Shown here: positions 1 to 64,000 of the stretch, in pieces | Position numbering within the stretch: position 1 is the stretch's first letter | Layout of the letters: each line of letters begins with the position of its first letter | IMG/VR virus record: IMGVR_UViG_3300027861_000010 | Source of the DNA: a virus | DNA: 64,000 bases | Direction: 5' to 3' (one strand) | Made by a program: the position numbers and the translations under genes | The notes under the pieces: model-generated | Seen by the model: the letters and a program-made list of their open reading frames with translations, nothing else | Database searches by the model: none | What the model was told of the DNA's origin: nothing

Positions 1-33
1 GGATGATGAGCTCAACTTTAGCAAGGAAGGTCT

Positions 34-813
34 ATGGCTTGGTACAACGAAGATCAACCCGAAACATTGAATTTCATGGTGGTAGGAAACTGCCATTCGG
101 GACATGATCTGCTGCAAGCTTGCTTGTCAGCACATCCGACGATGGTTTGTCACGGAGATGTTCTGCATCCTGACGAGGCACTTCGCAAGGAAGAGCACGA
201 AGCCTACTTCGGCGATTCCGGTAAGGTTTCTGATTGGTATCAGCCTAAAGACCTGAGCGTTGAGCAATACCTGAATAACAAAATCTTCGACAATATGTTG
301 TTCGATGAAAAGGCAGTAGGTGTTCGACTGTCTTATGACAATTTTCTCAAGGCGGACCTGTGGGACTACGCCGAGCAGAAATGCAGACAAGGTGATTTTT
401 GCATCCTGCATGTGGCTCGAAATCCTGTGGCTTGTTTTGTTGACTACATGGCGGAGAACCGACGGAAAGGGTTGTTGGATTTTCCGGTCACTCCGAGCTT
501 TGGACATTCAGTATCCCTGGAGCCTGAGGAGCTGACTCATTTTGTAAGAGATCACTTAGCTACTGAGCTTAAGGTTAATCGGCTGTGTGGCGATCGAGCC
601 GTTATTCCCTATCATGAGCTTCTGTTAGACTCCAAAGGCACGTTGCAGCAGATCTTCAAGTTTTTGGATTTGCCTTACAGTCCGGCGTGTGTGCCCAACA
701 GGAAGAAGATTCACACAAGGGACATGAAAAGCCGAATCTCAAATTGGCATCATCTTAAAGCGGAACTTCCAATTGACGTACGCGACGTGCTGGAAAGCCC
801 AACACTGTTCTGA
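34..813 (+). CDS. Sulfotransferase-like protein (Stf0/Sulfotransfer-type fold), 5'-PAPS motif degenerate
   Basis: VVGNCHSGHDLLQACLSAHP..CHGDVL matches the layout xxxPRSGSTLLxxxLxxHP..CxGELF; HVARNP and YHELLLD..LQQIFKFLDL match the C-terminal sulfotransferase pattern; RSGS/T is replaced by HSGH. Confidence 0.6.
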   Translation: MAWYNEDQPETLNFMVVGNCHSGHDLLQACLSAHPTMVCHGDVLHPDEALRKEEHEAYFGDSGKVSDWYQPKDLSVEQYLNNKIFDNMLFDEKAVGVRLSYDNFLKADLWDYAEQKCRQGDFCILHVARNPVACFVDYMAENRRKGLLDFPVTPSFGHSVSLEPEELTHFVRDHLATELKVNRLCGDRAVIPYHELLLDSKGTLQQIFKFLDLPYSPACVPNRKKIHTRDMKSRISNWHHLKAELPIDVRDVLESPTLF

Positions 814-823
814 GCAGGGAAAC

Positions 824-1108
824 ATGGCAAACGAAAAAACAGAACTGACTAAGCGGGAGTTGCAGGTGGTAGCTCTGATCGGTCAGGATAAGAAGTACAA
901 AGAAATCGCAGAAGAGTTGGAGCTTGGTTATGAAACCGTAAAGACCTACGCTGCTCGAATCCGTAAAAAACTGGGTGTTGGCTCTAAGGTTGCCGTAGCA
1001 CTTTGGGCTCAACAGCACGGCCTGATAACAAACGAGGCCCAGAAAAACATGGACGCAATGTTGAGCGAAAAACCGTGGCTTGCACAAGGTAATAAAGATG
1101 AAGAATAA
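824..1108 (+). CDS. Solo LuxR/NarL-type helix-turn-helix protein
   Basis: LTKRELQVVALIGQDKKYKEIAEELELGYETVKTYAARIRKKLGV is a canonical LuxR HTH; start placed at ATG 824 after AGGGA. Confidence 0.85.
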   Translation: MANEKTELTKRELQVVALIGQDKKYKEIAEELELGYETVKTYAARIRKKLGVGSKVAVALWAQQHGLITNEAQKNMDAMLSEKPWLAQGNKDEE

Positions 1109-1646
1109 ACTTGGAACGTTTGCGGTGATCTACAGTAAGCCCAATTGGGATCAGTACAAGCACGAGACGTCCACGCAGTTAATCGGAGAGCATGTTAACT
1201 TGACTTCCGGTAATGTCAGTTTTCCGAAAGAGCCTGACAATTTTCCTTGCTTAGTTGCATCTATGCTCACACCGGTTGACCCGACCAAGGCTAATGCGTT
1301 CTGTCATTTTCGTGTCAATTGCTGCTTCGTCTATCCTGAGGACGCTAAACGACTACTGGACGCTCAATCTCAATTGGATCACTCGATCGTTTTTGACGAA
1401 CCTGATGAGTCGACTTACCCTGAAGACTATGACGACGAGGGCGGGTACCTGCCCACGCAGACTGGTGTATTGCTCTTGGCTTTAGTTAATGAGCTGGAAG
1501 CGGTTGGAGCCGTCAAACGCGAAAAGCTGCTCAAGGAAGTAGCTGTCGTCGAAGAGTGGTTGATCAATAACCAAGAAGATAATATGGGGGAGCTCTCTCT
1601 GGAGTCAGTCTTGGAACGCATGTGGAGGGACAAAGATGCTCGCTAA
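1098..1646 (+). CDS. Hypothetical protein
   Basis: Long ORF overlapping both neighbours in operon fashion; no recognised motif. Confidence 0.6.
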   Translation: MKNKLGTFAVIYSKPNWDQYKHETSTQLIGEHVNLTSGNVSFPKEPDNFPCLVASMLTPVDPTKANAFCHFRVNCCFVYPEDAKRLLDAQSQLDHSIVFDEPDESTYPEDYDDEGGYLPTQTGVLLLALVNELEAVGAVKREKLLKEVAVVEEWLINNQEDNMGELSLESVLERMWRDKDAR

Positions 1647-2256
1647 GTTGGATGCTCCAGGTTGGTGGTTTATGGAGTCGCCGCGGACAGGGACGTCAAC
1701 GATTGAGCGAACACTGAAGCATATTTTTCCTGAGGCCAAGGCTGTGTACGCCAAGCATTGGCCCATCCTTCCGCCTGAGGGATTCCTGAAACGATCAGAT
1801 ACGCTCAGTGTTATTTCAGTGCGGAATCCGTACAGCCGAGCAATCAGTTGTTGGCAATACTTCACTCGGCCAGGCGAGTTCACATTCCTTGAATGGACAG
1901 AAAAGCGACTCAAGGAAGGTTGGTTCGATACCCACATTGAAGCTCGGCCTCAGGTTTTTTGGTTCAATCTTTGGAAGTGGGATGTTATCATCGAACAAGA
2001 GAAGCTGGCCGCACATTTCTGGTCGTTTGTCCACAGGATCGACCCCGAAATCGACGCGTTTGAGCTTCACCGGTACAACGACATTAACGGCCAATGGGTG
2101 AATCGAGTGCGAGCCAAGACGCAACGTCATCGCCCTTGGCAGGAGTATTACTGTCCAAAAACGGAAGAAAACATACGAGAATTGTACGCCGCGGACTTCA
2201 TTTGCCTCTCCGATCAGTATCAAAAAGAGTTTCCAGGAATTGTCGCGGCGTCCTAG
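1636..2256 (+). CDS. Sulfotransferase family 2 protein
   Basis: FMESPRTGTSTI (5'-PAPS loop), SVRNPYSRAISCWQY (3'-PAPS motif), RPQ..WF, C-terminal WQEYY..IRELYAADF. Confidence 0.75.
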   Translation: MLAKLDAPGWWFMESPRTGTSTIERTLKHIFPEAKAVYAKHWPILPPEGFLKRSDTLSVISVRNPYSRAISCWQYFTRPGEFTFLEWTEKRLKEGWFDTHIEARPQVFWFNLWKWDVIIEQEKLAAHFWSFVHRIDPEIDAFELHRYNDINGQWVNRVRAKTQRHRPWQEYYCPKTEENIRELYAADFICLSDQYQKEFPGIVAAS

Positions 2257-2313
2257 CTTTGGGTGACACCGCGGCCTATACTTGAGGTGCCGTTAGCTCG
2301 GCGACACACTGAG

Positions 2314-2355
2314 GGAGCTGGGTGGGAAATGAATTCCTATCCAGCTTCTTTTTTT
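2314..2355 (+). terminator. Intrinsic terminator/attenuator-like hairpin
   Basis: 15-bp stem (2314-2328 with 2334-2348, three G-U pairs), ATGAA loop, then T7. Confidence 0.7.
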
Positions 2356-2367
2356 ATGGAGTTTCCG

Positions 2368-2643
2368 ATGCCACCTCTCAGGAAGAAGAGACCACCAAAA
2401 CGAGTTACCGCTACTATCCATTTTCGTCATGCAAAGAACGAAAAGGGTCATCGCCAACTTTGCGTATACGCTGAGTGCGATCTCGGAGGTACGGTTGTTG
2501 GACCTATCTGGGGCCACAGTGAACAGTCAGTCAAGAAAGCAGTCTCTACGTTGACTCGCGAATGTGACTGTCCTGCGAAATTCCACAAAGCTCAGGAATA
2601 CCACGGTAAACGCATCTTGAAGACAACTCGACGAAAGCCCTGA
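2368..2643 (+). CDS. Small basic hypothetical protein
   Basis: GGAG RBS 6 nt before ATG 2368; Cys/His residues near the C-terminus (CECD-like RECDCPAKFH). Confidence 0.55.
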   Translation: MPPLRKKRPPKRVTATIHFRHAKNEKGHRQLCVYAECDLGGTVVGPIWGHSEQSVKKAVSTLTRECDCPAKFHKAQEYHGKRILKTTRRKP

Positions 2644-2657
2644 CAAATCGCTATACT
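2628..2657 (+). promoter_or_regulatory. Sigma70-like promoter for the putative ncRNA
   Basis: TCGACG (2628-2633), 18 nt, TATACT (2652-2657); same 18-nt spacing as the promoters at 4155 and 23897. Confidence 0.5.
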
Positions 2658-2662
2658 GCCTC

Positions 2663-2865
2663 AGTGGCTTTACCGCAGGTACCGGTAGGTTAGGAGTCGA
2701 GGTGCGGCTAGGAGAGCCAGCGGTTCTCGGCGGGACGGTTGTGTGAGTGAAAAACGAGCAACCGGAGGAGTGTCGGTCGTACCTTCCAGACCGGCATAAG
2801 TTCGGTGGCTTAGCCGCTGCCGGATACTGGGCTCGAGGCAGGGGATCTCGAGAAGTCACTTTTTT
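2663..2865 (+). ncRNA. Putative ~200-nt structured non-coding RNA
   Basis: Starts 6 nt after TATACT; 5' AGTGGCTT pairs with 3' AAGTCACT followed by a T run; several internal hairpins; no credible + strand ORF. Confidence 0.55.
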
Positions 2866-2895
2866 ATTCTTCTCTTTCAAACAAGGAAGTTTGTA

Positions 2896-3390
2896 ATGAA
2901 CCAAGAAGGGCGTAGCGAGCGACAACAGTTAGAGGAAGTTCAAGATCGGCTGAAAGTTCTACAGGCTACGCCAGCAGAACAAAAAGAGTCACGAGCAGAT
3001 TGGTGTCATCAGGATGAGATCCTGGGCATCCTCGCAACTGTTACGGACACTTTGAGTGAGTCAGCCACTACTCGAAGCCACGAACTTGGGCGTATGGCTG
3101 AACGCCTCAGCAGCATTGAGCAAGATGTAAAACACATTCAGTCCGATATCCAAGCCCTGTGCAAAGTCGTACGCGACGGGAACGGACAGCCGTCCTTGTT
3201 ACAACGGCTGGCCAACCTGGAGGTGGTTGTGTCTAACAACAAAGGTGACATCGAAGAAGTCAAAGGGCACGCGAATTCGATCATCGCTGCCAAGGCTCTC
3301 AGTAAGTCGCAGGTGGTAGCCGGATTGATTGGTATAATTGTGACGGCCTTGTTATCCACGCTTGCGTTGGTTGCGACCCTATTGAAGTAG
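2896..3390 (+). CDS. Coiled-coil protein with C-terminal transmembrane helix (holin/XhlA-like architecture)
   Basis: Heptad-rich middle; hydrophobic C-terminus VVAGLIGIIVTALLSTLALVATLL; AAGGAAG RBS. Confidence 0.55.
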   Translation: MNQEGRSERQQLEEVQDRLKVLQATPAEQKESRADWCHQDEILGILATVTDTLSESATTRSHELGRMAERLSSIEQDVKHIQSDIQALCKVVRDGNGQPSLLQRLANLEVVVSNNKGDIEEVKGHANSIIAAKALSKSQVVAGLIGIIVTALLSTLALVATLLK

Positions 3391-3399
3391 GAACAAAAA

Positions 3400-3966
3400 A
3401 TGAGCCTGATCTCGACGACAGATATTCCGGACATCAAACAACTTCAGCTCTACACCGCGGTCAAAGACCTGGAAAAGCGATCGGCTGTCCGAATGTCTGG
3501 GTTACTGCAAGCGACAAAATCAGGCCATTTGATTGTGGGAGTTCCGACAGCCCTAGTCCGTGGTGTTTTTGACGCCATGGCTGAGCCAGGTATTTCCCTT
3601 CCCAATTCCGTAGACGGCGGAGCCCTTCGAGCTGGTGTCGTCGTCATGACTCCGGACGAGTTAGAGTCAATCGGCGGCCCAGACAAGGTCACTGAACGCG
3701 GCAAACAATTCCCGTATCACATGGGTGAACTGGAAGAGACTCCAGCACGCAATTGGCCTGGAGTTACCGTTTGCTGGCATTTGCGAATCAAGTCACCCGA
3801 GCTGGGTAAGCTGCGAAGAACCTATGGCCTTCCGACGAAATTATCGGGGAGTAACGATTTTTCGATCGTCGTGGCCTGCCGTAAGTCTGGAGTTTTGGCT
3901 GCTAATTCGACTAGCAAGTCGATTGAGCAGCAGTCGCAGACTCTGCCGGACTGGACTCGTCCTTGA
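3400..3966 (+). CDS. Hypothetical protein, possibly a degenerate 2H-phosphoesterase fold
   Basis: Two strand motifs ~77 aa apart (RAGVVV, DFSIVV) where Hx[ST]h motifs would fall, both lacking His. Confidence 0.35.
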
Positions 3967-4132
3967 GCAAAGCGTCGGCTATTGCTCGAGCAACTTCGTC
4001 TCGATGGACAGCGACATCCCGTGGGGCGTCAATGCCCAACCGAACTTTGTCGCCGCGAATCTCGACGACGGTCAAAGTGACGTTGTCGCCGATCGTAATG
4101 CTTTCGCCCTTTTTCCGACTAAGAACCAACAT
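3911..4132 (-). CDS. csrA: Carbon storage regulator CsrA/RsmA (RNA-binding translational regulator)
   Basis: [47 protein letters not shown] is the CsrA signature; GGAG RBS upstream on the minus strand. Confidence 0.95.
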
Positions 4133-4154
4133 GGTTAAATCTCCATCCATGAAA

Positions 4155-4203
4155 TTGAAATACCACACCCGTTTAACGTATACTCTTTTGGGTGACAGGT
4201 CAA
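4155..4203. promoter_or_regulatory. Overlapping divergent sigma70-like promoters (csrA leftward, SET/methyltransferase operon rightward)
   Basis: + strand TTGAAA(4155-4160)-18-TATACT(4179-4184); - strand TTGACC(4203-4198)-17-TACGTT(4180-4175). Confidence 0.6.
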
Positions 4204-4219
4204 TAAAGGTTGTACTGGA

Positions 4220-4687
4220 ATGAATTCGCTAACGCAACACCTACCCTGCAAATCTTCAAGCCCCGTACTTGATCAATTTTTGCCCGCTGAGAAGCAGGCA
4301 GAAGAAGACTGGTACATAGGCTCTTCCGACATTGAAGGTCAAGGCGTATTTGCCGGAAAGGATTACGAGGTTGGCGATACAATCGGCTTGGCTATGACGC
4401 CCGGCGACGAGGATGAATGGTCGGCTAAAATCTGGAATTTGACAACCTTGGCTCGTCACTGCAATCATCAAAGCAAGAACAATGTTGAAGTGAAGAAGGT
4501 TGACGGCAAGTTCGATCTGGTTGCATTGCAGCCGATCAGCCAAGATGATGAGCTGGTGTCAGATTACTATCAGGTGTCGCGAACAATGGGTCCACATTCC
4601 CGAATGATGTGGGACGGCAAAGATGTTCCGGTGACTGATCTCGACGGTTACATTGAGAAGGAAAGAGACGAAGATGAAAATACTTGA
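4220..4687 (+). CDS. SET-domain protein-lysine methyltransferase
   Basis: [11 protein letters not shown] (motif I), ARHCNHQ..N (NH motif), DDELVSDY (ELxxDY); preceded by a short leader ending EKQA. Confidence 0.85.
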
Positions 4688-5246
4688 AATCGGCCCGGGA
4701 ACTGCCGACGGTAAGTCCCTGGTTTTTCCCGACGCAGACACTGCAGATATCCAGGGCTCTGGTCCGACAGCAAAGGTTGAGCTGGGCCAGAGCCCTCTTC
4801 CGTTTGCGGACGAGTCTTACGACCTGGTCTTCATGTCACACATTCTCGAGCACATTCCCTGGTACCGTTCCGTAACAGCCCTACGCGAGGTTCACCGTGT
4901 GTTGAAGCCCGGTGGCGAACTGGAACTCTATGTGCCGGACTTTGCTTTCATTGTGCAGTGCTACCAGGAGCAACGTTGCGGTGATGATTGGCGAATCTTC
5001 AACGACGCTGGCGGGTGGATGACTTGGGTCAATGGTCGTCTTTTCACCTACGGAGAGGATGCAACTGAGTTGCTCAGTAAAGAACGACCGATCCCGCAGA
5101 CACACCACAAAGCCGTGTTCGATGAGCCGTACTTACTGGCTCGACTGGAGGATGCCGGATTCACTAAGGTTCAGGCATTACGCAAGCGGCGTAACGGTAA
5201 AGGACACGGCGTTCGTGAAGCTGGTGCTTTGGGTATCAAGCAATGA
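4674..5246 (+). CDS. Class I SAM-dependent methyltransferase (Methyltransf_11-like)
   Basis: ILEIGPG motif I; LPFADESYDLVFMSHILEH; EVHRVLKPGGELELYVPD. Confidence 0.85.
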   Translation: MKILEIGPGTADGKSLVFPDADTADIQGSGPTAKVELGQSPLPFADESYDLVFMSHILEHIPWYRSVTALREVHRVLKPGGELELYVPDFAFIVQCYQEQRCGDDWRIFNDAGGWMTWVNGRLFTYGEDATELLSKERPIPQTHHKAVFDEPYLLARLEDAGFTKVQALRKRRNGKGHGVREAGALGIKQ

Positions 5247-5821
5247 GAAAACTCGAAATCGGACCACACGAAACACGAAGAACTCCGGACGGTGCACATC
5301 CTTCGTCGTGGGATACCCTTGATGTTGCGTATCAGGCTACCCACAACGCCAAGTGGGGCGACGAACGGTTGCCGATAGCTGATGCAGCGTACGACTGGGT
5401 TCATGCTTCTCACGTTTTGGAGCATTTGACGTGGTGGAAGACGTTGCCTGCCTTGCAGGAGGTTCACCGCATCCTGAAACCTACCGGACGTGTTACCATC
5501 TGGGTGCCGGACGCGATGAAGATCATCCAGATGTACGAGCAAGATCCCGAGCAGTTCTTGAAACTGGAAGCTGATTGGTCTTGTGGCGGCAAGAATCCCG
5601 ACAAGGATCCGTGGGTGTACTTAAACGCTCGCGTTTTTTGGGGGGCTCGTCCTGGCGAGGCCGGACAGGAACAGCATTTCCATCGAGCCATGTTCGGGGA
5701 AGCCTCGTTGCGAGCTGTGTTGGAGAAGGCTGGGTTTAGGAATACCAAACGAATCGAACGCGACTGTCCTAGTGACCCTGGTCACGGTTGGATGGAGGTA
5801 GGGATGGAAGGGTTTCGATGA
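5243..5821 (+). CDS. Class I SAM-dependent methyltransferase, paralogue of upstream gene
   Basis: LEIGP; LPIADAAYDWVHASHVLEH; EVHRILKPTGRVTIWVPD. Confidence 0.85.
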   Translation: MRKLEIGPHETRRTPDGAHPSSWDTLDVAYQATHNAKWGDERLPIADAAYDWVHASHVLEHLTWWKTLPALQEVHRILKPTGRVTIWVPDAMKIIQMYEQDPEQFLKLEADWSCGGKNPDKDPWVYLNARVFWGARPGEAGQEQHFHRAMFGEASLRAVLEKAGFRNTKRIERDCPSDPGHGWMEVGMEGFR

Positions 5822-6678
5822 ATTTTGTCAGCGTACAGCAACTTTATGACGACATGGCTGCATGGGAGCGGACGTTACCGCACTTTGATGCGGTGTGCGG
5901 CGTACCTCGTAGCGGAATGATCCCTGCGGCATACATCTCTTTGCGGCGGAACATTCGGCTGGTGGAGCTGACCGATCTGCTTCGAGAACCTAAAGGTGCG
6001 ATCGAACGAGCCCCGCTGCGGGAAACCAATCCGATCGTTAAGTACAACAGCCGAGTGGGCAACCGACTGCTGATCGTCGACGATTCATCCAGTGAGAACA
6101 GCGTGACATTCACGGGGCTGCGGGAGCAACTGGCTGAGCAAACTGCCTTGGACGTCAGCTTCGGTGCCGTTTATCGAGCAGCTCCGGCCAGCAAAGTTGA
6201 CTTCTATCATCGAGAGATTACGCTGCCTCGCATGTTCGGTTGGAACTGGTACAGGCACTGGTGGCTGCAACATGCCCTGCTGGACATGGACGGTGTACTT
6301 TGCGAAGACTGGAAGCATCGCCCAGAGAAGAATCACGACGCCGAGTTTGTGCAGCACTTGAAGGAAGTCAAACCGCTGTACATTCCCGACGTACCGATCA
6401 GGGCGATCGTCACCAGTCGGTTGGAACGCTACCGTAAAGAGACTCAAGACTGGCTACGGAGACACGGGGTGACGTATCAGCGATTGATTATGCATCCTGC
6501 TCGGACACCGGAAGAGCGAAGACAACTCAATGATCACGCCGAACGAAAGGCCGCTGCCTATGCTGCACAGAAGGATGCTGTTCTCTTTGTGGAGAGCGAC
6601 ATCAGACAAGCAACGAAAATCAACCAAATTACAAAGAGACCAGTACTATGTATCGACACAATGGAAATGTTGAATTAA
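5818..6678 (+). CDS. Type I phosphoribosyltransferase fused to a HAD-superfamily phosphatase
   Basis: AVCGVPRSGMIPA and LLIVDDS (PRPP-binding loop) in the N-half; LLDMDGVLC (DxDG), AIVTSR, K, LFVESD in the C-half. Confidence 0.75.
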   Translation: MNFVSVQQLYDDMAAWERTLPHFDAVCGVPRSGMIPAAYISLRRNIRLVELTDLLREPKGAIERAPLRETNPIVKYNSRVGNRLLIVDDSSSENSVTFTGLREQLAEQTALDVSFGAVYRAAPASKVDFYHREITLPRMFGWNWYRHWWLQHALLDMDGVLCEDWKHRPEKNHDAEFVQHLKEVKPLYIPDVPIRAIVTSRLERYRKETQDWLRRHGVTYQRLIMHPARTPEERRQLNDHAERKAAAYAAQKDAVLFVESDIRQATKINQITKRPVLCIDTMEMLN

Positions 6679-6695
6679 CTCACTAGGAAATTGTT

Positions 6696-7259
6696 TTGCC
6701 CTTACACTTGGAAGAAGATTTTCGCTTCGCCACACCCGTGGAGGTAGCGAACTACTCGCCTGCTGATCTTGTCTGGAAACCACATCTGGCTGGTTTCGAG
6801 TTCAGCCAATTGCTTGACCAGTTGAACGGTCAAGTGATCGCAAGCAACCAGGCAGGTCGCCTATTTCGTGGGCTTGTGAAAGCCCCAGGAGGAACTGCAC
6901 TATGGTTGGCAAAGCACTTGAGTTCCAATGATTGTGAAAATGAGCTACTGATAACTACTGAGCCTGAATGTTCTGATCCACTGTTACTTTCTGAACTCCG
7001 TACTTTGGAGAATGTTGTTGACGCGACAGAAGACGCCGGTGACTTGCAACGCTTCGAGCATTACGACTCAATTGATTGCAGTGTCTTAGCGTGTCGTGTT
7101 GGACTCCTCGATCAGTTTCGATTGATTGAGACGCACCCTCGGTTACGCCGGAAACCGATCATCGCTTTTGACCCCGACCGTGCTCTAGTTTCTGAGGCTG
7201 AGGGCCGTGGTCGTTACTTTATGAACTCCGCAATATGGGTCTGCGATAATGGGAATTGA
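6696..7259 (+). CDS. Hypothetical protein
   Basis: ORF with AGGA RBS and TTG start, coupled to the next gene. Confidence 0.5.
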   Translation: MPLHLEEDFRFATPVEVANYSPADLVWKPHLAGFEFSQLLDQLNGQVIASNQAGRLFRGLVKAPGGTALWLAKHLSSNDCENELLITTEPECSDPLLLSELRTLENVVDATEDAGDLQRFEHYDSIDCSVLACRVGLLDQFRLIETHPRLRRKPIIAFDPDRALVSEAEGRGRYFMNSAIWVCDNGN

Positions 7260-7698
7260 ATGTCCAGCAGATCACCCCGAGTGGGTGAAAGACTTGATCC
7301 GAGAGGTGTCCGAAGAAATTCGACCGTTGGGTTTCATCGGACAGATTGGCTTTCGGTACCTACCTCCTGACGTACCACAAAACACGTTGAAACACTGGGT
7401 CATTGGTGTTTATCTCGTGCCGCACGAATTGGCCGGAGGGAGTCACGATGGTGCCGCAGCAGTTTCAGGTTTCTGTCTCAACATTTTCAAAGTGATAGCA
7501 CTTTTTTCTGAGCTCTTGACACTGGAATGGAGAGTCCCGAGAGGCTATACTGATGGGCTCGCTGGCCCAGAAGTTTGGTTAGAGGGACTTTATCGAGGAA
7601 AGCAGCAGGTTCAGCTCCATGTTTATGCTGAACCGCCTTCCGATGAAGCTCCCGCTTTGGTCCTGGATGTGACTACAAATACTCTGCGAGCTAAGTGA
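7249..7698 (+). CDS. Hypothetical protein
   Basis: ORF with ELAGGSHDGA..SGF..GPEVWLEG.Y motifs; recalled as similar to planctomycete hypothetical proteins, not verified. Confidence 0.55.
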   Translation: MGIECPADHPEWVKDLIREVSEEIRPLGFIGQIGFRYLPPDVPQNTLKHWVIGVYLVPHELAGGSHDGAAAVSGFCLNIFKVIALFSELLTLEWRVPRGYTDGLAGPEVWLEGLYRGKQQVQLHVYAEPPSDEAPALVLDVTTNTLRAK

Positions 7699-7736
7699 TT
7701 CAGTGTGTCAATCTATCGAGCTAACAGGAGAGTCTT

Positions 7737-10031
7737 ATGCTTACAGCAGAAGCCCGTGTGGAGTTGTTGTCTGAAGGCAGTGAAGAACGTCGTAACGGAA
7801 GCCTGACAGTCACGAAACGGAATAGCGATGTTGTTCCGTTCGACGTCCACCGGATTGAGAAGGCCATGCTTGCTTGCATGGTAGATGATCTCAGTTATGA
7901 GTTGGACAAAGCAGAGCCAATTGCGAAGAGTGTTGCCAAGCAGGTTCACAACCTGTTGTGTTTTGAGAAGCAGCCAGTCAGTGTTGAAGTCATTCAGAAT
8001 CTGGTTGAAGCCCAGTTGATGGCTTACGGTTACTATGATGTAGCCAAGCAGTACATTCTCTTCCGCGACGAGAAGCGAAGACTTCGCGAGTCAGCGGAAA
8101 TCCCTGATGAAGTTGTCGAAGCCTTCAAGGCCAATGACAAATACTTCTCTAACGAGATCCAGAAGTTTCAGGCTCTCGACAAGTTTGCTCGGTTCGATCA
8201 TGAACGGGGTCGTCGCGAAACGTGGCCAGAAACTTGTGCCCGTGTCATCAAGTACTTCAAGTGGCACTGCGACAATAAAGGCTACGAAATTACTCCGACA
8301 TATTGGGACCTGTTGGAGCGAAGCCTGCTCGATCTCAAAGCGTCACCCTCGATGCGTTGTGTGCAGATGGCAGGTCCGGCACTGGAGCGGTGCCAGGTCG
8401 GTGTCTACAACTGCTCATTCCAGTTTCTACAAAGCACCCGTGATCTTACCGAAGAGCTTTATGTTCTGATGCAGGGAACGGGTGTTGGCTTTTCAGTGGA
8501 GTACGAGTACGCGACTGAGAAGTTTCCTCGAGTCAAGCGACAGAAGAAGGACGCCGAAGTTGCCACTCACGTCATTGAGGATACGACAGAGGGTTGGTGT
8601 GAGGCATATCGTCTCGGGCTCGATACTTGGTGGGGCGGCCACGATATCAAGTTTGACTTCAGTCAAATTCGTGAAGCCGGTGCTCCGCTCAAGATTAAAG
8701 GCGGCAAGGCATCTGGCCCGGGTCCGTTGAAGGACCTTCTGGAATTTGCCCGTACTCGCATCTTGTTAAAACAAGGTAAGGCCCTTTCCAGTCTCGATCT
8801 CCACGACATCAACTGTTATGCCCACCGCATTGTCCGGATGGGCGGCGTTCGCAGAGCTAGTGGCATATCGTTGACCGATCTTCACGATCGAGAAATGCGG
8901 GATTGCAAGCAGGGCGAGTTTTGGACTCACGACGAGCAGCGAAATCAGGCCAACAATTCTGCCGTCTATAACGAGAAGCCTGATCCGTTGGTTTGGATGG
9001 AAGAGTGGTTAGCGTTGGCTCGAAGCGGGTCGGGAGAGCGAGGCATCTTCAACCGTGGTGCTCTGAAGGCTCAGTTTCCTAAGCGGCGAAAGACACGCGG
9101 TCAACTGTTTGGCACCAACCCTTGTGGTGAGATCATTCTGCGGCACAAGCAGTTCTGTAATCTCTCCATTGCTGTGATTCGTCCGACTGACACGTTGGAG
9201 ACTATTACTGAGAAAGTTATCCTTGCTACGATCTGGGGTACGCTTCAGTCCACAATGACTGATTTCCAGTACATCGGTGACGAATGGAAGAAGAACAGCG
9301 AGGAAGAGCGTTTGCTTGGTGTCGACTTACTCGGCTTCCTTGACCACCCGTTGTTTCAGGATGACGACAAAGCTGGTCCGATCCTGGATGAACTTCGCGA
9401 GGTTGTGAACCGAACCAACCAAGAGTGGGCTGACGCGTTGGGTGTTTCAGCTTCCACAGCTACGACCTGCATCAAACCTTCTGGCGACAGCAGTGTGTTC
9501 TTCGGGACCGCGGCTGGCTTCAAAGGGCACCACGGCGAGCACTATGTTCGTCGTACCCGAGCAAATAACACTAATCCGGTAGCTCAGATGCTGCGGGATG
9601 AAGGTGTTCCTTGCTTTACTGACTATGATGGCAGCGGGTTGGTACTTGAGTTTCCGATGAAGGCACCTAAAGGCGGCGTCTTACTGAAAGATCAAACAGC
9701 TCTGAGTCAGCTGGAGAAGTGGAAAACCTTCAAGCTTCATTGGACAGAGCACAATCCGAGCGTCACGATTTACGTGCGACCGGAAGAATGGCTGGACGTC
9801 GGCAAATGGGTTTACGACAATTGGAATATCGTTGGCGGACTCAGCTTTCTGCCGTATGATGGTGGTGTGTATCACTTGGCTCCGTACGAGGCGATTACTA
9901 AGGAAGACTTCGATAAACGCGTTTCGTTGTTTCCTGAAGTGAACTGGGCCAAGCTTGTTCGTTACGAAAAGTCGGACATGACTGATCTACACCAGCAGGT
10001 TGCGTGTACCGGGGGTGCCTGTGAGATCTGA
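7737..10031 (+). CDS. nrdJ: Class II (adenosylcobalamin-dependent) ribonucleotide reductase with N-terminal ATP-cone
   Basis: ATP-cone VTKRNSDVVPFDVHRIEKAM; RRETWPET; SPSMR; YNCSF; TNPCGEI; TCIKPSG; HNPSVT; C-terminal ACTGGACEI. Confidence 0.9.
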   Translation: MLTAEARVELLSEGSEERRNGSLTVTKRNSDVVPFDVHRIEKAMLACMVDDLSYELDKAEPIAKSVAKQVHNLLCFEKQPVSVEVIQNLVEAQLMAYGYYDVAKQYILFRDEKRRLRESAEIPDEVVEAFKANDKYFSNEIQKFQALDKFARFDHERGRRETWPETCARVIKYFKWHCDNKGYEITPTYWDLLERSLLDLKASPSMRCVQMAGPALERCQVGVYNCSFQFLQSTRDLTEELYVLMQGTGVGFSVEYEYATEKFPRVKRQKKDAEVATHVIEDTTEGWCEAYRLGLDTWWGGHDIKFDFSQIREAGAPLKIKGGKASGPGPLKDLLEFARTRILLKQGKALSSLDLHDINCYAHRIVRMGGVRRASGISLTDLHDREMRDCKQGEFWTHDEQRNQANNSAVYNEKPDPLVWMEEWLALARSGSGERGIFNRGALKAQFPKRRKTRGQLFGTNPCGEIILRHKQFCNLSIAVIRPTDTLETITEKVILATIWGTLQSTMTDFQYIGDEWKKNSEEERLLGVDLLGFLDHPLFQDDDKAGPILDELREVVNRTNQEWADALGVSASTATTCIKPSGDSSVFFGTAAGFKGHHGEHYVRRTRANNTNPVAQMLRDEGVPCFTDYDGSGLVLEFPMKAPKGGVLLKDQTALSQLEKWKTFKLHWTEHNPSVTIYVRPEEWLDVGKWVYDNWNIVGGLSFLPYDGGVYHLAPYEAITKEDFDKRVSLFPEVNWAKLVRYEKSDMTDLHQQVACTGGACEI

Positions 10032-10057
10032 CATTGCAAGGGAATGCAGGTCGATAG

Positions 10058-10086
10058 AGGTCACGCTCCGGCGTGGCCTTTTTTTT
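10058..10086 (+). terminator. Intrinsic terminator after nrdJ
   Basis: AGGTCACGC-TCCG-GCGTGGCCT followed by a T run. Confidence 0.85.
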
Positions 10087-10161
10087 GTTAATCTAGCGGC
10101 TTTGTCAGTCAATACGTTAAGCTGATACCGTCCCTGAAGCCGTTGGCCGGAGGAAAATAGA

Positions 10162-11271
10162 GTGACCACGGACGAGATCCACCTGAATCCGGAACAAGCC
10201 CTGGATGTTGGCCTTTGGGCTGATTTCCCAGGCACGATTGACCATTTGGTCGAGAAGTGTGCAGCACCTGCCCGGGATCTGCGTCAGGCCGTGTCGTCGA
10301 TTTATACCAAATCTGACATAGGTGTTTACTGGAATCCGACGTACGAGAAGGCCGGTTTGTACGTTCGACCTGAGTTGAACGAGGAGGAATTCGATTGGTG
10401 CCTAAACGCAATAATCGAAAAGGTCGGAGCCGACCATGTCAAGACTGAGCCGCTGACAAGCGACGACTTGCAGGATTGGTGGGTCAAAGTTGCTTACTCA
10501 CCAACGCTTCGACGGATAGCTGAAGCTCTTCAGTTCTTACCTTCCAAAGACATTCCAGGTTTCGGTGGCCGACCCATTGCGTCCTCCATTGCTTCTGGAC
10601 TGTTGGGAGCCGGATTGGGTTACGGCGGCGGCTACCTGATGGACAAGATGACGCCGAAAGGACTTGGCGACGGTCGAATGCGATACTGGGGTGCAGCTTT
10701 AGGCGGGCTGGGCGGAGCAGGATTGGGAGCGACACCGGGGCTCGTCAACTGGCACGACGGACGTAAGTTCAACGACAACACACTTTGGTCTGGATTTCCC
10801 GAAGACGGTTGGGAACCCGATCTACCGCAGTCCGAACAGTACAAGAAAGCAGTTGACGCCTTTGTTACGAAGAATGCATTCCAGGTTCATCCGACAGGGC
10901 ATGCGTCTACAATAGGTGGACCTTCGTTTGCAGAAGCTCCGCTGATCCGAACAAATGAACTCGGTAATGTCCTTTGGGGCACCCGAGCAAACCCACAGAC
11001 AACTGCCATGACTATGGGAGCTGTTTATGGTGCGAACCAGATGCCTGATCCCCGATCACGCCCTGGAGTTGTGACTCCCCACCAGACTGGTTTACTCGGT
11101 ATGGCTATGGGAGCAGCCGGTGGCGGCATCAAAGGGTACGCCACAGGCTACGTTGTTGGGAAAGGTCTCGGTATACTGACAGGCATGCCTGAAGGTACAC
11201 AACAAAAACTGAGGCAAACTGGTGCCACATTGGGTATCATCAATTCGCTGGTACCCCGCTTGTTCAATTAA
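10162..11271 (+). CDS. Putative virion internal/ejection protein with glycine-zipper segments and K-x-A sites
   Basis: GLLGAGLGYGGG, AALGGLGGAGLGA, GLLGMAMGAAGGG; sites KCAA, KVAY, KKAV, KNAF; GGAGG RBS with GTG start. Confidence 0.55.
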   Translation: MTTDEIHLNPEQALDVGLWADFPGTIDHLVEKCAAPARDLRQAVSSIYTKSDIGVYWNPTYEKAGLYVRPELNEEEFDWCLNAIIEKVGADHVKTEPLTSDDLQDWWVKVAYSPTLRRIAEALQFLPSKDIPGFGGRPIASSIASGLLGAGLGYGGGYLMDKMTPKGLGDGRMRYWGAALGGLGGAGLGATPGLVNWHDGRKFNDNTLWSGFPEDGWEPDLPQSEQYKKAVDAFVTKNAFQVHPTGHASTIGGPSFAEAPLIRTNELGNVLWGTRANPQTTAMTMGAVYGANQMPDPRSRPGVVTPHQTGLLGMAMGAAGGGIKGYATGYVVGKGLGILTGMPEGTQQKLRQTGATLGIINSLVPRLFN

Positions 11272-11284
11272 GAGGAACACTTAG

Positions 11285-11734
11285 ATGACAATTTACGACG
11301 ACTTGAAGGCCGGGATCGACAAGATCATCGCCGACTACAAAGCTGCCAATGCCGATGGTAAGCTTTCGTTCTCTGAAATCTTTACGCTGGTCGGCAATGC
11401 GATTGCAACTTTCGTCCAGCTGATTGAAAATTTCGGAAGCGGCACTGGAGCCGAAAAGAAAGCTGCTGTGTTGGCGGCGATTGACCAGTTGTTCGACGAA
11501 GTGATCATTCCGATCGACATCAAAGGGATTCCGAACATGCTGGAGGGTATCGTTGATAAGGCCCTCAAGCAGTTGGTCCTGACGTTGGCCGATGGTTGGG
11601 TCGATTCGATCGTTAACATTTTCAACAAGACCGGTTGGGGATCGCCAGGTGGCCAACCTGCCGGAGACCCAGAAAACCCACAAGGTGCCAGCCCTGGCAT
11701 TCCAGGCTCGCCCCCAGGATTTGAAGCCTACTAA
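11285..11734 (+). CDS. Hypothetical helical protein with Pro/Gly tail
   Basis: GAGG RBS; amphipathic helices; GAEKKAAVL. Confidence 0.55.
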   Translation: MTIYDDLKAGIDKIIADYKAANADGKLSFSEIFTLVGNAIATFVQLIENFGSGTGAEKKAAVLAAIDQLFDEVIIPIDIKGIPNMLEGIVDKALKQLVLTLADGWVDSIVNIFNKTGWGSPGGQPAGDPENPQGASPGIPGSPPGFEAY

Positions 11735-11744
11735 GGTTAGGTTC

Positions 11745-11758
11745 AAAATCCGGATTTT
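11745..11758. repeat. Dispersed 14-bp palindrome, perfect copy AAAATCCGGATTTT
   Basis: Perfect inverted repeat, intergenic, abutting the RBS of the next gene. Confidence 0.8.
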
Positions 11759-11769
11759 AGGAGACTCTC

Positions 11770-12168
11770 ATGGCGATGCTACTTGGTAATCAACACGGTG
11801 TGGTGTTCTTTGGACCATCAAAGAATCCAAAAGCGGTTCGTTGGTGGGCTGAACGAGGCCAGTTACACTGGGAAGACTCTCGGGATAATGGTTACGGCAC
11901 AGTAGGCATCAGAGAGTTTCTGCTTCGGCTTCAGGGGATCAACGACATGATCTCTAACGGCAAACGCAAGGACAATGAAGGGTTCATGCATGCCGATGAA
12001 ATCGAAAGACATCAACGGTTTATCGAGGAAGCCCTGGAACTGGTCAAAAAGGCCAAAGAACAGGGCGACCCCGATGACGTTCGCGTACGTAAACACAAGG
12101 CCCAAGATCGGCCTATGACTATGGTGATGCCCTCCAGTCTGTCGGCTGGCAAGGGTGTGGAATTTTAG
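11770..12168 (+). CDS. Hypothetical protein
   Basis: AGGAG RBS; 132-aa ORF. Confidence 0.6.
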   Translation: MAMLLGNQHGVVFFGPSKNPKAVRWWAERGQLHWEDSRDNGYGTVGIREFLLRLQGINDMISNGKRKDNEGFMHADEIERHQRFIEEALELVKKAKEQGDPDDVRVRKHKAQDRPMTMVMPSSLSAGKGVEF

Positions 12169-12178
12169 GAGAGCAGGG

Positions 12179-12565
12179 ATGCATCCACGAGAAGCGTTCA
12201 AAATTGGTTTTTTGGCCAGATGTGTCGAGCAGGGTCTCTCTCCTGAGGATACTCGTGCTTTGGCTAAGTCCGCTTCGGACTGTTTTGAGAAGGCGGGATT
12301 CTCCGGCTTCAAAGATGTACTCGACACCGCTAAAGGTATCGGGTACCCAGCATTAGCTGCGGCAGCGGCTGCTCCGATCGCTCTCGGCGGCGGGGCGGCA
12401 TACTTTGCCAATAAAGCAACAGACACCGATGCGACGGATATTGAGGAGATCAAGCAGAAAGAGCTGGTCGATACTTACCGTCGCATGGCTGATCAGTTGC
12501 GTCGACAACGCAAAATGCGAGATTACAAAGCAGAACGAAAGCGGACAGGCCAAGTGTTCCTGTAA
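12179..12565 (+). CDS. Putative processed virion protein with single hydrophobic segment
   Basis: AFKIGFLARCVEQG leader, KSAS and EKAG sites, ALAAAAAAPIALGGGAAYF segment, basic coiled tail; start placed at ATG 12179. Confidence 0.55.
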   Translation: MHPREAFKIGFLARCVEQGLSPEDTRALAKSASDCFEKAGFSGFKDVLDTAKGIGYPALAAAAAAPIALGGGAAYFANKATDTDATDIEEIKQKELVDTYRRMADQLRRQRKMRDYKAERKRTGQVFL

Positions 12566-12574
12566 GGAAAAGGC

Positions 12575-12955
12575 ATGTCAAATAGCTTGGTGAAGTTCAC
12601 CAGCCGGAAGGATGGAAATGGTCGTGGCGAATTATTCTGGGGAAGGGCGGACATTGATGGTCTACCGTTTCGTGGCCACAACCCTCCGTCCATGCGGCAG
12701 GATGAGTTTGAAGAACGAGTCGTTCGAGTCGCGGACCCTAAGAACGGGACGTTCTACACGGGTGACGACGAGGAGAATGCAGCTTTTCTGAAAGTCATGG
12801 ATGGTATCACCAACAGCTGGTACCACATGATCTTCATTGAGCGTTGGCGAGAAGAAGGCGACAAACATCATTACGTTTATGTGGAGTGGGTAGAGTTCTT
12901 CCTTGAGGATGGGAAGCCGACACCTTACGCCCCACCAAGTTCAACAGGGATGTGA
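12575..12955 (+). CDS. Hypothetical protein
   Basis: AAGG RBS; 126-aa ORF coupled to neighbours. Confidence 0.6.
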   Translation: MSNSLVKFTSRKDGNGRGELFWGRADIDGLPFRGHNPPSMRQDEFEERVVRVADPKNGTFYTGDDEENAAFLKVMDGITNSWYHMIFIERWREEGDKHHYVYVEWVEFFLEDGKPTPYAPPSSTGM

Positions 12956-13848
12956 TCATGGATCAGAAAACAGCTGAAGAGTTGCTCCAACAAGTGCGAG
13001 CAGCCGCGGAAGAGAAACAGGCCGAGACTGGTTACTCCGGCCTGACCGGTATGTTGTCTAGCATTGGCAAAAGCCAGCCGGACTACGATAACCTGGCTAC
13101 GGCTGTTCGATCCCAGGCAAACTCGAAGATGCAGCAAGGAGCCATGAGCAACGTCATCAAGGCGATGCTTTTGGCTGGCGGAGCTGGTGCTGGCCTTCGA
13201 GGGCTGACAGGTCTTCAACGCATGTTTTCTGGCCAATCTAAGCCGGTATCCAGTCGGACAGTGGACATGCCTGTGGCGTATCCGGTTTCTCCTGAAGAAG
13301 AAGAAGAGAAGACTGCGGAGATCGGTAACTCGAAAGCCACTGCAAACTACGGGTTGAACTGGTACATCCCGTCCATGGTGTTGGGAGCACCGCTGGCTGC
13401 TTACGGGGGCTGGAAAGGCGTCGATGCTATTCTGGATACACAGCGTCGAAAGAAGACCGAATCCGACCTTGATGATGCGAAGAAAAAGTACCAACAAGCT
13501 TTGTTGGGCTCCTACAAGATGTCGGCGGATGAGCAGTCACCAGAAGACGTGCTCGACGCTGTGTTCGACGAACATTACAGCAAGTCCGCTGAAGAAGAAG
13601 GATTCATCGGCGGACTCATCAATCGTTACGCTCCCAATCTTCCCGGCATCAGTCAAGGCTTGGCAGCAGCCTACGCCATTCCGGCCACGGTAGGTGGCTA
13701 CGCTGTTGTTAATTCAATCATGAAGAAGAAGAGCAAGCGAGCTTTGCTTCAGAAAGCCATGCGTGAACGGGCTCGACGACAAGCTCAATCGCAACCTGCA
13801 GAGCTGTATGCAATTCCGCATCCTAAGGAAGAAGAGCAAGAGGTTTAA
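12952..13848 (+). CDS. Putative virion polyprotein with three K-x-A-delimited hydrophobic modules
   Basis: KQAE..MLLAGGAGAGLRGL; KTAE..MVLGAPLAAYGGW; KSAE..GLAAAYAIPATVGGYAVV; each followed by basic residues. Confidence 0.55.
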   Translation: MIMDQKTAEELLQQVRAAAEEKQAETGYSGLTGMLSSIGKSQPDYDNLATAVRSQANSKMQQGAMSNVIKAMLLAGGAGAGLRGLTGLQRMFSGQSKPVSSRTVDMPVAYPVSPEEEEEKTAEIGNSKATANYGLNWYIPSMVLGAPLAAYGGWKGVDAILDTQRRKKTESDLDDAKKKYQQALLGSYKMSADEQSPEDVLDAVFDEHYSKSAEEEGFIGGLINRYAPNLPGISQGLAAAYAIPATVGGYAVVNSIMKKKSKRALLQKAMRERARRQAQSQPAELYAIPHPKEEEQEV

Positions 13849-13854
13849 CAAAGC

Positions 13855-16800
13855 ATGGAACCGCTCACGCCAAATCTGCTTGAGCCTTCGACTCCATCTT
13901 TGCTGTCCTCGGCTCCTATCTCTCCACCAAGTCCTCTGCCTGCTCAGCAGCCAGAGGATGATTTTCGTGAATTCGGTGATACCGACAAGACGCGGTCGAG
14001 CATTTACCAACGAGTGCTCCAGGCGGCTCAGTCAATTGAGCCAATTACCAATGAGCGTCACACTCTGCGATTGACCGGGGTCGACTATCAAGACCCCGAT
14101 CGCGTCAGTAAGCGAGATCAGAAAGCCGCTATCCTGGGCGGGTTAAGTCGAGGCCGGAGGCTCCGAGGAACTTGGGAGCTGATGGATAACGCCACAGGTC
14201 AGGTGCTGGATCAGAAGAAGTCCGTATTGATGACCGTGCCTCACATGACGGAACGAGGTACCTTTATCAACAAAGGGACTGAGTACACGTTGAAGAACCA
14301 GCAACGATTGCTTCCAGGAGTGTATACGCGAGTCCGTGACAACGGTGAGATTGAGTCCCACGCCAATATCATGCCCGGCAAGGGAGTTTCGCACCGTTAT
14401 TTCCTTGACCCAGAGAAGGGTGTATTCAAGATCCGATTGGGTCAAGGCACCGTCGGACTAATGCCACTGCTCAAGGCAATGGGAGCTAAACCGGGGCAGC
14501 TTAAAGAAGCCTGGGGCCGGGACCTTTTTGCGTCAAACTACAACGCAGACGACGCCACAGAGTATAAGAAACTCAAGCAGAAGTTTCTTACAAAGAAGGA
14601 ACTCGAAGGCGAAGAGAACGAACAACGGGAAGCGTTGGTCAACAAGTTTGCCAGCATGGAGATGGATCCGCAGGTCACCAGCCGGACGCTGGGCAAGCCT
14701 CATCAAGGGCTGACACTGGACGCTGTCCTGGATATTACGAAGAAGTTGGTTGCGGTCTCTAAGAATGAGGCCGAGCCAGATGATCGAGACTCACTGACGT
14801 TCCAACAGTTTGTCGGGCCGGAAGATTTGTTCGCTGAGCGAATCAAGCGGGACAAGGGTGGCCTGCGTCGAAATCTGTTGTGGAAGATGTCTGGTAAAGG
14901 CAATCTAAAAGGGATGCCGTCCTCGGCTCTCAATAAACAACTGATGGCCGCGTTGATGACTTCAGGTCTGGGTCAGGCGATCGAAGAGATCAATCCTGCT
15001 GAACTTTATGACAAGTCGACGGCAGTTAGTCGTTTAGGGGAGGGCGGCATTCCTTCAACAGATGCGATCCCGAAAGAAGCTCGGAGTGTCCAACCAAGCA
15101 TGCTGGGCTACATCGACCCAGTGCGAACGCCAGAGTCCGGCAAGGTGGGTGTAGACACTTACTTGGCTCGAGGTGCTCGTAAGGGAAAGGACGGAAAACT
15201 CTACTCACAGTTCCGCGACGTAAAGACAGGGAAACTGCTTTACAAGTCGCCGCAGGATGTGGCGGATATGACCATTGCCTTCCCAGGCAGTATGGATCAA
15301 CGCAGCAAACGAGTTGCAGCCATGCGTAACGGGAAGATGACGTACGTGCCGAAGGATGAAGTTGATCTGGTGTTGCCTTCAATGGAGGAGGCATTTAATC
15401 CGTTGTCCAACATCATTCCTATGAAGAGTCAGGTGAAAGGGCAACGGTTGGTGATGGCGTCTCGAATGACGACGCAAGCCTTGCCGATCGTGGACGCCGA
15501 AGCTCCGTTGGTACAGTCAGCAATTCCGGACACAGATGGCAACCAAAGTTACGAAGAACTGTACTCAAACAATATGGGAGCGTTGCGGGCTCCCCAGGGT
15601 GGTGTTGTCAAAAGTGTTGATGACGACGGGATCACAGTTCGATACGAAGACGGCACCGAGGAAACTCACGATCTGTATCAGAACTTCCCGTTCAACCGAA
15701 AGACGTTCATTCACCAAACTGCAAACGTAAAGCCCGGTGATCAGTTTAAGCCAGATCAGTTGCTGGCCTATTCCAATTACACAGACAAAGGTGGAGCAAC
15801 AGCTCTCGGTAGGAACGCCAGAACCGCTTACATTGCCTGGCAGGGAAAGAACTTTGAAGACGCTGTGGTTGTCTCAGAAAGCTTTGCTCGGAAAATGTCT
15901 TCTGAGCACATGTATCAACACGACTTGGAGGTCGATGATAAGACGAAGGTTGGAAAGAAGCAGTTCATCCAACAGTTCCCAGGTAAGTTCGACAAAGCGA
16001 CACTCGCTAAGCTCGACGAGAACGGAGTCATCAAACCTGGAACTGTCGTGAACTATGGTGATCCTTTGATTCTCGGGGTTACACAGCGAGAAGCGGCCCA
16101 CAACAAGGTTCACAAGAAAGGTCAATCGGGGTTTAACGATGCAACAGTCACTTGGAATCATCACGACGCTGGCACCATTACCGATGTGGTTATGGGCAAA
16201 AAAGGGCCGACTGTCGTTGTTAAAGCATCCTCCCCAACCCAGACCGGCGACAAGCTATCAGGCCGTTACGGTGACAAAGGAGTCATTGCTGACATCATCC
16301 CAGACGGTGAAATGCCGCATAACGGTGATGGTCAGCCCTTTGAAGTGTTACTCAATCCGCTCGGAGTAATCACTCGAACCAATCCGGCTCAGATGGCTGA
16401 GTTACTTCTTGGCAAGATTGCGGCCAAACGCGGCAAGCCGATCAAAGTGCAGGACTTTGACTCCCAGAAGGACATGGCTGCCTGGGTCATGGAGGAACTG
16501 GGCCGGGAAGGCCTATCCGATCTCGAAGATGTCCTCGATCCGTCCAAGGATCAGAAGGTCAAAGGAATCGCTACGGGCAACCGGTTCTTTATGAAGCTGC
16601 ACCACACAGCTGAGTCCAAGGGACAAAGCCGCGGCGGCGGGTCTTACACGATGGAGGACACACCGGCTAAGGGAGGGTCAGAGGGTTCCAAGCGTGTCGG
16701 CATGTTGGATACCAACGCACTGTTGTCTCACGGAGCTACGGCGACTCTGCAAGACGTCAGCTCTGTACGTGGACAGAAGAATGACGAGTACTGGATGCAG

Positions 16801-18309
16801 TTCATGGCCGGGTACAACCCGAAGGCTGCGAAAGTTCCGTTGGTGTACCGGAAGTTTGTCGATCAGTTGAGGGCCGCAGGTGTCAATGTGACCAAACAGG
16901 GTACCCAGACCAACATCATGGCCCTGACGGACAAAGATATCGACGAAATGGCTGGAGATCGTAAGCTGACCTCCGCCGAAGGTGTTGATTGGGGTGAGTC
17001 TCTTAAGGAGATTCCAGGTGGTTTGTTCGATAAGGCCAAGACTGGAGGTCATGGCGGCAACAAATGGTCGTACATGCAGCTGCATGAGCCCTTGCCTAAC
17101 CCTGTAATGGAGGAACCGCTTCGGCGACTCCTCGGACTCACGAAAAAGGACTTCAATGCCGTCATTTCAGGCGAAAAGCCGTTGGGATCGCACGGAGCAG
17201 GTCCTGGAGCCCTGAAAAAGGCTCTGGAGTCGATGAATGTTGATGCAGAGATCAAGAAAACCCGAAATATCATCCAAGCTGGGCGAGCATCGGAGCGGGA
17301 TGCCGCAGTAAAGAAGCTGGGCTACCTAAAATCAGCCAAAAAGCTCGGATTGAAGCCTGAAGACTATGTTTTGAGTAAAGTTCCTGTCCTGCCGCCGATG
17401 TTTCGGCCTGTCAGCATGATGAGCAACGATATGCCGCTCATCAATGACGCGAACTTTCTTTACAAAGAGCTTTTCGAGGCTAATTCCAACCTGAAAGCAA
17501 TACAGAAGGAGCTCGGCAACGACGCGTCGGGGCAAGAGCGACTCGCAACGTACAATGCCTTCAAGGCAGTGACAGGTTTGGGCGATCCGATCCATCAGAA
17601 GACCCGAGACAAGAACGTCAAAGGTATTTTGAAGACAGTGTTCGGCTCGAGCCCCAAGTTTGGCACGCTGCAACGTAAATTGATCTCCACAACGGTCGAT
17701 AATGTCGGTCGAGCGGTGATCACACCAAATCCTGATCTCGATATGGATTCTGTTGGCCTGCCAGAGGACAAAGCGTTCAAGGCGTACGACAAGTTCATCA
17801 CCAGGCGACTGGTGCGACAAGGAATGTCACTTCGAGCAGCTCGTAACGAAGTTGCAAATAAATCGAAGCTGGCTCGGAAACTTCTGTTGGAGGAAATGGA
17901 TGAACGACCGGTCTATATCAGTCGGGCTCCAGTTCTTCACAAGTTCGGTATCATGGCTATGAAGCCTCGATTAACCAAAGGTAGCACCTTGCAGGTGAGC
18001 CCTTTGATTGTGAAAGGTTTCAACGCTGACTTCGACGGCGATGCCATGAATTACAACGTCCCAAGTACGGAGAAGGCTCGTAAGGAAGCGATCGAGCGAC
18101 TTTTGCCTTCCCGTAACTTGTTCAGTCTGTCAGACTTCAAGTCTGTGATGCATGCTCCAGCTAACGAGTATGTTGGTGGTTTGTTTCATGCAACGAAGTC
18201 AAAAAGTGACCGTCCCAAGAAGATTTTCCGAACAGCCGCGGACGCGAGGAAAGCGTACGAGCGAGGTGATATCTCTATCGACGATCGCGTTCAAATCTTA
18301 GAATCGTAA
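13855..18309 (+). CDS. Phage multisubunit DNA-directed RNA polymerase: beta fused to N-terminal half of beta-prime
   Basis: beta motifs PHMTERGTFINKG, RTPESGKVG, NFEDAV, GDKLSGRYGDKGVI, LLNPLG, MKLHH; beta-prime motifs VPVLPPMFRP, GRAVITP, SRAPVLH, catalytic NADFDGD at 18022-18042. Confidence 0.95.
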   Translation: MEPLTPNLLEPSTPSLLSSAPISPPSPLPAQQPEDDFREFGDTDKTRSSIYQRVLQAAQSIEPITNERHTLRLTGVDYQDPDRVSKRDQKAAILGGLSRGRRLRGTWELMDNATGQVLDQKKSVLMTVPHMTERGTFINKGTEYTLKNQQRLLPGVYTRVRDNGEIESHANIMPGKGVSHRYFLDPEKGVFKIRLGQGTVGLMPLLKAMGAKPGQLKEAWGRDLFASNYNADDATEYKKLKQKFLTKKELEGEENEQREALVNKFASMEMDPQVTSRTLGKPHQGLTLDAVLDITKKLVAVSKNEAEPDDRDSLTFQQFVGPEDLFAERIKRDKGGLRRNLLWKMSGKGNLKGMPSSALNKQLMAALMTSGLGQAIEEINPAELYDKSTAVSRLGEGGIPSTDAIPKEARSVQPSMLGYIDPVRTPESGKVGVDTYLARGARKGKDGKLYSQFRDVKTGKLLYKSPQDVADMTIAFPGSMDQRSKRVAAMRNGKMTYVPKDEVDLVLPSMEEAFNPLSNIIPMKSQVKGQRLVMASRMTTQALPIVDAEAPLVQSAIPDTDGNQSYEELYSNNMGALRAPQGGVVKSVDDDGITVRYEDGTEETHDLYQNFPFNRKTFIHQTANVKPGDQFKPDQLLAYSNYTDKGGATALGRNARTAYIAWQGKNFEDAVVVSESFARKMSSEHMYQHDLEVDDKTKVGKKQFIQQFPGKFDKATLAKLDENGVIKPGTVVNYGDPLILGVTQREAAHNKVHKKGQSGFNDATVTWNHHDAGTITDVVMGKKGPTVVVKASSPTQTGDKLSGRYGDKGVIADIIPDGEMPHNGDGQPFEVLLNPLGVITRTNPAQMAELLLGKIAAKRGKPIKVQDFDSQKDMAAWVMEELGREGLSDLEDVLDPSKDQKVKGIATGNRFFMKLHHTAESKGQSRGGGSYTMEDTPAKGGSEGSKRVGMLDTNALLSHGATATLQDVSSVRGQKNDEYWMQFMAGYNPKAAKVPLVYRKFVDQLRAAGVNVTKQGTQTNIMALTDKDIDEMAGDRKLTSAEGVDWGESLKEIPGGLFDKAKTGGHGGNKWSYMQLHEPLPNPVMEEPLRRLLGLTKKDFNAVISGEKPLGSHGAGPGALKKALESMNVDAEIKKTRNIIQAGRASERDAAVKKLGYLKSAKKLGLKPEDYVLSKVPVLPPMFRPVSMMSNDMPLINDANFLYKELFEANSNLKAIQKELGNDASGQERLATYNAFKAVTGLGDPIHQKTRDKNVKGILKTVFGSSPKFGTLQRKLISTTVDNVGRAVITPNPDLDMDSVGLPEDKAFKAYDKFITRRLVRQGMSLRAARNEVANKSKLARKLLLEEMDERPVYISRAPVLHKFGIMAMKPRLTKGSTLQVSPLIVKGFNADFDGDAMNYNVPSTEKARKEAIERLLPSRNLFSLSDFKSVMHAPANEYVGGLFHATKSKSDRPKKIFRTAADARKAYERGDISIDDRVQILES

Positions 18310-18339
18310 CTGCTTGACGCAGATAAGGAGATCAAACAA

Positions 18340-19029
18340 ATGGGCATCAACCCAGAATTGCTGAAGCTGGCTCGCCATAATGTCGGTCAGCAAAAAGTTG
18401 CTTTCGTTCCCGCTGGTGATCCTACAATGGGTGGGGATCCTGCTGCTGGGGGTGCTCCAATGGACCCTGCCGCAGCTGGCGGTGCTCCGCCGATGGATCC
18501 AATGGCCGCAGGCGGAGCTCCACCGATGGACCCGGCTGCTGGCGGCGGTGATCCGCTTGCCGGACTTCAACCGATGATCCAACAAGCTGTTCAGCAGGCT
18601 ATGGCCGCTGGCGGCGGCGGTGGCGGCGGTGCTCCCGGCGAGGCAGCCATCAAGCCAAAGATCGACATCAACGTCGAAGTCATGCAGATGAAGAAACTGT
18701 TGGCCAAGCTGTGCGATGCGATGGGTGTTCAGATTCCAGCCGCTGAAATGGTTGCGACACCTGAAGACCTTAATCAAATGGCAGCAGGCGGTCCCGGGGC
18801 CGCGGCAGCCACTCCGGACGGCGGTGGCGGCATGCCTGGTGGAGATCCGGCAGCTGGCGGCGGAGCCATTCCGCCGATCGAACCGATGAAGGCTGCGGAA
18901 GACTGGGAAGCAGGCGTAGCGTTCACTCCGCCTGCGGCTTACGACTTCCAGAATTCACACTCGACCACAAAGAATACCGCTAACATGGCTGCGGCTATGC
19001 TCCTGCGGAATCGCACAAAGGTCTCTTAA
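18340..19029 (+). CDS. Gly/Pro/Met low-complexity protein with DPAA(A)GGAPPM repeats
   Basis: About four degenerate ~10-aa repeats at ~18430-18560; K-x-A sites KLAR, KVAF, KAAE. Confidence 0.65.
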   Translation: MGINPELLKLARHNVGQQKVAFVPAGDPTMGGDPAAGGAPMDPAAAGGAPPMDPMAAGGAPPMDPAAGGGDPLAGLQPMIQQAVQQAMAAGGGGGGGAPGEAAIKPKIDINVEVMQMKKLLAKLCDAMGVQIPAAEMVATPEDLNQMAAGGPGAAAATPDGGGGMPGGDPAAGGGAIPPIEPMKAAEDWEAGVAFTPPAAYDFQNSHSTTKNTANMAAAMLLRNRTKVS

Positions 19030-19256
19030 TGTTCATTGTTGAGATAGTTGAAGCCATCGGGAAGCCTCCATTACGTGTGGAGGCTTCCCAAGTTGTGGTC
19101 CGTATGCCTGACGGAACGCCCGTTAGTTTGGCCGCACTTTATGGAAGCTCCGAAAGTGTCCTGGTATCGCACTGTGAGGACGAGACTTTTAATGACAACC
19201 TCCGAAAACTAGGACTGAACGATACCGTAATCTCTGAAACCCTGAAGGTGAAATAA
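19029..19256 (+). CDS. Small hypothetical protein
   Basis: Stop/start overlap (TAATG) with upstream gene. Confidence 0.6.
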   Translation: MFIVEIVEAIGKPPLRVEASQVVVRMPDGTPVSLAALYGSSESVLVSHCEDETFNDNLRKLGLNDTVISETLKVK

Positions 19257-19257
19257 C

Positions 19258-19986
19258 ATGGCCGGACCACTCCGATCAGCTGACAAGGCGTACTACGCTT
19301 CAAAGCAACCCCTATTTCTTCGCGGCACTCGCGAAGGTCGAAAGAACCCTGCACCCAACCCGTCGTACAAGCAGAAAGCGAACGACGTGACCGCGTCGTC
19401 GAACAAGTATTACGCCGCAATGGAGCCAGTGGCTACTTCGGTTCAGCCTGCCGCAGGTCAGAAACTGCAGACGACGTTCGCTCCAGAAAAGGTCGCTACG
19501 CTTCAGGCAAAGGCACAGGTCTTGCCGGACGTAGTTGCTGCCTTTCAAGGTGGAGCCACAACCGTACGTATCGAAGGTGAGTCCGCAGACATCAACAAGT
19601 CACGAGCCGCGGTTGAAATGGCTGTTGGACGTAAGACGCTGACACGGGAGCAGTCTGACCGTGTTGTTTTTGTCCCGGTACAAAAGCCCGCCACTTCTAA
19701 CGAGGTGGAGGTAGTAAGTACCGAAGAAGCCCCAGCCGTTCCTGTTGAAGCGGAAGCCATTTTGAATCCACCTGCGGAAGTCACGAAAACGCCAAAGAAG
19801 AAGACGACACGTAAGAAGACGACCAGGAAGAAGAAGACCAACACTGCTGCGGATGTTCCTGCAAGTGTTCCTGCAGAAGTGCAGGAACCGGCAGCGGAAG
19901 ATGATTCAGTGACTGAAGCTGACATTGCAAGTGCATTCGGAGTCGCGGACGACTCGGATGATTTCGATGCTGACAGTGACGATTAA
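19258..19986 (+). CDS. Hypothetical protein with Lys/Thr-rich basic patch and acidic tail
   Basis: KKKTTRKKTTRKKK followed by a D/E-rich C-terminus. Confidence 0.65.
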   Translation: MAGPLRSADKAYYASKQPLFLRGTREGRKNPAPNPSYKQKANDVTASSNKYYAAMEPVATSVQPAAGQKLQTTFAPEKVATLQAKAQVLPDVVAAFQGGATTVRIEGESADINKSRAAVEMAVGRKTLTREQSDRVVFVPVQKPATSNEVEVVSTEEAPAVPVEAEAILNPPAEVTKTPKKKTTRKKTTRKKKTNTAADVPASVPAEVQEPAAEDDSVTEADIASAFGVADDSDDFDADSDD

Positions 19987-19998
19987 GTGAGTTTGTGA

Positions 19999-22900
19999 AT
20001 GCTCAACACTACAGTTGGACAACTGCTGGTCAACGAGGCCCTTCCTGACGAGCTTCGCGATTACAATCGCGTGCTCGACAATAAGGGTATGCATGCACTG
20101 CTCCAACAAGTGGCTCGAGAGCATCCAGACAAGTACCGTGAAGTTTCATTCAAGTTGAATCAGGTTGGTCAACGTTCCGCCCAAGACCAGGGCGGAATGT
20201 CGTTTAGTGCTCGACACCTGAAGCGTTCGCCGTATGCGAATGAAACTCGATCACGCATTCAGGCTCAACTGGGTAAGGTACTTGACGACGATTCCTTAAC
20301 TGACGAGCAGCGAGCGGCCAAAGTTGTTCGTATTGTTGGCAAAGAGATGGAACCTCAACAGAAGGCAATTCTGGAGGAGGCCATCAAAGACAAAAATCCC
20401 CTAGCGATGCAGGTGCTATCAGGTAGCCGCGGGAAGCCAATGAACTTGGCCAGCCTGTTGGGTGCTGACATGTTGTACTCAGATCATCGCGACGAGGTAA
20501 TTCCGATTCCGGTACTTCGCAGTTACAGCGAAGGGCTGACACCTGAAGAATACTGGGCCGGAACGTACGGAGCTCGTCGCGGCATTATCGCAACGAAGTT
20601 CGCCACTCAGGAAGCTGGTTTCTTATCTAAGCAGCTCAACCAGGCTGGACACCGGCTGGTGGTGATGGATGAAGAGGGCGAGGATGACGATCGCCGCGGT
20701 ATGGTTGTCGATACGGACGACATGGATAACGAAGGGTCATTACTGGCCCGCGACATGGGACCGTACAAGCGAAATACTCCGCTGACACCGAAGATTCTCA
20801 AGCACTTAAAGCGTCTCGGTAAAAACCGGATTTTAATCCGATCACCGCTGGTTGGCGGCTCGCCGGAAGGTGGAGTCTATGCTCGGGATGTCGGTATTCG
20901 AGAGACTGGTAAGTTGCCTGGCCGCGGCGAACAGGTCGGCTTGCAAGCAGCACAGGCATTAAGTGAACCGATCAGCCAAGGCCAATTGTCGGCTAAACAC
21001 TCGGGCGGCGTTGCTGGCCAAGAGAAAGCTGTCGGCGGTTTCCAGGCAATCAACCAGCTGATCCAGGTACCCAAGAAGATGCAAGGCGGAGCCGCTCACT
21101 CAGAAAAGGACGGCATCGTCCAACGAGTGGAGAAAGCTCCGGCTGGCGGACACTACGTCACGATCAACGATAAGCAACATTACGTTGGAGAAGGTTTTGA
21201 CGTCAAAGTCAAAAAGGGCGACGAAATCGAAGCGGGCGATCTGCTGAGTAACGGCATTCCTAATCCGGCCCTGATCGTGAAGTACAAGGGCGTAGGCGAA
21301 GGTCGTCGTTACTTTGTTAATGAGTTCCGCAAGGCGATGGCCGGAGGCGGAATGCAAGGGCATCGTCGTAACATCGAGCTGCTGGCTCGCGGACTCATCA
21401 ATCACGTCAAGATGACCGACGAGACTGACGAGCATGCTCCGGACGATATTATTCCTTACTCAACATTGGAGCACACCTATAAGCCGAGAGGAGACTCTCA
21501 GTTGTTGGCTCCAAAGAAAGCCGTCGGACAATACTTAGAGCGTCCGGTATTGCACTACACCATCGGCACCAAGATCCGCCCTTCGATGTTGAAAGACTTC
21601 GAGGAGTTCGGCATCACCGACTTGCCAGTCCATAAAGAACCACCTCCGTTCCAGCCGCACATGGTTCGAGGGATGTATACACTTCAACATGACCCAGACT
21701 GGATGACCCAGATGTACGGGTCTGGACTGAAGAAGAGTCTGTTGAATTCCACTGCTCGTGGTGCAACCAGCGATGCTCGAGGAACCAGTTTTGTTTCCAG
21801 TCTGGCTGAAGGCTCTGATTTCGGTGAGGTTGCAGATCGTGCTGTGATTCAGCCGAAGCCTTCGTACGAGTTGCCTAAGATTGAGCCACCTGCTCCTGAG
21901 GAAGAAAAGCTTCCGGCTCCTGCCGCTCCGCCTACACCGTCGTTCTTCGGTGGTCGGTTCAAGACTGGTATGCATAAACAGGCTGAGGAACCCAAAGTTC
22001 CGACAGCACCAAAAACGCCAGCAACGCAATCGCTTGCTGCACCATTGGCACCGACACCTGCTCCGACTGGGGCAGGTAATATGTCGTCGAATATCATGCC
22101 TTCGTCAGGACCTACAGCTCAGGATTTCATGCCAGCACCGGGTCAGTTGGGTTCACAAGAGAATCCCAACGGCATTATGCCTCCGGATCAGTTGCAGCAG
22201 TATGCTCAGAATGCTCAACAGCAGAATGACCGCGGGATGCGGATGGTGGGTGTAGACCCGATGTCTGATCCGTTCAGAACGCAGACAACTGCGGCAACGC
22301 CTCCGCCGTCAACTCCAGCTCAAGCCCGAGCCGACCAGGTACAGCAACAACGTAGCTACGGTAGTGGCAACACTCAAACGGATATGCGGACTTTGTTCGC
22401 TCAGGCACCTTCGAGAACCTTAGCTGGTAACTCCCTGGCACGGAAGATGCGTCGAGGGGATGCTCGTACAATGGGGATCCAGGCAGCTCGACAACGTGCT
22501 CAACAGATACAGAACGAGCAAGCTGCTCGCCGGAATCTGTACCAACAGGCCCACCCACAGCGAGCTTATGACCCTATACCGGGGCCGTCAGTCGCGGGAC
22601 CATTACCTGCAGAGCAGTCACAAAGTCCCGTACCGGCAACTGGCGAGATGGGTTATGGTGACGTGGCTGGCACTTTACTTGCCGGACAACATGCCTGGAC
22701 GCAAGGCGGTAGAGTTTGGAATGCGGCGGCTAAAGGTGAAATGCTTACGCACGGTTCACAGCTAGGCAAGTCACTCAATCCTGGAGCACAGAAAGGCGTT
22801 CAGACGGTAAATCAGTTGGCCCGTACCGCAGCACACAAGACCCCAGGACTCGGACGCTTTGTTGCTGCCACAAGTGATGATGCCGCCCGGGCTGCTGGAG

Positions 22901-23886
22901 CAAGCAGCAAAGGACTCTCAAAGGCCCTTGGTCCTGCTGCTTTTGTGTTGGAAGGTGGGCTTATCGGGAAAGACATTTACGATAAGACACAAGAAGGGCA
23001 ATCGTTTGGTCGGGCCTGGAAAGAGCAGGCGGATGAGCACGGAGCTAATACTCGAGGCCTGTTTACTGACTGGGATGGCGGTGCTCACGAGATATATCAG
23101 AAACCTATTGATGTGGCGATGCATGTGCTGAGCCCGGTAGCTACTGTGCAGGAAGGAACACAATTGGCCGCCGAAGTCGGCGGCGGTCTCGGAGATATGG
23201 CCACAGGTGCGTGGAACTTCGCGTCGGATGCTGAGGGACGTAACCGGGCAGCAGCAAAAGCCGAAACCGAACAAATGATGGCTGATCGCCAGGAGGCTCT
23301 ATCAGGAGAGCAGGACCAGATCCGGTCAACGCTGGAAAATAATAAAACAATCTCGCCGATGCAGAAAGAAGAGTTACGCCAACGCTCTGCCGAGTTAGAC
23401 TTACGGAAGCAGGAAGCCCAGTTGAAAGCTGACGCGGCCACGGACGAAACAGAAGGCTGGCAGCTCGGTAAGCAACACACATTTGGTACTGGTGGACATT
23501 ACTTTCGTGACGCAATGGCCGGGACAGGGAACCGGCTTTCAGCGAAAATCGAAAAATTACAGGCTAACCAGGATAGTCTGACACCAGAACAACAGTTCGA
23601 TTTGAAGAATATGATTCGCAGGCGTGACGAGATGAAGAGGCTGGGAGACTTTTACAGTCGCGAAGTTGGCTATTTTGGTGAAGGAGATTTCACTAAAATT
23701 ATGCGAATCCGTGTGCGAAACATAAAAGTCCAGTCAGTGGAACTCGCCCGGCGACTACGCGAGCCTGCTGTAAAAGGGAACCCTCAGCTTACAATGGAGT
23801 TGGAAGCTGAGATGCGACATCAACAAACCCGCCTTGCAAACATGAAAAGCTGGGCTAGACAGGCCAAGAATCAGAAGGTCAAGTAG
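19999..23886 (+). CDS. RNA polymerase beta-prime C-terminal subunit with ~630-aa appended domain
   Basis: TTVGQLL, SGSRG, bridge helix GLTPEEYWAGTYGARRG..T..GFL, trigger loop GLQAAQALSEP..SAKHSGG; similarity ends near aa 610; K660-Q-A precedes an unrelated extension. Confidence 0.9.
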   Translation: MLNTTVGQLLVNEALPDELRDYNRVLDNKGMHALLQQVAREHPDKYREVSFKLNQVGQRSAQDQGGMSFSARHLKRSPYANETRSRIQAQLGKVLDDDSLTDEQRAAKVVRIVGKEMEPQQKAILEEAIKDKNPLAMQVLSGSRGKPMNLASLLGADMLYSDHRDEVIPIPVLRSYSEGLTPEEYWAGTYGARRGIIATKFATQEAGFLSKQLNQAGHRLVVMDEEGEDDDRRGMVVDTDDMDNEGSLLARDMGPYKRNTPLTPKILKHLKRLGKNRILIRSPLVGGSPEGGVYARDVGIRETGKLPGRGEQVGLQAAQALSEPISQGQLSAKHSGGVAGQEKAVGGFQAINQLIQVPKKMQGGAAHSEKDGIVQRVEKAPAGGHYVTINDKQHYVGEGFDVKVKKGDEIEAGDLLSNGIPNPALIVKYKGVGEGRRYFVNEFRKAMAGGGMQGHRRNIELLARGLINHVKMTDETDEHAPDDIIPYSTLEHTYKPRGDSQLLAPKKAVGQYLERPVLHYTIGTKIRPSMLKDFEEFGITDLPVHKEPPPFQPHMVRGMYTLQHDPDWMTQMYGSGLKKSLLNSTARGATSDARGTSFVSSLAEGSDFGEVADRAVIQPKPSYELPKIEPPAPEEEKLPAPAAPPTPSFFGGRFKTGMHKQAEEPKVPTAPKTPATQSLAAPLAPTPAPTGAGNMSSNIMPSSGPTAQDFMPAPGQLGSQENPNGIMPPDQLQQYAQNAQQQNDRGMRMVGVDPMSDPFRTQTTAATPPPSTPAQARADQVQQQRSYGSGNTQTDMRTLFAQAPSRTLAGNSLARKMRRGDARTMGIQAARQRAQQIQNEQAARRNLYQQAHPQRAYDPIPGPSVAGPLPAEQSQSPVPATGEMGYGDVAGTLLAGQHAWTQGGRVWNAAAKGEMLTHGSQLGKSLNPGAQKGVQTVNQLARTAAHKTPGLGRFVAATSDDAARAAGASSKGLSKALGPAAFVLEGGLIGKDIYDKTQEGQSFGRAWKEQADEHGANTRGLFTDWDGGAHEIYQKPIDVAMHVLSPVATVQEGTQLAAEVGGGLGDMATGAWNFASDAEGRNRAAAKAETEQMMADRQEALSGEQDQIRSTLENNKTISPMQKEELRQRSAELDLRKQEAQLKADAATDETEGWQLGKQHTFGTGGHYFRDAMAGTGNRLSAKIEKLQANQDSLTPEQQFDLKNMIRRRDEMKRLGDFYSREVGYFGEGDFTKIMRIRVRNIKVQSVELARRLREPAVKGNPQLTMELEAEMRHQQTRLANMKSWARQAKNQKVK
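20821..20834. repeat. Palindrome copy AAAAACCGGATTTT (1 mismatch)
   Basis: Inside the beta-prime C gene; flanked by T and A. Confidence 0.6.
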
Positions 23887-23896
23887 GGTGCTTGTA

Positions 23897-23926
23897 TTGC
23901 GACATTCACACAGAACCGGCTACACT
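23897..23926 (+). promoter_or_regulatory. Sigma70-like promoter upstream of head module
   Basis: TTGCGA(23897-23902)-18-TACACT(23921-23926), intergenic. Confidence 0.5.
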
Positions 23927-23971
23927 GAGTAGGCAATCAGCCCTTTTTTTGTAAGAATTTGGACGGCCACG

Positions 23972-24229
23972 ATGACAGCTATGCCAACTCTAGGAGGTCT
24001 TGACGAGAAGTACGCGGGAGCGTACCTCATTCGACCGACCGCCAAACCGAAGAAAAAGAAGAAGAAGAAGTCCAAGCGTCCTACATTAAAGGGCCTTGAT
24101 AAGGCGGCTGCTGATGCGGCGGTGCAAGCGATTTCTGCTCAACAGATTGCAATGCGGCAGCGTTTACAGTCTGGCGACTTGGGTGGCGGTTGGAATCCAT
24201 TCGATCAACTGACTGACAACAATTCATAG
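23972..24229 (+). CDS. Small basic protein with poly-Lys tract
   Basis: KPKKKKKKKSKR. Confidence 0.55.
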   Translation: MTAMPTLGGLDEKYAGAYLIRPTAKPKKKKKKKSKRPTLKGLDKAAADAAVQAISAQQIAMRQRLQSGDLGGGWNPFDQLTDNNS

Positions 24230-24246
24230 GCCGGGAGCTGCTGCTC

Positions 24247-26772
24247 ATGGAAGGAACCATGCATACTTCAATTATTACAAAATCTGCCAACCTTGGCGGC
24301 AGTGGTGGCGAGACGGAATTTGAACAAGCATTTTCCAGCCTCGCATACGCTTACCTGCGGGACAAAGCTCCTCGATTGCTCGACCACATGGTCGGCTTTC
24401 AGCTTGTCGACCGCAACGAAGACAACACCAAAGCCATGGGGATCTTCGGATTCCAGATCGATAAGCAGTGGCTTTATGCTCCCGTCTTCTTCCTGAACGG
24501 TGACCTCAAGGGTCATGAGTTGTTGTACATGAAGAACAACGACTCCTTCGTTCCGATGAAGGAGAACTGGATCAACTACATCATGAGCCGCAAGCCTCAT
24601 GTATTGGGCGAGTCCTCTTCAGATCAACTGCGGGATCTTGGAGGCATCTACCCTGATATCCGGTCGCTTTCGATACCGCCTTCGGTTGGCGGCGGTAAGC
24701 GAGCATCGGATCAGGAGTGGCTGAAAGACGCTATGCCGATGCTGGCTGCGTTCAAAGTCAAAGCTGCCAGCTCGCTTTTCCCTGGAGCTGGAAACCGCAA
24801 ACTTAACCAGGCAGCTGTCGTCGAAGCTCCGCTTACTGCGGCATTGACCAAGCACGCTCAAAATCTGGATTTTAACCAGATCATGCCGACCAGCTTGGAA
24901 TTGATGAAGCAGGCACACGACATCGCTGAGATGTATCCGACCATTAAGCAGGCGATGCAGAAGTTCTACGGCGTCGATTGTTTCAGCCGATGGGGCCGAG
25001 AGTATCGCGATAACACGGCCAAAGAGGCTGGCAACATCATGCCAGAGAAGCGGGCTGCCGCTCGGCCATACATGCCTGGCAATTTGCTGATTCCTACGGA
25101 GCGACCGGCTGGTCCCGTCGACCACGAAAAATCCGGCAAGCTCCGGATGTATGTTTACGAAGAAGTCATTGTCAGCAAGGCTCCGGAGTTGGACGAGGAC
25201 GAGCGTGAGCGTCTACAGAAAGACACCGTCCTGATTAAGGATCACCGCGAAGGGGAAGAAGTCAGCAAGGCCTACAATACTCAGGTCGAAGCCAAACTGA
25301 CGAATCCCTCAGAGACCGCCCTCTACCGTGTGTTGGTTAAGCCGGGCGAGTTCAAAAAGATGCTGATCGCCATGAACGGCTCCAGCAATCGAGGTCGTGA
25401 AGCCATGGCGACAGTTGTCCGCCTGGAAGATAACGGCGACGGATCGAACAAGGCCTGGTTGAATACGCACCCGACCAATGTTTTCGCTGATCAGATCAGT
25501 GAACGTGATGAGTGGGAAGAGTGGTTCAACGGATTGGGCGATTCAAGTTCGCTGACTGAAGGTGCTGAGTACATCGCAGTCGCAGAGAACGGTTCAACCT
25601 CGGTGCCATTTACCGTGCAGTCCAGTTACGGCGATGATCGTTATCGTGTTGATTTCCGTACCGACATTAACTGGAACGAGACTCGACCAGCCACGATGCC
25701 TCGTGTTGCTGCTAACCGTTTCGATCAGTACGGTGACGACCAGGACCGGGCTCCGTCGCCGTACGGGGCAATGCTTTACATCAACAAGGAAGGCAAGAAG
25801 GGCACCAAGATTCGAGCGATCGGTGGCGAACTTCGCATTCCAGAGGACTTCAAGTTCCTTAAACTCAAAAGCCCACAGAAGTCGAAACCTGGCGAGCTCA
25901 TGTGTTGTAGCGATTACGAGACTCGTAGCGACATGCCGCCTATCAATCTCGGAAAGATCGACGACATCCAGTTGCTCTTCCACGAGAAGACAGCTCGATT
26001 GAAGGTTTTCAACAACGGCACTGACGTGTATATCTCGTCGCCGTTGGGTGAGCAGTGTCTATCTAAGAAGTCTGCTCTACTGAACCTGGTCGGTACGCAT
26101 GGCTTTCGTGAAAAGGTTGCCCGGGAGATTCTGACTTACGCCGAACAGAAAGGTAACGCGGTTTACCGTGCGTCTTATGCTCCCGGCTATGGGCCTGAAA
26201 AACAAGCTGCTCCGAACAGAAGTATGCTGGCTGGCGGGCCAAGTGCTCCGATGTACGATGACTTTGCCAACGAGCAGAGTGTGGAAGAATACGGTCCTCG
26301 AACGGCTGTACCAACTCAGTACGGTAGCGAGCAGGCTTACCGTGTCGACAGCATGACAGCAGATCAGACCGATCCGGCAGTATGGGACAATTGGCAGAAC
26401 TATTCTGCTGAGGATTTCCAAAGCAGCATGCAGGTTGCTCAGCAGGCCGGTGCCGAAGGTCAGAAAGAGGTTTTCGACACTTCGATGATCTCTGGAATGC
26501 TCAAGTCCGTTCGACAGGATTCGCTTGTTGAGCGACATCTTGGTAGTCTGGTCGAAGCGTTGGACGCTCTTGGGCGTTTGATCATGAACTTCTACTGGCA
26601 CCAGGAGGAGTTTGAAGATCGTTACGGTAAGAGCGATTTACCTGAACTGGAAGACAGCTTGCGGAATGCATTCGAGTCCCTGGGTGACATCACTCTGTTC
26701 CTCAAAGAGAAAACTATCGAATCGCCGTTCGACGAAGGCGATGTCGATCTCGAAGAAACTGCAAGGAATTAA
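24247..26772 (+). CDS. Large putative virion head-associated protein with many K-x-A sites
   Basis: KSAN, KRAS, KHAQ, KRAA, KTAR, KQAA; globular-looking N-domain (PVFFLNGDLKG) and helical C-domain. Confidence 0.6.
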   Translation: MEGTMHTSIITKSANLGGSGGETEFEQAFSSLAYAYLRDKAPRLLDHMVGFQLVDRNEDNTKAMGIFGFQIDKQWLYAPVFFLNGDLKGHELLYMKNNDSFVPMKENWINYIMSRKPHVLGESSSDQLRDLGGIYPDIRSLSIPPSVGGGKRASDQEWLKDAMPMLAAFKVKAASSLFPGAGNRKLNQAAVVEAPLTAALTKHAQNLDFNQIMPTSLELMKQAHDIAEMYPTIKQAMQKFYGVDCFSRWGREYRDNTAKEAGNIMPEKRAAARPYMPGNLLIPTERPAGPVDHEKSGKLRMYVYEEVIVSKAPELDEDERERLQKDTVLIKDHREGEEVSKAYNTQVEAKLTNPSETALYRVLVKPGEFKKMLIAMNGSSNRGREAMATVVRLEDNGDGSNKAWLNTHPTNVFADQISERDEWEEWFNGLGDSSSLTEGAEYIAVAENGSTSVPFTVQSSYGDDRYRVDFRTDINWNETRPATMPRVAANRFDQYGDDQDRAPSPYGAMLYINKEGKKGTKIRAIGGELRIPEDFKFLKLKSPQKSKPGELMCCSDYETRSDMPPINLGKIDDIQLLFHEKTARLKVFNNGTDVYISSPLGEQCLSKKSALLNLVGTHGFREKVAREILTYAEQKGNAVYRASYAPGYGPEKQAAPNRSMLAGGPSAPMYDDFANEQSVEEYGPRTAVPTQYGSEQAYRVDSMTADQTDPAVWDNWQNYSAEDFQSSMQVAQQAGAEGQKEVFDTSMISGMLKSVRQDSLVERHLGSLVEALDALGRLIMNFYWHQEEFEDRYGKSDLPELEDSLRNAFESLGDITLFLKEKTIESPFDEGDVDLEETARN
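24860..24873. repeat. Palindrome copy AAAATCTGGATTTT (1 mismatch)
   Basis: Reverse complement of the 36347 copy; 18 of 19 bp shared including flanks. Confidence 0.7.
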
Positions 26773-26775
26773 ACT

Positions 26776-27417
26776 ATGGCTGGTGGATACTCTCGAACAG
26801 TTGCCTTCACGGGCGTGGCAGCAACTCCTATTTGCGTGGAGTTGCCGCTGCCTCCTCGCGGTATTCTGGAGCGGCTGATTGTTACTCAGGTGTCAGGCAC
26901 ACCAGGCGGCGGTACGCTTTCGGTCTATAATCGGAAAGGGGCTTGTGTTGGCGAAGTTGACTTGAATGTCGACGAGTCCGGCTCAGTAACCGCCTCGGCT
27001 GGAAGCCCTGGAAATGTTCTTATCTTCTTCGCTGCGGACCACAATCTAAAGGTTGGTGATTCGTTCGAGGTCAAAGGGCACACTGAGGCAAGTGTCAATG
27101 TAACGCACGAGGTTGTCACAGTTATCAATTCTACTACTGTTATAACTGACATTGCGTTCGTAGGAGTAGGCACTGGCGGCGTTTGGCAGACTTCACCATT
27201 CTTTCCAACCCAACACCCAGACTCCCACCTTGTTTACGAGGGCACCGTAGCCGCTGGATCGCTGAAGGCTTTCGATATTGGCCGAGGCTATGAGAATCGA
27301 GACAACCAGAGTGAAACGATGCGAGCTCGGCACCAAGCCCTGTGGATGGAGTTTACCCCGGCGAACCCCGGCGACTACGAAGTCGCAGTTACTGCTGAAG
27401 CCGACACTGTGATCTAG
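26776..27417 (+). CDS. Beta-rich structural protein with inserted FCCH-like small domain
   Basis: FAADHNLKVGDSFEVKG..VVTVINSTTV resembles the H-x-L-x-x-G-D phage fibre module. Confidence 0.5.
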   Translation: MAGGYSRTVAFTGVAATPICVELPLPPRGILERLIVTQVSGTPGGGTLSVYNRKGACVGEVDLNVDESGSVTASAGSPGNVLIFFAADHNLKVGDSFEVKGHTEASVNVTHEVVTVINSTTVITDIAFVGVGTGGVWQTSPFFPTQHPDSHLVYEGTVAAGSLKAFDIGRGYENRDNQSETMRARHQALWMEFTPANPGDYEVAVTAEADTVI

Positions 27418-27426
27418 GAGAGACCC

Positions 27427-28452
27427 TTGAAGGTTTACAGGGACGTAAAATTAGCTGATCCTTTCTTAAGGCCAAACTGGCGACACGAGCGTGTTGTCAA
27501 GATGCTTGATAGTGTGCCGCCGGAACGTGTCAAGCGAACTGACGACGAGTGGATTGCTGGTTACAAGAAGTTCTTGCAGCAGTGGAGCAAAAGCGAAGCT
27601 AACCGGGACAAGCTCCTGTACGACAACCCTGGGTTGTACTTCGCTTACGTCATGTTCGATCGAATGTTCACGGAGCCTGAGCTTCGACTTATGATCGAAG
27701 CTCGGCTACTATCTGGCCTGACATACGCGGATATCGCAGAAGAATGTAAGACGATTCCGGAAACCATACAGTGGTATGAGCGGCTGTTCTTCAATGTGAT
27801 TGAGTTTTTACCCAACCACGATTGGATAATGAAGCACGTTCTCTTGCCATCCTCCGACCGTTTCGTGCAAGATGATACCGCGGATGATGACGAAGAAGTC
27901 GCCTTTGCCCCTAAACCTTCCAATGAAGTCGTCCGACCTCATCTTGATATGACGTTGAAGTTCTTCGCTTATTATGGTGGTCCAATGGTTTGCGACCAGA
28001 TGATCAGCGGATTCCGGCGAGATAAGCGAGTCACCTCGCATGAAGATCTTCCAGAGTATTTCCACGAACAATTCATGTCTCAAGTAACGCGTCGAAGTGC
28101 TCAGTCGTCAGGGCAATTCGAGATCAACAAGTACAACGTGATGGAGTTGTTCGCGACTCACACTAGAATTATCGAGATTCAACGATCGGCTGAGAGTGCG
28201 GAAGATCGTCACAACGAGTTTGAGAAACACGTCAATGCGATGTTGACTGAACTGCCATGGACTGTCGGCCTCGAAAGCAAGAAACTGTATGAAGGTTCTG
28301 AAATCGGGAAGTTCGACGCAGGTGCGTCTGAGCTGAACGAGGAAGAACTGATGCTATTCGGGTCGGGCAGAGAGCCGGAGTCGTTGGATGATGTTGCCGG
28401 TCTGACCATATCCAGCCGGAAGGAGCCGGAGAATAATGCAAAGTCTAAGTAA
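27427..28452 (+). CDS. Hypothetical protein
   Basis: GGAG RBS, TTG start, 341 aa. Confidence 0.65.
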   Translation: MKVYRDVKLADPFLRPNWRHERVVKMLDSVPPERVKRTDDEWIAGYKKFLQQWSKSEANRDKLLYDNPGLYFAYVMFDRMFTEPELRLMIEARLLSGLTYADIAEECKTIPETIQWYERLFFNVIEFLPNHDWIMKHVLLPSSDRFVQDDTADDDEEVAFAPKPSNEVVRPHLDMTLKFFAYYGGPMVCDQMISGFRRDKRVTSHEDLPEYFHEQFMSQVTRRSAQSSGQFEINKYNVMELFATHTRIIEIQRSAESAEDRHNEFEKHVNAMLTELPWTVGLESKKLYEGSEIGKFDAGASELNEEELMLFGSGREPESLDDVAGLTISSRKEPENNAKSK

Positions 28453-29827
28453 ATCTGATGAGCAGTTGCTGCTCGATGGCGTCAAGCAGGCGGTGGCCTT
28501 GGTGGATAACCAAGATCTATCGCCAAATGCTGCGATGCATAAGGTGGCTGAGGAGTTACAGTACTCCCCAGGCTTCCTCAAGGCAGCATGCAACGCGTTC
28601 AACAACGGGCGACAACTTGCCCAGTGGAACGCCAATGACTCCGTGTTGGATAAGTTGGCCAGCTTCCCGCTCGCCAATTACGACGAGATCCACGATACGA
28701 TGTGGGGTACGACACAGGAGAAGGTCGCATCTGTTTCATCGTTCGGCCCTAAGTTCGACACGTACGAAGAGCAATCTCGGCGGGAACTGTTGAACATGGA
28801 CCTGTCGAGCTTTGAGAAAGCCGCATCAGATGCTCCTGAAGTGCATCCGTTGGTGGCGGACGAACACGCTGATATGCGGTCCAAGCGAGCCTACTCTGAT
28901 TTTGAGTTCGCTCGGAGGGAGCTGGAAGAAGCTCGCCGCGAGAAGTCGTCCAATGACGACCGACTCAACCTGAAGATGCACTTGCTGGAGAATTACTTCC
29001 GCAAGTTTGCTTATGATCGTTTGCCGTTTGCCCAAGTAGAGCACGGCGTAGCGACTTATTTCGGGGAGCCCGGTAAAGCTCTGATGGGCTACATCGCCGA
29101 GCGATTTCCTCGAGAGAAGCGAGCTTCGGACCACCAATCAACTTGGGATGGTTTTCAGCAGCCGGTGAATCGACGACAAGAACCCTACGCTCTGATCGCT
29201 GATTGCATCAAGCAAGCCAAGGATCTGTATGCGGCCACAGTTCAACTCGCTGCCGCTGAGGAAAAGTTCGCCAAAGCAAAGGAAGGTGTTGCCCCTTTTT
29301 CACAACCCCGATCCCCAGAGTCGAATGGGAGCCAGCCTACCCTGACTCCATCGTTGATTGCTGATGGATCGGGGGAAAAGCAGGCCAACATTTTTGGAGG
29401 CATCGCTGGAGGCATGGGGCTTGGAGCTGCTAGGTCCATGACCGAAGGACTGGGCAGCGACCCGGAAGCTCGGATCGAGAAGCAGATTTCTGAACTGGAA
29501 AGCCCCGACCATCTGAACGAGATGCGAAAGATTCGAGCTCAGACCGTATTGACTCAGCTGATGAGCGATCCTGACAGCCCGCTCAGCGGCTACGATCCGG
29601 AAGAAGTGCTGACCGCATACAATGAAATGGTGCAACTGTCGCCCCGATTAGCAGATCAACCTGCGGCCATTGCTCCGCTCCTCAACAAGCGGTTGATGGG
29701 TAACACTGAGCCTTTCGAGGTTGGCGAGCAAGTCAAACTCGAGAAGGGACTCAAGGACGTACAGGCCCCACAGTCAGCACCCAAACCAGTGGACTTGATG
29801 AAAAATGAAGCCAGTATCATTAGCTGA
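28436..29827 (+). CDS. Putative virion head protein with K-x-A sites and a Gly-rich hydrophobic segment
   Basis: KLAS, KVAS, KAAS, KRAY, KFAY, KRAS, KFAK, KQAN-IFGGIAGGMGLGAA. Confidence 0.6.
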   Translation: MQSLSKSDEQLLLDGVKQAVALVDNQDLSPNAAMHKVAEELQYSPGFLKAACNAFNNGRQLAQWNANDSVLDKLASFPLANYDEIHDTMWGTTQEKVASVSSFGPKFDTYEEQSRRELLNMDLSSFEKAASDAPEVHPLVADEHADMRSKRAYSDFEFARRELEEARREKSSNDDRLNLKMHLLENYFRKFAYDRLPFAQVEHGVATYFGEPGKALMGYIAERFPREKRASDHQSTWDGFQQPVNRRQEPYALIADCIKQAKDLYAATVQLAAAEEKFAKAKEGVAPFSQPRSPESNGSQPTLTPSLIADGSGEKQANIFGGIAGGMGLGAARSMTEGLGSDPEARIEKQISELESPDHLNEMRKIRAQTVLTQLMSDPDSPLSGYDPEEVLTAYNEMVQLSPRLADQPAAIAPLLNKRLMGNTEPFEVGEQVKLEKGLKDVQAPQSAPKPVDLMKNEASIIS

Positions 29828-31052
29828 TATCACGTACGAGCAAGGACTCCAGTTGATTGTTCTGCGAAAGCAGGCTCTGGATTCTGGCAAAGTACGTCGC
29901 ATGCCCAAAGAGGCTCTGGACAGCAATTACCCGCTGCACGCTATCGGTACGCAAGTGCTGGAGAAGGTTGCAGAGGGTGGTTTTATGGACGGCATCGGTA
30001 AGTCGTTATCGAGCGGACTCAGCGGAGCCAAGGACTGGTTCGGTAAGTTGGATCCGACTGTGAAGTCCACGCTGATCGGCGGCGGACTTGGAGCAGGCAC
30101 CGGCTTGGCAGCATCCGCCATGAATCGGGATCGGCATTGGCTCCGTAACGCCTTGATGGGCGGTGTAGCCGGTAGTGCAATCGGTGGCGGTATTGGTGTT
30201 GCCCGTAACCCGGGTGCTGCTGACAAGATTCGAGACAAGCTCACTGGCTTCGCTGAGAGCTTCAATAACAAGGACGCCCCGAAACCAACAGCCGAAGCAG
30301 CACCTGGCGGCGGATCACCAACACCTGCCCCACTTGAAGACAAATCCGTTGCAGGTCGAGCTCGGCAACTGGTCGATGCAGATCCTGAAACTTCTGCCAG
30401 CCAGATTGATTCCCTGCGAACTGACGCTGAGAGTTGGGCTCCGGAAATTGTTCACGGAACTGGAGCGGCTGGAACGGTCGGAGCCACAGGTTACGCCCTG
30501 CGTAAGTTGCAGCAGATGAAAGGGTATGACCCTGACGCGATGCTGACTCACCTGGGTCAAATGGCTGACGATACTCCAAACCTTCCTCGTAAGTTGGATT
30601 CGATTGGTATTCGTACCATGGATCAAACTGACGAGGCGTTGAGAGGGCTGGGTCCAATCGCTACTCAGCCGGGTCGAGATGCAGCATTGTGGCGGCAATT
30701 TCGAGCCAACCCGCAAGACCCAGCTCTGCGGAAGCAGATTGAAAAACTGTTGGCTGCTCGGGGAATCAAACGTAATTTGATGGGTGGTGTCGCGGCAAAG
30801 GGTTCACCTGCACTGAAGAATTTCCTTGCAGGCAGCGGTGATGATGCCCTTGAAACCGTCCTGAGCAAAGGCTTCAGCGGCAGACGACCTGTTCGAGGCG
30901 GAGCTGCTGGTCTACTTGTCGGAGCTAGCGGGTTAGGGCTCAAGGGGCTATGGGACAGCTACAAATCACAGCAAGCTCACCGCACGGACGCTAAGAATGT
31001 TCTTGACGCCGTGCGAGCTGAACTAGCAAAACGAAATGCCGCAGGCGGGTAA
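29805..31052 (+). CDS. Putative ejection protein with glycine-zipper segments
   Basis: EKVA site, then LIGGGLGAGTGLAA, LMGGVAGSAIGGGIGVA, GGAAGLLVGASGLGL; no Cys. Confidence 0.55.
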   Translation: MKPVSLADITYEQGLQLIVLRKQALDSGKVRRMPKEALDSNYPLHAIGTQVLEKVAEGGFMDGIGKSLSSGLSGAKDWFGKLDPTVKSTLIGGGLGAGTGLAASAMNRDRHWLRNALMGGVAGSAIGGGIGVARNPGAADKIRDKLTGFAESFNNKDAPKPTAEAAPGGGSPTPAPLEDKSVAGRARQLVDADPETSASQIDSLRTDAESWAPEIVHGTGAAGTVGATGYALRKLQQMKGYDPDAMLTHLGQMADDTPNLPRKLDSIGIRTMDQTDEALRGLGPIATQPGRDAALWRQFRANPQDPALRKQIEKLLAARGIKRNLMGGVAAKGSPALKNFLAGSGDDALETVLSKGFSGRRPVRGGAAGLLVGASGLGLKGLWDSYKSQQAHRTDAKNVLDAVRAELAKRNAAGG

Positions 31053-32532
31053 CGATATGGGAATGGTCAAATTTGTCTCGCCTCTGGGTTGGGACTTTCA
31101 ACAACGGATTGTCACTCCAGTCAAGGTTAGCAGCCGGGGCTTAACGGGATCGGATCGTACCGAATTCCTGAAGTCAGCCAGTCATGCTTTTCTTCCTCAG
31201 CTGGACAACGTCAAATTCGCTAAAGACGAGATCCCGGTTCATTTGATCGCCCTGGGCTCGAGCGAAGCTTACGGTCCCAACCGAAATGGTGACGGATTTA
31301 AGGAAGCAGCTTGCCGACAGTTCCACGATACGTTCGTGAAGTTTGCCAAGTTCTACCGCAACCACAAAAACAAAGCGGAAAGGGGAGACCCTTTCTACGG
31401 CATCGTCAAAGCTTCAGCGTACAACGAAGACATGCGGCGGGTGGAATTACTTTGTGCCTTGAACGCCGAGAAGTCAGCAGCGTCCCGTAATGGCGGGTTC
31501 GTTGCTGATGCTGAGATTGAGAAGATTGCTCGCGGCGAGGACATTCCTGTCAGCATGGCTTGCCGTGTTCCGAACGATGTTTGCTCGTTCTGCAAACATG
31601 CAGCCCGTAATCGGGACGAGTATTGTACCGGCGAGAAGTGTGCAGCTGGCGGTTGTCGGTCCAACCTGACACGGTTGGTAAAAGTTGCAGGCGACCTACA
31701 TCATCTACATGTCGACAATCCTAATCCAACCTGGTTCGACATCAGCCGAGTGTTCCGTCCTGCAGATCGAATTGCTTACGGAGCCAAAGCTGACTACCTG
31801 ACTAAGTCTGCATCTGATGCGGCTTGGTTCGACTTGCAGGACTACATCAAGATGGCGGAGCACTCGACTGCTCCGTTGGATGTTATCCTTTATCAGACAG
31901 GAAATCACGGTCTTTGGTCAGAGAAGTATGCATCCCAGGTCCGACTTGGTTATGCTTTAGCGGCTCTGGAAGGCGAGCGGGGCTCTACAAATGAGTATCG
32001 TCCCTTCAACACCAAGCCGTTTCCTGTTGAGAAGCTGGCTGTATTCGGTTCAGCGGAGTGTGATACTCAGCTGGCCGCATTAGCCGATCGCAAGATCATT
32101 CTCAATGTGCAAGACTATGCCAGGTTGGCTGGGAGAGAGGAGCATGTTAAAAGTGCTGCTGCGATTCTGCCTGGTATTTACACCAGAATGACAGATGATG
32201 AGAGTCTTCCGCTTCGTGTTGAAGCTGGGGCTTGCTCGTTTGTCGAGAAGACAGCGAATGAGAATTCGCGTATGCTTGCTGCTTCGACTTTTGCAGAACA
32301 TTCTCTGCAGAAGTCAGCCTGCGAGGATCGTGGATACCTCAGTTGTATTCGGGAGCAACGCGTTCCTGAATTTATTTTGTTTGAAAAGTTAGCTTCCTGT
32401 GACAAGGACGGCGAAGAGTTAGCCAGAGACTACGCAATGTATAAACTGGCTGCTTTATGGCGTACCGCGGCAGAGGATTCTGAGTTTCCATTGACAGTTA
32501 GGTTAACTCTTCGTCAGAATCAGGTACTTTGA
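31036..32532 (+). CDS. Prohead maturation protease (HK97/herpes assemblin-like), with Cys cluster and K-x-A-rich C-terminus
   Basis: N-x-NGD, FYRNH (candidate His), PVSMAC (candidate Ser) followed by CSFC..C..C..C, FDISRVFRPAD; lies before scaffold and capsid genes; true start may be 31057 or 31063. Confidence 0.75.
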   Translation: MPQAGNDMGMVKFVSPLGWDFQQRIVTPVKVSSRGLTGSDRTEFLKSASHAFLPQLDNVKFAKDEIPVHLIALGSSEAYGPNRNGDGFKEAACRQFHDTFVKFAKFYRNHKNKAERGDPFYGIVKASAYNEDMRRVELLCALNAEKSAASRNGGFVADAEIEKIARGEDIPVSMACRVPNDVCSFCKHAARNRDEYCTGEKCAAGGCRSNLTRLVKVAGDLHHLHVDNPNPTWFDISRVFRPADRIAYGAKADYLTKSASDAAWFDLQDYIKMAEHSTAPLDVILYQTGNHGLWSEKYASQVRLGYALAALEGERGSTNEYRPFNTKPFPVEKLAVFGSAECDTQLAALADRKIILNVQDYARLAGREEHVKSAAAILPGIYTRMTDDESLPLRVEAGACSFVEKTANENSRMLAASTFAEHSLQKSACEDRGYLSCIREQRVPEFILFEKLASCDKDGEELARDYAMYKLAALWRTAAEDSEFPLTVRLTLRQNQVL

Positions 32533-32579
32533 AACCCTGAAGCTAACGGAGTCTTACCCGTTTCAGCAAGGAGTGCGTA

Positions 32580-33881
32580 ATGACCAACTCTGCAGTAGCG
32601 TCGATGAAATCCATCGACCGTTTTTTGCAGGAGGTCGCCGCTACCGAAAAGAAGGCTGCCGAGGCTAATACAGAGCCAGGTAGTGTCGGTGGCCCGACTG
32701 AACATCCTGTGAAAGATGTTGACGACTCAACTGAAGACGCGAAGGAAGGTGCCCGCTCTGCGGAAAATACTTCTGACGTGAAAGCCGACCAAGGCCCACC
32801 TTCTGTTGAAAACACACCGGATAATGTTGCCGCGAAAAAGGCGGTTGATGGCAAGTCGGAAGACGGGTCCGTCAATCCTCCTGGAACTGCGTCGGAAGAC
32901 CAGCTCCAGATCGGCACCAAAAAGGAACCCACGGGACAGGATCCCTCCGTCGAAACCTCCTCGGTAAAAGCCGAGAAGGAAGACCCAGCCGCGGCTGGTG
33001 ACGGATCGGTCGGTCACTCGACCCATCCTGCTCGTACAAATAACAGCGAGCTTGACGGCTACAAGTACGCTGAAATGGATCTGGATCAGTTGGCCAAGGT
33101 TGCGTCCGACATGGGCAACGACCTGCTGGTTAAACTTTCCCAGGCCCAGGACAGCGAACAGAAGCCAGTCAAGGCAGCCGAAGAAGACGACTCTTCGGAA
33201 GAGAAGGAAGCTGCTGCCGACGTAGCCGGTCAAGCCGGTTGGGAATTGGCAGGCCTCCTCAGCGGTGATTTTGACAAGAAGGCTGCTGATGCTCTGGTCC
33301 AGAATACTCTGGAAGAGATCATCAAGACTGCATCCGACGATGCAGAAAAGGTAGCTGAGTTCCTCCAGAGCTACTCGGAGGAAATGTCAAAAAAAGCAAT
33401 GGGTGAGATGCCGCAGGGCGTTGATCCTGCCGCGATGATGGGTGGCGAACCTGGTGCCGACCCTGCCGCCATGGGTGAAGATCCCGCTGCCATGATGGGC
33501 GGCGAGGGTGGAGCCGAAATGGAAGGCATGATGGGCGGTGGCGAGGAAGAGGCAGCCATGGGCGGTGGCGGTGACGACGTCGCACAATTGGCCGCGATTC
33601 TTGAATCTCTCGGCATCTCACCCGAAGAGCTTGAAGCAGCGATGGCTGCACAAGGCGGCATGGGCGAAGGCGGCGGGGAGGAAATGATGGGCGAAGGTGG
33701 CGGTGAAATGCCTCCTGGTCCACCTCCCGAAGAGGCTCCCGAAGACACTGCCGGTGAAACACCGGGAATGGAAGTGGAAGCTTCTGACAAGAGTGCCAAG
33801 ACGGCTGCGGCTAAGAAGGGTGCCGCTGAGAAGTCCACACGAGACTACATCCAGGAAGTCCTGGAACGGTCTCGACGTTAA
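32580..33881 (+). CDS. Head scaffolding protein
   Basis: Very acidic, low complexity, more than ten K-x-A motifs, DPAAMMGG repeats, C-terminal RDYIQEVLERSRR helix; between protease and capsid genes. Confidence 0.7.
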   Translation: MTNSAVASMKSIDRFLQEVAATEKKAAEANTEPGSVGGPTEHPVKDVDDSTEDAKEGARSAENTSDVKADQGPPSVENTPDNVAAKKAVDGKSEDGSVNPPGTASEDQLQIGTKKEPTGQDPSVETSSVKAEKEDPAAAGDGSVGHSTHPARTNNSELDGYKYAEMDLDQLAKVASDMGNDLLVKLSQAQDSEQKPVKAAEEDDSSEEKEAAADVAGQAGWELAGLLSGDFDKKAADALVQNTLEEIIKTASDDAEKVAEFLQSYSEEMSKKAMGEMPQGVDPAAMMGGEPGADPAAMGEDPAAMMGGEGGAEMEGMMGGGEEEAAMGGGGDDVAQLAAILESLGISPEELEAAMAAQGGMGEGGGEEMMGEGGGEMPPGPPPEEAPEDTAGETPGMEVEASDKSAKTAAAKKGAAEKSTRDYIQEVLERSRR

Positions 33882-33922
33882 TCCTTCATTTCATCAATCA
33901 AAACTCACGGAGGATTTCCGTA

Positions 33923-34363
33923 ATGAATACGAAGCTCGCAGCCCAGACGGTAGAGTTCATTGCCGCATCGTCGGCACTGAATGATCGCCTTATGGGTCAA
34001 GTGCAATCGTATCGTGAGAAAGAGAAGCAAGCCGCTGCGAAGCGGGATGCTGTTCTCGATCTCATGATCGAAACTGGCTCGGTTGCTCCCCATCAAAAGC
34101 AGGCAGCTGCTGAGATGTTGGCCAACCACGGTCAAAGTCTGGATCTCCTAGTCAACGCAATTAACAAGATGGCCAGCTATAAGCAGGCCAGCGAGAAGGC
34201 TGCGTCTGACCTGGGTCAAGCTGTTACTGAGAAGGAAGCTGGCATCAAAACCCAGCCCCAGGTCAAAGACAGCCTGAATGATCCTTATGTTGGACGTCGC
34301 ACTTCTGAAAAGAAGGCGTCGGACATGGCGATTCTGGCGGTTTTGGACGCTCCGCGTACTTAA
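33923..34363 (+). CDS. Small helical head-assembly protein with K-x-A sites
   Basis: KLAA, KQAA twice, KQAS, KAAS, KKAS. Confidence 0.6.
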   Translation: MNTKLAAQTVEFIAASSALNDRLMGQVQSYREKEKQAAAKRDAVLDLMIETGSVAPHQKQAAAEMLANHGQSLDLLVNAINKMASYKQASEKAASDLGQAVTEKEAGIKTQPQVKDSLNDPYVGRRTSEKKASDMAILAVLDAPRT

Positions 34364-34414
34364 CTTCAACATCTAAAGGCTACCAAGCTTTAATTGGTTC
34401 AAGGAGGACTAACT

Positions 34415-34957
34415 ATGGCCGCTCCACGGCAGATGACAGCCAACACCCTCAATGCGTTGAAGGGTTGGCCGCAAATGAACGCGGTTGATTACCACACGGA
34501 ATTCGATGCGTCGATTCCCGCTGGCGATCTTCCCGCCCTGGCTGGCTCAGTGGTTTCACTGAACAGCTCTGGAAACTTTATTCTGGGCGTCGGCACCACA
34601 AATGTGATGCCGCTGTTCTTGTTCAATAACTCGGACGATCCAGATGTCAGCAACGATGGTGGCGATGCCTCCACCGACGCTGGTGTCTTCATTCCGATTT
34701 CACCGACGGGCCAGGCAATGGCTCTCGTCGCTGTTGGTGCTTACGAGCTTGTGAGCACCGCGTACGTTGATGCTGCCTATGCTCCGAACGACCCGCTTAC
34801 CGCGGATCTCTCGGGCGGTGGTGCACCGGGTCAGCTGCAAGCTGGTACGTTGTACACCGACATGATTGTCGGCATTGTTTCTCGTGGCGTTGTCGACAAC
34901 GGGTACGGAAAGAACGCTTTGGCGTTCTGGCCATTCCCTGTGTTCCCGACTCCGTAA
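34415..34957 (+). CDS. Capsid decoration/cement-like protein
   Basis: Beta-rich, directly upstream of the capsid gene, strong AAGGAGG RBS. Confidence 0.55.
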   Translation: MAAPRQMTANTLNALKGWPQMNAVDYHTEFDASIPAGDLPALAGSVVSLNSSGNFILGVGTTNVMPLFLFNNSDDPDVSNDGGDASTDAGVFIPISPTGQAMALVAVGAYELVSTAYVDAAYAPNDPLTADLSGGGAPGQLQAGTLYTDMIVGIVSRGVVDNGYGKNALAFWPFPVFPTP

Positions 34958-35021
34958 CTTATAAGTCTCTGATCCGGCCTGATAAGCATCAGTCGGACGT
35001 AATACAAGGAGGTTTCCTCAA

Positions 35022-35969
35022 ATGGCTAACTCAACAGTCATGACTCAAGAAGAATCCAAACTTCTGAGTCAAGCGATCTTTGAGAAGCTGTCCTCGCGAG
35101 ATCCAAGTCTCGAGAAGCAGGCCGTTGACGCTGTCAACGACTTCACTCGTACGAAGATGCGTGAAGACGGATTCTACCGTCGGATCATGCCGCCGATTCC
35201 AATCGCCAATGACGATCTCGATCGTCAAGTCGATACGGACAAGCCGGTCAAGATCGTGGACAAAGAACCGGACAGCCCAGCTGCTGTGTCGATTCCGTTC
35301 GCCACGTTGCCGACGAATCTTTACATCAAGGGCGACCGTTACCGGGTGCACTTCGACCGAATCGTGACTCCCAAGTTCACGAAGGACGTCGACGAGTTGC
35401 GTACCTGGTACATGGATATTCGCCAGGTCCTTTCGGACAACGCGATCAAGGACATGCTGGCAGAGGAAGATGGCAAGTTCATCTCCGCCGTCAACACCGC
35501 GTTGGTCGGTCCTGGTCTGGTTGTTCCCACTTCGGGAACGGTTCAGTATCAGCAAATCGCTGGTGGCATCACCCGCGATACCCTGTGGGATTCGCTCAAG
35601 ATCATGCCCAACACGCCGTCGAACCTTGAAGTTCACTGCGTGCTGCTCAACAACATCACCATCAAGGAAGTGGCTAAGTTCAGCCGCAACGAGATGGGTG
35701 GTGACCTCTCCGAAGAGATCATGCGTAACGGCTGGACTCTGAGCGAGGCGATGGGCGTCAAGTGGGTGATTACGATCAAGAAGGGTCTCGTGCCAACCAA
35801 CACGATGTACCACTTCGCTGATCCCAAGTTCATAGGCAAGAGCTATATGCTCGAAGATACAACGATGTACATCCGTCGAGAGGCGTATTTCATCGAGTTC
35901 TTCGCCTACGAATCCCTGGGTGGAACACTGGGTCATACCTCTGGTTTGGCTCGCGTCGACTTCACCTAA
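35022..35969 (+). CDS. Major capsid protein
   Basis: AAGGAGG RBS, strongest codon bias in the window, position after protease and scaffold; leader ends EKQA (K32-A34). Confidence 0.8.
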   Translation: MANSTVMTQEESKLLSQAIFEKLSSRDPSLEKQAVDAVNDFTRTKMREDGFYRRIMPPIPIANDDLDRQVDTDKPVKIVDKEPDSPAAVSIPFATLPTNLYIKGDRYRVHFDRIVTPKFTKDVDELRTWYMDIRQVLSDNAIKDMLAEEDGKFISAVNTALVGPGLVVPTSGTVQYQQIAGGITRDTLWDSLKIMPNTPSNLEVHCVLLNNITIKEVAKFSRNEMGGDLSEEIMRNGWTLSEAMGVKWVITIKKGLVPTNTMYHFADPKFIGKSYMLEDTTMYIRREAYFIEFFAYESLGGTLGHTSGLARVDFT

Positions 35970-35988
35970 TCGTCATGGTTGCGGCAAA

Positions 35989-36018
35989 GGAGCCCGGTGG
36001 TTTCGGTCACCGGGCTCC
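35989..36018 (+). other. Stable UUCG hairpin 3' of capsid gene without U-tract
   Basis: GGAGCCCGGTG pairs with CACCGGGCTCC, two wobble pairs, TTCG loop. Confidence 0.7.
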
Positions 36019-36050
36019 CGACCCGGCTAACCCTTCATGGAGAAACAATC

Positions 36051-36326
36051 ATGGCAACTGCTTTTACAGGGTCTTACACTGATCAGAGTTTGACGACTCG
36101 AGCACCGTTCACGCCTCAGAGCCTTCCGGCTCCTGTCACGAATCCTCGTGATCTCGGTGAAAACCGAACCTACCGGAATGATCTGGCTGACTCCGCTCGA
36201 CAAGTTGATCTTTCTGCTCAGCAGGCCGATTCTAAACCTTTTCCTCCCAACAAGTGGGAACCTGGGTACGACCCTTACGCCAATGGCGGCGGACTGGAAG
36301 CGTACTTGGATAATTCAGGCGGGTAA
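36051..36326 (+). CDS. Small hypothetical protein
   Basis: GGAG RBS before ATG 36051. Confidence 0.55.
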   Translation: MATAFTGSYTDQSLTTRAPFTPQSLPAPVTNPRDLGENRTYRNDLADSARQVDLSAQQADSKPFPPNKWEPGYDPYANGGGLEAYLDNSGG

Positions 36327-36346
36327 CCGCTCACTTGCTGGAGGTT

Positions 36347-36360
36347 AAAATCCAGATTTT
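36347..36360. repeat. Palindrome copy AAAATCCAGATTTT (1 mismatch)
   Basis: Intergenic, directly abutting the GGAG RBS, the same geometry as at 11745. Confidence 0.75.
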
Positions 36361-36373
36361 GGAGAAATACGCT

Positions 36374-36772
36374 ATGTCGAAAGAAACGCAAGCAACCCTG
36401 CCAGATCCGGCAGATGCTTACAATCAGCTCTTCGACGGCGTGCACGCTCAGGTATTCCTCGGCAAACTTGCAAGTTACGGTATTCAGCCAAGCACTGAAA
36501 AGGAAGCCGCGGACTTGTTCACGCTTGCCGGACACCTGCGTCACGTCGATGGTCCTGAGAAGCAAGCCGCTGATCAGAGCCGCTTTGGGGGAGCTGTTAC
36601 GGCTCTCGATTCTGTTCTTGGTAACACACCTGAAGGTCGTCAGCAGTCCGCTGTCGAAGGCCAACAGGCAATCAAGCTGGCCGCTGCCGAGCTGATGCAA
36701 GACTCTAGCGTTTATGACGCTGTGCTCTCGCTGAAAGCTCACGAAGCTGCTGTCTTGGCTGGTGAGAAATAA
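36374..36772 (+). CDS. Small head-associated protein with K-x-A sites
   Basis: KLAS, KEAA, KQAA, KLAA. Confidence 0.6.
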   Translation: MSKETQATLPDPADAYNQLFDGVHAQVFLGKLASYGIQPSTEKEAADLFTLAGHLRHVDGPEKQAADQSRFGGAVTALDSVLGNTPEGRQQSAVEGQQAIKLAAAELMQDSSVYDAVLSLKAHEAAVLAGEK

Positions 36773-36783
36773 GGAGATTACTC

Positions 36784-37161
36784 ATGGCTCACACTTTTGA
36801 TGTCGACGGCAAGGTAATGGATACGTCTTGCCTGTATTCGACAGTAAAGAACATCTCTGGTGTGGCAAAGATCTTCGGATTCTTGCCGCCCCACGGACGT
36901 ACCCTTGCTGTCAATGAAGAGTTCACCGTTTTCGGTGACGTTCGCCAGGGTCTCGGTGGAAACCGAGGAGCTGAGCGAAGTGTCCATCGCCGAGATAACG
37001 CAGCCTTCGAGGCCGCGATTGAATCTGGTGATCTGGAAATTCTGCAGACTCCGAGTCCCGTCCTTCAGGATGTTGACACTGGTCTGCCGAAGATGCTCCA
37101 GTTGGCCAGCGGTGTACTTTCCGCAGTGGATCCTTGCTGGCACAATTCGATCAGTCAATAA
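36784..37161 (+). CDS. Hypothetical structural protein
   Basis: AAGGAG RBS; last gene before terminator. Confidence 0.6.
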   Translation: MAHTFDVDGKVMDTSCLYSTVKNISGVAKIFGFLPPHGRTLAVNEEFTVFGDVRQGLGGNRGAERSVHRRDNAAFEAAIESGDLEILQTPSPVLQDVDTGLPKMLQLASGVLSAVDPCWHNSISQ

Positions 37162-37185
37162 GACGATTGGATGCTGGCGAAATTC

Positions 37186-37226
37186 AAGGTCAATCGGTTA
37201 TCATGGTAACCGGTTGGCCTTTTTTT
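37186..37226 (+). terminator. Intrinsic terminator ending the head operon
   Basis: AAGGTCAATCGGTTA pairs with TAACCGGTTGGCCTT (G-U pairs), then T run. Confidence 0.8.
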
Positions 37227-37246
37227 CCACTTGGAGAGCGATCCAC

Positions 37247-38488
37247 ATGCTGAGCCTGATTACCCCAACACACAACCCTACTTACTTGACTGAGGCTTAC
37301 CACTCAATCAAGTTGCAGACGCACAAAGACTGGGAGTGGGTAATCGTCCCAAACGGGGAAGGCACGAAGATCCCTAATGTCATCACAGCAGACCCGCGGG
37401 TCCGCGTCATTGAAGGCGGTCGTGACCTACACAATGTAGGTGCTTTGAAGCGATTGGCTTGTGACAACGCTAAAGGCGATGCGTTCGTTGAGTTCGATCA
37501 CGATGACTTGCTTGTACCAGGAGTTAGTCTTCAACGCATTGCTGAGCGGTTTGCAGCAGGAGCCGGTTTCGTTTACTCCGACACCGCGGTGTTCCGCTAC
37601 AAGGCTCGACCGGAACAAAACAAGGAAGATTTTCCGACCTTCAGCAAGTACACGTACTCTGCTTTGCATGGTTGGAAAGAGTATCCAATTTACATCTACG
37701 GTCGCCACCTGTTAGCTACTGCCTGTTTTGAGATCACGCCGCGATCCTTGGCCGAGATCTATTACAGTCCTGACCACATTCGTTGCTGGTCTCGAAAAGC
37801 ATACTACGAAGCGGGCGGACACAATCCTGAGTTGCCAGTTTGCGACGATCACGAACTGATGATCAAAACGTACCTGACCGGCACCCCCTTTCACCACACA
37901 GGCGGCTGTAACTACCTGTACCGTTCGTTCGACCACAACACGGTTGTCATGCGGAACAAGCAGATTCAGAAGACTACTCGAGAGCTTAAGGAGACATACA
38001 CCCAGGCTTTGATTGAGTCCTGGGTAGCCCGCCACGGTCACGTCCAACTTGATCTGACTGAGCTGATCAATTCTGGTTGGAATGCAGATCGAGACCTACT
38101 AAAAGGGTTCGGGAATCAGCAAGTTGGGTACATCGTAGCGGACACCGAACTGCAGAAGCTTGAAGGTTGGCAAGTTCGGGAGTTCATGAACGAAGCTTAC
38201 GAAGCCCTGATTCCTGGGGGTTACCTCACAATCACGGTGCCTGAGGTCCACTCAGGTATGGGGTACGGCGACGTGGAGTGGAAATCACACTTCAGTGCGA
38301 CCAGCATGATGCCATATACTCGGAGAGCATTTGCCAGTAAGAACGGTAAGGTTACTTGCCGATTCCAGCAGATCAATTGCTTGGAGGTGTACCCATCAGA
38401 TTGGCACCGCGACAACAGCTTCAAGTACCTGAGGTTCGAGCTGGTAGCTCTCAAGGGGCAAAGGCACCCGGGGCTCCAGAACATTTGA
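37247..38488 (+). CDS. GT2 glycosyltransferase fused to a truncated class I methyltransferase-like domain
   Basis: SLITPTHN, Q..KDWEWVIVPNG, EFDHDD (DxD), CDDHELMIK; C-terminal EAYEALIPGGYLTITVP. Confidence 0.8.
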   Translation: MLSLITPTHNPTYLTEAYHSIKLQTHKDWEWVIVPNGEGTKIPNVITADPRVRVIEGGRDLHNVGALKRLACDNAKGDAFVEFDHDDLLVPGVSLQRIAERFAAGAGFVYSDTAVFRYKARPEQNKEDFPTFSKYTYSALHGWKEYPIYIYGRHLLATACFEITPRSLAEIYYSPDHIRCWSRKAYYEAGGHNPELPVCDDHELMIKTYLTGTPFHHTGGCNYLYRSFDHNTVVMRNKQIQKTTRELKETYTQALIESWVARHGHVQLDLTELINSGWNADRDLLKGFGNQQVGYIVADTELQKLEGWQVREFMNEAYEALIPGGYLTITVPEVHSGMGYGDVEWKSHFSATSMMPYTRRAFASKNGKVTCRFQQINCLEVYPSDWHRDNSFKYLRFELVALKGQRHPGLQNI

Positions 38489-38525
38489 GGTTGAATGAGG
38501 ATGCCTCATAGTTCAAAATAACCAT

Positions 38526-38555
38526 ACACTTTATCAGGTCTGAAAAGTGTTTTTT
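38526..38555 (+). terminator. Terminator-like hairpin
   Basis: ACACTTT-A-TCAG-GT-CTGA-AAAGTGT then T run. Confidence 0.55.
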
Positions 38556-38577
38556 AGCAAAACGAAAGGATTCGACC

Positions 38578-40560
38578 ATGGCGATTGCCGACGATTTTAG
38601 CGTGGCGGTTAACGGTGACATTCGTCACGTTTCCGGTACCACGACATACACTGTATTGGAATTTCACAGGTTTTTGCAGGACTTGGCAGACGATGCTCAA
38701 GCTTCCGGCAACGATCTTCTTGACATTACATCATCCACACCATCTGATCGCTCGACTGACAACATTATCTCGCTCAACTCCCCGTACAATGTTGATGATA
38801 CGGTAGCTGAGTACTTGTATGATGGTTCAATTACGCAGGGCGGTGGCAACACTGTTTACTCCGGTCTGCGGGTTCTTGGTGCTGTGAACACTGCCGCAAC
38901 GCAGTTATTCATCATTCAAGACAACGCTCTGTACCAATTCACCACAACACCGGCTTCTCCTTTCTGGGGAACGCAGGGTAGTGGTGGATACAACGGTAAC
39001 GCCGCTCAGGGTATTCTCATGCGTTGCCTTGTGAAGTCACGAGACAACGGTGCTGATATTGACGGGCAACGTATTCGAGTGCAAGCTCGACACTACGGCG
39101 ACACGTACGACTTTTTCAACGTGACCTTAGGGCAGGGCGAGTCTGTGGCTGCTATCTCGACCACGCCTGACGCACAGAACGATACGGCACAGGGAACTGT
39201 GACTGCGTACTCAGACGTGCTCAACAGTGGTGGAACAGCCAACGCACCGACCGGTGGTTATCAGACCATCGACCTGAACAATGGTAATGGTGCCCGTCCT
39301 TACTACTCGAAGTGGACCTACGGCTCTCAGGCAGATGGCTTGAAGGCGATTTGGGAATACACTAAGGACTTGACGGGGATGTCTCCGTCGCTGTCGTCTA
39401 AGTCGCTTGATTCGCTTGACGGTGGTTTGTTTCTTGGAATTACCCATGACCTCAATTACGACAACGAGGCGGGTGGTCCGTTTTCCGAGCGTGAAACTGT
39501 TGTGTGGGGAACAAAGATTTTCTACGACACACTGGTAAGTGGTCCGTTAACGGCTGGTAACTATGTCACGATCGGTTCCGGCGGTGCAGCTGGTCGCGTG
39601 ATGTACGACAACGCACTCGGTGGGTACTTGATCGTTGCATTGGAAGACACGTCGATTACCGTGTTGAATAACGATGTCATCACTGAGTTCTCTGGGCCAG
39701 GTGCAGCTGCTACCTCGACTACCGCTGCAGTTGACACAGGTGGCGGTGCTGTCCAGAACAATGACAAGTCTGGCGGTTCTGGCCTCCTACTTGCGTTGAA
39801 CGACACAGGAGCCGCTGGTGACATGTGGATTCAACTACTGACTGGCTCTGCTCCTTTGGACAATCTGCCACTGCTCGGTGTAACTTCCGAAGCTACAGCA
39901 GATGTGAACGGCTCGGCTCTGTCTCGTACGATTCCTAAAATCTTCACGGGTTCCTTTACTGGTTCGTACATCGGTGCGTTCGGTATCGGTATCGACGTAG
40001 CCGACTTGTCTGCTACTGACACGCTTGAGGATCTTCTTGCTGTTACACAGACTCCGCCTAACAACGTGACATTCACCGTTACTGGCTTGGTCTCCGGCGA
40101 GGACAGAGTTCTTGTTGGTCCTCGAAGTGCGGGTACGCTGAACAAGGCACAGGATACTCTAAACGGAACTTTGACTGATAACGTCACGACCAACGTCGCG
40201 ACTAACGTCGCGGTTCCGTCTGACACTCCTGCTTCGGGAACTGTTCGGATTGAAGATGACAACGGTGTCTACACCAGACAGGCTTACGCGTCGTACGCCG
40301 GATCAGCTTTCACGTTGTCGGCAGCCTACCAAGGTTCGGACAATGCGGACGCCAGTTCTGGGAACGACTTGTTCATCTCGTACATCGACCAGCTATCTTC
40401 GGGAAGCACAGCATCGTTCACGACGATCTATAGTTCTAACCGAGATCTCTTTGTTCGCGTTCGAGACGGGGGTGCTACTCCCATCAAGACGTTTGAAATT
40501 GGTGCGACTTTAACAGCTACCGGCGGTACGGTTGCTGCGATTCGCACGTCTGACGCGTAG
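38578..40560 (+). CDS. Tail fibre/appendage structural protein
   Basis: Gly/Thr/Ser/Asn-rich beta composition, no Cys clusters, heads the fibre module. Confidence 0.6.
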   Translation: MAIADDFSVAVNGDIRHVSGTTTYTVLEFHRFLQDLADDAQASGNDLLDITSSTPSDRSTDNIISLNSPYNVDDTVAEYLYDGSITQGGGNTVYSGLRVLGAVNTAATQLFIIQDNALYQFTTTPASPFWGTQGSGGYNGNAAQGILMRCLVKSRDNGADIDGQRIRVQARHYGDTYDFFNVTLGQGESVAAISTTPDAQNDTAQGTVTAYSDVLNSGGTANAPTGGYQTIDLNNGNGARPYYSKWTYGSQADGLKAIWEYTKDLTGMSPSLSSKSLDSLDGGLFLGITHDLNYDNEAGGPFSERETVVWGTKIFYDTLVSGPLTAGNYVTIGSGGAAGRVMYDNALGGYLIVALEDTSITVLNNDVITEFSGPGAAATSTTAAVDTGGGAVQNNDKSGGSGLLLALNDTGAAGDMWIQLLTGSAPLDNLPLLGVTSEATADVNGSALSRTIPKIFTGSFTGSYIGAFGIGIDVADLSATDTLEDLLAVTQTPPNNVTFTVTGLVSGEDRVLVGPRSAGTLNKAQDTLNGTLTDNVTTNVATNVAVPSDTPASGTVRIEDDNGVYTRQAYASYAGSAFTLSAAYQGSDNADASSGNDLFISYIDQLSSGSTASFTTIYSSNRDLFVRVRDGGATPIKTFEIGATLTATGGTVAAIRTSDA

Positions 40561-40584
40561 TGGGATAGATTATGGTTTGAAATT

Positions 40585-40620
40585 AGACCAGCAGGGAATC
40601 ACGCCCTGCTGGTCTTTGTA
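40585..40620 (+). terminator. Terminator-like hairpin
   Basis: Perfect 12-bp stem AGACCAGCAGGG/CCCTGCTGGTCT, then TTGTA. Confidence 0.7.
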
Positions 40621-40632
40621 TTGAGGGCTCTG

Positions 40633-41934
40633 ATGGCGTACAGCGACGACATAAACGCTTTGAACCCCGACCACTATTGGTCGTTTGATGGTAATTCTAA
40701 CGACGGCGTGGGGAGCCTTACCGGTACAAACACTACAGTAAACTTCTCAAACTCTGCTTTGACGAAAGATGCGACTAACTGTGCCACCATGACGGCTAAC
40801 GGTTCTCGCATTTCTTTTGCTTCTAGCACGGACTTGAACGGGCAGCTGAACCGCAAGTGCGTGGCCGGTTGGTTTAGCGTGAACAGTATTCAGCCGCCTC
40901 CGAAAAGAATTTACGGCGAGGGCACTGATGGGATATCTACTCCGCTGTTCCAGCTAGTACTAGCGTACGGCAATACCTTTATGTTTGAGGCAATTGATCC
41001 GTCTGGCATTAGTACCTATTTGTGCCAAGTGGTTGGCGAGAATGTCGCGGTTGCCAATCGGATCTACCACCTCTGTATGATATTTGAAGGTGATGCCTTT
41101 GCCGACGAGATTAGATTTTTCATTGATGGGGTTAGGCAGACCATTGAGATTCCTGACCCACCGACCATCGGCACATCGGACATAACTTCAAGAGGGCAGG
41201 CACAGCTGGGTGACCCGTCGGGTGCTTCCGGTGTTGGAGGTGGTACGCTTTTGCTACAAGCTGCCGACGAGAGCAGTTACCAGTATTGGGCAGCCTTCTC
41301 CGGTGCTGATGCAGTGTTGACCGAGACTGAAATCAGAGAAACGCTGTTTGAGCGAGGGGCTTTAGCTGACTTCACTGTTAGCACAAACACAGAAGCGAAC
41401 ATGCAGTCAGCGTTAAACGCGATCACTTCTTCGCAGGGTGACTCTCCTTGCTGCATTGAGATAGAGGCGGTGTCTGGCGGCGGCGACTTTACATTAACTA
41501 GCGATAAGGTCTTTGATGATTTAGCTTCTATTCACTTTCGGTATAACGGAACAGCAGATACTCTGACCCTTGTTAATACCACAGGAAACGCAAGTATAGG
41601 TGCGGCCCCGTTCGGAGGTACGCTACGAATTGCCGAACGGCAGACCTTAACTGTGACGGCTACTGATTTGAGAACTGGCGACCCTGTGCAGAATGCTCGC
41701 GTGTACATCGAAGCGGCTGCTGGTGGCGATTTAGCTGCGGGTACGGAGATCATGAACGAGCTAACAAACGTATCTGGAATCGCAACAGTTACATTTGATT
41801 ACGTAGTTGATCAACCGATTGTAGGTCGGGTCCGGCAAGGCACAACTGCACCGTACTACAAGACAGGAACCATAGCTGGTCCGCTGTCAGCGGAAGCGTT
41901 AGATGCTGTTATCCTGCTAGTGGAGGACGAATAA
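40633..41934 (+). CDS. LamG/concanavalin-like receptor-binding fibre protein
   Basis: PDHYWSFDG, AGWF, YHLCMIF, FFIDG, typical LamG strand pattern. Confidence 0.7.
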   Translation: MAYSDDINALNPDHYWSFDGNSNDGVGSLTGTNTTVNFSNSALTKDATNCATMTANGSRISFASSTDLNGQLNRKCVAGWFSVNSIQPPPKRIYGEGTDGISTPLFQLVLAYGNTFMFEAIDPSGISTYLCQVVGENVAVANRIYHLCMIFEGDAFADEIRFFIDGVRQTIEIPDPPTIGTSDITSRGQAQLGDPSGASGVGGGTLLLQAADESSYQYWAAFSGADAVLTETEIRETLFERGALADFTVSTNTEANMQSALNAITSSQGDSPCCIEIEAVSGGGDFTLTSDKVFDDLASIHFRYNGTADTLTLVNTTGNASIGAAPFGGTLRIAERQTLTVTATDLRTGDPVQNARVYIEAAAGGDLAAGTEIMNELTNVSGIATVTFDYVVDQPIVGRVRQGTTAPYYKTGTIAGPLSAEALDAVILLVEDE

Positions 41935-44417
41935 TGGCAATATCGAGAGTCGGCCACACTGCCGCTAGTACAGACAATGTGCCGAGTGCCACCGTGTCAG
42001 TTCCAGCAGGGACTACCACAGGCGATGTGATGATGCTTTATCTGGAGTGTGATGGTACCAGTGGCTACAACGCACCGGCTGGATTCACGCAAGTTTACGC
42101 CAACCAAATCGTAGGTACACACACTTCAAGCGTGCATTACCGAGTCATTCAGGCAGGAGATCCGTCTAGCTACGCAGTAAGCACGGGTGGTTCTAACGAG
42201 CGTGGCAACATCTACTTCATCACTTATCGTGACGTAGACACAACCAGTCCGGTCATTACTTCCAGCCGAAACACAGGATCAAGCAGCTCGACGGCGAACT
42301 TCACGAGCATGACGCCTGCCGAAGACGATTGCCGCGTCATCGCTTTCGTAGGCACCGAGTCTGGAAACAGCGGTAATTCCTTTACGAGCAGCTGGCCCAG
42401 TAATTTTACTGAGATCAGCGACAACGAGAACGGGCCACCGGGTTCTGGAGCCGGTTCATCGGGTGCCGCTTTTGCAGAGAGTCAACAGACTTCTGCCGCG
42501 ACTTGCAGTGGCTCTGTCACGATTTCGACGGGAAGCACGCAGTACGTCACTACGTTCATTGCGTTGCAACCGCCTTCCACAAAGCCGGTAGTACAGACCT
42601 GTCCAGATGTAGCTACGTCTAGCACTAACGTGACCTGCACAGGAGTCAATTTCGGAGCTATCCAAGGGATCGGTAAGCTAGAGCTGGCGAGTACCGCGAC
42701 TTATGCTTCGGCCACAAAAGTGACGCAAACAATTGATTCGTGGTCGGACACCAGTATCCAATTCGACGTAGTGCAAGGCGGTTTAACTAACGACTCGGTT
42801 GTTTACGTTTTTGTAACAGATGACAATGGCGATGTTAACTTAGTAGGACTGCCAATCAATCTAGGGCTGACACTTTATCTAGATTTGATTGACTCGTTAA
42901 CACCCGGCCACTATTGGCGACTCCAGAACACTTATACGGACACCGGAAGCAGTGCTTCGGGTCAGCGAGACATGGATAACGTCATAACCGGCGGCGGCGG
43001 AGCCATGACTACAACGGAAATTTGCGAGAACACCACTCATTCTTGGCAACTTACCAGCGTGACCGCTGCGAGAGAGATTCAAGATGTGGGCGACATGAAC
43101 ACTGGAACGGTCAACGAGCGAACGTTCTGCGGTTGGATAATGCTTGGAGGCATCCAGAAGTCCGCGTCCGTAATTTATAAAGAGGGCGGCGGCGTTCAAA
43201 ATCTGTGCTTCCTGCTCGCACTTGGCAACACTTTGACGGCCCAGATGGCTGACAGCGTTGCAGGCAACAATGTACAAGCTTTTGGCGATTTCAAATTAAC
43301 TCCAAATCGCCCTTACCACATTTGCTATCGTTATTCGTACACGGAGAGCCCGAAAGAATTTAGACTTTTCGTGGACGGCGAAGAGCAGACCGCGACTGAC
43401 GGGAATCCAATCACTGGCACACTCTTTTCCAGTCATAGTGGTGACTGCGTATGGGGCGACCCCGATAACAACTTGGAGACTGGCGGTACGGACATTGCGT
43501 ACGCTGGTCAAAGTGATTGCTATTACGCGGCTTGGGTACATTGGGCCGAGGCTGACAATGGCGGCAATGTCCCACTCGACAAGACGACCGAGATTCGTGA
43601 CAAGCTGTTTCGCAGAGGGGCGTTGCCGAACGAAACTATTACGGCAGGAACGCAGGCTGCGATGCAAACCCAGCTTGACGCCTTGGCGGATTCCGAGATA
43701 CCAGACTGGCCTTTAGGTCTGCGAATCGAGGAGGTATCTGGGGGCGGAGATTTAGAGCTGGAAGCAGACAACATAACTTTTAGTTCTCGTTGCACGTTAG
43801 ATTTGGAGTGGCGAGGGGCTGGCGTGCTGACGTGGGTCCAAAGGAACGGATCAAGTTTAGATGCGACCAAGATTTTCACATCACTAGGCGGAACTGTAAC
43901 CATCGTGAACAGCGTACCGGTGGTTATAACCGTGAAGGACGTGTCTACTGGTGGCGTGATCGAAGGGGCTCGGGTCTTGCTGACTTCGGACACTGGAGGC
44001 TCTTTGCCATACCAAGCTTCGGTAACTATTACCCGAGCCAGCACAACCGCGACTGTCACCCACACCGGTCACGGATATAGCACAGGGCAAAAAGTACTAA
44101 TTAGCGGAGCGTCGCAATACGAATACACTGGAGTAAAAACCATTACGGTGACGGGGACAAACACTTATACTTTTAGTGTAAGCGGTTCTCCGGCTACACC
44201 GGCTACGGGGACAATTACTAGCACGACTGTTTTGGCTGAAGATCTGACAGATGTGTCGGGACAGCTGACAACCGAGCTAAGGTACAGCAGCGATCAACCA
44301 GTAGGTGGTAGAGTTCGACGAGGAACAGACACGCCGTTCTACCGAACACAGCGTATTAGCTCTACGATTACTGCGGCTGGACTAAATCTAACTATTTTGA
44401 TGGTGAAGGACGAATAA
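41934..44417 (+). CDS. Multidomain LamG fibre protein (paralogue of upstream gene) with IPT/TIG-like and FCCH-like domains
   Basis: PGHYWRLQ, CGWI, YHICYRY, LFVDG; GVNFGA..DSWSDTSIQF (IPT-like); THTGHGYSTGQKVLISG (FCCH-like). Confidence 0.7.
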   Translation: MAISRVGHTAASTDNVPSATVSVPAGTTTGDVMMLYLECDGTSGYNAPAGFTQVYANQIVGTHTSSVHYRVIQAGDPSSYAVSTGGSNERGNIYFITYRDVDTTSPVITSSRNTGSSSSTANFTSMTPAEDDCRVIAFVGTESGNSGNSFTSSWPSNFTEISDNENGPPGSGAGSSGAAFAESQQTSAATCSGSVTISTGSTQYVTTFIALQPPSTKPVVQTCPDVATSSTNVTCTGVNFGAIQGIGKLELASTATYASATKVTQTIDSWSDTSIQFDVVQGGLTNDSVVYVFVTDDNGDVNLVGLPINLGLTLYLDLIDSLTPGHYWRLQNTYTDTGSSASGQRDMDNVITGGGGAMTTTEICENTTHSWQLTSVTAAREIQDVGDMNTGTVNERTFCGWIMLGGIQKSASVIYKEGGGVQNLCFLLALGNTLTAQMADSVAGNNVQAFGDFKLTPNRPYHICYRYSYTESPKEFRLFVDGEEQTATDGNPITGTLFSSHSGDCVWGDPDNNLETGGTDIAYAGQSDCYYAAWVHWAEADNGGNVPLDKTTEIRDKLFRRGALPNETITAGTQAAMQTQLDALADSEIPDWPLGLRIEEVSGGGDLELEADNITFSSRCTLDLEWRGAGVLTWVQRNGSSLDATKIFTSLGGTVTIVNSVPVVITVKDVSTGGVIEGARVLLTSDTGGSLPYQASVTITRASTTATVTHTGHGYSTGQKVLISGASQYEYTGVKTITVTGTNTYTFSVSGSPATPATGTITSTTVLAEDLTDVSGQLTTELRYSSDQPVGGRVRRGTDTPFYRTQRISSTITAAGLNLTILMVKDE

Positions 44418-44848
44418 TGACAAACGAAGACAAGCAGATTATTGACTTGGAAAAAGAAAAGAAAGCGGCAAAAAACGCTATCGTTTGTGACCGCGAAGGT
44501 AATCCATTAGAAATCAACAAAGGGCACCGGCTCCAGTTTGGTGAGAAGTTCTATGAATGGGACACCAGCCAGAAGATCGAGTACCTGATTAAACTTGCAA
44601 GCAGCATGAATCATGCAGCCGACATGATCCAGCGAGAAAGAGACAACCTTATGCAGAAGCATGAGCAACTGTTCCGGACACTGGAGAGCTGCGAGAAGAA
44701 CCTCGATACGCAGAAGCAGATCAGCATCAATACGATTACAACTGCAAACGCAAAAGAACAGAAATACATTAAAGACATACAGCTTTTGCAGTCCCGCGTC
44801 AGGGCTCAAGACGCTGTGATTGAAAAATTAAACGCGGAAGATAAGTAA
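44417..44848 (+). CDS. Coiled-coil hypothetical protein
   Basis: Heptad-rich, K/E/Q-rich; TAATG coupling on both sides. Confidence 0.6.
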   Translation: MTNEDKQIIDLEKEKKAAKNAIVCDREGNPLEINKGHRLQFGEKFYEWDTSQKIEYLIKLASSMNHAADMIQRERDNLMQKHEQLFRTLESCEKNLDTQKQISINTITTANAKEQKYIKDIQLLQSRVRAQDAVIEKLNAEDK

Positions 44849-46932
44849 TGGCTATCTCCATCGCGTGGGGTACCAAAGTCATCTATGTGCCGAAAGCTGA
44901 CACACAGATTGTCCAATCATTGCCAACCGAAGTACGCCAGCTTAACCTAAATGATTTTCGGCTCGACCTGAAAGCCCTAGAGGCTAGCGAGGAGGGTATG
45001 CCTGAGCTGGACACGCACGTACACATTGCTCCGATTACGTTCGGTGGTGTTACTCTGGCTCGCGTTGTCGAGATTATTAATGGATATACAGTAACGTTTG
45101 AGGACGGGTCGTACGCGGTCAACCTAGTCGGGGCAAACAGTAACGTTGCCGATGTGACAAATGTTAATCAAGTATCTATTCGATCCTCTAACTCTGCTGG
45201 TCTAACTTTTTCCGAGGCAATCAACCAACAATCTTTCACTGACAACTCTGTACATATCAGTACGACAGAGGGCTTACCTGGCACGAGATTTCCGCGAGGA
45301 ACTCCTAGAGATCCTGTAAGTAATTTGACGGATGCCGAATTTATCCTTTCGGAACAGAAGCTTAAAAAAATAACTATTTGGGATTACATAGTCGCAGAGC
45401 CTGTTAGAAATTTGTCAGGCTTGACAGTGATTGGCGACAACCCTTCCGTTAGCTGGATAAACTTAATTAGCGGTGTACCTACTGACGGTACGACTTTCCA
45501 CAACATATCTTTGTTTGGAGACGCCACGGGCACTTCTACGGTCACCCAAAGCGTAATTCTAAGTGGCGGATTGACGGGATTCTCTGGTGGTTTCTCAAGC
45601 TGCCTATTTTTAGGTGACGTAGCGGTAGACCCAACAGATCTAATTCCGTTTACTGTCTCAAACTGTGCATCTATCGGAAGCTATCGGCCCACGTTCGACT
45701 TTTCAAATTCAGTACATCCCGGTCATTTTGCCAATTGGTCTGGAAACTTGAAACTAACAAACGTGACCAGCGGCAATGTAATAACAATCGACATGATATC
45801 GGGCAGTGCGGAAATAGATGCAACCTGCACTGGTGGTACTATACTTGTGCGAGGTGTCGGTCAGATAATCGACACCTCTGGTGCGGGCTGCAATGTAGAC
45901 ACGACGTATTTACTGCAGAACGACTCCGGCGAGAGTGCCGCAGCTAACTACACTTACTTCACTGCAAGTAACCGTGCGGATGCATTTAAGGCTGATATCA
46001 CTACGCTAGAGTCGGCGGCGGCCAGCATCAAAAATATCACGGACCAAATGCGGTTTACCAAACCAAACGAAATCGACGCTAATGCGATCTCCGGCGGCGG
46101 TGGTACGCCCTCGGAACTTGCCGACGCTGTTTGGAATGCAGACGAGGATGACTATAAAACGTCGGGAACAACAGGGCGTGTGTTGTTCGACGCTAGTCAG
46201 GGCGGTGGCGGTGGCGGAGGCTCGGCCTGTGACCCAGACGCTGACCGGATATTCGTCAACCAAGACTACGGTGGAACAAACAATCTCGTCTACGTTCTAG
46301 GCACAATACCTGTCGGGCAGGCTACGATTGAGCTGTTTATGTACGACGATTACATGGCAGGCAACCGTGACGCTGCTTACCGGATTGGCAACAGTCGGCA
46401 GACCGATGACGGCTCGTGGGCAGTCCCGTTCTACCTCGACCCTAACACTTACATCCTGCAGTTCTATCGTCCGCAAATTGCAGGTCCAGATGCTTACAAG
46501 CTGGTAGTCAGCGAGAACCCTGCTGACATCGTATTCGAGCAAGTACCGATTCCGAGCACAGGTTTGTCTGGTCCTCTAACTCCCCCGATCCAGACAACGA
46601 CTGTGATTGAGACTGTGGTTGAAACAGAGGTTGCAGGGCTAGATACGTTTGCGGGAGCGGGCACGATCCTTGTGGACGAGAATTACGGCGGAACCAGGAA
46701 CCTGGTTTACGAGGTCAATGGTTCGCCCGTGAACGGAGCTGACATTCTGATTTTCACGTCGGCTGACTATAATGCTGGAAACCGGAGCAACTCGTTTATT
46801 GTGGCTGCGAGTCGCCAGTTATCGGATGGTCGCTGGCAGCAGGCGTTACGTTTGAATCCCGGCAGCTACAAGATGCAATTCTTCAAACAAGGAGTTGCAG
46901 GCCCAGACACGTTCGATTTAGTTGTGGAGTAA
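44848..46932 (+). CDS. Fibre/structural protein with C-terminal tandem ~90-aa domain duplication
   Basis: VNQDYGGTNNLVY..GPDAYKLVV and VDENYGGTRNLVY..GPDTFDLVV. Confidence 0.65.
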   Translation: MAISIAWGTKVIYVPKADTQIVQSLPTEVRQLNLNDFRLDLKALEASEEGMPELDTHVHIAPITFGGVTLARVVEIINGYTVTFEDGSYAVNLVGANSNVADVTNVNQVSIRSSNSAGLTFSEAINQQSFTDNSVHISTTEGLPGTRFPRGTPRDPVSNLTDAEFILSEQKLKKITIWDYIVAEPVRNLSGLTVIGDNPSVSWINLISGVPTDGTTFHNISLFGDATGTSTVTQSVILSGGLTGFSGGFSSCLFLGDVAVDPTDLIPFTVSNCASIGSYRPTFDFSNSVHPGHFANWSGNLKLTNVTSGNVITIDMISGSAEIDATCTGGTILVRGVGQIIDTSGAGCNVDTTYLLQNDSGESAAANYTYFTASNRADAFKADITTLESAAASIKNITDQMRFTKPNEIDANAISGGGGTPSELADAVWNADEDDYKTSGTTGRVLFDASQGGGGGGGSACDPDADRIFVNQDYGGTNNLVYVLGTIPVGQATIELFMYDDYMAGNRDAAYRIGNSRQTDDGSWAVPFYLDPNTYILQFYRPQIAGPDAYKLVVSENPADIVFEQVPIPSTGLSGPLTPPIQTTTVIETVVETEVAGLDTFAGAGTILVDENYGGTRNLVYEVNGSPVNGADILIFTSADYNAGNRSNSFIVAASRQLSDGRWQQALRLNPGSYKMQFFKQGVAGPDTFDLVVE

Positions 46933-46936
46933 CACT

Positions 46937-47926
46937 ATGCCATTGGAAGGCACACCTCCGGTCACGCCTCCGGCAACGGACGTGGACTGCGAGCAGCAGA
47001 ACATGATTACGCCGAAACAGACCGTCGTTGACGGCTGTCCGGTGTTGCCCAAACTTCAATGCCACGAAGTACAGATGGGACAAGATGCCCGACTACTTTG
47101 GAACTTCAAGAATGAAGGCGGCGACGAGGTCAACATCACAGACTGCATCAGTGCGTGTGAATCCCAGGGAAGTACCAGTAGTCAGACCGATGAATCGTTT
47201 GACGCAATTGGTACGCCGGATTGCGGAGTCGAGCTTCGTATGCGGGAATTGACTGGCTGTAACAGTCAAGACAAAGTCTACTGTATTCCCGCTGAGATCA
47301 TTGACGCAGGCACCGGTTATGTACGAGCAGCCTCGTTGCCAGAAGAGCTGGTTCGCAGCCCTGGAGTTTATCTGGAAGAGTGGGGTGTGTTTACCGCGGA
47401 TAAGCGAATGATCTTCAGCAACCAGTGCTGTACCTTCATCCGCCGAGGTCTGTTCGGGCTCAGCAACGACCCCACTAAGCGGAACCTGGGACCACCAACG
47501 ATCGAAGAGATTAGGTTGGCCCTGCGTGATAACGCGGCGGCGGATAACCTACTTATCGACGACGTTGAGTTCGATGCCGCTGAAATTGCTCAAGCAGTAT
47601 TGCGGCCACTTCAGTATTGGAATGAGATCCCGCCGCCGATTCGTCCCGTCATGACGACCAAGACGTTTCCGTTCCGAGAGATATGGATGCTGGGTATTCA
47701 GGCTTACCTGTTGGAAATTGCTGCTCACAACTACCGGCGTAATCACCTGCCGTACAACGCGGGCGGTGTGGCTGTTGATGACAAGAACAAAGAGCAAGCG
47801 TATGCTGCCAAGGGCATGCAGATGCTTCAGCGGTTCCAGGAGATGGCTCGGACGAAGAAGATTGAAATCAACATTTCTCTGTTCTCAGGTAGCGTCGGAT
47901 CGCCGTACTCTGGTCTGTTTTACTAA
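46937..47926 (+). CDS. Neck/head-tail connector-like protein
   Basis: Position before tail genes; C-terminal DNLLIDDVEF..WNEIPPP..DDK..Y pattern. Confidence 0.5.
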   Translation: MPLEGTPPVTPPATDVDCEQQNMITPKQTVVDGCPVLPKLQCHEVQMGQDARLLWNFKNEGGDEVNITDCISACESQGSTSSQTDESFDAIGTPDCGVELRMRELTGCNSQDKVYCIPAEIIDAGTGYVRAASLPEELVRSPGVYLEEWGVFTADKRMIFSNQCCTFIRRGLFGLSNDPTKRNLGPPTIEEIRLALRDNAAADNLLIDDVEFDAAEIAQAVLRPLQYWNEIPPPIRPVMTTKTFPFREIWMLGIQAYLLEIAAHNYRRNHLPYNAGGVAVDDKNKEQAYAAKGMQMLQRFQEMARTKKIEINISLFSGSVGSPYSGLFY

Positions 47927-47935
47927 GGGGAAGTC

Positions 47936-48829
47936 ATGGCGGACAACGGCCTACCGATCTCAACCAACTACGACATCTCGTGCGAGGACAACTATTGTCC
48001 GCCTGAGTGCGAGTTTGCATTTGCGTTGGTGCATGTGTCGTACTTGATTCGTGGCGGCACTCGGGTCATGTGGCAGCTCATCCCTGAGTTCAACGATCCA
48101 TTGCCCTGGACTTTCCAACTGCAGGTCGGCAAGACCGGTGGCGATGATGACGGCTGGGAAGATGTGGGACTGCCGATAGAGAATACCTGCTACGCCATTG
48201 ACTCAGAGAAGCGAGTCTACAGCAAGACGCAGAACACTCATTATCGGATCAAGCTTTCGACTCCGGCTGGGTTGTACTACTCACAACCGACTGCAAAGGC
48301 AGGCATCCTGGGTGTGCGGGACTGGCGACTTGCTCAAGAGATCGTCCGTAAGGAACGACTTCGATTTCGGTACGTCTCGCAGGATGGTTTCCTTCTCAAA
48401 CGACGGAGTACTGGGGAGAACTGCACTAGCTGCCTGGACCTTCAAACCAACGAAGTTACCAACCCGTACTGCCAGGAATGCTGGGGAACTGGTAAACAGT
48501 GCGGCTACTATTATCCGATGGCCTGCATCTGGGCAGATCTGTCGCCACGGACGCGTCGAATGCACATTGACGACCAGGCTCGAAGGGGCACGGTCAAAGA
48601 TATCGTTGTCACCGGACGCATGCTTATGCTACCGTTGATTGATGAACAAGACGTTTGGGTGTCGAGAAAGACGGACGATCGGTACTACATTCATTCGATT
48701 CAGAATGTTGCAGAGATCCGCGGAGTTCCGTTGGTTGCGAACGTGGAGCTGCGGCCAGCTCCGTTTACGGACGTGATCTACGAGATTCCGATCCCGCAAC
48801 AGGATGCCTGGCTTCAAGAACACTGTTGA
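47936..48829 (+). CDS. Neck/head-closure protein with paired CxxC motifs
   Basis: CTSC..CQECWGTG; beta-rich C-terminus RYYIHSIQ. Confidence 0.55.
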   Translation: MADNGLPISTNYDISCEDNYCPPECEFAFALVHVSYLIRGGTRVMWQLIPEFNDPLPWTFQLQVGKTGGDDDGWEDVGLPIENTCYAIDSEKRVYSKTQNTHYRIKLSTPAGLYYSQPTAKAGILGVRDWRLAQEIVRKERLRFRYVSQDGFLLKRRSTGENCTSCLDLQTNEVTNPYCQECWGTGKQCGYYYPMACIWADLSPRTRRMHIDDQARRGTVKDIVVTGRMLMLPLIDEQDVWVSRKTDDRYYIHSIQNVAEIRGVPLVANVELRPAPFTDVIYEIPIPQQDAWLQEHC

Positions 48830-48839
48830 GATAGAATCC

Positions 48840-49124
48840 ATGCCACACATTCCACGATCCATGGCCCCAAGCGGGATGATTGATCCAGCCACTGTGCCTC
48901 GAGCACCGCGGCGTCCGGTTACTCAGAAGAAGCCGCCAGTGCCTTACATGGGCAGCGGAGATGGGGAAGTGAATCCGAACAGTCGCCTGAGGACTGGCAA
49001 CAAGATGGTCGGAAAACTGAGCATGAAAGACTGGGACGTCGATCCGCTGAGAATTTTGAAGCAACTGCACGGTAAGGAGATCAAGGTCGATGAGCACAGC
49101 GGAATGGTGTCCGGAACCGGGTGA
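48840..49124 (+). CDS. Small hypothetical protein
   Basis: ORF between neck genes. Confidence 0.5.
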   Translation: MPHIPRSMAPSGMIDPATVPRAPRRPVTQKKPPVPYMGSGDGEVNPNSRLRTGNKMVGKLSMKDWDVDPLRILKQLHGKEIKVDEHSGMVSGTG

Positions 49125-49821
49125 TGCTCCGCAAAAAGATGCTTGCGGCACCCAGGGAACGGTAAATCCCAGCTATCTATGTGAGAACGGTTGGCAGCCT
49201 CTGCTGATCACCGGCTTTCTGCGTGACCTCCTCGTCCGTCAGTGGAGTGACCCAACCAACATTATCAGTCCGGAGATGAAGCAATATCTATGGAGTGAAG
49301 GACAGACCTCCGGTATACTGATCGAAAGCGTGTATCGTTACCGTGCGGACCTAGTGGAGAAGCGTCCGGCGATTATGATCAAAAGAAACTCCTTCAGGAA
49401 CATGCAGACCGGCTTCGCAGGCCAGATGCAGGGACTTGGAGCGGTGGCATACGAAAACGAAAAGGGTGCGATTAGCCGCCACACGACCTTGTTTGTAGGG
49501 TCACACACTCTTTTCTGCATCCATGGAACGGGTGCTTCAACAGAGATACTGGCATCGGAAGTGATGAGCCATTTGGTGGCTTGTCTTTGGCCGATACGTC
49601 GCCATCTCGGACTGAGACAATTCTCAGTGACAGAAGTCGGGGCTATTCAAGAAATTGAAGAGTCAAACGAAAATTACGTGATTCCGATCACAGTTGGCTG
49701 GGGATATGAACATGTCTGGCAACTGAAGGAAGAGTCGCTGCCCCTACAGTCAATCTCGCTCACGGGCTTGCTTGGTGGGAACGCAGAGGCAGCTCTGGGA
49801 ACCGATTACCAAGGTCCGTGA
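49090..49821 (+). CDS. Tail completion/terminator-like protein
   Basis: KRPAIMIKRN and alternating strands; directly upstream of sheath. Confidence 0.5.
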   Translation: MSTAEWCPEPGDAPQKDACGTQGTVNPSYLCENGWQPLLITGFLRDLLVRQWSDPTNIISPEMKQYLWSEGQTSGILIESVYRYRADLVEKRPAIMIKRNSFRNMQTGFAGQMQGLGAVAYENEKGAISRHTTLFVGSHTLFCIHGTGASTEILASEVMSHLVACLWPIRRHLGLRQFSVTEVGAIQEIEESNENYVIPITVGWGYEHVWQLKEESLPLQSISLTGLLGGNAEAALGTDYQGP

Positions 49822-49857
49822 TTTATCCCGAACAAATAAGGCAATGGAGGCCAATCA

Positions 49858-52689
49858 ATGGCGACTTATGTTCTACCACAAGTCCTGGTATTTCAGGACT
49901 TCACCACGCAGCCCGCTGTGGCTGCAAACCCGCTCTCAGCTCACATTGCTGGCGGGCATGCTTATCTGGTTCGCGAAAGCGACGAGGATGAGCGTGAGTT
50001 TGGAAACCTTGGCCTGTACGACAACGCGTCGGATGCGGCCAGCCTTTGGCCCAATCGACCAGCCGGTGCAGAAGTCGATCAGACTTACACCAAGCTGTTC
50101 ATTGAGAACGCTTTGCTTCAGTACTTCACGGATGACGTGAGTGCAGGCAGTGCGATCACGGTTGAAGGCAGTAACAAGATCAGTTCGGACACGGTCAACT
50201 TTGCCAGCAACGGAGTTTACGCTCGCGATGCTGACTTGTACGACCGTGACGTGAAGGTCGGCGACGTGATCCGTGCCCGCGGTGTTCCTACGGGAACCGG
50301 AGCCACGGGCGGAGCGGTTACGCTCTGGACTTATGTCAAATCGTTGGTCGCTGATACGATTGCGGCAGTTGTGGCTGCGGCTACTGCTGATGCATCGAAT
50401 GCGGCAACGCAGAGTTTCAGCGAGTCGATTTCGCAGACTGGTGGAGCTGAAAACTGTGTCACGGCTACTGTGACCGGTTCTGGTTACGATGGACTGCCCG
50501 ACGGACAGGTCAGCGAAACCTACACCATTACCGTTCTGGACGGTTCGGTGGCCAGCGATTATACCACTGCTCGTCTGCGGGTTACTTCGGCCAGTGGAAC
50601 TGACGACGTGGCGGAAGTCACTCCAGCTGCTTCAGGTTCGCCAACGGCAATCGGTACTCGCGGCTTGACTGTCACGTTTGCTGACGACGACACCGCGGCT
50701 TGCTCGTTGTCAGCTGACAACGACGTGGTCAGCTACAATGACCTGATCGCTGGTCAGGAATTTACTGCCACGGTCGCTCAGGACTTCACCGTCACTGCTG
50801 CTACTTCCGGCGGTACGTACGCGAAGTCTGGCGACACGACTTACATCGTGACCGTCAGTAAGGGTGGAACATTCGCCGCCAGTCCTGAGATCACAATCTC
50901 AACTACCAACGGTATCGACCAGAGTGGTCCACATATCGTTACCGGACTGACAACTGATGTAACCATCGGTACGGAAGCTGTCACTATTCAATTCTCCGGT
51001 TCAACCCAGGGCTTGAACAAAGGCGATCGCTTCTACGTCGACGTTACCGGTACCTCTTCGGGTCCGATCCGTACGATTGAGTTGGGAATCAACCTCGATG
51101 AAACGTACGAACTCAGTGTTGATGAAGTCGGCATCGAGCTTTACATCCGCAAGCCGTTGCTCGAGGTTTCGGCCAATCGTACTGGCATGGCTCCTCTGAC
51201 CAACTGGGAACAGTCGGAAACGGAGATCACGGTCAAAGCCAATATCTCGGCCTACGATGCCTCGTGGACCGACGGCGGTGTGCCATTGTCTTTGGATGTG
51301 TACTCGTCTGCTGACCTCGACTACGGTGTGGTCTACGTGGAGTATCGAGCCTGGTTGGCCGATCTCTGCAACAAGATCAACAGCATCTCGGATGTTGCTA
51401 ACATTGACGACATCGCTGGTTCGCTTACGCCTGATAACCCACTGAAGTGGGGCGTCTTCAAGGCTCTGTCCAACAGCAACGGTACTCCCGTTCTGTACAC
51501 GGCAGTTTGTGGCCCAGACGATCCTGACAACTGGGATGAGGTGTTTGACATTCTGCTGACGCGGGATGACGCCTACAACCTGGTGCCTCTGACCCGTAAT
51601 GCAACGGTCTTGGGGCTGTATCAGGCTCACGTCAACAGTGCTTCGGCAGCGACTGAAGGGTTGTGGCGAGTCGCCTGGTTCAACCTGTCCGGCGTACCGG
51701 AGATTCCTATCGTTTCGGCTGGTTCTACAGTGGTTAACCACCTGTTGGCCACGACCACGGACGGCGGAGAAGCTCTGGCAGTCTTCGAGGATGATCCTGA
51801 GACTGCCGGTACGCAGTACACGATCTGTCGTGTGCCCGCTGCCAATTCAGGGTTCGTCACCAATAACGTTCGTGCCGGTGACATCGTCCGCGGACTTTAC
51901 ACTGGTGACGGCTTCGGCAATTTCACCTACAGCGAGTTCGTTGTGGATGAGGTTCAGTCGGAGAACCAGATTCGCGTCAAGACTGGTCCTTCTGCTCCGC
52001 AGTCGGTCCCAGCCAAGATCGAAATCTGGCGAAACCTGTCCGCAGGTGAAGAAGCTGTCGAAATCGGCAGGAATGCTGGTGCTTGGAACGATCGCCGAAT
52101 CCGTGCCACCTGGCCTGATTTGATTGAATCGTCCGGCACAATCCAGGAAGGCTACCACATGAACGCAGCCCTCGCCGGGTTGTCTTCTGCGGTTCTGCCT
52201 CACCAAGGTCTGACGCACGTTGAACTGGCTGGATTCTCGGCTACTCAGCGTACCAACGACAAGTTTAACAAGCCTCAGCTTGATTCCATGGCTGTTACCG
52301 GCGTCTGGATCGTTCAGCAGCAGCTGGACGGTGAGATCTTCACTCGTCACGCTGTGACGACTGGTGATTACGAAGACATCAATCAGCGGGAAGAGATGCT
52401 GACTCGAAACGTGGATAGCATCAGCTATCGCTTCAGGGATTACTTCGAGCCATTCATCGGTGTGACTAACGTCACTCCGTCGATGCGAGACGTGATTCTC
52501 GGAGGCATGAACAAACTGATTCGGGTGTTGAAGACCGAGCGAGTGACTGTCCAGCTGGGCGGGCAGTTGATCGACGCAACAATCGACCGGTTCTTCGTGT
52601 CTGAGATCTTCAAGGATCGTTACGTCGCTTACATCATTTTGGAAGTGCCGTACGCTTTGAACAACATCGAACTGCACCTTGTGGTTTGA
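49858..52689 (+). CDS. Contractile tail sheath protein
   Basis: C-terminal sheath pattern HQGLTH..RHAVTT..REEMLTRNVDSIS..EVPYALNNIELHLVV; large inserted beta domains. Confidence 0.85.
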   Translation: MATYVLPQVLVFQDFTTQPAVAANPLSAHIAGGHAYLVRESDEDEREFGNLGLYDNASDAASLWPNRPAGAEVDQTYTKLFIENALLQYFTDDVSAGSAITVEGSNKISSDTVNFASNGVYARDADLYDRDVKVGDVIRARGVPTGTGATGGAVTLWTYVKSLVADTIAAVVAAATADASNAATQSFSESISQTGGAENCVTATVTGSGYDGLPDGQVSETYTITVLDGSVASDYTTARLRVTSASGTDDVAEVTPAASGSPTAIGTRGLTVTFADDDTAACSLSADNDVVSYNDLIAGQEFTATVAQDFTVTAATSGGTYAKSGDTTYIVTVSKGGTFAASPEITISTTNGIDQSGPHIVTGLTTDVTIGTEAVTIQFSGSTQGLNKGDRFYVDVTGTSSGPIRTIELGINLDETYELSVDEVGIELYIRKPLLEVSANRTGMAPLTNWEQSETEITVKANISAYDASWTDGGVPLSLDVYSSADLDYGVVYVEYRAWLADLCNKINSISDVANIDDIAGSLTPDNPLKWGVFKALSNSNGTPVLYTAVCGPDDPDNWDEVFDILLTRDDAYNLVPLTRNATVLGLYQAHVNSASAATEGLWRVAWFNLSGVPEIPIVSAGSTVVNHLLATTTDGGEALAVFEDDPETAGTQYTICRVPAANSGFVTNNVRAGDIVRGLYTGDGFGNFTYSEFVVDEVQSENQIRVKTGPSAPQSVPAKIEIWRNLSAGEEAVEIGRNAGAWNDRRIRATWPDLIESSGTIQEGYHMNAALAGLSSAVLPHQGLTHVELAGFSATQRTNDKFNKPQLDSMAVTGVWIVQQQLDGEIFTRHAVTTGDYEDINQREEMLTRNVDSISYRFRDYFEPFIGVTNVTPSMRDVILGGMNKLIRVLKTERVTVQLGGQLIDATIDRFFVSEIFKDRYVAYIILEVPYALNNIELHLVV

Positions 52690-52699
52690 TGCAAGCCAT

Positions 52700-52734
52700 G
52701 TAACCAGGGGCAAGCCAGCCCCTGGTTACTTTTT
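52700..52734 (+). terminator. Intrinsic terminator between sheath and tube
   Basis: 12-bp stem GTAACCAGGGGC/GCCCCTGGTTAC plus T5. Confidence 0.8.
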
Positions 52735-52795
52735 CCTTTGCGACAAAACGTCTGCGGGTGGCTCCGCGACTTAATCCGAATCAAGGAGTGATTCC

Positions 52796-53344
52796 ATGCC
52801 TAGTGTTTATTCAAGACAGCAAACTGGTTTTGGTGGCTCGTTTGCCTCCGACCTTGCTGCACTTACCATTGCGGGAAGCGTGACGCCTTTGGGCATCGTG
52901 CAGAACGTACAAGTTCAGTTCTCTCAGCAAATCGCTCGCATCTATGACGTCTCCAATGGCGGCACGGCGGGAGCAGCTGGCGGACTGGTTCCAGTTTTCT
53001 ACGTTGGTGGTCGAACTCAGGGGCAGGCAACCATTGCTCGCGTCCTGGGTCCGCAGTCGGGTGCTCTCTGCAACTTTTACGCAGAGATGGGCAACGTCTG
53101 TTCTCCACAAGATTTGACATTCACATTCAGCGGCGGTTGTGGTTCTTCAGGTGAGGGTGCAAGCCCGACCGAGCAGATTGATATTACGAACGCAACTGGC
53201 CCTGGCAACTTCAAGTCGGTAGCTTATACCATTGAAGCGGCGGTGATGACGAACTTGGGGATCCAGGTCGGTTCTCAGGACATGATCGTGAATGAAAACA
53301 TTTCGCTCATGTTTGCCAACCTCAAGTGCGAAGAAATCGCCTAA
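52796..53344 (+). CDS. Tail tube protein
   Basis: LGIVQNVQVQFSQQIARIYDV..YVGGRTQGQATIARV; follows sheath; AAGGAG RBS. Confidence 0.75.
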   Translation: MPSVYSRQQTGFGGSFASDLAALTIAGSVTPLGIVQNVQVQFSQQIARIYDVSNGGTAGAAGGLVPVFYVGGRTQGQATIARVLGPQSGALCNFYAEMGNVCSPQDLTFTFSGGCGSSGEGASPTEQIDITNATGPGNFKSVAYTIEAAVMTNLGIQVGSQDMIVNENISLMFANLKCEEIA

Positions 53345-53369
53345 CCAGGCAACACGAATCTGGCGATTC

Positions 53370-53383
53370 AAATTCCGGATTTT
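53370..53383. repeat. Palindrome copy AAATTCCGGATTTT (1 mismatch)
   Basis: Intergenic, between tube stop codon and terminator. Confidence 0.75.
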
Positions 53384-53387
53384 AACG

Positions 53388-53424
53388 AGGCTGGCCTGGC
53401 CCTACGCCGGGCCAGCCTTTTTTT
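53388..53424 (+). terminator. Intrinsic terminator after tube gene
   Basis: 13-bp stem AGGCTGGCCTGGC/GCCGGGCCAGCCT plus T run. Confidence 0.85.
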
Positions 53425-53462
53425 GGGTCTTGAACCCCTAAACGCACCGTAAGGTGAGATAC

Positions 53463-56249
53463 ATGCCAGTGAACCACGGTGCAAGCACCGATAGTAGGCC
53501 CGCGGTCTACAATGAAAAATCGACAGGAGTTTCTCCGAGCGATCAAGGACCTTTATCGGACCTGCAGACGCAACAGGAAGCTCAGCCGGTACTCGCACAG
53601 CAGAATGCTGGCGACCAGGCCAGTGATACGCACCACACGGCAGCTAATCAAGCCAATTCGCTTCAAGCCGACACTCCAATCCGAATGGGACGTGTCCTTC
53701 TCGCTCTCCCGTATGTCCACTGCTACAAGGTCCAACTGAGCGGACGCCAGGGAACTTGCATTGCCTCAGCCACGGCCCGCGAATCTCACATGCCGTTGGG
53801 CGTCAAAGCTGGCGAGGTCATTCCGCCGAACTCAACGGTTCTGGTTTGGAAGCCAAACACCGGGACGTTGTCCTACATCCTCGCGGTGATTCCAACTCCG
53901 ACGATGCATGATGACTTCAACGCGTCGGACCATCTCCAGCAAGGCGGCAACTCCGGCCCGAAGAAGGTAGAAGCCTACCGCAATATCGTTAAATCCACCA
54001 AGAATGCTCATGGTTGGGTGCCTCAATCATCAGGACGCCCAATGGATGGGCTCATTGGTGAATACTCTCGCATGTCAGAAACAGGCATTGGCCTGCTGAT
54101 CGACTCATTCCAAGCTTATCTTCGCGTCAATGAAGTCTGTGGTCTCTGGCTCAACTACTTCGATAACTACGCCAAGCTGGCTGCCCTCTCGTTGCAGGTG
54201 ATGTCGTATTGCGAACACAACATGCAGATGTACGACGAGGGTGAGCTGTTCTCGATGAAAGGTTACGCCACGTACCCCTGGGAAGCCACCGGGATGTACA
54301 GCGATGGCGAGAAGTTCTCCAAGACCAACGGAGCTGAAGAGGTCCAACTGGATAAGCAGTTTCCTTTTGCTCTTGAAGACATCGAAGATCACGCCCAAAC
54401 GCCGGTTTATCGGCTGACGGAATATACTGGTTACCTTGGGCAGGGCTTCAATCGCACGCTGATGAAGCCAGCCAAGGAGTCCGGCAAGCGGCTGCTTACG
54501 GACGAAGACAAAGATGTCGGGCTATTCCAGGAGTTGCTGGCCTTGGACGGCGGATATTCAATTCGCTCCGCCAAGCAGGTCACGATTGCCAAGTATCCTC
54601 TGATTCCAAACCCGCGACGAAAGCGGCAGGTTGAGGACGCTAAAGGCGACGACCTGACCGAAGAGAATGATTATCGTTTCAGCGGCAAGTTCGGCGGCGG
54701 CGATCAGCACAAAGTCAAAGAGTGGCAAGATGGTGACGTCTCTGAGTTGAAGAACCTGATGCGTCCGTCCGGCGTGCAGGATCTAATGGCTCACCATTAC
54801 AACTGGAAGTCAACGCACCCATTCGAGTACCACACGAAAGATTACGAGTACCCTGAGGAGGACGAGGGAAAACTTAGTTCGGTCAAGTTCTATCGTGGCA
54901 ACTTCGGACAATCCTACGTCGAAGTCGGCCCCGAGAGTCAACTAAAGATCGACGACAGGTACGACAACGTCAACTACTACAACACTGCTTCGTTCTTTTC
55001 GCTCACGGAAGACGGCAGTGTCGTCATTGGCGACGGGTACGGGTCTCAGATCACCATGACGGGCGGGCAAATTCGGCTCGAGGCCGGTGGTGACGTGATG
55101 TTGATGTCCGGTTCCCGGGTAGTGGCTCTAGGTAAAGAAGCTCTTGTTCGGGCCAAAGGTAGTGTCGACATTTCTTCCAGCGACAAAGATGTCCGCATCA
55201 AAGCTGAGAAGAACTTACAGATGCTGGGAGCCAACAGCGGCAGCGGCGGAGTGCTTATCGAGTCGAAAGGGAAAGGTACATCCCAGGATTACGATCAAAA
55301 GATCGGTGAAGAAGTTAATGCGTCCGGCATCGTGTTACTGTCCCGCGGCGGCAGCGTTAGCACTATGACCAAGACCATCTATCTTCGCAGTGGTGTAGAT
55401 GAAGGTAATGCCGAATCTACAGGAAATATCATCGTTGACTGTGCCAATGGTCGATCGAACCTGGTGTCGTACGCCAACGCCCACGCATTTTTCAATAGGC
55501 AAGGGCTGGGTATTTGGCACCAACCGCAGGGCCAAGACGACATCAACATCGACAAGTCGCACTTCTTCGGGCCATCGTTTGCCAAGATCAACGGACCTAC
55601 GGTGATGTCGAAGGACGTGGTAATCTGCGAGAGGGGAAGTCTTGGTGTTGATCGTAACATCTTTGCCAAGGGAAACATATTCGCCTTGAAGTCGATGGCC
55701 TGTAAGGACGGCTCGGTTGGAGACAGTTCAACAAATAACATTCCAGAAGACGTTAACAACTTCATTGATGAATCATGCAAATTCGCTGAAGGTGTTACTG
55801 AGTTTGGCTTGCCGTTCTTTGAGCATTACACGAGCTTCATTTGGATAGACAAGCAACCAGGCAATACCGATTTGTTGAACGACCACATAGGATTCTCCTA
55901 CCGGGATAAAAGTTCGGAGGGGGATACGGTGTATGACTACCAGTCGGAGAAGTTCTTTTTACTCGAAACTCGATGGCAACAGCTCGGACGTACGGGATTG
56001 GTATCAGGTGGGGGAGAAACTTGGACCGAGAAACCAGTAGAATACCAAGGCAACGAACTGTATCCCTGGCCTGGCAAGAAAAACTGGGTCGACCGGGATG
56101 CGTTGCTTCAGTATGAGAATCAAGGAGGATTTCTGTTGTTTGACACAGGCGGTTTCGCCAAAAGTCGTGAGGATACTCGCGAAGATTACGAAGAACCAAA
56201 GTTCAGTGACTGGAAGAAAGATCCATGTGACTCAACTTACAAGCTGTAA
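53463..56249 (+). CDS. Baseplate central spike (gp5/VgrG-like OB-fold plus beta-helix)
   Basis: GRVLLALP..CYKVQL OB-like start; SFFSLTEDGSVVIGDGYGSQITMTGGQIRLEAGGDVML beta-helix repeats. Confidence 0.6.
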   Translation: MPVNHGASTDSRPAVYNEKSTGVSPSDQGPLSDLQTQQEAQPVLAQQNAGDQASDTHHTAANQANSLQADTPIRMGRVLLALPYVHCYKVQLSGRQGTCIASATARESHMPLGVKAGEVIPPNSTVLVWKPNTGTLSYILAVIPTPTMHDDFNASDHLQQGGNSGPKKVEAYRNIVKSTKNAHGWVPQSSGRPMDGLIGEYSRMSETGIGLLIDSFQAYLRVNEVCGLWLNYFDNYAKLAALSLQVMSYCEHNMQMYDEGELFSMKGYATYPWEATGMYSDGEKFSKTNGAEEVQLDKQFPFALEDIEDHAQTPVYRLTEYTGYLGQGFNRTLMKPAKESGKRLLTDEDKDVGLFQELLALDGGYSIRSAKQVTIAKYPLIPNPRRKRQVEDAKGDDLTEENDYRFSGKFGGGDQHKVKEWQDGDVSELKNLMRPSGVQDLMAHHYNWKSTHPFEYHTKDYEYPEEDEGKLSSVKFYRGNFGQSYVEVGPESQLKIDDRYDNVNYYNTASFFSLTEDGSVVIGDGYGSQITMTGGQIRLEAGGDVMLMSGSRVVALGKEALVRAKGSVDISSSDKDVRIKAEKNLQMLGANSGSGGVLIESKGKGTSQDYDQKIGEEVNASGIVLLSRGGSVSTMTKTIYLRSGVDEGNAESTGNIIVDCANGRSNLVSYANAHAFFNRQGLGIWHQPQGQDDINIDKSHFFGPSFAKINGPTVMSKDVVICERGSLGVDRNIFAKGNIFALKSMACKDGSVGDSSTNNIPEDVNNFIDESCKFAEGVTEFGLPFFEHYTSFIWIDKQPGNTDLLNDHIGFSYRDKSSEGDTVYDYQSEKFFLLETRWQQLGRTGLVSGGGETWTEKPVEYQGNELYPWPGKKNWVDRDALLQYENQGGFLLFDTGGFAKSREDTREDYEEPKFSDWKKDPCDSTYKL

Positions 56250-56257
56250 GGAACCTT

Positions 56258-57196
56258 ATGATTGATCCAAACAAGATGTCCGATGAAGAGCGGAAAGTCT
56301 TGGAGGAAGTTGCCAAGGCCAAAGGTCAGACGCTTGAAGAGGCGTTGATTGACCTCGGTCATGCTATTACTCCTGCCCAAGACGAAACCGTTTCTCTCGA
56401 AGGACAATCTCAACCGGAGCCATTGGCCGCTCCTGTCATGGTTGAAGAGCCGATCGCTGTTGTCGAAGCTGATAACGCGGTAGCGGACAAGGACCTGACA
56501 ATTGAAGTGACTCCCGACGTCGATCCGCCCATGCCTCCAGCGGCAGAGGATGATGAACCGGAAGTAGAAGAGGAAGCTGAGGAGCCAGAAGATGAAGGCT
56601 TCGGCACCATCAAGCAGGTCTGCGTGCAGTGCGGTTGGGACCAGGATGAGCCTACGATTCCTGAACCAGAGCACAAAGATAAGATCGGTTTTCTGCAGTC
56701 TGTGTTAGGGCACAAGGTCTTCAGCAAGCGTTACTCTATGTTCGGTGGTAACCTTCGTGTTACCTTCCGATCCCTGACTGTTCGGGAAATCGACACGCTT
56801 TATCAGGAAGCTTTCCGAGCTCAAAAGGAAGGTCTGATTGCAACACCTGCCGACTATTACGAATACCTGAACCGGTTGCGGCTGTATCTGCAGATTCAGG
56901 GTTTCTCTGCTCAGTCGACGTCGCTTCACATTAAGTTGCCGGATGGGTTGTCGGAAGATACGCATCAAGGTGCGGCTTCTTACTGGGAACCGTTTCTGCA
57001 GAAAGCCAGCAAACTAAAAGAGGACGTACCGCTTATTAAACAAATTGAGGACTACGTGGTTGAGGAAGTCCTCAAGACTGAACATTTACAGCGAACCATC
57101 ACCCACGAATGCTCGAAGTTCAACAAGCTCGTAGCAAAATTGGAGGCCGCAGTAGACAATCCGGATTTTTGGAAAGAGACCGAGCAGCCGTCTTGA
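56258..57196 (+). CDS. Tail assembly chaperone (G-like)
   Basis: Upstream of tape measure; acidic N-region, CxxC, VTFRSLTVRE; ends just after a candidate slippery site. Confidence 0.6.
   Translation: MIDPNKMSDEERKVLEEVAKAKGQTLEEALIDLGHAITPAQDETVSLEGQSQPEPLAAPVMVEEPIAVVEADNAVADKDLTIEVTPDVDPPMPPAAEDDEPEVEEEAEEPEDEGFGTIKQVCVQCGWDQDEPTIPEPEHKDKIGFLQSVLGHKVFSKRYSMFGGNLRVTFRSLTVREIDTLYQEAFRAQKEGLIATPADYYEYLNRLRLYLQIQGFSAQSTSLHIKLPDGLSEDTHQGAASYWEPFLQKASKLKEDVPLIKQIEDYVVEEVLKTEHLQRTITHECSKFNKLVAKLEAAVDNPDFWKETEQPS
57156..57169 (+). promoter_or_regulatory. Palindrome copy ACAATCCGGATTTT that also contains candidate -1 slippery heptamer G_GAT_TTT (57163-57169)
   Basis: Codons CCG GAT TTT in the chaperone frame; the -1 frame is open to 57702. 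Confidence 0.6.
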
Positions 57197-57702
57197 CCCT
57201 TAGGTCGGCTGTGCGAGGTGTGGTGGATTACACCAAGACCGACCAGCACAATCCGACCTGGTGGAAACATTGGCGGTTTTTGATTCGAGCCATGGATGAT
57301 GCAGAATACGGTGATCTGCTACAACGGGCTTTCGAGTTTCAATTGGCTTTGGTCTCCAACCCCAGAATTTCAGCAGATGACTTCACCGCAACACAACGAG
57401 AAGCAAAGGAGATCTTTAGGGACATAGAGGGTGCGTTGCGGCCTTGGTTGGGACGTACAAAAGAAGACCGTAAAGCGGAAGAAACTAAGACTTTCAAGCA
57501 ACAGTGGGAAGAACTCGCCGGTTGGAGCATTGATGACAAAGATGCAATGGACGAGTGGGCTCAGGAGATTAAGCAACACACTGATGCTAAGCAGCAGGAA
57601 CGACTCAAGGATGAGCAAGAGGAAATGAATCGTCAAAGCTCATTCCACGCGAAGATTGAAGCTGTGAGACAGAAACGGCTCAAACAGCAAGGACGCAAAT
57701 AA
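57163..57702 (+). CDS. Tail assembly chaperone C-terminal extension (GT-like, -1 frame)
   Basis: ORF in the -1 frame relative to 56258-57196 with no good RBS/start of its own; ends adjacent to the tape measure start. Confidence 0.55.
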   Translation, partial: GFLERDRAAVLTLRSAVRGVVDYTKTDQHNPTWWKHWRFLIRAMDDAEYGDLLQRAFEFQLALVSNPRISADDFTATQREAKEIFRDIEGALRPWLGRTKEDRKAEETKTFKQQWEELAGWSIDDKDAMDEWAQEIKQHTDAKQQERLKDEQEEMNRQSSFHAKIEAVRQKRLKQQGRK

Positions 57703-60700
57703 ATGGACCCGATGCAACTACAATTGATGCAGCAAATGGGGCTGGGCCAAGTTCCAGGCATTCCCGGTATGCAAGCACCGCTCAGTGCGGGTGGTGCTGG
57801 TCAGTTGGCGATGATGTCGCAACCTGGAATGAGTCCGTACGCTCCTGCAATCGCAGGCAATGCGTTTCCTGATGTGTCGCCTTTGGCTCCCCTTCAACCC
57901 CAGCTGCAACAGTTTGGAATGATTGGGATGCTTGGAGGCATCGCCGGAAATGCGTACCTGACGAGCATGATGAAAGAGAACGGTGTCTTGCCTATGGGTA
58001 ACGCCGGTTCTTACATGCAGGCGTATCGGGCTCGCGAATTTCAACAGATGCAGCAAGCCGTGGGTCAACAAGTTGCCGGACAAGATTCCGAGAGCTTTTA
58101 CCGTACGTTCCGCGGCATGGCTGCCATGACAGGTATGCCCTTCAACAGGGAACAGCGGAGTGCTGCTCGCGGCTTGGCTAACACCATGGCCGAATACGGC
58201 CCGATGTTGGCGATGGCTGCTCCTGGATTGCTTGACGCCTTTGCTGGAGAGCGTGGAAGTGTCCAGGCCATGTCAGCTCAAATGATGGAGGCCAACCGTT
58301 ATCGGATGGATCCACTGACAGGCCGTATGGGTTACGGCACTGAGGCTAACGCTGACCTGGTGAACAACGTCTTCGAGACTATGTTCGACGAAGATAATAT
58401 GGCCCGAATGCAGGGGATGCGAGCAGGCGATATGGGTCAGCTGTATCGTCGCCTAGCTGGAGAAGGGTTGGCTGGTCCTCGCGGCAGCACTCAAGACCGC
58501 ACACTGTTGGCGTTGAATGCGGCCCGAGGTGCGGGTGAGCTTGAGGCTATCGGGGAAGAGGCCGGAGTCAACGTTGACGGCAACTTGGCAGCACTTTCCA
58601 GTGAAGACCTAACAAAGCTGCGGCAAACCAATTCAATGCGGCAACGGATGTCCGACTCCGATGCCCGACAAGTCTCGGACCAACTCCAGGACTATGTCGG
58701 TACGTTGTCGGCAATGCGTGAGGTGTTCGGAGAAAACGGTAATCCTAATGCTCCGATTCCGCAGTTGATCAATGCCTTGGAGTCACTGACCTCTGGTCAG
58801 ATGCATAAATTCGACGCGTCCCGCCTGAATACAATGGTTCGCGACATGCAGTCATTGTCTCAGATGTCTGGCAAGAGTGTTGATCAGATCCTGGCTATGA
58901 ATCAGACGGCTGCGGCCCAGGGTCACCAGTTCGGGCTAGGCACTACGTTTGCCCCAACCGCAACAAACGTCGGCTTACTCACTGGAATGGCTTTCCAACA
59001 GGAAGGCGGAGCGACAGGCTTCGGAGCTTTGAACCGGGAAGGTGCCGAACAAGCTGCGATGAGCTATTTCAATCGCGGTATGGCGTCAGAGATGGCCAAC
59101 ACGTTAGGAGCCCTTGGTCGCATCGAAGAGGCCGGGGGTTTTGCCGACAACGACGCCGGTCGCCGGTTGAGTGCCGTCATGGAAGCGGCCCGGGCGGGCG
59201 AGTCGACCTATATCGACCCCAATACAGGTACTGAGCGAGCTTTGCCGACCAAGGAAGCCGAGTTTCGGTCGTTCATTACTGCTGACGCTGTACCTGGGAT
59301 GAACCGGGCCAGCTTCAACATGATGTTGGCAGATCGTACGTCGAACCTTCGGATGCTAAATGAAGATCCGGAACTGCAACAGGCTGCATTCAATAACCAG
59401 GCTCGGGATATCAATAAAAACATTGCTCGGCAGATCGGCAATCGTCTATCGAGTGAAGATGCTCTGATGGATTCAGGGCTGGATGCTCGGGGTCGCAATG
59501 CCGCAGCCAGAGCGATGGGTACAGCTGCCACCCAAGCACTGGGCGATTTGTCGCCGCAGGATGTGCAGAATGCAGGCGTACGGAATCGAGCAATCGCAGA
59601 TGCTTTGATGGTTGAAGCCGGTAACCAGGGCGTGGAGATGACCGATAAGGAAGCCTTGACGATGGCTGCCGGAGCATTTGGTCAAGCTGAGAATGGTGCT
59701 CGTCGCTTTGGCTTCGAGTCCTACACAGCTTTCTCGCAGGTCATGGGTGATAATGTTTCAGGCGTACGGGCAGAACGTGCAGCTCAAGCTCGAGCCCGAG
59801 CAGGGGTTAATGAAGCGTTGTCTGGAATGGGACCACGCGGCGGCATCATGGAGCGGTTCTTCAGTGCTGTCCAGAAACAGGGCGACCGCGGCAGCGAAGC
59901 TAACCTGGAAACACTTATCCAGGATATGTTCGGTGCAGACATGGACCAGGCCAAGGAACGCCTGATGCCAGAGTTACAAGCCGTGGCTGATCAAAAAGAA
60001 GAGATCGACAGAATGACAGCAGAAATCGACGGAGCAACGCCTGCTCGTCGTCGGGAACTGCAACGCGAAATTAAACAGAAGACCAAGGACCTCAATGCCC
60101 GTGTCGTTGAACTGCGAGACATCGGCATGGATATGGGTATCGGTGGCGGCGAAGAAGTCTTTAACCGTGAAGACCTCTATCGGGCAGAAGACGCCAGTCG
60201 GGACCTTGAGAACATCAACCGAAGTGACCAGGTGCGTTTGCTTGCTGCTTCAGGTTCTGTGTCGGATGCTGAGCGAATAGCTATCGCTGACGCTGATCTG
60301 ACTCGGGCTGACTACGAGGCACTTGCTGTCTCAGACCGTCAAAAACAATTGGAAGAAGCCGACACATTGTCCGCTGGCGATATCGAGAAGCTGCCAGACG
60401 AAGTTAAGTCGCTGTACGAGAAACTGAAAGGGCGTGGTGTCACCGAGAAAGCCGCTCGAGCTCGCGTTAAGGAAGTGATGCGGAGTCGGGTTGGCGGAAC
60501 CGAAGACATCGCTATCGGTCTGGCAAACACTTACGGCGACGAGATGAAGGCCGGTGGACTGAGTAAAGCAGAACAAGATATGTTGGTCAGAAACCGACGA
60601 GCTGGAATGCAGATCGCTCCAAGCGATGCTGACATCGAAGATCGTATGGATTCCATGCGGGAGGTGATGCAACTACCTGCCAACGAAGACATGACGAGCA

Positions 60701-62559
60701 AGGAGCGGATCAGTTTCATGCGAATGGCTGAGGATCAGCTGTTGGCTGAAAATCAATTGCGTGCCTTGGGTCAGTTGGGAGAAGATCAGACTCTCAACGC
60801 TGACGCCGCTGACCTCGGACAGTATGGAGATTTGAACGTCGATCTGAAGCAGAAGCTGGTTGCAGCCAAGCCGGAAGAACGAGCTGAAATTGTCAAGAAG
60901 TATCTGGACCAACAACAGCTTGAGCAGTTCTACGGTAAAGATCCCGCAGAGATCGAGAAGAATCGCGTGGCTGCTGTGGAGCAACTGGGTACGGCTGCCG
61001 GACAACGTTCCATCAGCGACACCGAAGCTAATCTAGCAACGATGATGGATGCTCGTCGTGAGTTCCTTCTGGATGAAGACGCCGCGACTCGCTTGGGTGC
61101 AGCTCGGTCTGTCCGTGCAGTGAAGCGAAGTCGTGCAGCTGAAGAGGGACTACAAGATCTTGCCAACCGATACTTCAACGGTTCGGTCGGCAGCATGGTC
61201 AGCAGTGGTGGGCTGGCTATGGATGCCGAAGGTGCCGCTAAAGCTGAAGCTGACTTCGGGCGACTGACCGACGTTCAGAAAGAGACCGTTGCTGCTCGAC
61301 TATCTCAGGCTGGTCCAGAGGTTAAAGCTGGCGATCTGACAGCTCAGAACTACAAGGCGTACCTCGGACTGCAGGCTCGAGATTACACCGACGAATTGAC
61401 GGCTGCCAATGAAGAACTGTCCGGAGCAGCTGATCAGTCGCTGATGGCGGAAGAGCTTGGAGTGACACAGGAAGAACTCGGAGCCCTGCAAAAGCTGGCA
61501 ACGCTTGAAATCAGTGACGTCGAAGGAGCTGCCAAAAAGCTTGGCATGACGGAAGACGAATACCGTGAGGCCATGCGTGGTGGAGAAATCGACAAGAGTC
61601 TTCGATTGTTCTCCGGTGAAGATGCTGACAAGCAATTAGTCGCGGCCAAGTCAGACGAACGACGACTGAACGCCCTTCAGGTTCGACGGCAGAAGATTCA
61701 AGCCGAGCGGCAAACGGACGCCGGTAAGGATTCTGCTTCACTTGCTCGGGAAGAAGAGAGACTGACTGCTTTGATGGAGCCGATGCAGGAACGGCAGAAC
61801 AAGCGAATGGAAGATGCTGGACTGGATCCGAGCAAAGCTGAGGATGTCGAAACGTACAAGAAGCGACTCAGCAACCAGGGAAGCCTACAACAGCTGGAGA
61901 AGAAACGAGAAGAATACTTGACTCAGCGACAAGTCCTGAAGGATCAGGGAATGTCAGAAGCGGAGATCGACACACAGTTGGGATCCATGAAGGAGCGAGA
62001 AGAAGAAGCTCAGGCTCAGTTGAAGGCTTTCCGCGATGCTGATCTGGGAGCAACCGACTTGGCCTTGGCTGACGCCTTCGGTTTGGATACGACTGAAGTG
62101 ACAGACGAATTGACAGCCTTCAAGTCCGGCATCACTGATGCAGGACCTGGGGCGAAGCGTACGCAAGCCATGGTTGCACGAGCCTTGGACAAGGTTGGCA
62201 AGTTGGACATTGGCGATGCTGATTCAACCGCAGTTGAGAAGCTCGACATGCTGACCGATCAGTACCGAGATGCCTCCGCAGATGAACGCAAGGTCCTGGC
62301 TCAGAAACACGGCATGGACGTCAAGGATCTTGATCGCATGATGAGTCAGACCGAGTTCCTCGGTATGCGAGAAGATAAGGGTGATTACACCCAGGACGAT
62401 TTCAAGGATGCTTTGAAGCGAGTGGGCGGACGCGACGTTGAAGCAGAAGTCGCAAAGGAAGAGGAACGACAGATGAAGCTCACCGGTACGGTCAACATCA
62501 CAGGTGTTGTCAACGGTGAAGGTACGTTCCAGGACGCCCTGGGAGTCACCGTCAGGTAG
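57703..62559 (+). CDS. Tape measure protein
   Basis: 1618 aa, Ala/Glu/Gln-rich helical, follows chaperone pair, no Cys seen. Confidence 0.8.
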   Translation: MDPMQLQLMQQMGLGQVPGIPGMQAPLSAGGAGQLAMMSQPGMSPYAPAIAGNAFPDVSPLAPLQPQLQQFGMIGMLGGIAGNAYLTSMMKENGVLPMGNAGSYMQAYRAREFQQMQQAVGQQVAGQDSESFYRTFRGMAAMTGMPFNREQRSAARGLANTMAEYGPMLAMAAPGLLDAFAGERGSVQAMSAQMMEANRYRMDPLTGRMGYGTEANADLVNNVFETMFDEDNMARMQGMRAGDMGQLYRRLAGEGLAGPRGSTQDRTLLALNAARGAGELEAIGEEAGVNVDGNLAALSSEDLTKLRQTNSMRQRMSDSDARQVSDQLQDYVGTLSAMREVFGENGNPNAPIPQLINALESLTSGQMHKFDASRLNTMVRDMQSLSQMSGKSVDQILAMNQTAAAQGHQFGLGTTFAPTATNVGLLTGMAFQQEGGATGFGALNREGAEQAAMSYFNRGMASEMANTLGALGRIEEAGGFADNDAGRRLSAVMEAARAGESTYIDPNTGTERALPTKEAEFRSFITADAVPGMNRASFNMMLADRTSNLRMLNEDPELQQAAFNNQARDINKNIARQIGNRLSSEDALMDSGLDARGRNAAARAMGTAATQALGDLSPQDVQNAGVRNRAIADALMVEAGNQGVEMTDKEALTMAAGAFGQAENGARRFGFESYTAFSQVMGDNVSGVRAERAAQARARAGVNEALSGMGPRGGIMERFFSAVQKQGDRGSEANLETLIQDMFGADMDQAKERLMPELQAVADQKEEIDRMTAEIDGATPARRRELQREIKQKTKDLNARVVELRDIGMDMGIGGGEEVFNREDLYRAEDASRDLENINRSDQVRLLAASGSVSDAERIAIADADLTRADYEALAVSDRQKQLEEADTLSAGDIEKLPDEVKSLYEKLKGRGVTEKAARARVKEVMRSRVGGTEDIAIGLANTYGDEMKAGGLSKAEQDMLVRNRRAGMQIAPSDADIEDRMDSMREVMQLPANEDMTSKERISFMRMAEDQLLAENQLRALGQLGEDQTLNADAADLGQYGDLNVDLKQKLVAAKPEERAEIVKKYLDQQQLEQFYGKDPAEIEKNRVAAVEQLGTAAGQRSISDTEANLATMMDARREFLLDEDAATRLGAARSVRAVKRSRAAEEGLQDLANRYFNGSVGSMVSSGGLAMDAEGAAKAEADFGRLTDVQKETVAARLSQAGPEVKAGDLTAQNYKAYLGLQARDYTDELTAANEELSGAADQSLMAEELGVTQEELGALQKLATLEISDVEGAAKKLGMTEDEYREAMRGGEIDKSLRLFSGEDADKQLVAAKSDERRLNALQVRRQKIQAERQTDAGKDSASLAREEERLTALMEPMQERQNKRMEDAGLDPSKAEDVETYKKRLSNQGSLQQLEKKREEYLTQRQVLKDQGMSEAEIDTQLGSMKEREEEAQAQLKAFRDADLGATDLALADAFGLDTTEVTDELTAFKSGITDAGPGAKRTQAMVARALDKVGKLDIGDADSTAVEKLDMLTDQYRDASADERKVLAQKHGMDVKDLDRMMSQTEFLGMREDKGDYTQDDFKDALKRVGGRDVEAEVAKEEERQMKLTGTVNITGVVNGEGTFQDALGVTVR

Positions 62560-62568
62560 GAAACTGTT

Positions 62569-63057
62569 ATGCCAGTAGTTTTTGCACGTAATACAGGCAG
62601 AGTGATCTCTGTTGAAGATAAGGTTGCCGCTGGAGCAATTCAGCTGGGTAATGTTGTTGGCGAGGGTGGACGGATTACGTATCAGGCCCACAACACGATC
62701 ATCACTCGGCTGGGAATCTCCGCAGCGGGGAACTTTCAGTTCTTACACACCATCGGTAATGACGTTTACGTTTACGTGTTCGGTGACCGCATGGGGCAGG
62801 TGCAATTGCACGGGTTGAGTTTCTCAGATAAATGTCCTGACAGCGGAGGAGGCGAAGATCATGGATTCGAGTTGCTGTTTCGGTGGTACACTGCAAACCG
62901 AATCGCAGCACGTAAAGCACCGGTGCGAGTGACCATCGGGCGTGGGACCAACTTCAATGGGTTTGTGACTGCGTTAACCGGCGATGTGCAGGATGCACTT
63001 CACCGCACGATCCAGTTTCAAATGACCATTTCCTTACTGCCTGACGTTGTGAATTGA
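62569..63057 (+). CDS. Baseplate/tube-initiator-like protein
   Basis: YVYVFGDRMGQVQLHGL; follows tape measure. Confidence 0.5.
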   Translation: MPVVFARNTGRVISVEDKVAAGAIQLGNVVGEGGRITYQAHNTIITRLGISAAGNFQFLHTIGNDVYVYVFGDRMGQVQLHGLSFSDKCPDSGGGEDHGFELLFRWYTANRIAARKAPVRVTIGRGTNFNGFVTALTGDVQDALHRTIQFQMTISLLPDVVN

Positions 63058-63064
63058 GGTCCAG

Positions 63065-63862
63065 ATGTATAACCACGCTCGCACATTGTTGATGAACATC
63101 GACGGCAGTTCTCGAACTTTCGACAACTACCCTGGCGATGAACTGATCCCAGAAGCTTATCGTCAGCTGGAGTTACCGACGTACCTGGATATCTTCCGGA
63201 TGCGGTTCTTTGGGGCGATGCCGGATCGTACCATGTTGAATTACCGCGTGGCTCAATTGTTGACGATGATTGAGTCAACTGAGTTACAGAGTCATGTCCT
63301 AGCCTTGGACTCTCGGCTCACTTATCCAAGTTCAGATACTCGGTTGTTCGACCCGGCAACGTTCGGCCCTACCGTTCGGCCACTGAATTTAGAGCCGGAT
63401 CCGGCAGCAGTGCTGACGTTGATTGGTTCAGCCATTTCGCCGGATTCCAGTGGGATTTGCCAGTACCAGTACGAGATCGTGACTGCAGGACCTGCCGACG
63501 TCAATATCGAACGTAAAACTACTCCGCCAACTACCGTCCAGAGCTCCTTTACGTTCACGGACGGATTGAGCAGCGTGATTGATCTCCCAATGTCTGGTTA
63601 CAAGTTTCGTATCAATTCGCAAGAAACTGACTTGAAGTGGCGAGTTGAGGGATTTCTGCGTCCGACAAGCGATCTGTACTCGATCGAAGAAGGCTTGCGA
63701 AGTGTCGGTGAGCCCTATCTGCTGCAACTGTTCGGAGTCTCCAACGAAGAACCCTATCTCACGTTCCGAAACTGCTGGGAGCGGCACCCTGAATTTGCGT
63801 ACCGACTTGGTGGTCTGGTGTTGGCCATGATTTACCGTACTGAGGAGATTATGAATGGCTAA
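63065..63862 (+). CDS. Hypothetical baseplate-region protein
   Basis: GAGG RBS; coupled to neighbours. Confidence 0.5.
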   Translation: MYNHARTLLMNIDGSSRTFDNYPGDELIPEAYRQLELPTYLDIFRMRFFGAMPDRTMLNYRVAQLLTMIESTELQSHVLALDSRLTYPSSDTRLFDPATFGPTVRPLNLEPDPAAVLTLIGSAISPDSSGICQYQYEIVTAGPADVNIERKTTPPTTVQSSFTFTDGLSSVIDLPMSGYKFRINSQETDLKWRVEGFLRPTSDLYSIEEGLRSVGEPYLLQLFGVSNEEPYLTFRNCWERHPEFAYRLGGLVLAMIYRTEEIMNG

Positions 63863-64000
63863 CCAGTCAGCCTTCTGGGCTTTGACAGACTTTTCCGGCC
63901 AAAACAATGGCGGCGGGGCTGAACTTTTTGTGATCGTGGCGGAAACTGAAATTCCGATTGCTCAGTTCTCGATGACATACGGACTCAATGCAATTCCAAC
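63855..64000 (+). CDS. 5' end of a probable baseplate hub protein (truncated by window edge)
   Basis: ATG 63855 after GAGGAG; MANQSAFW..FSMTYGLNAIP, open to the end. Confidence 0.45.
   Translation, partial: MANQSAFWALTDFSGQNNGGGAELFVIVAETEIPIAQFSMTYGLNAIP

What the first reader, a model, noticed from the sequence alone, without database searches (positions are those of the whole stretch)
2663..2865. Unrecognised structured ncRNA with kissing-loop potential and GGA motifs, 1 kb from csrA
Seen: promoter, closing stem (2663-2670 with 2853-2860) and U-tail define a discrete unit. Hairpin UACCG/CGGUA has loop AGGUAC (2677-2682), complementary to GUACCU (2779-2784) in the loop of a 9-bp hairpin (2770-2778 with 2789-2797). 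That hairpin competes with an alternative (CCGGCA 2791-2796 with UGCCGG 2818-2823), which suggests a switch. There are seven GGA triplets, one in a canonical GGCU-AGGAG-AGCC loop. Known: CsrB/RsmY/RsmZ RNAs titrate CsrA through GGA loops. Inference: a phage-encoded CsrA plus its own antagonist RNA; an alternative is a self-assembling kissing-loop RNA analogous to phi29 pRNA. Seven GGA is only modest enrichment in such a G-rich sequence.
Basis: partly seen in the sequence, partly recalled or inferred. Interest (0 to 1): 0.75.

Follow-up and report, generated by a model that had tools for sequence, protein, structure and literature searches.

The report
New folded phage RNA beside csrA
The flagged gap holds a real, intricately folded RNA of about 200 bases from an undescribed family, found once per genome in uncultured ~200-kb phages and nearly always next to a phage copy of the regulator CsrA, so it is probably a viral gene-control RNA read by CsrA, though its function is untested.

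Summary
Window 2663-2860 (+) is a non-coding, promoter-led RNA with no Rfam, tRNA or tmRNA match. It is conserved in 63 distinct sequences from uncultured 170-215-kb phages in marine, lake and soil samples.

- **Structure:** The five core kissing pairs form in every sequence and all six pairs covary.
- **Not supported:** Total GGA count is not enriched.
- **GGA positions:** GGA is fixed at four places: J2/3, the P3 loop, J4/5 and the L7 loop. A further GGA lies in a covarying Shine-Dalgarno hairpin that ends at the start codon of the next gene.
- **csrA link:** A phage csrA lies 0.3-1.5 kb away on the opposite strand in 49 of 52 distinct RNA-bearing loci with enough flank.

Best reading (0.45): a structured 5' leader through which CsrA controls the downstream membrane-protein gene. 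A free CsrA sponge (0.15) or a CsrA-independent sensor RNA (0.30) remain open. One complete relative keeps the fold but has no csrA and few GGA motifs. No binding or transcript data could be obtained.

This scan has very likely met the same family before, in lake phages (e1-5409665, e1-5340509, e1-5698216, e1-5377671).

The parts
2628..2657 (+). Sigma-70-like promoter: -35 TCGACG (2628-2633), 18-nt spacer, -10 TATACT (2652-2657). The predicted start lies at about 2663-2664, the first base of P1.
   Evidence: scan. The same layout (CTCGACG/CTTGATG, about 17 nt, TATAAT/TAGAAT/TATGAT, 7-9 nt, P1) appears in the upstream flanks of relatives. A -10-like hexamer is in 57/63 and a -35-like in 48/63.
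2663..2670 (+). P1 5' strand (AGUGGCUU); pairs with 2853-2860.
   Evidence: 97.6-97.8% paired; G-C/A-U exchanges.
2671..2687 (+). P2 hairpin (2671-2675 with 2683-2687) with 7-nt loop L2. Loop bases 2677-2682 (AGGUAC) form the kissing helix.
   Evidence: P2 is 100% paired and 4-5 of its 5 pairs covary.
2688..2698 (+). J2/3 joining strand GGUUAGGAGUC. It is nearly invariant and contains fixed GGA site 1.
   Evidence: Invariant columns in A6; GGA present in 58/65.
2699..2728 (+). P3 irregular hairpin (base GAG/CUC, middle GC/GC, tip GGCU/AGCC) with loop AGGAG at 2710-2714. This is fixed GGA site 2, in a hairpin loop.
   Evidence: The stems vary in sequence and length, but a GGA is in this hairpin in 65/65. 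The helices are 71-87% paired with covariation on the model alignment.
2729..2735 (+). J3/4 (GGCGGGA). The GG is invariant and the following A is variable.
   Evidence: Invariant G72, with G73 nearly invariant (at least 90%), in A6; GGA in 48/65.
2736..2764 (+). P4 hairpin (2736-2741 with 2759-2764) with a conserved A-rich loop (GUGAAAAAC type).
   Evidence: 86% paired and 5 of 6 pairs covary.
2765..2769 (+). J4/5 (G)GAGGA. Invariant GGNGG, fixed GGA site 3.
   Evidence: Invariant G103, G104, G106, G107 in A6; GGA in 63/65.
2770..2797 (+). P5 hairpin (2770-2778 with 2789-2797). Loop bases 2779-2784 (GUACCU) are the kissing partner of L2.
   Evidence: P5 is 89% paired and 9 of 9 pairs covary. 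The five core kissing pairs are 100% paired, the sixth pair 88%, and all six covary.
2801..2824 (+). P6 hairpin (2801-2809 with 2816-2824) with hexaloop UUAGCC (family consensus UUAGCR).
   Evidence: 87-88% paired with all pairs covarying. One lake clade replaces it with a shorter hairpin.
2825..2831 (+). J6/7 (UACUGGG). The GG is invariant.
   Evidence: Invariant G168, G169 in A6; GGA in only 36/65.
2832..2852 (+). P7 hairpin (2832-2837 with 2847-2852) with loop GCAGGGGAU. AGGGGAU is invariant; fixed GGA site 4 at 2843-2845.
   Evidence: 98.4-98.6% paired and 5-6 of 6 pairs covary; GGA in 63/65.
2853..2866 (+). P1 3' strand (2853-2860, AAGUCACU), then a U run (2860-2865; the first U is also the last base of P1).
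   Evidence: At least 4 U in the 8 nt after P1 in 45/63. Not called a terminator by the scan.
2867..2898 (+). Ribosome-binding segment: a pyrimidine run, then ACAAGGAAGU (2881-2890, GGA at 2885-2887) in a small hairpin (ACAA 2881-2884 with UUGU 2891-2894), then ATG at 2896.
   Evidence: In relatives a 4-6-bp stem brackets a loop of the form (A/U)CANGGANG and ends 0-2 nt before AUG. The stem covaries: CUUCUC/GAGAAG, CUCUUA/UAAGAG, CUGCAA/UUGCAG, UGACA/UGUCA, GCG/CGC. It matches WCANGGANGW.
2896..3390 (+). Downstream gene: a 164-aa coiled-coil protein with invariant VRDGNGQ and a C-terminal membrane helix. Function unknown.
   Evidence: 173 relatives. Only coiled-coil noise in Pfam. An Atlas lead to XhlA-type proteins is unconfirmed.
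3911..4132 (-). Phage csrA (73 aa from MLVLSRKK).
   Evidence: PF02599 at 88.9 bits; PHROG CsrA-like. The best solved relative is RsmE 2jpp, with the VHR[D/E]E motif kept. Present on the opposite strand 0.3-1.5 kb from the RNA in relatives.

Best explanation
The element is the structured 5' leader of a phage transcript and belongs to a new RNA family.

**Proposed mechanism**
- A conserved sigma-70-like promoter starts transcription at the first base of P1.
- About 200 nt fold into a P1-closed seven-helix junction, locked by a 6-bp L2-L5 kissing helix.
- The transcript continues into a small hairpin that shows the Shine-Dalgarno GGA in its loop and ends at the start codon of the next gene, usually a coiled-coil membrane protein.
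- CsrA (the phage's own, and perhaps the host's) is proposed to bind the fixed GGA in the L7 loop and the GGA of the Shine-Dalgarno hairpin, with further dimers on the P3-loop, J2/3 and J4/5 GGA sites. This would set the timing or level of translation.
- The rigid fold would place these sites for cooperative binding.

**Shown:** the RNA, its fold, its promoter, its single-copy conservation, its neighbourhood with csrA and the fixed GGA positions.

**Inferred:** CsrA binding, the direction of control, and read-through into the gene.
For: - **Real structured RNA:** nhmmer finds the gap in 73 loci, down to E 3e-29, while the flanking proteins are only 35-60% identical. Across 63 distinct sequences 91.5% of cells are paired against 70% in shuffles and 34-46% in slid controls. 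It does not code: a frame is open in 4/63 (+) and 11/63 (-), and lengths are spread evenly mod 3.
- **Starts at P1:** conserved -35/-10 at a fixed distance.
- **Runs into the gene:** the P1 end is 35 nt from the ATG. No canonical terminator is found. A covarying Shine-Dalgarno hairpin with loop (A/U)CANGGANG ends at AUG.
- **Spacing fits a CsrA dimer:** the L7 GGA to Shine-Dalgarno GGA spacing has a median of 33 nt (range 14-49). This is inside the 10-63 nt range that one CsrA dimer can bridge (my recollection of Mercante et al. 2009).
- **GGA fixed in position:** P3 loop 65/65, J4/5 63/65, L7 63/65, J2/3 58/65, although P3 stems vary freely.
- **csrA neighbourhood:** csrA is present on the opposite strand in 49 of 52 distinct RNA-bearing loci with enough flank. 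L073 lacks both the RNA and csrA at their usual places.
- **Natural loss case:** the complete csrA-less genome behind L005 has lost the Shine-Dalgarno hairpin and the A of four GGA motifs.
- **CsrA looks competent:** the phage CsrA aligns end to end with RsmE of the RsmE-hcnA and RsmE-RsmZ structures.
Against:
- Total GGA is not enriched (z about 1.2).
- The invariant bases are really GG doublets. The A after them is variable at J3/4 and J6/7, even in csrA-bearing phages.
- GGA-type ribosome-binding sites are the phage's general style (19 WCANGGANGW in the window against 9.6 expected). The match at this gene's ribosome-binding site is therefore weak evidence on its own.
- Gene order is conserved for the whole region, so the csrA neighbourhood is not independent evidence.
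- The fold survives in a complete genome without csrA (L005 contig) and in L001.
- In a deep marine clade the RNA is followed by other genes, and in L118/L125 by no GGA hairpin. The RNA is therefore not tied to one gene or to the hairpin.
- A U-rich tail after P1 in 45/63 could end part of the transcripts.
- No known CsrA-regulated leader has such an ornate, sequence-conserved fold.
Confidence: 0.45

Rival explanations
1. Free CsrA sponge. The ~200-nt RNA ends at the U run after P1, accumulates as a stand-alone small RNA, and titrates phage or host CsrA through its four to six GGA sites. This would release CsrA-repressed phage or host messages at a set time.
For: - It has its own strong, conserved promoter.
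- P1 is followed by a U-rich tail in 45/63.
- GGA sites are fixed in loops and linkers.
- csrA is adjacent.
- The RNA persists when the gene behind it changes, and in L118/L125 without a GGA hairpin.
- Many phage ribosome-binding sites look like CsrA sites, which would give a sponge something to regulate.
Against: - No match to CsrB, CsrC or Rsm models.
- GGA is not enriched, and only two sites sit in hairpin loops.
- There is no canonical terminator.
- High sequence conservation and a locked tertiary fold are unlike known sponges.
- The fold is kept in a csrA-less complete genome with degraded GGA motifs.
Confidence: 0.15
2. CsrA-independent sensor or scaffold RNA. The P1-closed junction with its invariant GG-rich joining strands would be a binding pocket for a small molecule, an ion or another protein (riboswitch-like). 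The GGA resemblance would be a by-product of a purine-rich core, and csrA merely a syntenic neighbour.
For: - The architecture is typical of large aptamers: it starts at the transcription start, is closed by P1, is a multi-helix junction, has a loop-loop tertiary contact, has invariant junction bases, and is followed by a ribosome-binding hairpin.
- The invariant bases are GG doublets rather than GGA.
- The fold is retained without csrA and with few GGA in the complete L005 genome.
- Conservation is far higher than protein docking sites alone would need.
Against: - No Rfam riboswitch match, even at E up to 10.
- No mutually exclusive expression platform was found; the one proposed helix fails.
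- It occurs at one locus in one phage lineage, not upstream of functionally related genes in varied contexts.
- The P3 loop keeps GGA while everything around it varies, which looks like selection for that triplet.
Confidence: 0.3
3. Self-assembling RNA, analogous to phi29 pRNA or ROOL/GOLLD. The L2 and L5 loops would pair between molecules to build rings or cages.
For: - Perfect loop-loop covariation cannot separate pairing within one molecule from pairing between molecules.
- Ornate bacterial and phage RNAs have been shown to assemble through kissing loops between molecules (bioRxiv 10.1101/2024.12.08.627333, found).
Against: - No match to the pRNA, ROOL or GOLLD models.
- Both loops sit on one P1-closed junction, where a contact within the molecule is the simpler reading.
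- The RNA lies among early-type regulatory genes, not packaging genes.
- It sits in a leader position.
Confidence: 0.04

Closest known systems
CsrA/RsmE-regulated mRNA leaders (glgC, pgaA, hcnA type)
   Same: - The Shine-Dalgarno GGA is shown in a hairpin loop that matches the RsmE-hcnA consensus (A/U)CANGGANG(U/A).
- A second loop GGA lies 14-49 nt upstream.
- A CsrA-family gene is in the same genome.
   Different: - A 200-nt, sequence-conserved seven-helix fold with a kissing loop precedes the sites.
- It is phage-encoded.
- The fold persists where csrA and the Shine-Dalgarno hairpin are absent.
CsrB/CsrC/RsmX/RsmY/RsmZ CsrA-sequestering small RNAs
   Same: - It has its own promoter.
- Several GGA motifs sit in loops and linkers.
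- It is genetically linked to a CsrA system.
   Different: - No covariance-model match.
- GGA is not enriched; there are four to six sites rather than 8-22.
- It has a closing helix and a tertiary lock.
- It has no canonical terminator and abuts a gene.
Large riboswitch aptamers with loop-loop contacts (lysine, cobalamin, purine classes)
   Same: - A P1-closed multi-helix junction begins at the transcription start.
- A covarying kissing loop and invariant junction bases are present.
- It lies in a leader position before a ribosome-binding hairpin.
   Different: - No model match.
- No ligand is known.
- No switching helix was found.
- It is confined to one phage lineage and locus.
phi29-family pRNA and ornate assembling RNAs (ROOL, GOLLD, OLE)
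   Same: - It is a phage-associated structured RNA with covarying loop-loop complementarity.
   Different: - No model match.
- It is not near packaging genes.
- It is much smaller than ROOL or GOLLD.
- A contact within one molecule is sufficient to explain the pairing.

Membership tests
Csr/Rsm sponge RNAs (Rfam CsrB, CsrC, RsmX, RsmY, PrrB_RsmZ and relatives) | Match to a family covariance model | tested here: not met
   No hit at gathering score over the window. No hit at E up to 10 over 2500-3000.
Csr/Rsm sponge RNAs (Rfam CsrB, CsrC, RsmX, RsmY, PrrB_RsmZ and relatives) | Many GGA motifs, enriched over composition and mostly in hairpin loops or single-stranded linkers | tested here: inconclusive
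   - Seven GGA in the window; family mean 7.1 against 4.9 in shuffles (z 1.2).
- Four are fixed in position: two in loops (P3, L7) and two in junction strands (J2/3, J4/5).
Csr/Rsm sponge RNAs (Rfam CsrB, CsrC, RsmX, RsmY, PrrB_RsmZ and relatives) | Independent transcript with its own promoter and terminator | tested here: inconclusive
   The promoter is conserved. A U-rich tail follows P1 in 45/63, but there is no canonical terminator hairpin. No transcript data.
Csr/Rsm sponge RNAs (Rfam CsrB, CsrC, RsmX, RsmY, PrrB_RsmZ and relatives) | Binds and sequesters CsrA dimers | not testable with these tools
   Needs EMSA, ITC or in vivo titration.
CsrA-regulated mRNA leader | GGA site overlapping the Shine-Dalgarno sequence, often in a hairpin loop | tested here: met
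   ACAAGGAAGU at 2881-2890 lies 9 nt before the ATG. In relatives a covarying stem brackets (A/U)CANGGANG and ends at AUG.
CsrA-regulated mRNA leader | A second GGA site within bridging distance of the Shine-Dalgarno site | tested here: met
   L7 GGA to Shine-Dalgarno GGA is 42 nt in the window; family median 33 nt, range 14-49.
CsrA-regulated mRNA leader | CsrA-dependent change in translation or stability | not testable with these tools
   Needs a reporter or binding assay.
phi29-type pRNA (Rfam RF00044) | Match to the model, and loop pairing between molecules that builds a ring on the packaging motor | tested here: not met
   No Rfam hit. The neighbours are regulatory and modification genes, not packaging genes. 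Pairing within versus between molecules cannot be tested here.
Riboswitch (any Rfam class) | Match to a known aptamer model | tested here: not met
Riboswitch (any Rfam class) | Expression platform with mutually exclusive pairing | tested here: not met
   The only proposed alternative helix (2791-2796 with 2818-2823) is 41% paired, equal to slid controls.
CsrA protein family (PF02599), for the neighbouring gene | Pfam match above the curated cut-off and kinship to solved CsrA/RsmE | tested here: met
   88.9 bits against a cut-off of 27. RsmE 2jpp at E 2.8e-16 over residues 1-56.

The most novel reading that the evidence does not exclude
The conserved fold would be a new class of ornate phage sensor RNA. 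Its core would be built from eight invariant GG doublets in the joining strands and the L7 loop, possibly a ligand pocket or even a G-quartet-based core. It would bind a metabolite, ion or non-CsrA factor to time a membrane (lysis-type) protein, with CsrA sites layered on top in most lineages. The csrA-less complete genome that keeps the fold but not the GGA motifs is what keeps this reading open.
Probability: 0.25. Interest if true: 0.88.

Novelty: new variant of a known kind. Interest (0 to 1): 0.72.

Why it matters
Phage-borne csrA genes are known, but their role is largely untested (PMC7366521; PMC11879866). I found no report of a cognate phage RNA for them.

This would be the first conserved RNA partner or target of a phage CsrA. 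It would show a virus carrying both halves of a Csr-type post-transcriptional circuit. The RNA side would be an ornate, tertiary-locked fold rather than a loose string of hairpins.

Whatever its function, it is a new, well-supported structured RNA family with 63 distinct sequences and a covariation-proven kissing loop. It is suitable for Rfam and for structure determination. It also marks a widespread lineage of uncultured ~200-kb phages.

Tried and rejected
- **Rfam, tRNA and tmRNA:** Rfam at gathering and at E up to 10 gave nothing but a chance lncRNA hit at E 5.6. ARAGORN found no tRNA or tmRNA.
- **Cultured phages by DNA:** blastn of the gap against 50,697 phage records found nothing.
- **Single-sequence protein scan:** a scan with the downstream protein alone in viral contigs found nothing. 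The alignment-based scans worked.
- **Whole genome:** none is held for this window.
- **Genome-collection pattern scan:** 5 hits, of which only one is real by the covariance model. That one is a 174.7-kb contig binned as a bacterium.
- **Nearest cultured phages by RNA polymerase:** Salmonella phage Arash and Vibrio phage D181 (about 31% identity) lack the RNA.
- **Coding hypothesis:** rejected.
- **Minus-strand RNA:** rejected, with fold z 0.05 against -1.78 on the plus strand.
rejected.
- **Role of the downstream protein:** Pfam over 44 members gives only coiled-coil noise. The Atlas XhlA lead (0.92, rank 9) is unconfirmed.
- **Pairing of the pyrimidine run 2869-2874 with GAGAAG 2849-2854:** seen in the window but, by eye, not kept in relatives, so dropped.
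- **Strict csrA/GGA co-variation:** L011 has csrA yet lacks GGA at J2/3 and L7, so the correlation is loose.

Full report
**What is there.** The flagged stretch lies in a 252-nt gap (2644-2895). Upstream is a small Cys-rich ORF that ends at 2643. Downstream is a 164-aa coiled-coil and membrane-helix ORF that starts at 2896. Nearly every gene in the window is on the + strand, and the window carries a multisubunit RNA polymerase and a ribonucleotide reductase, so it looks like a large phage. Rfam gives no hit at gathering thresholds over the whole window, and nothing credible at E up to 10 over 2500-3000. ARAGORN finds no tRNA or tmRNA. The + strand folds somewhat better than shuffles (z -1.78) and the - strand does not (z 0.05). 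On one sequence alone this would be weak evidence.

**Relatives.** I used the downstream protein as a handle. A profile search found 173 relatives, many on 100-240-kb contigs, and scans of viral and metagenome contigs fetched 126 loci. nhmmer with the bare gap then hit 73 of these loci on the + strand, with E down to 3e-29. Nearly all hits lie directly upstream of the homologous gene, although the flanking proteins are only 35-60% identical. A covariance model built from 60 sequences gives these results:
- It finds one copy in the window, at 188.5 bits.
- It recovers very divergent, GC-rich members: L011 at 70 bits, L116 at 67.5 and L001 at 31.9.
- It finds one copy per genome in three near-complete relatives.
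- It finds none in the nearest cultured phages by RNA polymerase, Salmonella phage Arash and Vibrio phage D181 at about 31% identity.
- A motif scan of 185,579 species genomes gave one true hit, a 174.7-kb contig binned as a bacterium.

The element does not code. A frame is open across it in only 4/63 (+) and 11/63 (-) sequences, and lengths are spread evenly mod 3.

**Structure.** The tested model has these parts (window coordinates):

| Element | Position | Note |
|---|---|---|
| P1 | 2663-2670 / 2853-2860 | closing stem |
| P2 | 2671-2675 / 2683-2687 | loop L2 carries one kissing strand |
| P3 | 2699-2728 | irregular hairpin, loop AGGAG |
| P4 | 2736-2741 / 2759-2764 | A-rich loop |
| P5 | 2770-2778 / 2789-2797 | loop L5 carries the other kissing strand |
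| P6 | 2801-2809 / 2816-2824 | loop UUAGCC |
| P7 | 2832-2837 / 2847-2852 | loop GCAGGGGAU |
| Kissing helix | 2677-2682 with 2779-2784 | L2 with L5 |

On the MAFFT alignment 90.5% of cells pair, against 72% in column shuffles and 34-46% when partners are slid. In total 761 cells change on both sides.

The five core kissing pairs are paired in all 58 distinct sequences, and each switches between G-C and A-U. The sixth pair is 88% paired. On the model-derived alignment of 63 distinct sequences, where the kissing helix was not part of the model, it is 97.9% paired with 6 of 6 pairs covarying. Even the 72%-GC member keeps it (GGCGU with ACGCC).

Its 3' half belongs to P6.

**Ends.** Upstream flanks share a -35-like CTCGACG/CTTGATG, about 17 nt, a -10 TATAAT/TAGAAT/TATGAT, and then 7-9 nt to P1. 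In the window this is TCGACG 2628-2633 and TATACT 2652-2657. The transcript should therefore begin at the first base of P1.

After P1 most members have a U-rich tail, with at least 4 U in 8 nt in 45/63, but there is no canonical terminator hairpin. Within 10-30 nt comes a small hairpin. Its stem covaries (CUUCUC/GAGAAG, CUCUUA/UAAGAG, CUGCAA/UUGCAG, UGACA/UGUCA, GCG/CGC). Its loop reads (A/U)CANGGANG and it ends 0-2 nt before the AUG. This is the shape of the RsmE-hcnA type of CsrA site (established knowledge; the phage CsrA's best solved relative is that same RsmE).

**The CsrA question.** The window has seven GGA, as stated. The family mean (7.1) barely exceeds shuffles (4.9; z 1.2). What stands out is position:
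- GGA is present in the P3 hairpin in 65/65, although its stems vary freely.
- It is present at J4/5 in 63/65, in the L7 loop in 63/65 and at J2/3 in 58/65.
- It is less fixed at J3/4 (48/65) and J6/7 (36/65), where only the GG is invariant.
- The L7 GGA lies a median of 33 nt (range 14-49) before the Shine-Dalgarno GGA.

A csrA gene (PF02599, 88.9 bits) sits on the opposite strand 0.3-1.5 kb downstream. Among distinct loci with room on both sides, 49 have both the RNA and csrA and 3 have the RNA only. One locus (L073) has neither, with a 76-nt gap where the RNA would be and no csrA between its usual neighbours.

The complete, terminally repeated 204.8-kb genome behind L005 has no csrA. It keeps every helix and the kissing loop (114.6 bits). 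It has lost the A of the GGA at J2/3, J3/4, J4/5 and J6/7, and it lacks the Shine-Dalgarno hairpin.

This pattern cuts both ways. It ties the GGA motifs and the hairpin to csrA, and it also shows that the fold has value without the phage's own CsrA. There are further caveats:
- The whole region is syntenic, so neighbourhood is not independent evidence.
- L011 has csrA yet lacks two of the GGA sites.
- GGA-type ribosome-binding sites are this phage's general style (19 against 9.6 expected).

**Leader or free RNA.** In most clades the RNA heads the VRDGNGQ membrane-protein gene. In a deep marine clade (L100, L105, L103), two other ORFs sit between them, and the RNA stays behind the upstream Cys-rich gene with its own CAUGGAYG motif. 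In L100 and L102 the membrane-protein gene keeps its own ACAAGGAUGU at its ribosome-binding site. In L118 and L125 no GGA hairpin follows the RNA. The RNA is therefore a self-contained module with its own promoter, not an appendage of one gene. Everywhere it abuts an ORF without a clear terminator. I could not get transcript data.

**Verdict.**
- **Observation:** confirmed, apart from the switch helix.
- **Interpretation:** partly supported.
- **Most likely (0.45):** a CsrA-read structured leader.
- **Alternatives:** a free sponge (0.15), a CsrA-independent sensor or scaffold (0.30), or a self-assembling RNA (0.04).
- **Prior knowledge:** phage csrA genes are documented but functionally obscure (PMC7366521; PMC11879866), and I found no report of a cognate phage RNA.
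- **Earlier scan notes:** four notes from this scan describe a ~220-nt promoter-led RNA ahead of a holin-like gene in csrA-bearing lake phages. This is very likely the same family, though I could not check that by sequence.
- **Added here:** the marine and GC-rich members, the detached arrangement, the csrA-less genome and the covariation proof of the kissing loop.

Noticed in passing
window 2311-2358 (+): A strong terminator-like hairpin (18 pairs, then a T run) lies inside the listed ORF 2263-2643. The upstream Cys-rich gene therefore probably starts at ATG 2356, and the preceding operon ends here.
   Followed up: partly
window, whole (for example 12944, 33905, 35004, 57605): The CsrA/RsmE consensus WCANGGANGW occurs 19 times against 9.6 expected (0 of 100 shuffles reach 19), mostly on the + strand. 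Several sit just before start codons. Many phage genes could therefore be CsrA targets, or this may simply be the phage's Shine-Dalgarno style.
   Followed up: partly
L005 (IMGVR_UViG_3300008448_000001, 204,794 bp, terminal repeats): This complete relative has no csrA anywhere. It keeps the RNA fold but has lost four GGA motifs and the Shine-Dalgarno hairpin. It is a natural test case for the CsrA link.
   Followed up: partly
L073 1-2136: This relative has only a 76-nt gap where the RNA should be, and no csrA between the 2H-like and SET genes. It is an apparent joint loss, though on a short contig.
   Followed up: partly
L100 1336-2939: In a deep marine clade two ORFs (322 aa with a signal-like N-terminus, and 210 aa) are inserted between the RNA and the membrane-protein gene. 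The RNA stays next to the upstream Cys-rich gene.
   Followed up: partly
window 2356-2643 (+): A small conserved protein with invariant QLCVYAEC and CDC motifs, possibly metal-binding, directly precedes the RNA in many clades. It matches no Pfam or PHROG family.
   Followed up: no
window 2896-3390 (+): The downstream protein (coiled coil, invariant VRDGNGQ, C-terminal membrane helix) has an Atlas feature-search lead to XhlA-type lysis-associated proteins (0.92, rank 9). Pfam does not confirm it.
   Followed up: partly
window 773-1108 (+): A small LuxR or sigma-region-4-type HTH protein (PHROG sigma factor, E 2.5e-10) is conserved in the same gene block. It could act on the conserved promoters nearby.
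   Followed up: no
window 13855-18309 (+): The nearest cultured relatives of the large RNA polymerase ORF are Salmonella phage Arash and Vibrio phages D181, D148 and D69, at about 31% identity. This lineage therefore has no close cultured member.
   Followed up: partly

What the first reader, a model, noticed from the sequence alone, without database searches (positions are those of the whole stretch)
10162..13848. K-x-A-delimited polyproteins that would release glycine-zipper membrane peptides
Seen: 12952-13848 has three modules, each K-x-A, then one Gly/Ala hydrophobic helix, then a basic tail. 10162-11271 and 12179-12565 follow the same plan, as do 28436-31052. Known: prohead proteases process internal head proteins (T4 gp21, phiKZ gp175), and glycine zippers mediate helix packing in pores. 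Inference: a packaged set of small membrane-inserting ejection proteins that build a conduit for the DNA and RNAP, encoded directly upstream of the RNAP gene.
Basis: partly seen in the sequence, partly recalled or inferred. Interest (0 to 1): 0.8.

Follow-up and report, generated by a model that had tools for sequence, protein, structure and literature searches.

The report
Protease-cut glycine-zipper precursor proteins of phage
Three genes just upstream of this uncultured marine phage's RNA polymerase encode precursor proteins in which a conserved Lys-x-Ala tag, probably the cutting signal of the phage's head protease, separates throw-away parts from small cysteine-free glycine-zipper peptides; the peptides are probably carried in the capsid, but no cutting, packaging or membrane activity has been measured.

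Summary
The ORFs at 10162-11271, 12179-12565 and 12952-13848 are real, conserved genes (230+, 49 and 85 homologs). All three share one plan: K-x-A in variable linkers, followed by weakly hydrophobic Gly/Ala helices.

A raw count in this window is not significant (10 K-x-A against about 6 expected). Across the families the pattern is clear:
- K-x-A is 3-5 times enriched in linkers and prodomains.
- It is almost absent from the zipper modules (0 vs 51, 1 vs 35, 2 vs 47).
- K-x-A is the top x-spaced residue pair in the head module (74 vs 24.6).
- It is the conserved single site at the capsid protein N-terminus, also in the cultured phages Arash and Vibrio D69.
- Cysteine occurs almost only in segments bounded by K-x-A (39- to 158-fold skew). 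The putative mature parts are cysteine-free, like the RNA polymerase in the same operon.

Best reading: these are head-protease-processed internal virion precursors. Membrane insertion is plausible but weakly supported, and the "conduit for DNA and RNAP" is speculation. The scan has met this K-x-A/glycine-zipper theme before in sister genomes. I found no paper on it. I class it as a new variant of T4/phiKZ-type processed head proteins.

The parts
10032..10161 (+). Intergenic region: an intrinsic terminator after the RNR gene (stem 10056-10081 plus T-run), then a box conserved in relatives (TTAATCTAG, about 20 nt, TAAGCT). It marks the start of a new transcription unit.
10162..11271 (+). 369-aa precursor. 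It has an acidic folded N-domain (residues 1-111, pI about 4.3, holds both Cys), a Gly-zipper hairpin module (112-230), a disordered linker with K228-x-A and K237-x-A, and a basic Gly-zipper C-module (240-369, pI 10.3).
10486..10494 (+). K109-V-A111, conserved in 113 of 114 homologs. Cysteine stops upstream of it, but AF2 places it inside a beta-strand, so cleavage here is uncertain.
10843..10878 (+). K228-K-A230 and K237-N-A239 in the variable, low-pLDDT linker of the 369-aa protein.
11285..11734 (+). 149-aa cassette protein. It has no glycine zipper and no conserved K-x-A.
11770..12168 (+). 132-aa soluble cassette protein with no conserved K-x-A.
12179..12565 (+). 128-aa precursor. It has a conserved N-leader with Cys15, then K30-S-A32 followed by S-D (nt 12266-12274, present in 48 of 49 homologs), a variable spacer, an Ala/Gly helix and a basic tail.
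12575..12955 (+). 126-aa soluble cassette protein with no K-x-A.
12952..13848 (+). 298-aa three-module polyprotein (probable start 12958). It has a 24-residue leader and three modules at residues 25-122, 123-213 and 214-298. K-x-A sits at nt 13015-13023, 13309-13317 and 13582-13590.
13855..18309 (+). RNA polymerase beta fused to the N-terminal half of beta-prime. It has 0 Cys in 1484 aa and lies in the same operon as the cassette.
19999..23886 (+). RNA polymerase beta-prime C-half plus a passenger domain, 0 Cys. A terminator-like site follows at about 23930-23955.
28436..29827 (+). 463-aa head-module protein. Twelve K-x-A sites fall in residues 1-317, then comes a Gly zipper. Both Cys lie in the K-x-A-rich part.
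29805..31052 (+). 415-aa Cys-free Gly-zipper protein. K-x-A sites are conserved at about residues 22 and 54 ahead of the zippers. It gives a sub-threshold Gly-zipper_YMGG hit.
31036..32532 (+). Candidate prohead protease. It is assigned by position, by invariant His110 and Ser173, and by its own K-x-A density. No fold or sequence link to known proteases was obtained.
35022..35969 (+). Major capsid protein with a single K-x-A at residues 32-34 (nt 35115-35123). The site is conserved in all relatives examined.

Best explanation
The three flagged genes encode pro-proteins of the phage's internal virion (ejected) protein set. They are transcribed in one operon with the virion RNA polymerase genes.

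Each precursor joins soluble, acidic, cysteine-bearing prodomains or spacers to basic, cysteine-free Gly/Ala-zipper modules through short flexible linkers that carry K-x-A. Inside the prohead, the head-maturation protease (candidate: 31036-32532) cuts after the Ala of (E)-K-x-A, preferably before S, A or E. The same signal trims the capsid protein leader and shreds the scaffold-like proteins.

The prodomains and spacers are destroyed or lost. About six peptides of 85-130 residues remain in the capsid. They most likely leave with the DNA and the polymerase and act at the host envelope as membrane anchors or channel formers.

Status of each step:
- Shown: the architecture and its conservation; the motif statistics; the partition of K-x-A and of cysteine; the operon layout.
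- Inferred: cleavage (about 0.75 that K-x-A is the protease code, about 0.6 that these three proteins are substrates and packaged), membrane action (about 0.3) and a DNA/RNAP conduit (about 0.15).
For: 1. K-x-A is the protease code.
- It is the top-ranked of all 400 residue pairs a-x-b in the head module: 74 vs 24.6, z about 10. It is also top in the Arash head module at 41 vs 20.3.
- K-x-A-S-D occurs 9 times against 0.4 expected.
- The Vibrio D69 head module is likewise enriched.
- The capsid protein has one conserved N-terminal site in all relatives, including distant L028, D69 and Arash.

2. The flagged families follow the code.
- K-x-A is enriched 3-5 fold in linkers and prodomains and nearly excluded from the zipper modules.
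- In the 298-aa AF2 model, the segments with pLDDT below 50 (25-27, 117-123, 208-214) sit on the three sites.
- The K228 and K237 sites of the 369-aa protein lie in its disordered linker.
- Flanks of the cassette sites score like head-module sites and above non-virion K-x-A sites (Mann-Whitney p = 0.002).
- The three non-zipper proteins of the same cassette have no conserved K-x-A.

3. Cysteine gives independent support.
- Cysteine is the most skewed residue between K-x-A-bounded 'removed' zones and 'mature' zones: 39-, 158- and 74-fold, against at most 8-fold for the next residue.
- The operon 10162-23886 has 0.13% Cys against 1.3-1.8% elsewhere. The chance of zero Cys in the 1049 putative mature cassette residues is 2e-7.
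- The RNAP has no Cys.

4. Context.
- Terminators bracket 10162-23886.
- The cassette is syntenic in L002-L008.
- The distant lineages L009 and L017 keep the three-module plan upstream of the same RNAP.

5. Virion presence of analogues.
- The Arash RNAP subunits are the most abundant virion proteins by mass spectrometry.
- The Arash K-x-A/Gly-zipper proteins gp213, gp221 and gp224 were also detected (PMC10585845).

6. Membrane character.
- Many small-xxx-small repeats are present.
- Residues 133-216 of the 369-aa model best match Tim22/Tim23/NDUFA11 and SlyB hairpins, at Z 5.3-6.5.
Against: - No cleavage or packaging has been measured for any member.
- The raw K-x-A count in the window's three ORFs is not significant and is not enriched over the whole cassette.
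- The region tests count related sequences, so the depletion in conserved blocks is partly inherited.
- K109-V-A111 lies in a predicted beta-strand of a well-folded domain.
- The Arash virion proteome lists 116 proteins, including ribonucleotide reductases, so it is not stringent.
- Arash and D69 lack this cassette and have the portal gene upstream of the RNAP instead.
- The hydrophobic segments fall below the classical transmembrane threshold.
- No glycine-zipper Pfam family matches any of about 160 family members.
- The structural matches are below the level that is meaningful for helical proteins.
- No shared N-terminal targeting peptide was detectable.
Confidence: 0.55

Rival explanations
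1. The proteins are packaged and processed as proposed, but the mature Gly/Ala-rich basic peptides are structural or DNA-associated internal head proteins. They would be part of an inner-body or core type structure, or charge neutralisers, with no membrane role. The 'zipper' would serve helix-helix packing inside the capsid.
For: The tails are basic (net +3 to +8) and the mature parts have pI 8-10. Hydrophobicity is below the transmembrane threshold. No glycine-zipper family matches. SPN3US and phiKZ heads hold large masses of processed internal proteins of unknown role.
Against: Small-xxx-small repeats in uncharged stretches of 15-25 residues are conserved. The best, though weak, structural matches are all membrane hairpins. 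The strict cysteine exclusion shared with the polymerase fits proteins that must leave the capsid.
Confidence: 0.22
2. The proteins are not packaged. They are membrane-associated proteins made in the infected cell, for example anchors for the polymerase or for enzymes, superinfection exclusion factors or lysis timing factors. K-x-A would then be a linker motif with another role, or would be cut outside the capsid.
For: In lineage L017 a 2H phosphoesterase and a LigD-type phosphoesterase/ligase are fused N-terminally to these modules, as expected of membrane anchors for enzymes. The cassette lies in the polymerase operon rather than the head module. Arash and D69 lack it.
Against: The same motif with the same flank preferences marks the capsid leader, the scaffold-like proteins and the head-module zipper proteins. 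K-x-A is avoided in the modules and cysteine is confined to K-x-A-bounded segments. There is no signal peptide or strongly hydrophobic helix, and no endolysin neighbour.
Confidence: 0.15
3. The K-x-A pattern in these three proteins is a by-product of Lys/Ala-rich helical linkers, so the finding is a compositional coincidence.
For: The raw counts in the window ORFs are near expectation. Modules show no detectable homology to each other.
Against: Within-segment shuffles control for composition and still give 3-5 fold excess in linkers and near-zero counts in modules, across three unrelated families. The sites persist where the flanks are unalignable. The cysteine partition follows the same boundaries.
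Confidence: 0.03

Closest known systems
T4 prohead protease gp21 with internal proteins IPI, IPII, IPIII and Alt (own knowledge; review PMC9026906 listed)
   Same: Small proteins carry short N-terminal leaders that are removed at a three-residue protease motif inside the prohead. The proteins are retained in the capsid and injected with the DNA.
   Different: The motif here is K-x-A (Ala at P1), not L/I-x-E. The precursors have several modules with internal spacers. The mature parts are Gly-zipper peptides. No sequence similarity was found (PHROGs and Pfam negative).
phiKZ-like giant phages: SPN3US gp245 (A-x-E motif, leaders of 20-254 residues, virion RNAP and E proteins) (PMC10052503)
   Same: A myovirus head holds a virion multisubunit RNA polymerase plus many protease-processed internal proteins. 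Leaders of 20-24 residues occur. Long propeptides are cut at several motif copies.
   Different: The protease specificity is different. The RNAP layout is different (beta fused to the N-half of beta-prime). Here several mature products come from one chain. No cleavage data exist for this clade.
Ejection proteins of short-tailed phages: N4 gp51/gp52 beside vRNAP gp50; T7 gp14-16; P22 gp7/16/20 (PMC13434306; PMC8954989)
   Same: Capsid-stored, weakly hydrophobic helical proteins are encoded next to a virion RNA polymerase gene. In N4 they form channels in lipid bilayers and deliver the polymerase.
   Different: Those proteins are not reported to be protease-processed in the passages read, and they are much larger. 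The isolate Arash of this clade is a myovirus with a contractile tail (abstract of PMC10585845). No homology was detected.
Glycine-zipper membrane proteins (SlyB, Pfam Gly-zipper_YMGG/Omp, Tim17/22/23 family)
   Same: There are repeated small-xxx-small motifs in paired helices. The weak best structural matches are to SlyB (7ojf), Tim22 and Tim23. The neighbouring protein 29805-31052 hits Gly-zipper_YMGG at E = 2.5e-4.
   Different: That Pfam hit is below the gathering score, and none of about 160 cassette family members hits these families. There is no lipobox or signal peptide.
Herpesvirus assemblin cleavage rule (V/L/I-x-A then S; own knowledge)
   Same: Ala is at P1 and Ser is preferred at P1', in a capsid maturation protease of the HK97-lineage viruses.
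   Different: P3 is Lys here.

Membership tests
Prohead-protease substrates / internal head proteins (T4 IP type, phiKZ/SPN3US type) | Carries the lineage's protease recognition motif at accessible sites | tested here: met
   K-x-A is conserved in disordered linkers of all three families and excluded from the modules. The same motif dominates the head module and the capsid protein leader.
Prohead-protease substrates / internal head proteins (T4 IP type, phiKZ/SPN3US type) | Is actually cleaved at those sites in virions | not testable with these tools
   No N-terminomics exist for this clade. The Arash table gives coverage only.
Prohead-protease substrates / internal head proteins (T4 IP type, phiKZ/SPN3US type) | Present in purified virions | tested here: inconclusive
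   Only the analogous Arash proteins gp213, gp221 and gp224 were detected, in a loose 116-protein list. No homolog of the three cassette families was found in the parts of Arash and D69 searched.
Prohead-protease substrates / internal head proteins (T4 IP type, phiKZ/SPN3US type) | A prohead protease is encoded by the phage | tested here: inconclusive
   31036-32532 has the expected position, invariant His110 and Ser173, and 2269 homologs. It has no sequence link to known proteases or to PDB entries.
Glycine-zipper membrane proteins (Pfam Gly-zipper families, SlyB-like) | Match to a Gly-zipper profile above threshold | tested here: not met
   There were 0 hits among 80 and 78 family members. 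Only the neighbour 29805-31052 hits, and below the cut-off.
Glycine-zipper membrane proteins (Pfam Gly-zipper families, SlyB-like) | Repeated (G/A/S)xxx(G/A/S) in an uncharged helix | tested here: met
   There are 4-8 such repeats per 19-residue segment, with 4-8 Gly. G79, G84, G145, G153 and G236 are invariant or nearly so.
Glycine-zipper membrane proteins (Pfam Gly-zipper families, SlyB-like) | Membrane helical-hairpin fold | tested here: inconclusive
   VIA-align gives Z 5.3-6.5 to SlyB, Tim22 and Tim23 for residues 133-216, below the level trusted for helical models. Foldseek was negative.
Podovirus ejection proteins (T7 gp14-16, P22 gp7/16/20, N4 gp51/52) | Sequence or profile similarity to a known ejection protein family | tested here: not met
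   No PHROG or Pfam hit. No BFVD fold match.
Holins / lysis proteins | Strongly hydrophobic transmembrane domain(s) and linkage to an endolysin gene | tested here: not met
   The Kyte-Doolittle 19-residue maxima are 0.8-1.5. The neighbours are RNR and RNAP genes, and no lysin domain was found.

The most novel reading that the evidence does not exclude
This would be a capsid-activated membrane-peptide system. Acidic soluble prodomains keep about six glycine-zipper peptides harmless in the producing cell. A head protease with Ala-P1 (herpesvirus-like) K-x-A specificity frees them only inside the prohead. On infection these cysteine-free peptides leave ahead of the cysteine-free RNA polymerase and assemble a membrane anchor or channel that lets a contractile-tailed phage deliver a 2,800-residue enzyme. 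That would be an 'ejectosome' of a kind so far described only for short-tailed phages.
Probability: 0.18. Interest if true: 0.8.

Novelty: new variant of a known kind. Interest (0 to 1): 0.62.

Why it matters
If the reading is right, it gives three things.

- A readable cleavage code (K-x-A) for a very large clade of mostly uncultured marine phages. The candidate protease has more than 2,000 homologs. The code would allow mature virion proteins to be predicted from sequence alone.
- A simple sequence signature for ejected proteins: no cysteine between K-x-A sites.
- A candidate set of small peptides that could explain how a large-headed myovirus passes a multisubunit RNA polymerase into the cell.

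The cultured relatives Salmonella phage Arash and Vibrio phages D69, D148 and D181 carry the same code. The prediction can therefore be tested directly by mass spectrometry.

Tried and rejected
- **DNA and tblastn against phage isolates.** The region gave nothing.
- **Pfam and PHROGs.** Nothing for all cassette proteins and their families.
- **ESM Atlas.** No informative neighbour.
- **Foldseek.** PDB and BFVD searches with the 369-aa model gave nothing at E <= 0.001.
- **Module homology.** hhalign between the modules, to test for duplication, gave probabilities of 22% or less, so the modules are alike in design but not demonstrably homologous.
- **Shared capsid-targeting leader.** An HMM of the 298-aa family leader found no other N-terminus in the window. 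This idea is rejected as untestable at this length.
- **Shared late-promoter box.** The conserved box upstream of 10162 was not found elsewhere in the window.
- **The 369-aa N-domain as a decayed 2H phosphoesterase.** The idea came from WVKVAY against HVTVAY of the L017 fusion. hhalign aligned only the zipper region at 22%, so it is not supported.
- **Link of the candidate protease to known proteases.** Negative by phmmer, by a profile against PDB and by Pfam.
- **More loci from IMG/VR.** Only the same seven contigs came back.


Full report
**Context**

The window is a stretch of a phage genome in which every called gene lies on the + strand. It has no DNA match among 50,697 phage records, and no whole genome is held for it. 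Earlier notes of this scan call it an uncultured marine phage of about 210 kb.

The flagged region lies between a class II-like ribonucleotide reductase gene (7737-10031) and a multisubunit RNA polymerase. The polymerase is encoded as beta fused to the N-half of beta-prime (13855-18309) plus the C-half of beta-prime (19999-23886) (Pfam).

The nearest isolates are Salmonella phage Arash and Vibrio phages D69, D148 and D181, at about 31% identity over the polymerase. In Arash virions the two polymerase subunits are among the most abundant proteins by mass spectrometry. That list holds 116 proteins, including ribonucleotide reductases, so it is not stringent (PMC10585845).

**The genes are real and form a cassette**

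The region 10162-13848 holds six ORFs of 369, 149, 132, 128, 126 and 298 aa. They are syntenic, in this order and directly upstream of the polymerase, in seven related IMG/VR contigs.

| Protein | Homologs found | Identity range |
|---|---|---|
| 298 aa | 85 | 28-99% |
| 369 aa | more than 230 | not summarised |
| 128 aa | 49 | not summarised |

None of these proteins, nor any of about 160 aligned family members, matches a Pfam or PHROG family.

An intrinsic terminator (10056-10081 plus a T-run) and a box conserved in relatives precede 10162. The next terminator-like site follows the beta-prime C-half gene at about 23930-23955. The cassette and the polymerase genes therefore look like one transcription unit.

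**Checking the observation**

In the 298-aa protein the three K-x-A sites are K22-Q-A24, K120-T-A122 and K211-S-A213. Each precedes a Gly/Ala hydrophobic segment and a basic tail.

A raw count in the window does not beat chance: 4, 1 and 5 K-x-A against 1.5, 1.8 and 2.9 expected. Across the whole cassette K-x-A is not the leading pair either.

The comparative data reverse that. Expected values below come from shuffling within each segment.

| Family | Region | K-x-A observed | Expected |
|---|---|---|---|
| 298 aa (89 members) | N-linker | 127 | 46 |
| | linker 2 | 95 | 24 |
| | linker 3 | 97 | 23 |
| | conserved block 1 | 2 | 36 |
| | conserved block 2 | 2 | 68 |
| | conserved block 3 | 38 | 77 |
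| 369 aa (114 members) | N-domain | 348 | 63 |
| | inter-zipper linker | 185 | 34 |
| | zipper module 1 | 0 | 51 |
| | C-module | 1 | 35 |
| 128 aa (49 members) | linker | 77 | 29 |
| | helix plus tail | 2 | 47 |

In the 298-aa family, 82 of 87, 80 of 89 and 84 of 89 members have at least one K-x-A in the three linkers.

The three cassette proteins without zippers have no conserved K-x-A, which serves as an internal control.

Distant lineages keep the plan. A 661-aa protein upstream of the polymerase in L009 and a 508-aa homolog in L017 (hhalign 98.5%) again place K-x-A between three zipper helices.

These tests count related sequences. The depletion in conserved blocks is therefore partly inherited and is not a probability.

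**What K-x-A is**

Among all 400 residue pairs a-x-b, K-x-A ranks first in the window's head module, at 74 observed against 24.6 expected (z about 10). It also ranks first in the Arash head module, at 41 against 20.3. It is unremarkable in the early and tail genes.

- The extended form K-x-A-S-D occurs 9 times against 0.4 expected, and E-K-x-A 36 times against 7.
- The preferred flanks are Glu before the Lys, Ser/Ala/Glu after the Ala, and then Asp/Glu.
- The capsid protein (35022-35969; homolog of Arash gp226) has a single K-x-A at residues 32-34.
- That site is kept in every relative, including L028 (NIEKTA|QA), Vibrio D69 (LTKEA|GA) and Arash (LVKEA|GA), while the leader sequence around it changes.
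- The scaffold-like proteins and the candidate protease itself are dense in the motif.

This is the pattern of a prohead-protease recognition site, as known for T4 gp21 and for SPN3US gp245 with its A-x-E motif and 20-24-residue leaders.

The candidate protease, 31036-32532, sits upstream of the scaffold and capsid genes. It has invariant His110 and Ser173 and more than 2,000 homologs. I found no paper that describes a K-x-A rule.

**Structural placement of the sites**

The AF2 model of the 298-aa protein (78-sequence alignment, mean pLDDT 62.5) is all-helical. Its lowest-confidence segments (25-27, 117-123, 208-214) coincide with the three sites.

The 369-aa model (pLDDT 80.5) has four parts:
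- a well-folded N-domain (1-122);
- a Gly-zipper hairpin (138-198);
- a disordered linker (about 200-260) that carries K228 and K237;
- a helical C-module (260-369).

K109-V-A111 is conserved in 113 of 114 homologs but lies inside a predicted beta-strand, so cleavage there is doubtful.

**An independent line: cysteine**

I confirmed this and then mapped cysteine in the three families.

| Family | Where Cys occurs (reference positions) | Exceptions |
|---|---|---|
| 369 aa | 104 or lower, and 221-249 | one at 366 |
| 128 aa | 15 and 35 (one each at 20 and 26) | one at 75 |
| 298 aa | 1-19 and 200-209 (the spacer between K189-x-A and K211-x-A) | one at 87 |

- Between the K-x-A-bounded 'removed' zones and the 'mature' zones, Cys is the most skewed of all 20 residues in each family, at 39-, 158- and 74-fold. 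The next residue reaches at most 8-fold.
- The operon 10162-23886 has 6 Cys in 4525 residues (0.13%). The early genes have 1.8% and the later genes 1.3%.
- Zero Cys in the 1049 putative mature cassette residues has a chance of 2e-7.
- The head-module zipper protein 29805-31052 is also Cys-free. In 28436-29827 both Cys lie in the K-x-A-rich N-terminal two-thirds.

K-x-A therefore separates segments under different selection. The zipper modules share a rule with the polymerase. This fits proteins that must be threaded out of the capsid, but that rationale is inference.

**Predicted products**

All of these are inferred.

| Precursor | Predicted product (residues) | Note |
|---|---|---|
| 369 aa | 112-230 | pI 8.2 |
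| 369 aa | 240-369 | pI 10.3 |
| 369 aa | 1-111 (prodomain) | acidic, pI about 4.3 |
| 128 aa | about 33-128 | |
| 298 aa | 1-24 (leader) | |
| 298 aa | 25-122, 123-213, 214-298 | the three modules |

**Membrane character**

The helices carry 4-8 small-xxx-small repeats. They reach only 0.8-1.5 on the Kyte-Doolittle scale, below the classical 1.6 threshold. There is no signal peptide.

Foldseek found nothing. VIA-align ranked Tim22, Tim23, NDUFA11-type subunits and SlyB first for residues 133-216, at Z 5.3-6.5. That is thematically apt but below the level trusted for helical models.

Membrane action is therefore plausible and unproven. The proposed conduit for DNA and polymerase has no direct support. 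The best functional parallel is N4, where gp51 and gp52 are encoded beside the virion polymerase and form channels in bilayers.

**Other relatives**

Arash and D69 have the portal gene, not this cassette, upstream of the polymerase. They do carry K-x-A plus Gly-zipper proteins: Arash gp213 between the polymerase genes, gp221 and gp224 in the head module, and a 179-aa protein in D69. The three Arash proteins were detected in virions.

In lineage L017 a 2H phosphoesterase (PF13563, 2.7e-10) and a LigD-type phosphoesterase/ligase are fused N-terminally to these modules, with K-x-A at the junctions. The zipper modules can therefore carry enzymes. That fits either cargo loading or membrane anchoring.

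**Verdict**

- The membrane part is weakly supported.
- The conduit is speculative.
- This is a new variant of the T4/phiKZ-type system of processed internal head proteins, with a new cleavage code and multi-product precursors.
- The scan has already met the K-x-A/glycine-zipper theme in this genome and in several sister genomes.

Noticed in passing
window 31036-32532; homologs P0255, P0263, P0265: Many homologs of the candidate head protease are about 870-1300 aa because one or two inteins (LAGLIDADG, Hint and Intein_splicing domains) are inserted. One insertion lies at about residues 172-183, beside the invariant Ser173-Met174. This argues that the stretch is the active site.
   Followed up: partly
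window 57703-62559 (also 57109-57702, 32580-34957): A 1618-aa protein has no cysteine at all, like the polymerase and the cassette. Several head-module proteins (scaffold-like 32580-33881, 33923-34363, 34394-34957) are also Cys-free. A Cys-free list may mark the ejected or internal protein set.
   Followed up: no
L017:3280-4584, L017:4601-6286, L017:6731-8257: In a distant lineage with the same fused polymerase, a 2H phosphoesterase (weakly Acb1-like) and a LigD 3'-phosphoesterase plus ligase OB domain are fused to the Gly-zipper modules, with K-x-A at the junctions.
   Followed up: partly
window 18340-19029: A 229-aa protein between the polymerase genes has a conserved leader of about 21 residues that ends in K-x-A followed by FV(P/A)AGDP. 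Then come PMDPAAGG-type repeats and a second conserved K-A-A near the C-terminus. It is another likely protease substrate.
   Followed up: partly
window 10032-10161: A terminator is followed by a conserved TTAATCTAG ... TAAGCT box upstream of the cassette in relatives. The box was not found elsewhere in the window, so its role (promoter?) is open.
   Followed up: partly
homologs P0094, P0095, P0097 of window 10162-11271: Some 540-560-aa forms of the 369-aa family carry Pfam PF18823 in the precomputed table. They may be fusions or merged gene calls with an upstream gene.
   Followed up: no
L001 (Arash 128120-130100) and L029 (D69 141221-143295): In the cultured relatives the gene directly upstream of the polymerase is annotated as the portal protein in Arash (its D69 counterpart is a 593-aa hypothetical protein), followed by a protein of about 95 aa, rather than the glycine-zipper cassette. 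The cassette is specific to the uncultured marine branch.
   Followed up: partly

Follow-up and report, generated by a model that had tools for sequence, protein, structure and literature searches.

Why would a phage keep cysteine out of some parts of its proteins and tolerate it in others? The question is raised by an uncultured jumbo phage in which five glycine-rich, membrane-type proteins, here labelled A to E, have their cysteines only ahead of putative cleavage sites. In the window, by which we mean the whole stretch of 64,000 nucleotides that was analysed, these proteins are:

10162..11271, + strand: protein A, 369 aa; Cys33 and Cys80; KVA motif at residues 109-111
12179..12565, + strand: protein B, 128 aa; Cys15 and Cys35; E-K-A-G at residues 37-40
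12952..13848, + strand: protein C, 298 aa; no Cys
28436..29827, + strand: protein D, 463 aa; Cys52 and Cys257; K-Q-A at residues 315-317, then NIFGG
29805..31052, + strand: protein E, 415 aa; no Cys

Cysteine placement in the window and among homologues

The sequence-only reading had put the cysteines of A, B and D before the proposed sites and found none in C and E, and this is indeed what the genes encode: all six cysteines lie upstream. The exact probability of such an arrangement, with uniform placement within each protein, is 0.004, a weak figure given that the sites were picked after the fact by a reader able to see the cysteines. The block at 10162-31052 holds 16 Cys in 6,893 residues (0.23%), the genes at 34-10031 hold 57 in 3,268 (1.7%) and the whole window 176 in 20,761 (0.85%). 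The block rate predicts 2.6 Cys for the 1,125 post-site residues, and the probability of seeing none is 0.075. With sites chosen post hoc and a whole block poor in cysteine, the signal from the window is only suggestive.

Pooled over the homologues of A-E, the regions before the sites carry 540 Cys in 57,670 residues (0.94%) and those after them 42 in 112,812 (0.037%). The counts by family follow, with the number of columns over which the pre-site cysteines are spread and the p values of a column permutation (100,000 shuffles), which overstate independence, as the homologues are related and the columns are treated as independent; the alignments are uncertain within the linkers.

Family A (n=121): 255/13,656 before, 10/31,159 after; 41 columns; p 1e-5
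Family B (n=16): 20/657 before, 0/1,535 after; 4 columns; p 0.008
Family C (n=151): 11/3,157 before, 29/45,674 after (10 versus 30 in the by-segment tally); 8 columns; p 0.004
Family D (n=121): 248/37,601 before, 3/17,950 after; 32 columns; p 7e-5
Family E (n=47): 6/2,599 before, 0/16,494 after; 4 columns; p 7e-5

The contrast is far beyond chance, and the parts that had been called mature are far from a background rate of cysteine. As the pre-site cysteines fall in many columns, they reflect many separate gains. Selection for Cys-free mature parts, as the sequence-only reading had claimed, is strong and specific. In the post-site columns of A, D and E, Cys occurs as a rare variant in 2%, 0% and 0%, versus 4-35% for every other residue type, and in the pre-site columns it does so in 25%, 9% and 7%. 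Other residue types vary freely after the site, and variability peaks in the post-site columns of E, at 8.5 residue types per column. The borders are sharp: the last Cys-bearing column lies 7 (A), 15 (D), 7 (E) and 5 (B) residues upstream of the site, the distance in B running from Cys35 to a site after residue 40. The proposed sites divide the proteins as follows:

10162..10494, + strand: A, N-terminal region that permits Cys, residues 1-111, up to and including K109-V-A111
10495..11268, + strand: A, Cys-suppressed glycine-zipper part, residues 112-369
10852..10878, + strand: A, internal segment between two K-x-A, residues 231-239
12179..12298, + strand: B, N-terminal region, residues 1-40, with the invariant Cys15 and the K38-A-G40 site
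12299..12562, + strand: B, Cys-free part with one hydrophobic segment, at 58-76, and a basic helix at the C-terminus
12952..13023, + strand: C, N-terminal segment up to K22-Q-A24 (residues 1-24), without Cys in the window
13024..13845, + strand: C, remainder, with Cys-suppressed pieces 25-191 and 214-298 around an internal segment
13525..13590, + strand: C, internal Cys-permitted segment, residues 192-213, flanked by K189-x-[A/S] and K211-x-A, both conserved
28436..29386, + strand: D, long Cys-permitted region at the N-terminus, residues 1-317, with abundant K-x-A and K315-Q-A317 at its end
29387..29824, + strand: D, Cys-free C-terminal part, residues 318-463, beginning NIFGGIAGGMGLGAA
29805..29972, + strand: E, N-terminal segment up to K54-V-A56 (residues 1-56)
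29973..31049, + strand: E, Cys-free glycine-zipper part, residues 57-415

Most of the 42 post-site cysteines fall in short internal segments of A and C, each lying between two further conserved K-x-A motifs. In C, residues 1-24 carry 10 Cys in 2,588 residues (0.39%) among the 151 family members, residues 25-191 carry 6 in 28,742, residues 192-213 carry 21 in 3,156 (0.67%; 17 columns, 18 proteins) and residues 214-298 carry 3 in 14,345, all from one truncated protein. Thus 21 of the 30 cysteines after the first site sit in a segment of 22 residues, at 0.67% versus 0.021% on either side, and a CxxC...CxxC insert in two C homologues also lies, by direct reading, between two K-x-A. In A, 6 of the 10 post-site cysteines are inside the nine-residue segment (6/1,105 for 231-239, 1/14,773 for 112-230 and 3/15,281 for 240-369), where the flanking motifs are only moderately conserved (K228-x-[AGS] in 65/121, K237-x-[AGS] in 94/121). 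Judging from these sequences, cysteine seems to be tolerated only in parts removed before packaging.

Upstream, Cys33 and Cys80 of A vary independently among homologues; Cys15 of B is present in 16/16 sequences and a second pre-site Cys in 2/16. The three post-site cysteines of family D all belong to one protein (P0240) with an insertion just after the site, and a second set of 66 sequences from loci, with identity down to 24%, has 0 Cys in 11,636 post-site residues. The Cys-suppressed part of A shows hydrophobic Gly-rich stretches at 139-157 and 177-195 and many [GAS]xxxGxxx[GAS] motifs; E weakly matches Pfam Gly-zipper_YMGG (E 2.5e-4, 21.1 bits, under the cut-off of 28.9).

Conserved motifs, a protease fold and a cysteine-free polymerase

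K-x-[A/S/G] is conserved at the proposed sites amid variable linkers. The match WVKVAYS is exact in 89/121 A homologues, E-K-x-A is aligned among close relatives of C, and the D motif is present in most of those listed among the 66 sequences, within a hypervariable linker. In B, K-x-[A/S/G] is aligned in most sequences and deleted in 2/16. K-x-A is enriched before the sites 2.9- to 5.2-fold over shuffled expectation (4.0-fold in D, whose window copy has 12 such motifs, and 4.5-fold in E) and falls after them to 0.21-fold (D) and 0.26-fold (E). As support for the cleavage model, a use that the sequence-only reading had made of it, the cysteine pattern does add weight, but it gives only an upstream limit of each border, and the cysteine data alone cannot separate cleavage from a domain border.

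Protein B also has a second conserved K-x-A (K30-S-A32), overlooked in the sequence-only reading. Because it lies upstream of Cys35, that residue counts as pre-site only if EKAG is the site used. The ATG start of B at 12179 is consistent with the starts of its homologues.

The neighbouring genes that bear on processing and packaging are:

13855..18309, + strand: RNA polymerase chain 1, in which beta is joined to the N-terminal portion of beta' (Pfam Rpb2_6 4.7e-49, Rpb1_2 6.3e-24)
19999..23886, + strand: RNA polymerase chain 2, carrying the C-terminal portion of beta' and a long extension (Pfam Rpb1_5 1.1e-19)
31036..32532, + strand: prohead protease candidate, residues 7-244 with a gp21/assemblin fold; also a cluster of four Cys, and helices in the C-terminal half
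32580..33881, + strand: scaffold-like protein by its sequence, acidic, low-complexity, with many K-x-A; 0 Cys in the window
35022..35969, + strand: major capsid protein, a contrast case that is not Cys-suppressed

An AlphaFold2 model of the protease (57 sequences, mean pLDDT 82.8) has T4 gp21 (5jbl) as its top three Foldseek matches (E 4.6e-3, probability 1.00). VIA-align superposes it on T4 gp21 with Z 11.2 and an rmsd of 3.2 A over 149/164 residues, the next unrelated match being at Z 5.1 and HCMV protease at Z 4.6. Sequence identity to T4 gp21 is only 9-11%, and the four-Cys cluster and the helical half of ~250 residues are extra in the candidate, whose cleavage motif would differ as well. 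Its invariant residues include H69, H97, H110, S173, C183, C186, C197 and C202. In T4, internal proteins are brought into the prohead by a capsid-targeting leader that is then cut off, a logic that the proposed processing of A-E would have in common. The protein encoded next, for which family searches gave no match, may be a scaffold, judging by its composition and its position after the protease.

The avoidance had been presented as a trait of the glycine-zipper proteins, and this does not hold: the two polymerase chains and the protein at 18340-19029 (1 Cys in 2,604 residues of homologues) show it equally. Chain 1 has 0 Cys in 1,484 residues and chain 2 has 0 in 1,295 (0 in 6,023 in five homologues), that is 2,779 residues of an ordinary enzyme, whose usual cysteine-based zinc sites are presumably lost as a direct count gives no Cys in the chains. 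Homologues of chain 1 are Cys-free in 18/20 cases and hold 12 Cys in 29,620 residues (0.04%). One of them has 11, all inside a 443-residue insertion that opens with Cys, has Ser after it and harbours a LAGLIDADG endonuclease (E 3e-24), and that is therefore an intein, removed after translation. RNA polymerase beta is encoded once in each of five related genomes. The capsid protein (85 Cys in 17,857 residues of 57 homologues, 0.48%), the protease (13 Cys in the window copy, 2.1%) and an 841-aa protein at 24247-26772 (1.0%) are not suppressed, so that the suppression marks cargo and not shell.

With a sharply bordered cysteine contrast, conserved motifs and a protease fold observed, we infer cleavage, packaging, ejection and membrane insertion, and a reason for the avoidance, along the following lines. 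We lean towards the view that A-E are cleaved precursors whose retained parts are ejected, Cys-purged cargo, together with the polymerase. They would be made in the head-assembly gene block of a jumbo phage of ~200 kb and be cut at K-x-[A/S/G], most likely by the candidate protease, losing N-terminal pieces of 24-317 residues and, in A and C, also a short internal spacer. The retained glycine-zipper pieces would stay in the particle with the single RNA polymerase that the phage has; on infection they would leave by way of the tail and probably insert in the host envelope. Because cargo threaded unfolded through a narrow channel and an oxidising compartment could not afford disulfides or metal sites, cysteine would be purged from all retained parts and drift freely in those confined to the reducing cytoplasm. 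The periplasm is only one of several candidate causes, the others being tail passage and oxidation in the packed head. Cysteine is also scarce in bacterial proteins that leave the cell through narrow channels, such as autotransporter passengers, type III substrates and flagellin, which must stay unfolded and disulfide-free during export; these belong to cellular secretion and not to a phage particle, and serve as an analogy only.

Relation to known ejection and processing systems

Cysteine avoidance in injected cargo is not a new idea. It is in print for N4-like phages, where the suppression in ejection proteins has been reported with the periplasm idea included (PMC3715699, PMC11445570) and explained by passage through the tail or the periplasm (PMC11445570, PMC3715699, PMC4837373). 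In their ejection operon (Schitoviridae; N4 gp50-52, Pseudomonas phage DEV gp71-73), the virion RNA polymerase and its membrane-associated partners are Cys-suppressed, as here, and to a similar level: across 191 genomes, Cys makes up 0.00075% of gp71 and 0.0055% of gp72 homologues and is absent from those of gp73, with proteomes at 0.865% (PMC11445570), next to 0.037% and 0.04% here, for the post-site parts and the polymerase. However, the N4-like polymerase is a giant single-subunit enzyme and ours a two-chain enzyme of bacterial type, the phages here differ in being of ~200 kb, and Cys-permitted pieces cut off from cargo precursors, an apparent feature here, are not described in the portions of that literature drawn on. 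PHROG and Pfam searches gave no match for A, B, C or D and no sequence relationship between them and the N4-like ejection proteins.

In giant phages such as Salmonella phage SPN3US and the phiKZ group, a gp21-type protease (SPN3US gp245) removes N-terminal propeptides from head and ejection proteins. These are short (20-24 residues) or long (111-254 residues), and cleavage of the long ones takes place at several positions, after which they exit the head (PMC10052503). The pieces that we propose (24, 40, 56, 111 and 317 residues) can be likened to them, with extra motifs in the long ones. However, the SPN3US motif is A-x-E, known gp21-type proteases cutting after Glu and not at K-x-A, and internal spacers such as those proposed in A and C are not described in section 3.3 of that paper, as far as drawn on here (PMC10052503). 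The SPN3US propeptides mapped by mass spectrometry have 0 Cys and the mature parts 7 (gp45, gp53, gp54, gp81, gp225), and the cysteine rule is therefore not general. The three polymerase subunits that we take as its virion set have 3-9 Cys.

The nearest cultured relative that we found, Salmonella phage Arash (OQ632216), is distant. Its counterpart of the fused beta/beta' polymerase chain is 31% identical in an alignment spanning 96% of the query, hmmsearch recovers its protease at E 5e-54, and the ORF annotated as its major capsid protein, gp226, matches the capsid protein here with 28% identity over 310 residues (E 2e-35). Its gp220 distantly matches residues 57-104 in the N-terminal region of D, with the K-x-A motifs aligned. 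Homologues of A, B, C and E were not detectable in the 44 kb of Arash examined, and a tblastn search of 50,697 phage records with A and C gave no match. In purified Arash particles, both polymerase chains rank with the proteins detected most, and gp220 reaches 95.77% sequence coverage, in a preparation of 116 proteins that includes nucleotide enzymes and for which the authors allow for carry-over (PMC10585845). This coverage, if accurate, means that the homologous region is not removed in Arash. The Arash polymerase chains hold 1 Cys in 1,525 residues and 4 in 606, a looser suppression than here. Against our main reading stand the gp220 coverage, the cysteines of SPN3US, the loss of the motif in two B homologues, the only moderate conservation of the internal motifs of A, the Glu specificity of gp21-type proteases and a cysteine pattern that limits each border from the upstream side only.

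Other explanations of the cysteine contrast

It is quite possible, if less probable, that cleavage and packaging are real but the periplasm is not why cysteine is avoided; the reason could be unfolding and threading through the portal and tail, or thiol cross-linking in a dense head long exposed to oxygenated water. The polymerase ends in the cytoplasm and yet its chains lack Cys, and a published statement names tail passage and/or periplasm (PMC3715699). Also, Met is not avoided in A (3.9% after the site versus 1.2% before it), so that the constraint concerns thiol chemistry and not oxidation in general. However, capsid, tail-region and other particle proteins in the same water retain Cys, so storage alone is insufficient, and our data are equally compatible with tail passage or periplasm.

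We find it unlikely that A-E are uncleaved two-part membrane proteins for the envelope of the infected cell (e.g. lysis, exclusion or assembly factors), with a cytoplasmic N-terminal domain that tolerates Cys, the rest of the chain lying in the membrane or outside the cytoplasm and avoiding Cys. B does look like a small membrane protein that crosses once and has a charged tail, the cysteine data fit a domain border as well as a cut, and the gp220 coverage agrees. However, the 22-residue segment of C shares an inter-membrane stretch with Cys-free sequence, the switch occurring at K-x-A, and multi-segment membrane proteins would retain cytoplasmic loops, whereas E has no Cys at all after its site. 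Such proteins would also leave unexplained the enrichment of K-x-A before the sites and its depletion after them, the equal suppression in a cytoplasmic RNA polymerase, and the position of the A-E genes within a head-assembly block, adjoining a protease.

That the contrast is a by-product of composition (Gly-rich, low-complexity or membrane sequence in a Cys-poor block) is highly improbable: the Gly content of 14-17% after the sites of A and E, the low block rate and the modest window-only probability would fit it, but the rare-variant control contradicts it, as all 19 other residue types, Trp, His and Tyr included, appear after the sites; Cys is absent even though Gly codons are one step from Cys codons; D has only 7% Gly overall after its site and still Cys in 0/144 columns; and the polymerase chains, ordinary enzyme sequence, are free of Cys too.

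Cysteine content on either side of the proposed cleavage sites

Five proteins encoded between 10162 and 31052, named A to E here, each carry a proposed cleavage point after K-x-[A/S/G], with the piece before it proposed as discarded and the piece after it as retained. What the sequence-only reading had seen of their cysteines is correct at the coordinates it gave.

10162-11271: protein A (369 residues); Cys33 and Cys80; site K109-V-A111
12179-12565: protein B (128 residues); Cys15 and Cys35; site E37-K-A-G40
12952-13848: protein C (298 residues); no Cys; site after residue 24
28436-29827: protein D (463 residues); Cys52 and Cys257; site K315-Q-A317, followed by NIFGG
29805-31052: protein E (415 residues); no Cys; site after residue 56

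The exact probability that all of these Cys would precede the sites by chance is 0.004, for sites that were picked after the fact. Across 10162-31052 as a whole there are just 16 Cys in 6,893 residues, and at so low a density only about 2.6 would be expected after the sites, so that none would be found with a probability of 0.075. On their own, the window counts are weak evidence.

The observation is confirmed, and greatly strengthened, by homologues. We collected 120 of A, 120 of D and 46 of E, together with 150 cluster representatives out of 758 matches for C and 15 distinct relatives of B taken from fetched loci. Every set, once aligned with the window protein, was divided after the third motif residue (the Ala of K-x-A, or Gly40 in the K38-A-G40 of B).

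Table. Cysteines among residues before and after the proposed site, homologue sets
A: before, 255 in 13,656; after, 10 in 31,159
B: before, 20 in 657; after, 0 in 1,535
C: before, 11 in 3,157; after, 29 in 45,674
D: before, 248 in 37,601; after, 3 in 17,950
E: before, 6 in 2,599; after, 0 in 16,494

The contrast is found in all five families; with 100,000 shuffles of the alignment columns, p ranges from 1e-5 to 0.008, values that are not strict probabilities because the sequences are related. Pooled, Cys makes up 0.94% of residues before the sites versus 0.037% after them (42 in 112,812), the latter far below the 0.85% of the window proteome. Before the sites, Cys is spread over many separate columns (41 in A, 4 in B, 8 in C, 32 in D and 4 in E), which implies many independent gains. 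A second set for D, with 66 sequences from loci and identities down to 24%, has 114 Cys among the 20,737 residues ahead of the site and 0 among the 11,636 that follow it. In diverse relatives, 58 ORFs occupy the position of E upstream of the protease gene: 43 lack Cys, ten that are rich in glycine carry 13, every one at residues 5-28, and the other five Cys-bearing ORFs are a protease fragment and four low-glycine, D-like ORFs.

A compositional cause for this contrast is ruled out by a control on rare variants, by the variability of E and by the low glycine content of D. As rare variants, the other residue types each occupy 4-35% of post-site columns; for Cys the share is 2% in A and 0% in both D and E. 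Before the sites its share is 25% (A), 9% (D) and 7% (E), resembling that of His or Tyr. The post-site columns of E are the most variable of all, and Gly makes up only 7% of the post-site part of D. Methionine shows no avoidance and is enriched after the site in A. Selection for Cys-free, putatively mature parts, as the sequence-only reading had proposed, is supported by both the homologue counts and this control. We also considered Cys33 and Cys80 of A as a pair, and rejected it: the two vary independently among homologues, as neutral residues would. Elsewhere, Cys15 of B (window 12221-12223) is invariant (16/16) and Cys52 of D (window 28589-28591) is present in 115 of 121 sequences; both sit in pieces proposed as discarded, and may have a role at the assembly stage.

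Exceptions, border motifs and the candidate protease

Most of the 42 post-site Cys fall in segments flanked by K-x-A. In a better alignment of C, a 22-residue segment (192-213), bounded on both sides by a conserved K-x-A motif, accounts for 21 of the 30 Cys after the first site, at 0.67% Cys over 17 columns and 18 proteins; its flanks hold 6 in 28,742 and 3 in 14,345 residues, the three downstream ones all from one truncated protein. In A, K228-x-A and K237-x-A, two motifs conserved only moderately, enclose 9 residues that hold 6 of the 10 post-site Cys. A single polymerase homologue (L017:290-6025) is rich in Cys, and all 11 lie in a 443-residue insertion with Cys-free flanks, placed between the equivalents of window residues 1068 and 1069. 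Its first residue is Cys, the residue that follows its end is Ser, and a LAGLIDADG endonuclease domain (E 3e-24) lies within it, features that mark it as an intein. With most exceptions lying in K-x-A-bounded segments and in an intein, it seems that Cys is allowed only in parts that are removed after translation. Two homologues of C (P0392 and P0432), read directly, carry a zinc-ribbon-like CxxC...CxxC insert between the two internal K-x-A.

The border between Cys-bearing and Cys-free parts runs close to the motifs. Counting back from the site, the nearest Cys-bearing column is at 7 residues in both A and E, at 15 in D and at 5 in B, where it is Cys35 and the site comes after residue 40. In A, the density of Cys columns puts the switch no more than about 10 residues from residue 104, and the motif ends at residue 111. 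There, WVKVAYS is exact in 89 of 121 sequences, and the nine next commonest variants all retain K-[V/I/L]-A. K-x-[A/S/G] is conserved at the sites of C and E; at that of D it occurs in most sequences among those listed from the set of 66, in a linker that is otherwise unalignable. B has the motif in most sequences (it is deleted in 2 of 16), and a second conserved K-x-A upstream of Cys35. A conserved short border motif, repeated within the long putative propeptides, is found in A, C, D and E and mostly in B. Relative to shuffled expectation, K-x-A is enriched 2.9- to 5.2-fold before the sites and falls to 0.21- and 0.26-fold after those of D and E, the pattern expected if long leaders are cut into pieces while retained parts are spared. 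The link between the Cys pattern and putative cleavage is supported, and it adds to the case for processing, for which the sequence-only reading had claimed it as independent support; it is no proof of cleavage.

The candidate protease (31036-32532) has no family match by Pfam or PHROGs, Pfam was also empty on eight homologues, and phmmer searches of PDB sequences with it and the scaffold-like protein (32580-33881) gave nothing useful. The ESM Atlas gave leads only (0.88-0.89), to prohead protease families. A structure model built from 8 sequences (pLDDT 42.7) was discarded in favour of one built from 57 (pLDDT 82.8), with which the top three Foldseek matches are T4 gp21. VIA-align placed it on T4 gp21 (5jbl) with Z 11.2 and an rmsd of 3.2 A over 149 of 164 residues, the next unrelated row having Z 5.1 and the HCMV protease Z 4.6. 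This modelled fold points to a candidate protease of the gp21/assemblin type in the head module; it has invariant His and Ser residues, and an acidic scaffold-like protein rich in K-x-A comes after its gene. A gp21-type protease that removes leaders has been described thoroughly for the giant phage SPN3US (PMC10052503, section 3.3). Cleavage after Glu in [L/I/A]-x-E, as for gp21-type proteases, does not fit the sites of A to E, where various residues (E, T, D, L, N and others) precede the Lys and, in A, no Glu is nearby; the specificity would differ, if cleavage occurs. The candidate also has an invariant four-Cys cluster (C183, C186, C197 and C202) and a helical C-terminal half of about 250 residues, confidently modelled, with no clear structural match.

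Putative cargo, shell and known phages

The window encodes a bacterial-type polymerase in two chains, with the genes of A, B and C directly upstream, and the + strand carries all its long genes. The Cys content of these and other proteins among relatives is as follows.

13855-18309, + strand: RNA polymerase chain 1, beta fused to the start of beta'; 12 Cys in 29,620 residues
18340-19029: repeat protein rich in Gly, Pro and Ala, its gene lying between those of the polymerase chains; 1 Cys in 2,604 residues (11 homologues)
19999-23886, + strand: RNA polymerase chain 2, the remainder of beta' with a long extension; 0 Cys in 6,023 residues
24247-26772: 841-residue protein; 1.0% Cys
31036-32532: candidate protease; 2.1% Cys
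35022-35969: capsid protein; 0.48% Cys
Class II ribonucleotide reductase, encoded in the window; 2.1% Cys

The window polymerase chains have no Cys in 2,779 residues, and 18 of 20 homologues of chain 1 and all five of chain 2 are Cys-free. Avoidance of Cys, which the sequence-only reading had tied to the Gly-zipper proteins, is not special to them, the polymerase and the repeat protein being equally Cys-free. Since these are strict and the capsid protein, the protease and the 841-residue protein are not, the rule marks a putative cargo set and not particle proteins generally.

A precedent exists in N4-like phages (Schitoviridae). Their virion polymerase is devoid of Cys, for which a passage in Ceyssens et al. 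2010 (PMC3715699) proposes passage through the tail and/or periplasm, and the phage DEV study of 2024 (PMC11445570) showed that Cys is suppressed in all three of the ejection proteins over 191 genomes. Attributing the avoidance to the periplasm is a hypothesis taken from the literature. As in gp71-73 of Schitoviridae, the near-zero Cys content of the retained parts of A to E is conserved and far under the proteome level, and as with that cargo they are encoded alongside a Cys-free polymerase, here a putative virion enzyme. As to homology with N4 gp50-52 and DEV gp71-73, profile searches with PHROGs and Pfam gave no match for A to D. Our limited search of the open-access literature returned only statements of the N4 type and none linking Cys avoidance to propeptides, although one may be in print. 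What is new is the contrast between putatively discarded and retained segments, which would double as a processing map drawn from sequence alone.

A general rule for giant phages, with Cys confined to propeptides, is rejected on the counts in SPN3US: five mapped propeptides that we checked hold 0 Cys and their mature parts hold 7, and three polymerase subunits, which we take to be the virion set, carry 3-9 Cys. The rule is therefore specific to some lineages, raising the testable question of how entry routes differ between them.

We tentatively suggest, with rather more doubt than confidence, that the places where Cys is permitted are a footprint left by evolution of protein fate, which in this clade would let sequence alone map both injected proteins and precursor cuts, with a new protease specificity, internal spacers and an injected set of at least eight proteins. 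If this is true, it would indicate a gp21-fold prohead protease with an unusual motif, K-x-[A/S/G], as its new specificity, and a polyprotein-style processing in which internal spacers are thrown away and small glycine-zipper membrane peptides are released. The injected proteins, at least eight, would be centred on the phage's only RNA polymerase; five membrane-type proteins would be nominated as entry apparatus, and their glycine-zipper pieces could be a conduit or an early compartment for the entry of DNA and polymerase. Counting Cys over homologues would then distinguish what is injected from shell proteins and enzymes, and parts that are kept from those thrown away, in uncultured phages without purifiable particles. 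The rule in print for N4-like podophages would also be extended to a large group of phages, about 200 kb in size, whose virion polymerase is of the bacterial type.

Relatives and neighbouring genes

The relatives are IMG/VR contigs of 150-230 kb; the protease gene has at least 203 relatives in IMG/VR, and the five related genomes checked have a single polymerase beta gene each. The nearest cultured relative found is Salmonella phage Arash (OQ632216), a myovirus according to its abstract, whose polymerase chain aligns with 96% of the query at 31% identity; it also has a homologue of the protease (hmmsearch E 5e-54) and a capsid protein matching 35022-35969 (E 2e-35). Both polymerase chains are among the most-detected proteins of its particles (PMC10585845). 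Only the first ~610 residues of chain 2 match the Arash beta' (606 residues), the other ~690 being an extension without Arash counterpart.

Profile searches with A, B, C and E in 44 kb of Arash and in stretches of SPN3US gave no match, nor did tblastn of A and C against 50,697 phage records; a search for related loci with E alone returned none, and a metagenome scan only 13. Pfam and PHROGs on A to E and their neighbours yielded nothing beyond a chance-level T3SS_ExsE in C and a sub-threshold Gly-zipper_YMGG (PF13441) in E (21.1 bits, E 2.5e-4, under the curated cut-off of 28.9 bits), with no Pfam match to the latter in A to D; the glycine-zipper character of these proteins comes from motif counts. 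One homologue of E (P0267) is Gly-zipper_YMGG in precomputed data. Three homologues of A (P0009, P0010 and P0012; 541-560 residues) have a precomputed PF18823 in an N-terminal extension, perhaps through gene fusion or because two gene calls were merged.

The protein at 24247-26772 had been guessed from its size to be the portal, a role that no tool supports, and tblastn against cultured phages gave no match. At 36860-38488, with the head genes on one side and the presumed tail genes on the other, a family 2 glycosyltransferase domain (E 7.5e-12) with 12 Cys is encoded. In the presumed tail region, the 1,618 residues encoded by 57703-62559 contain zero Cys, and may be a tape-measure-like or a further injected protein.
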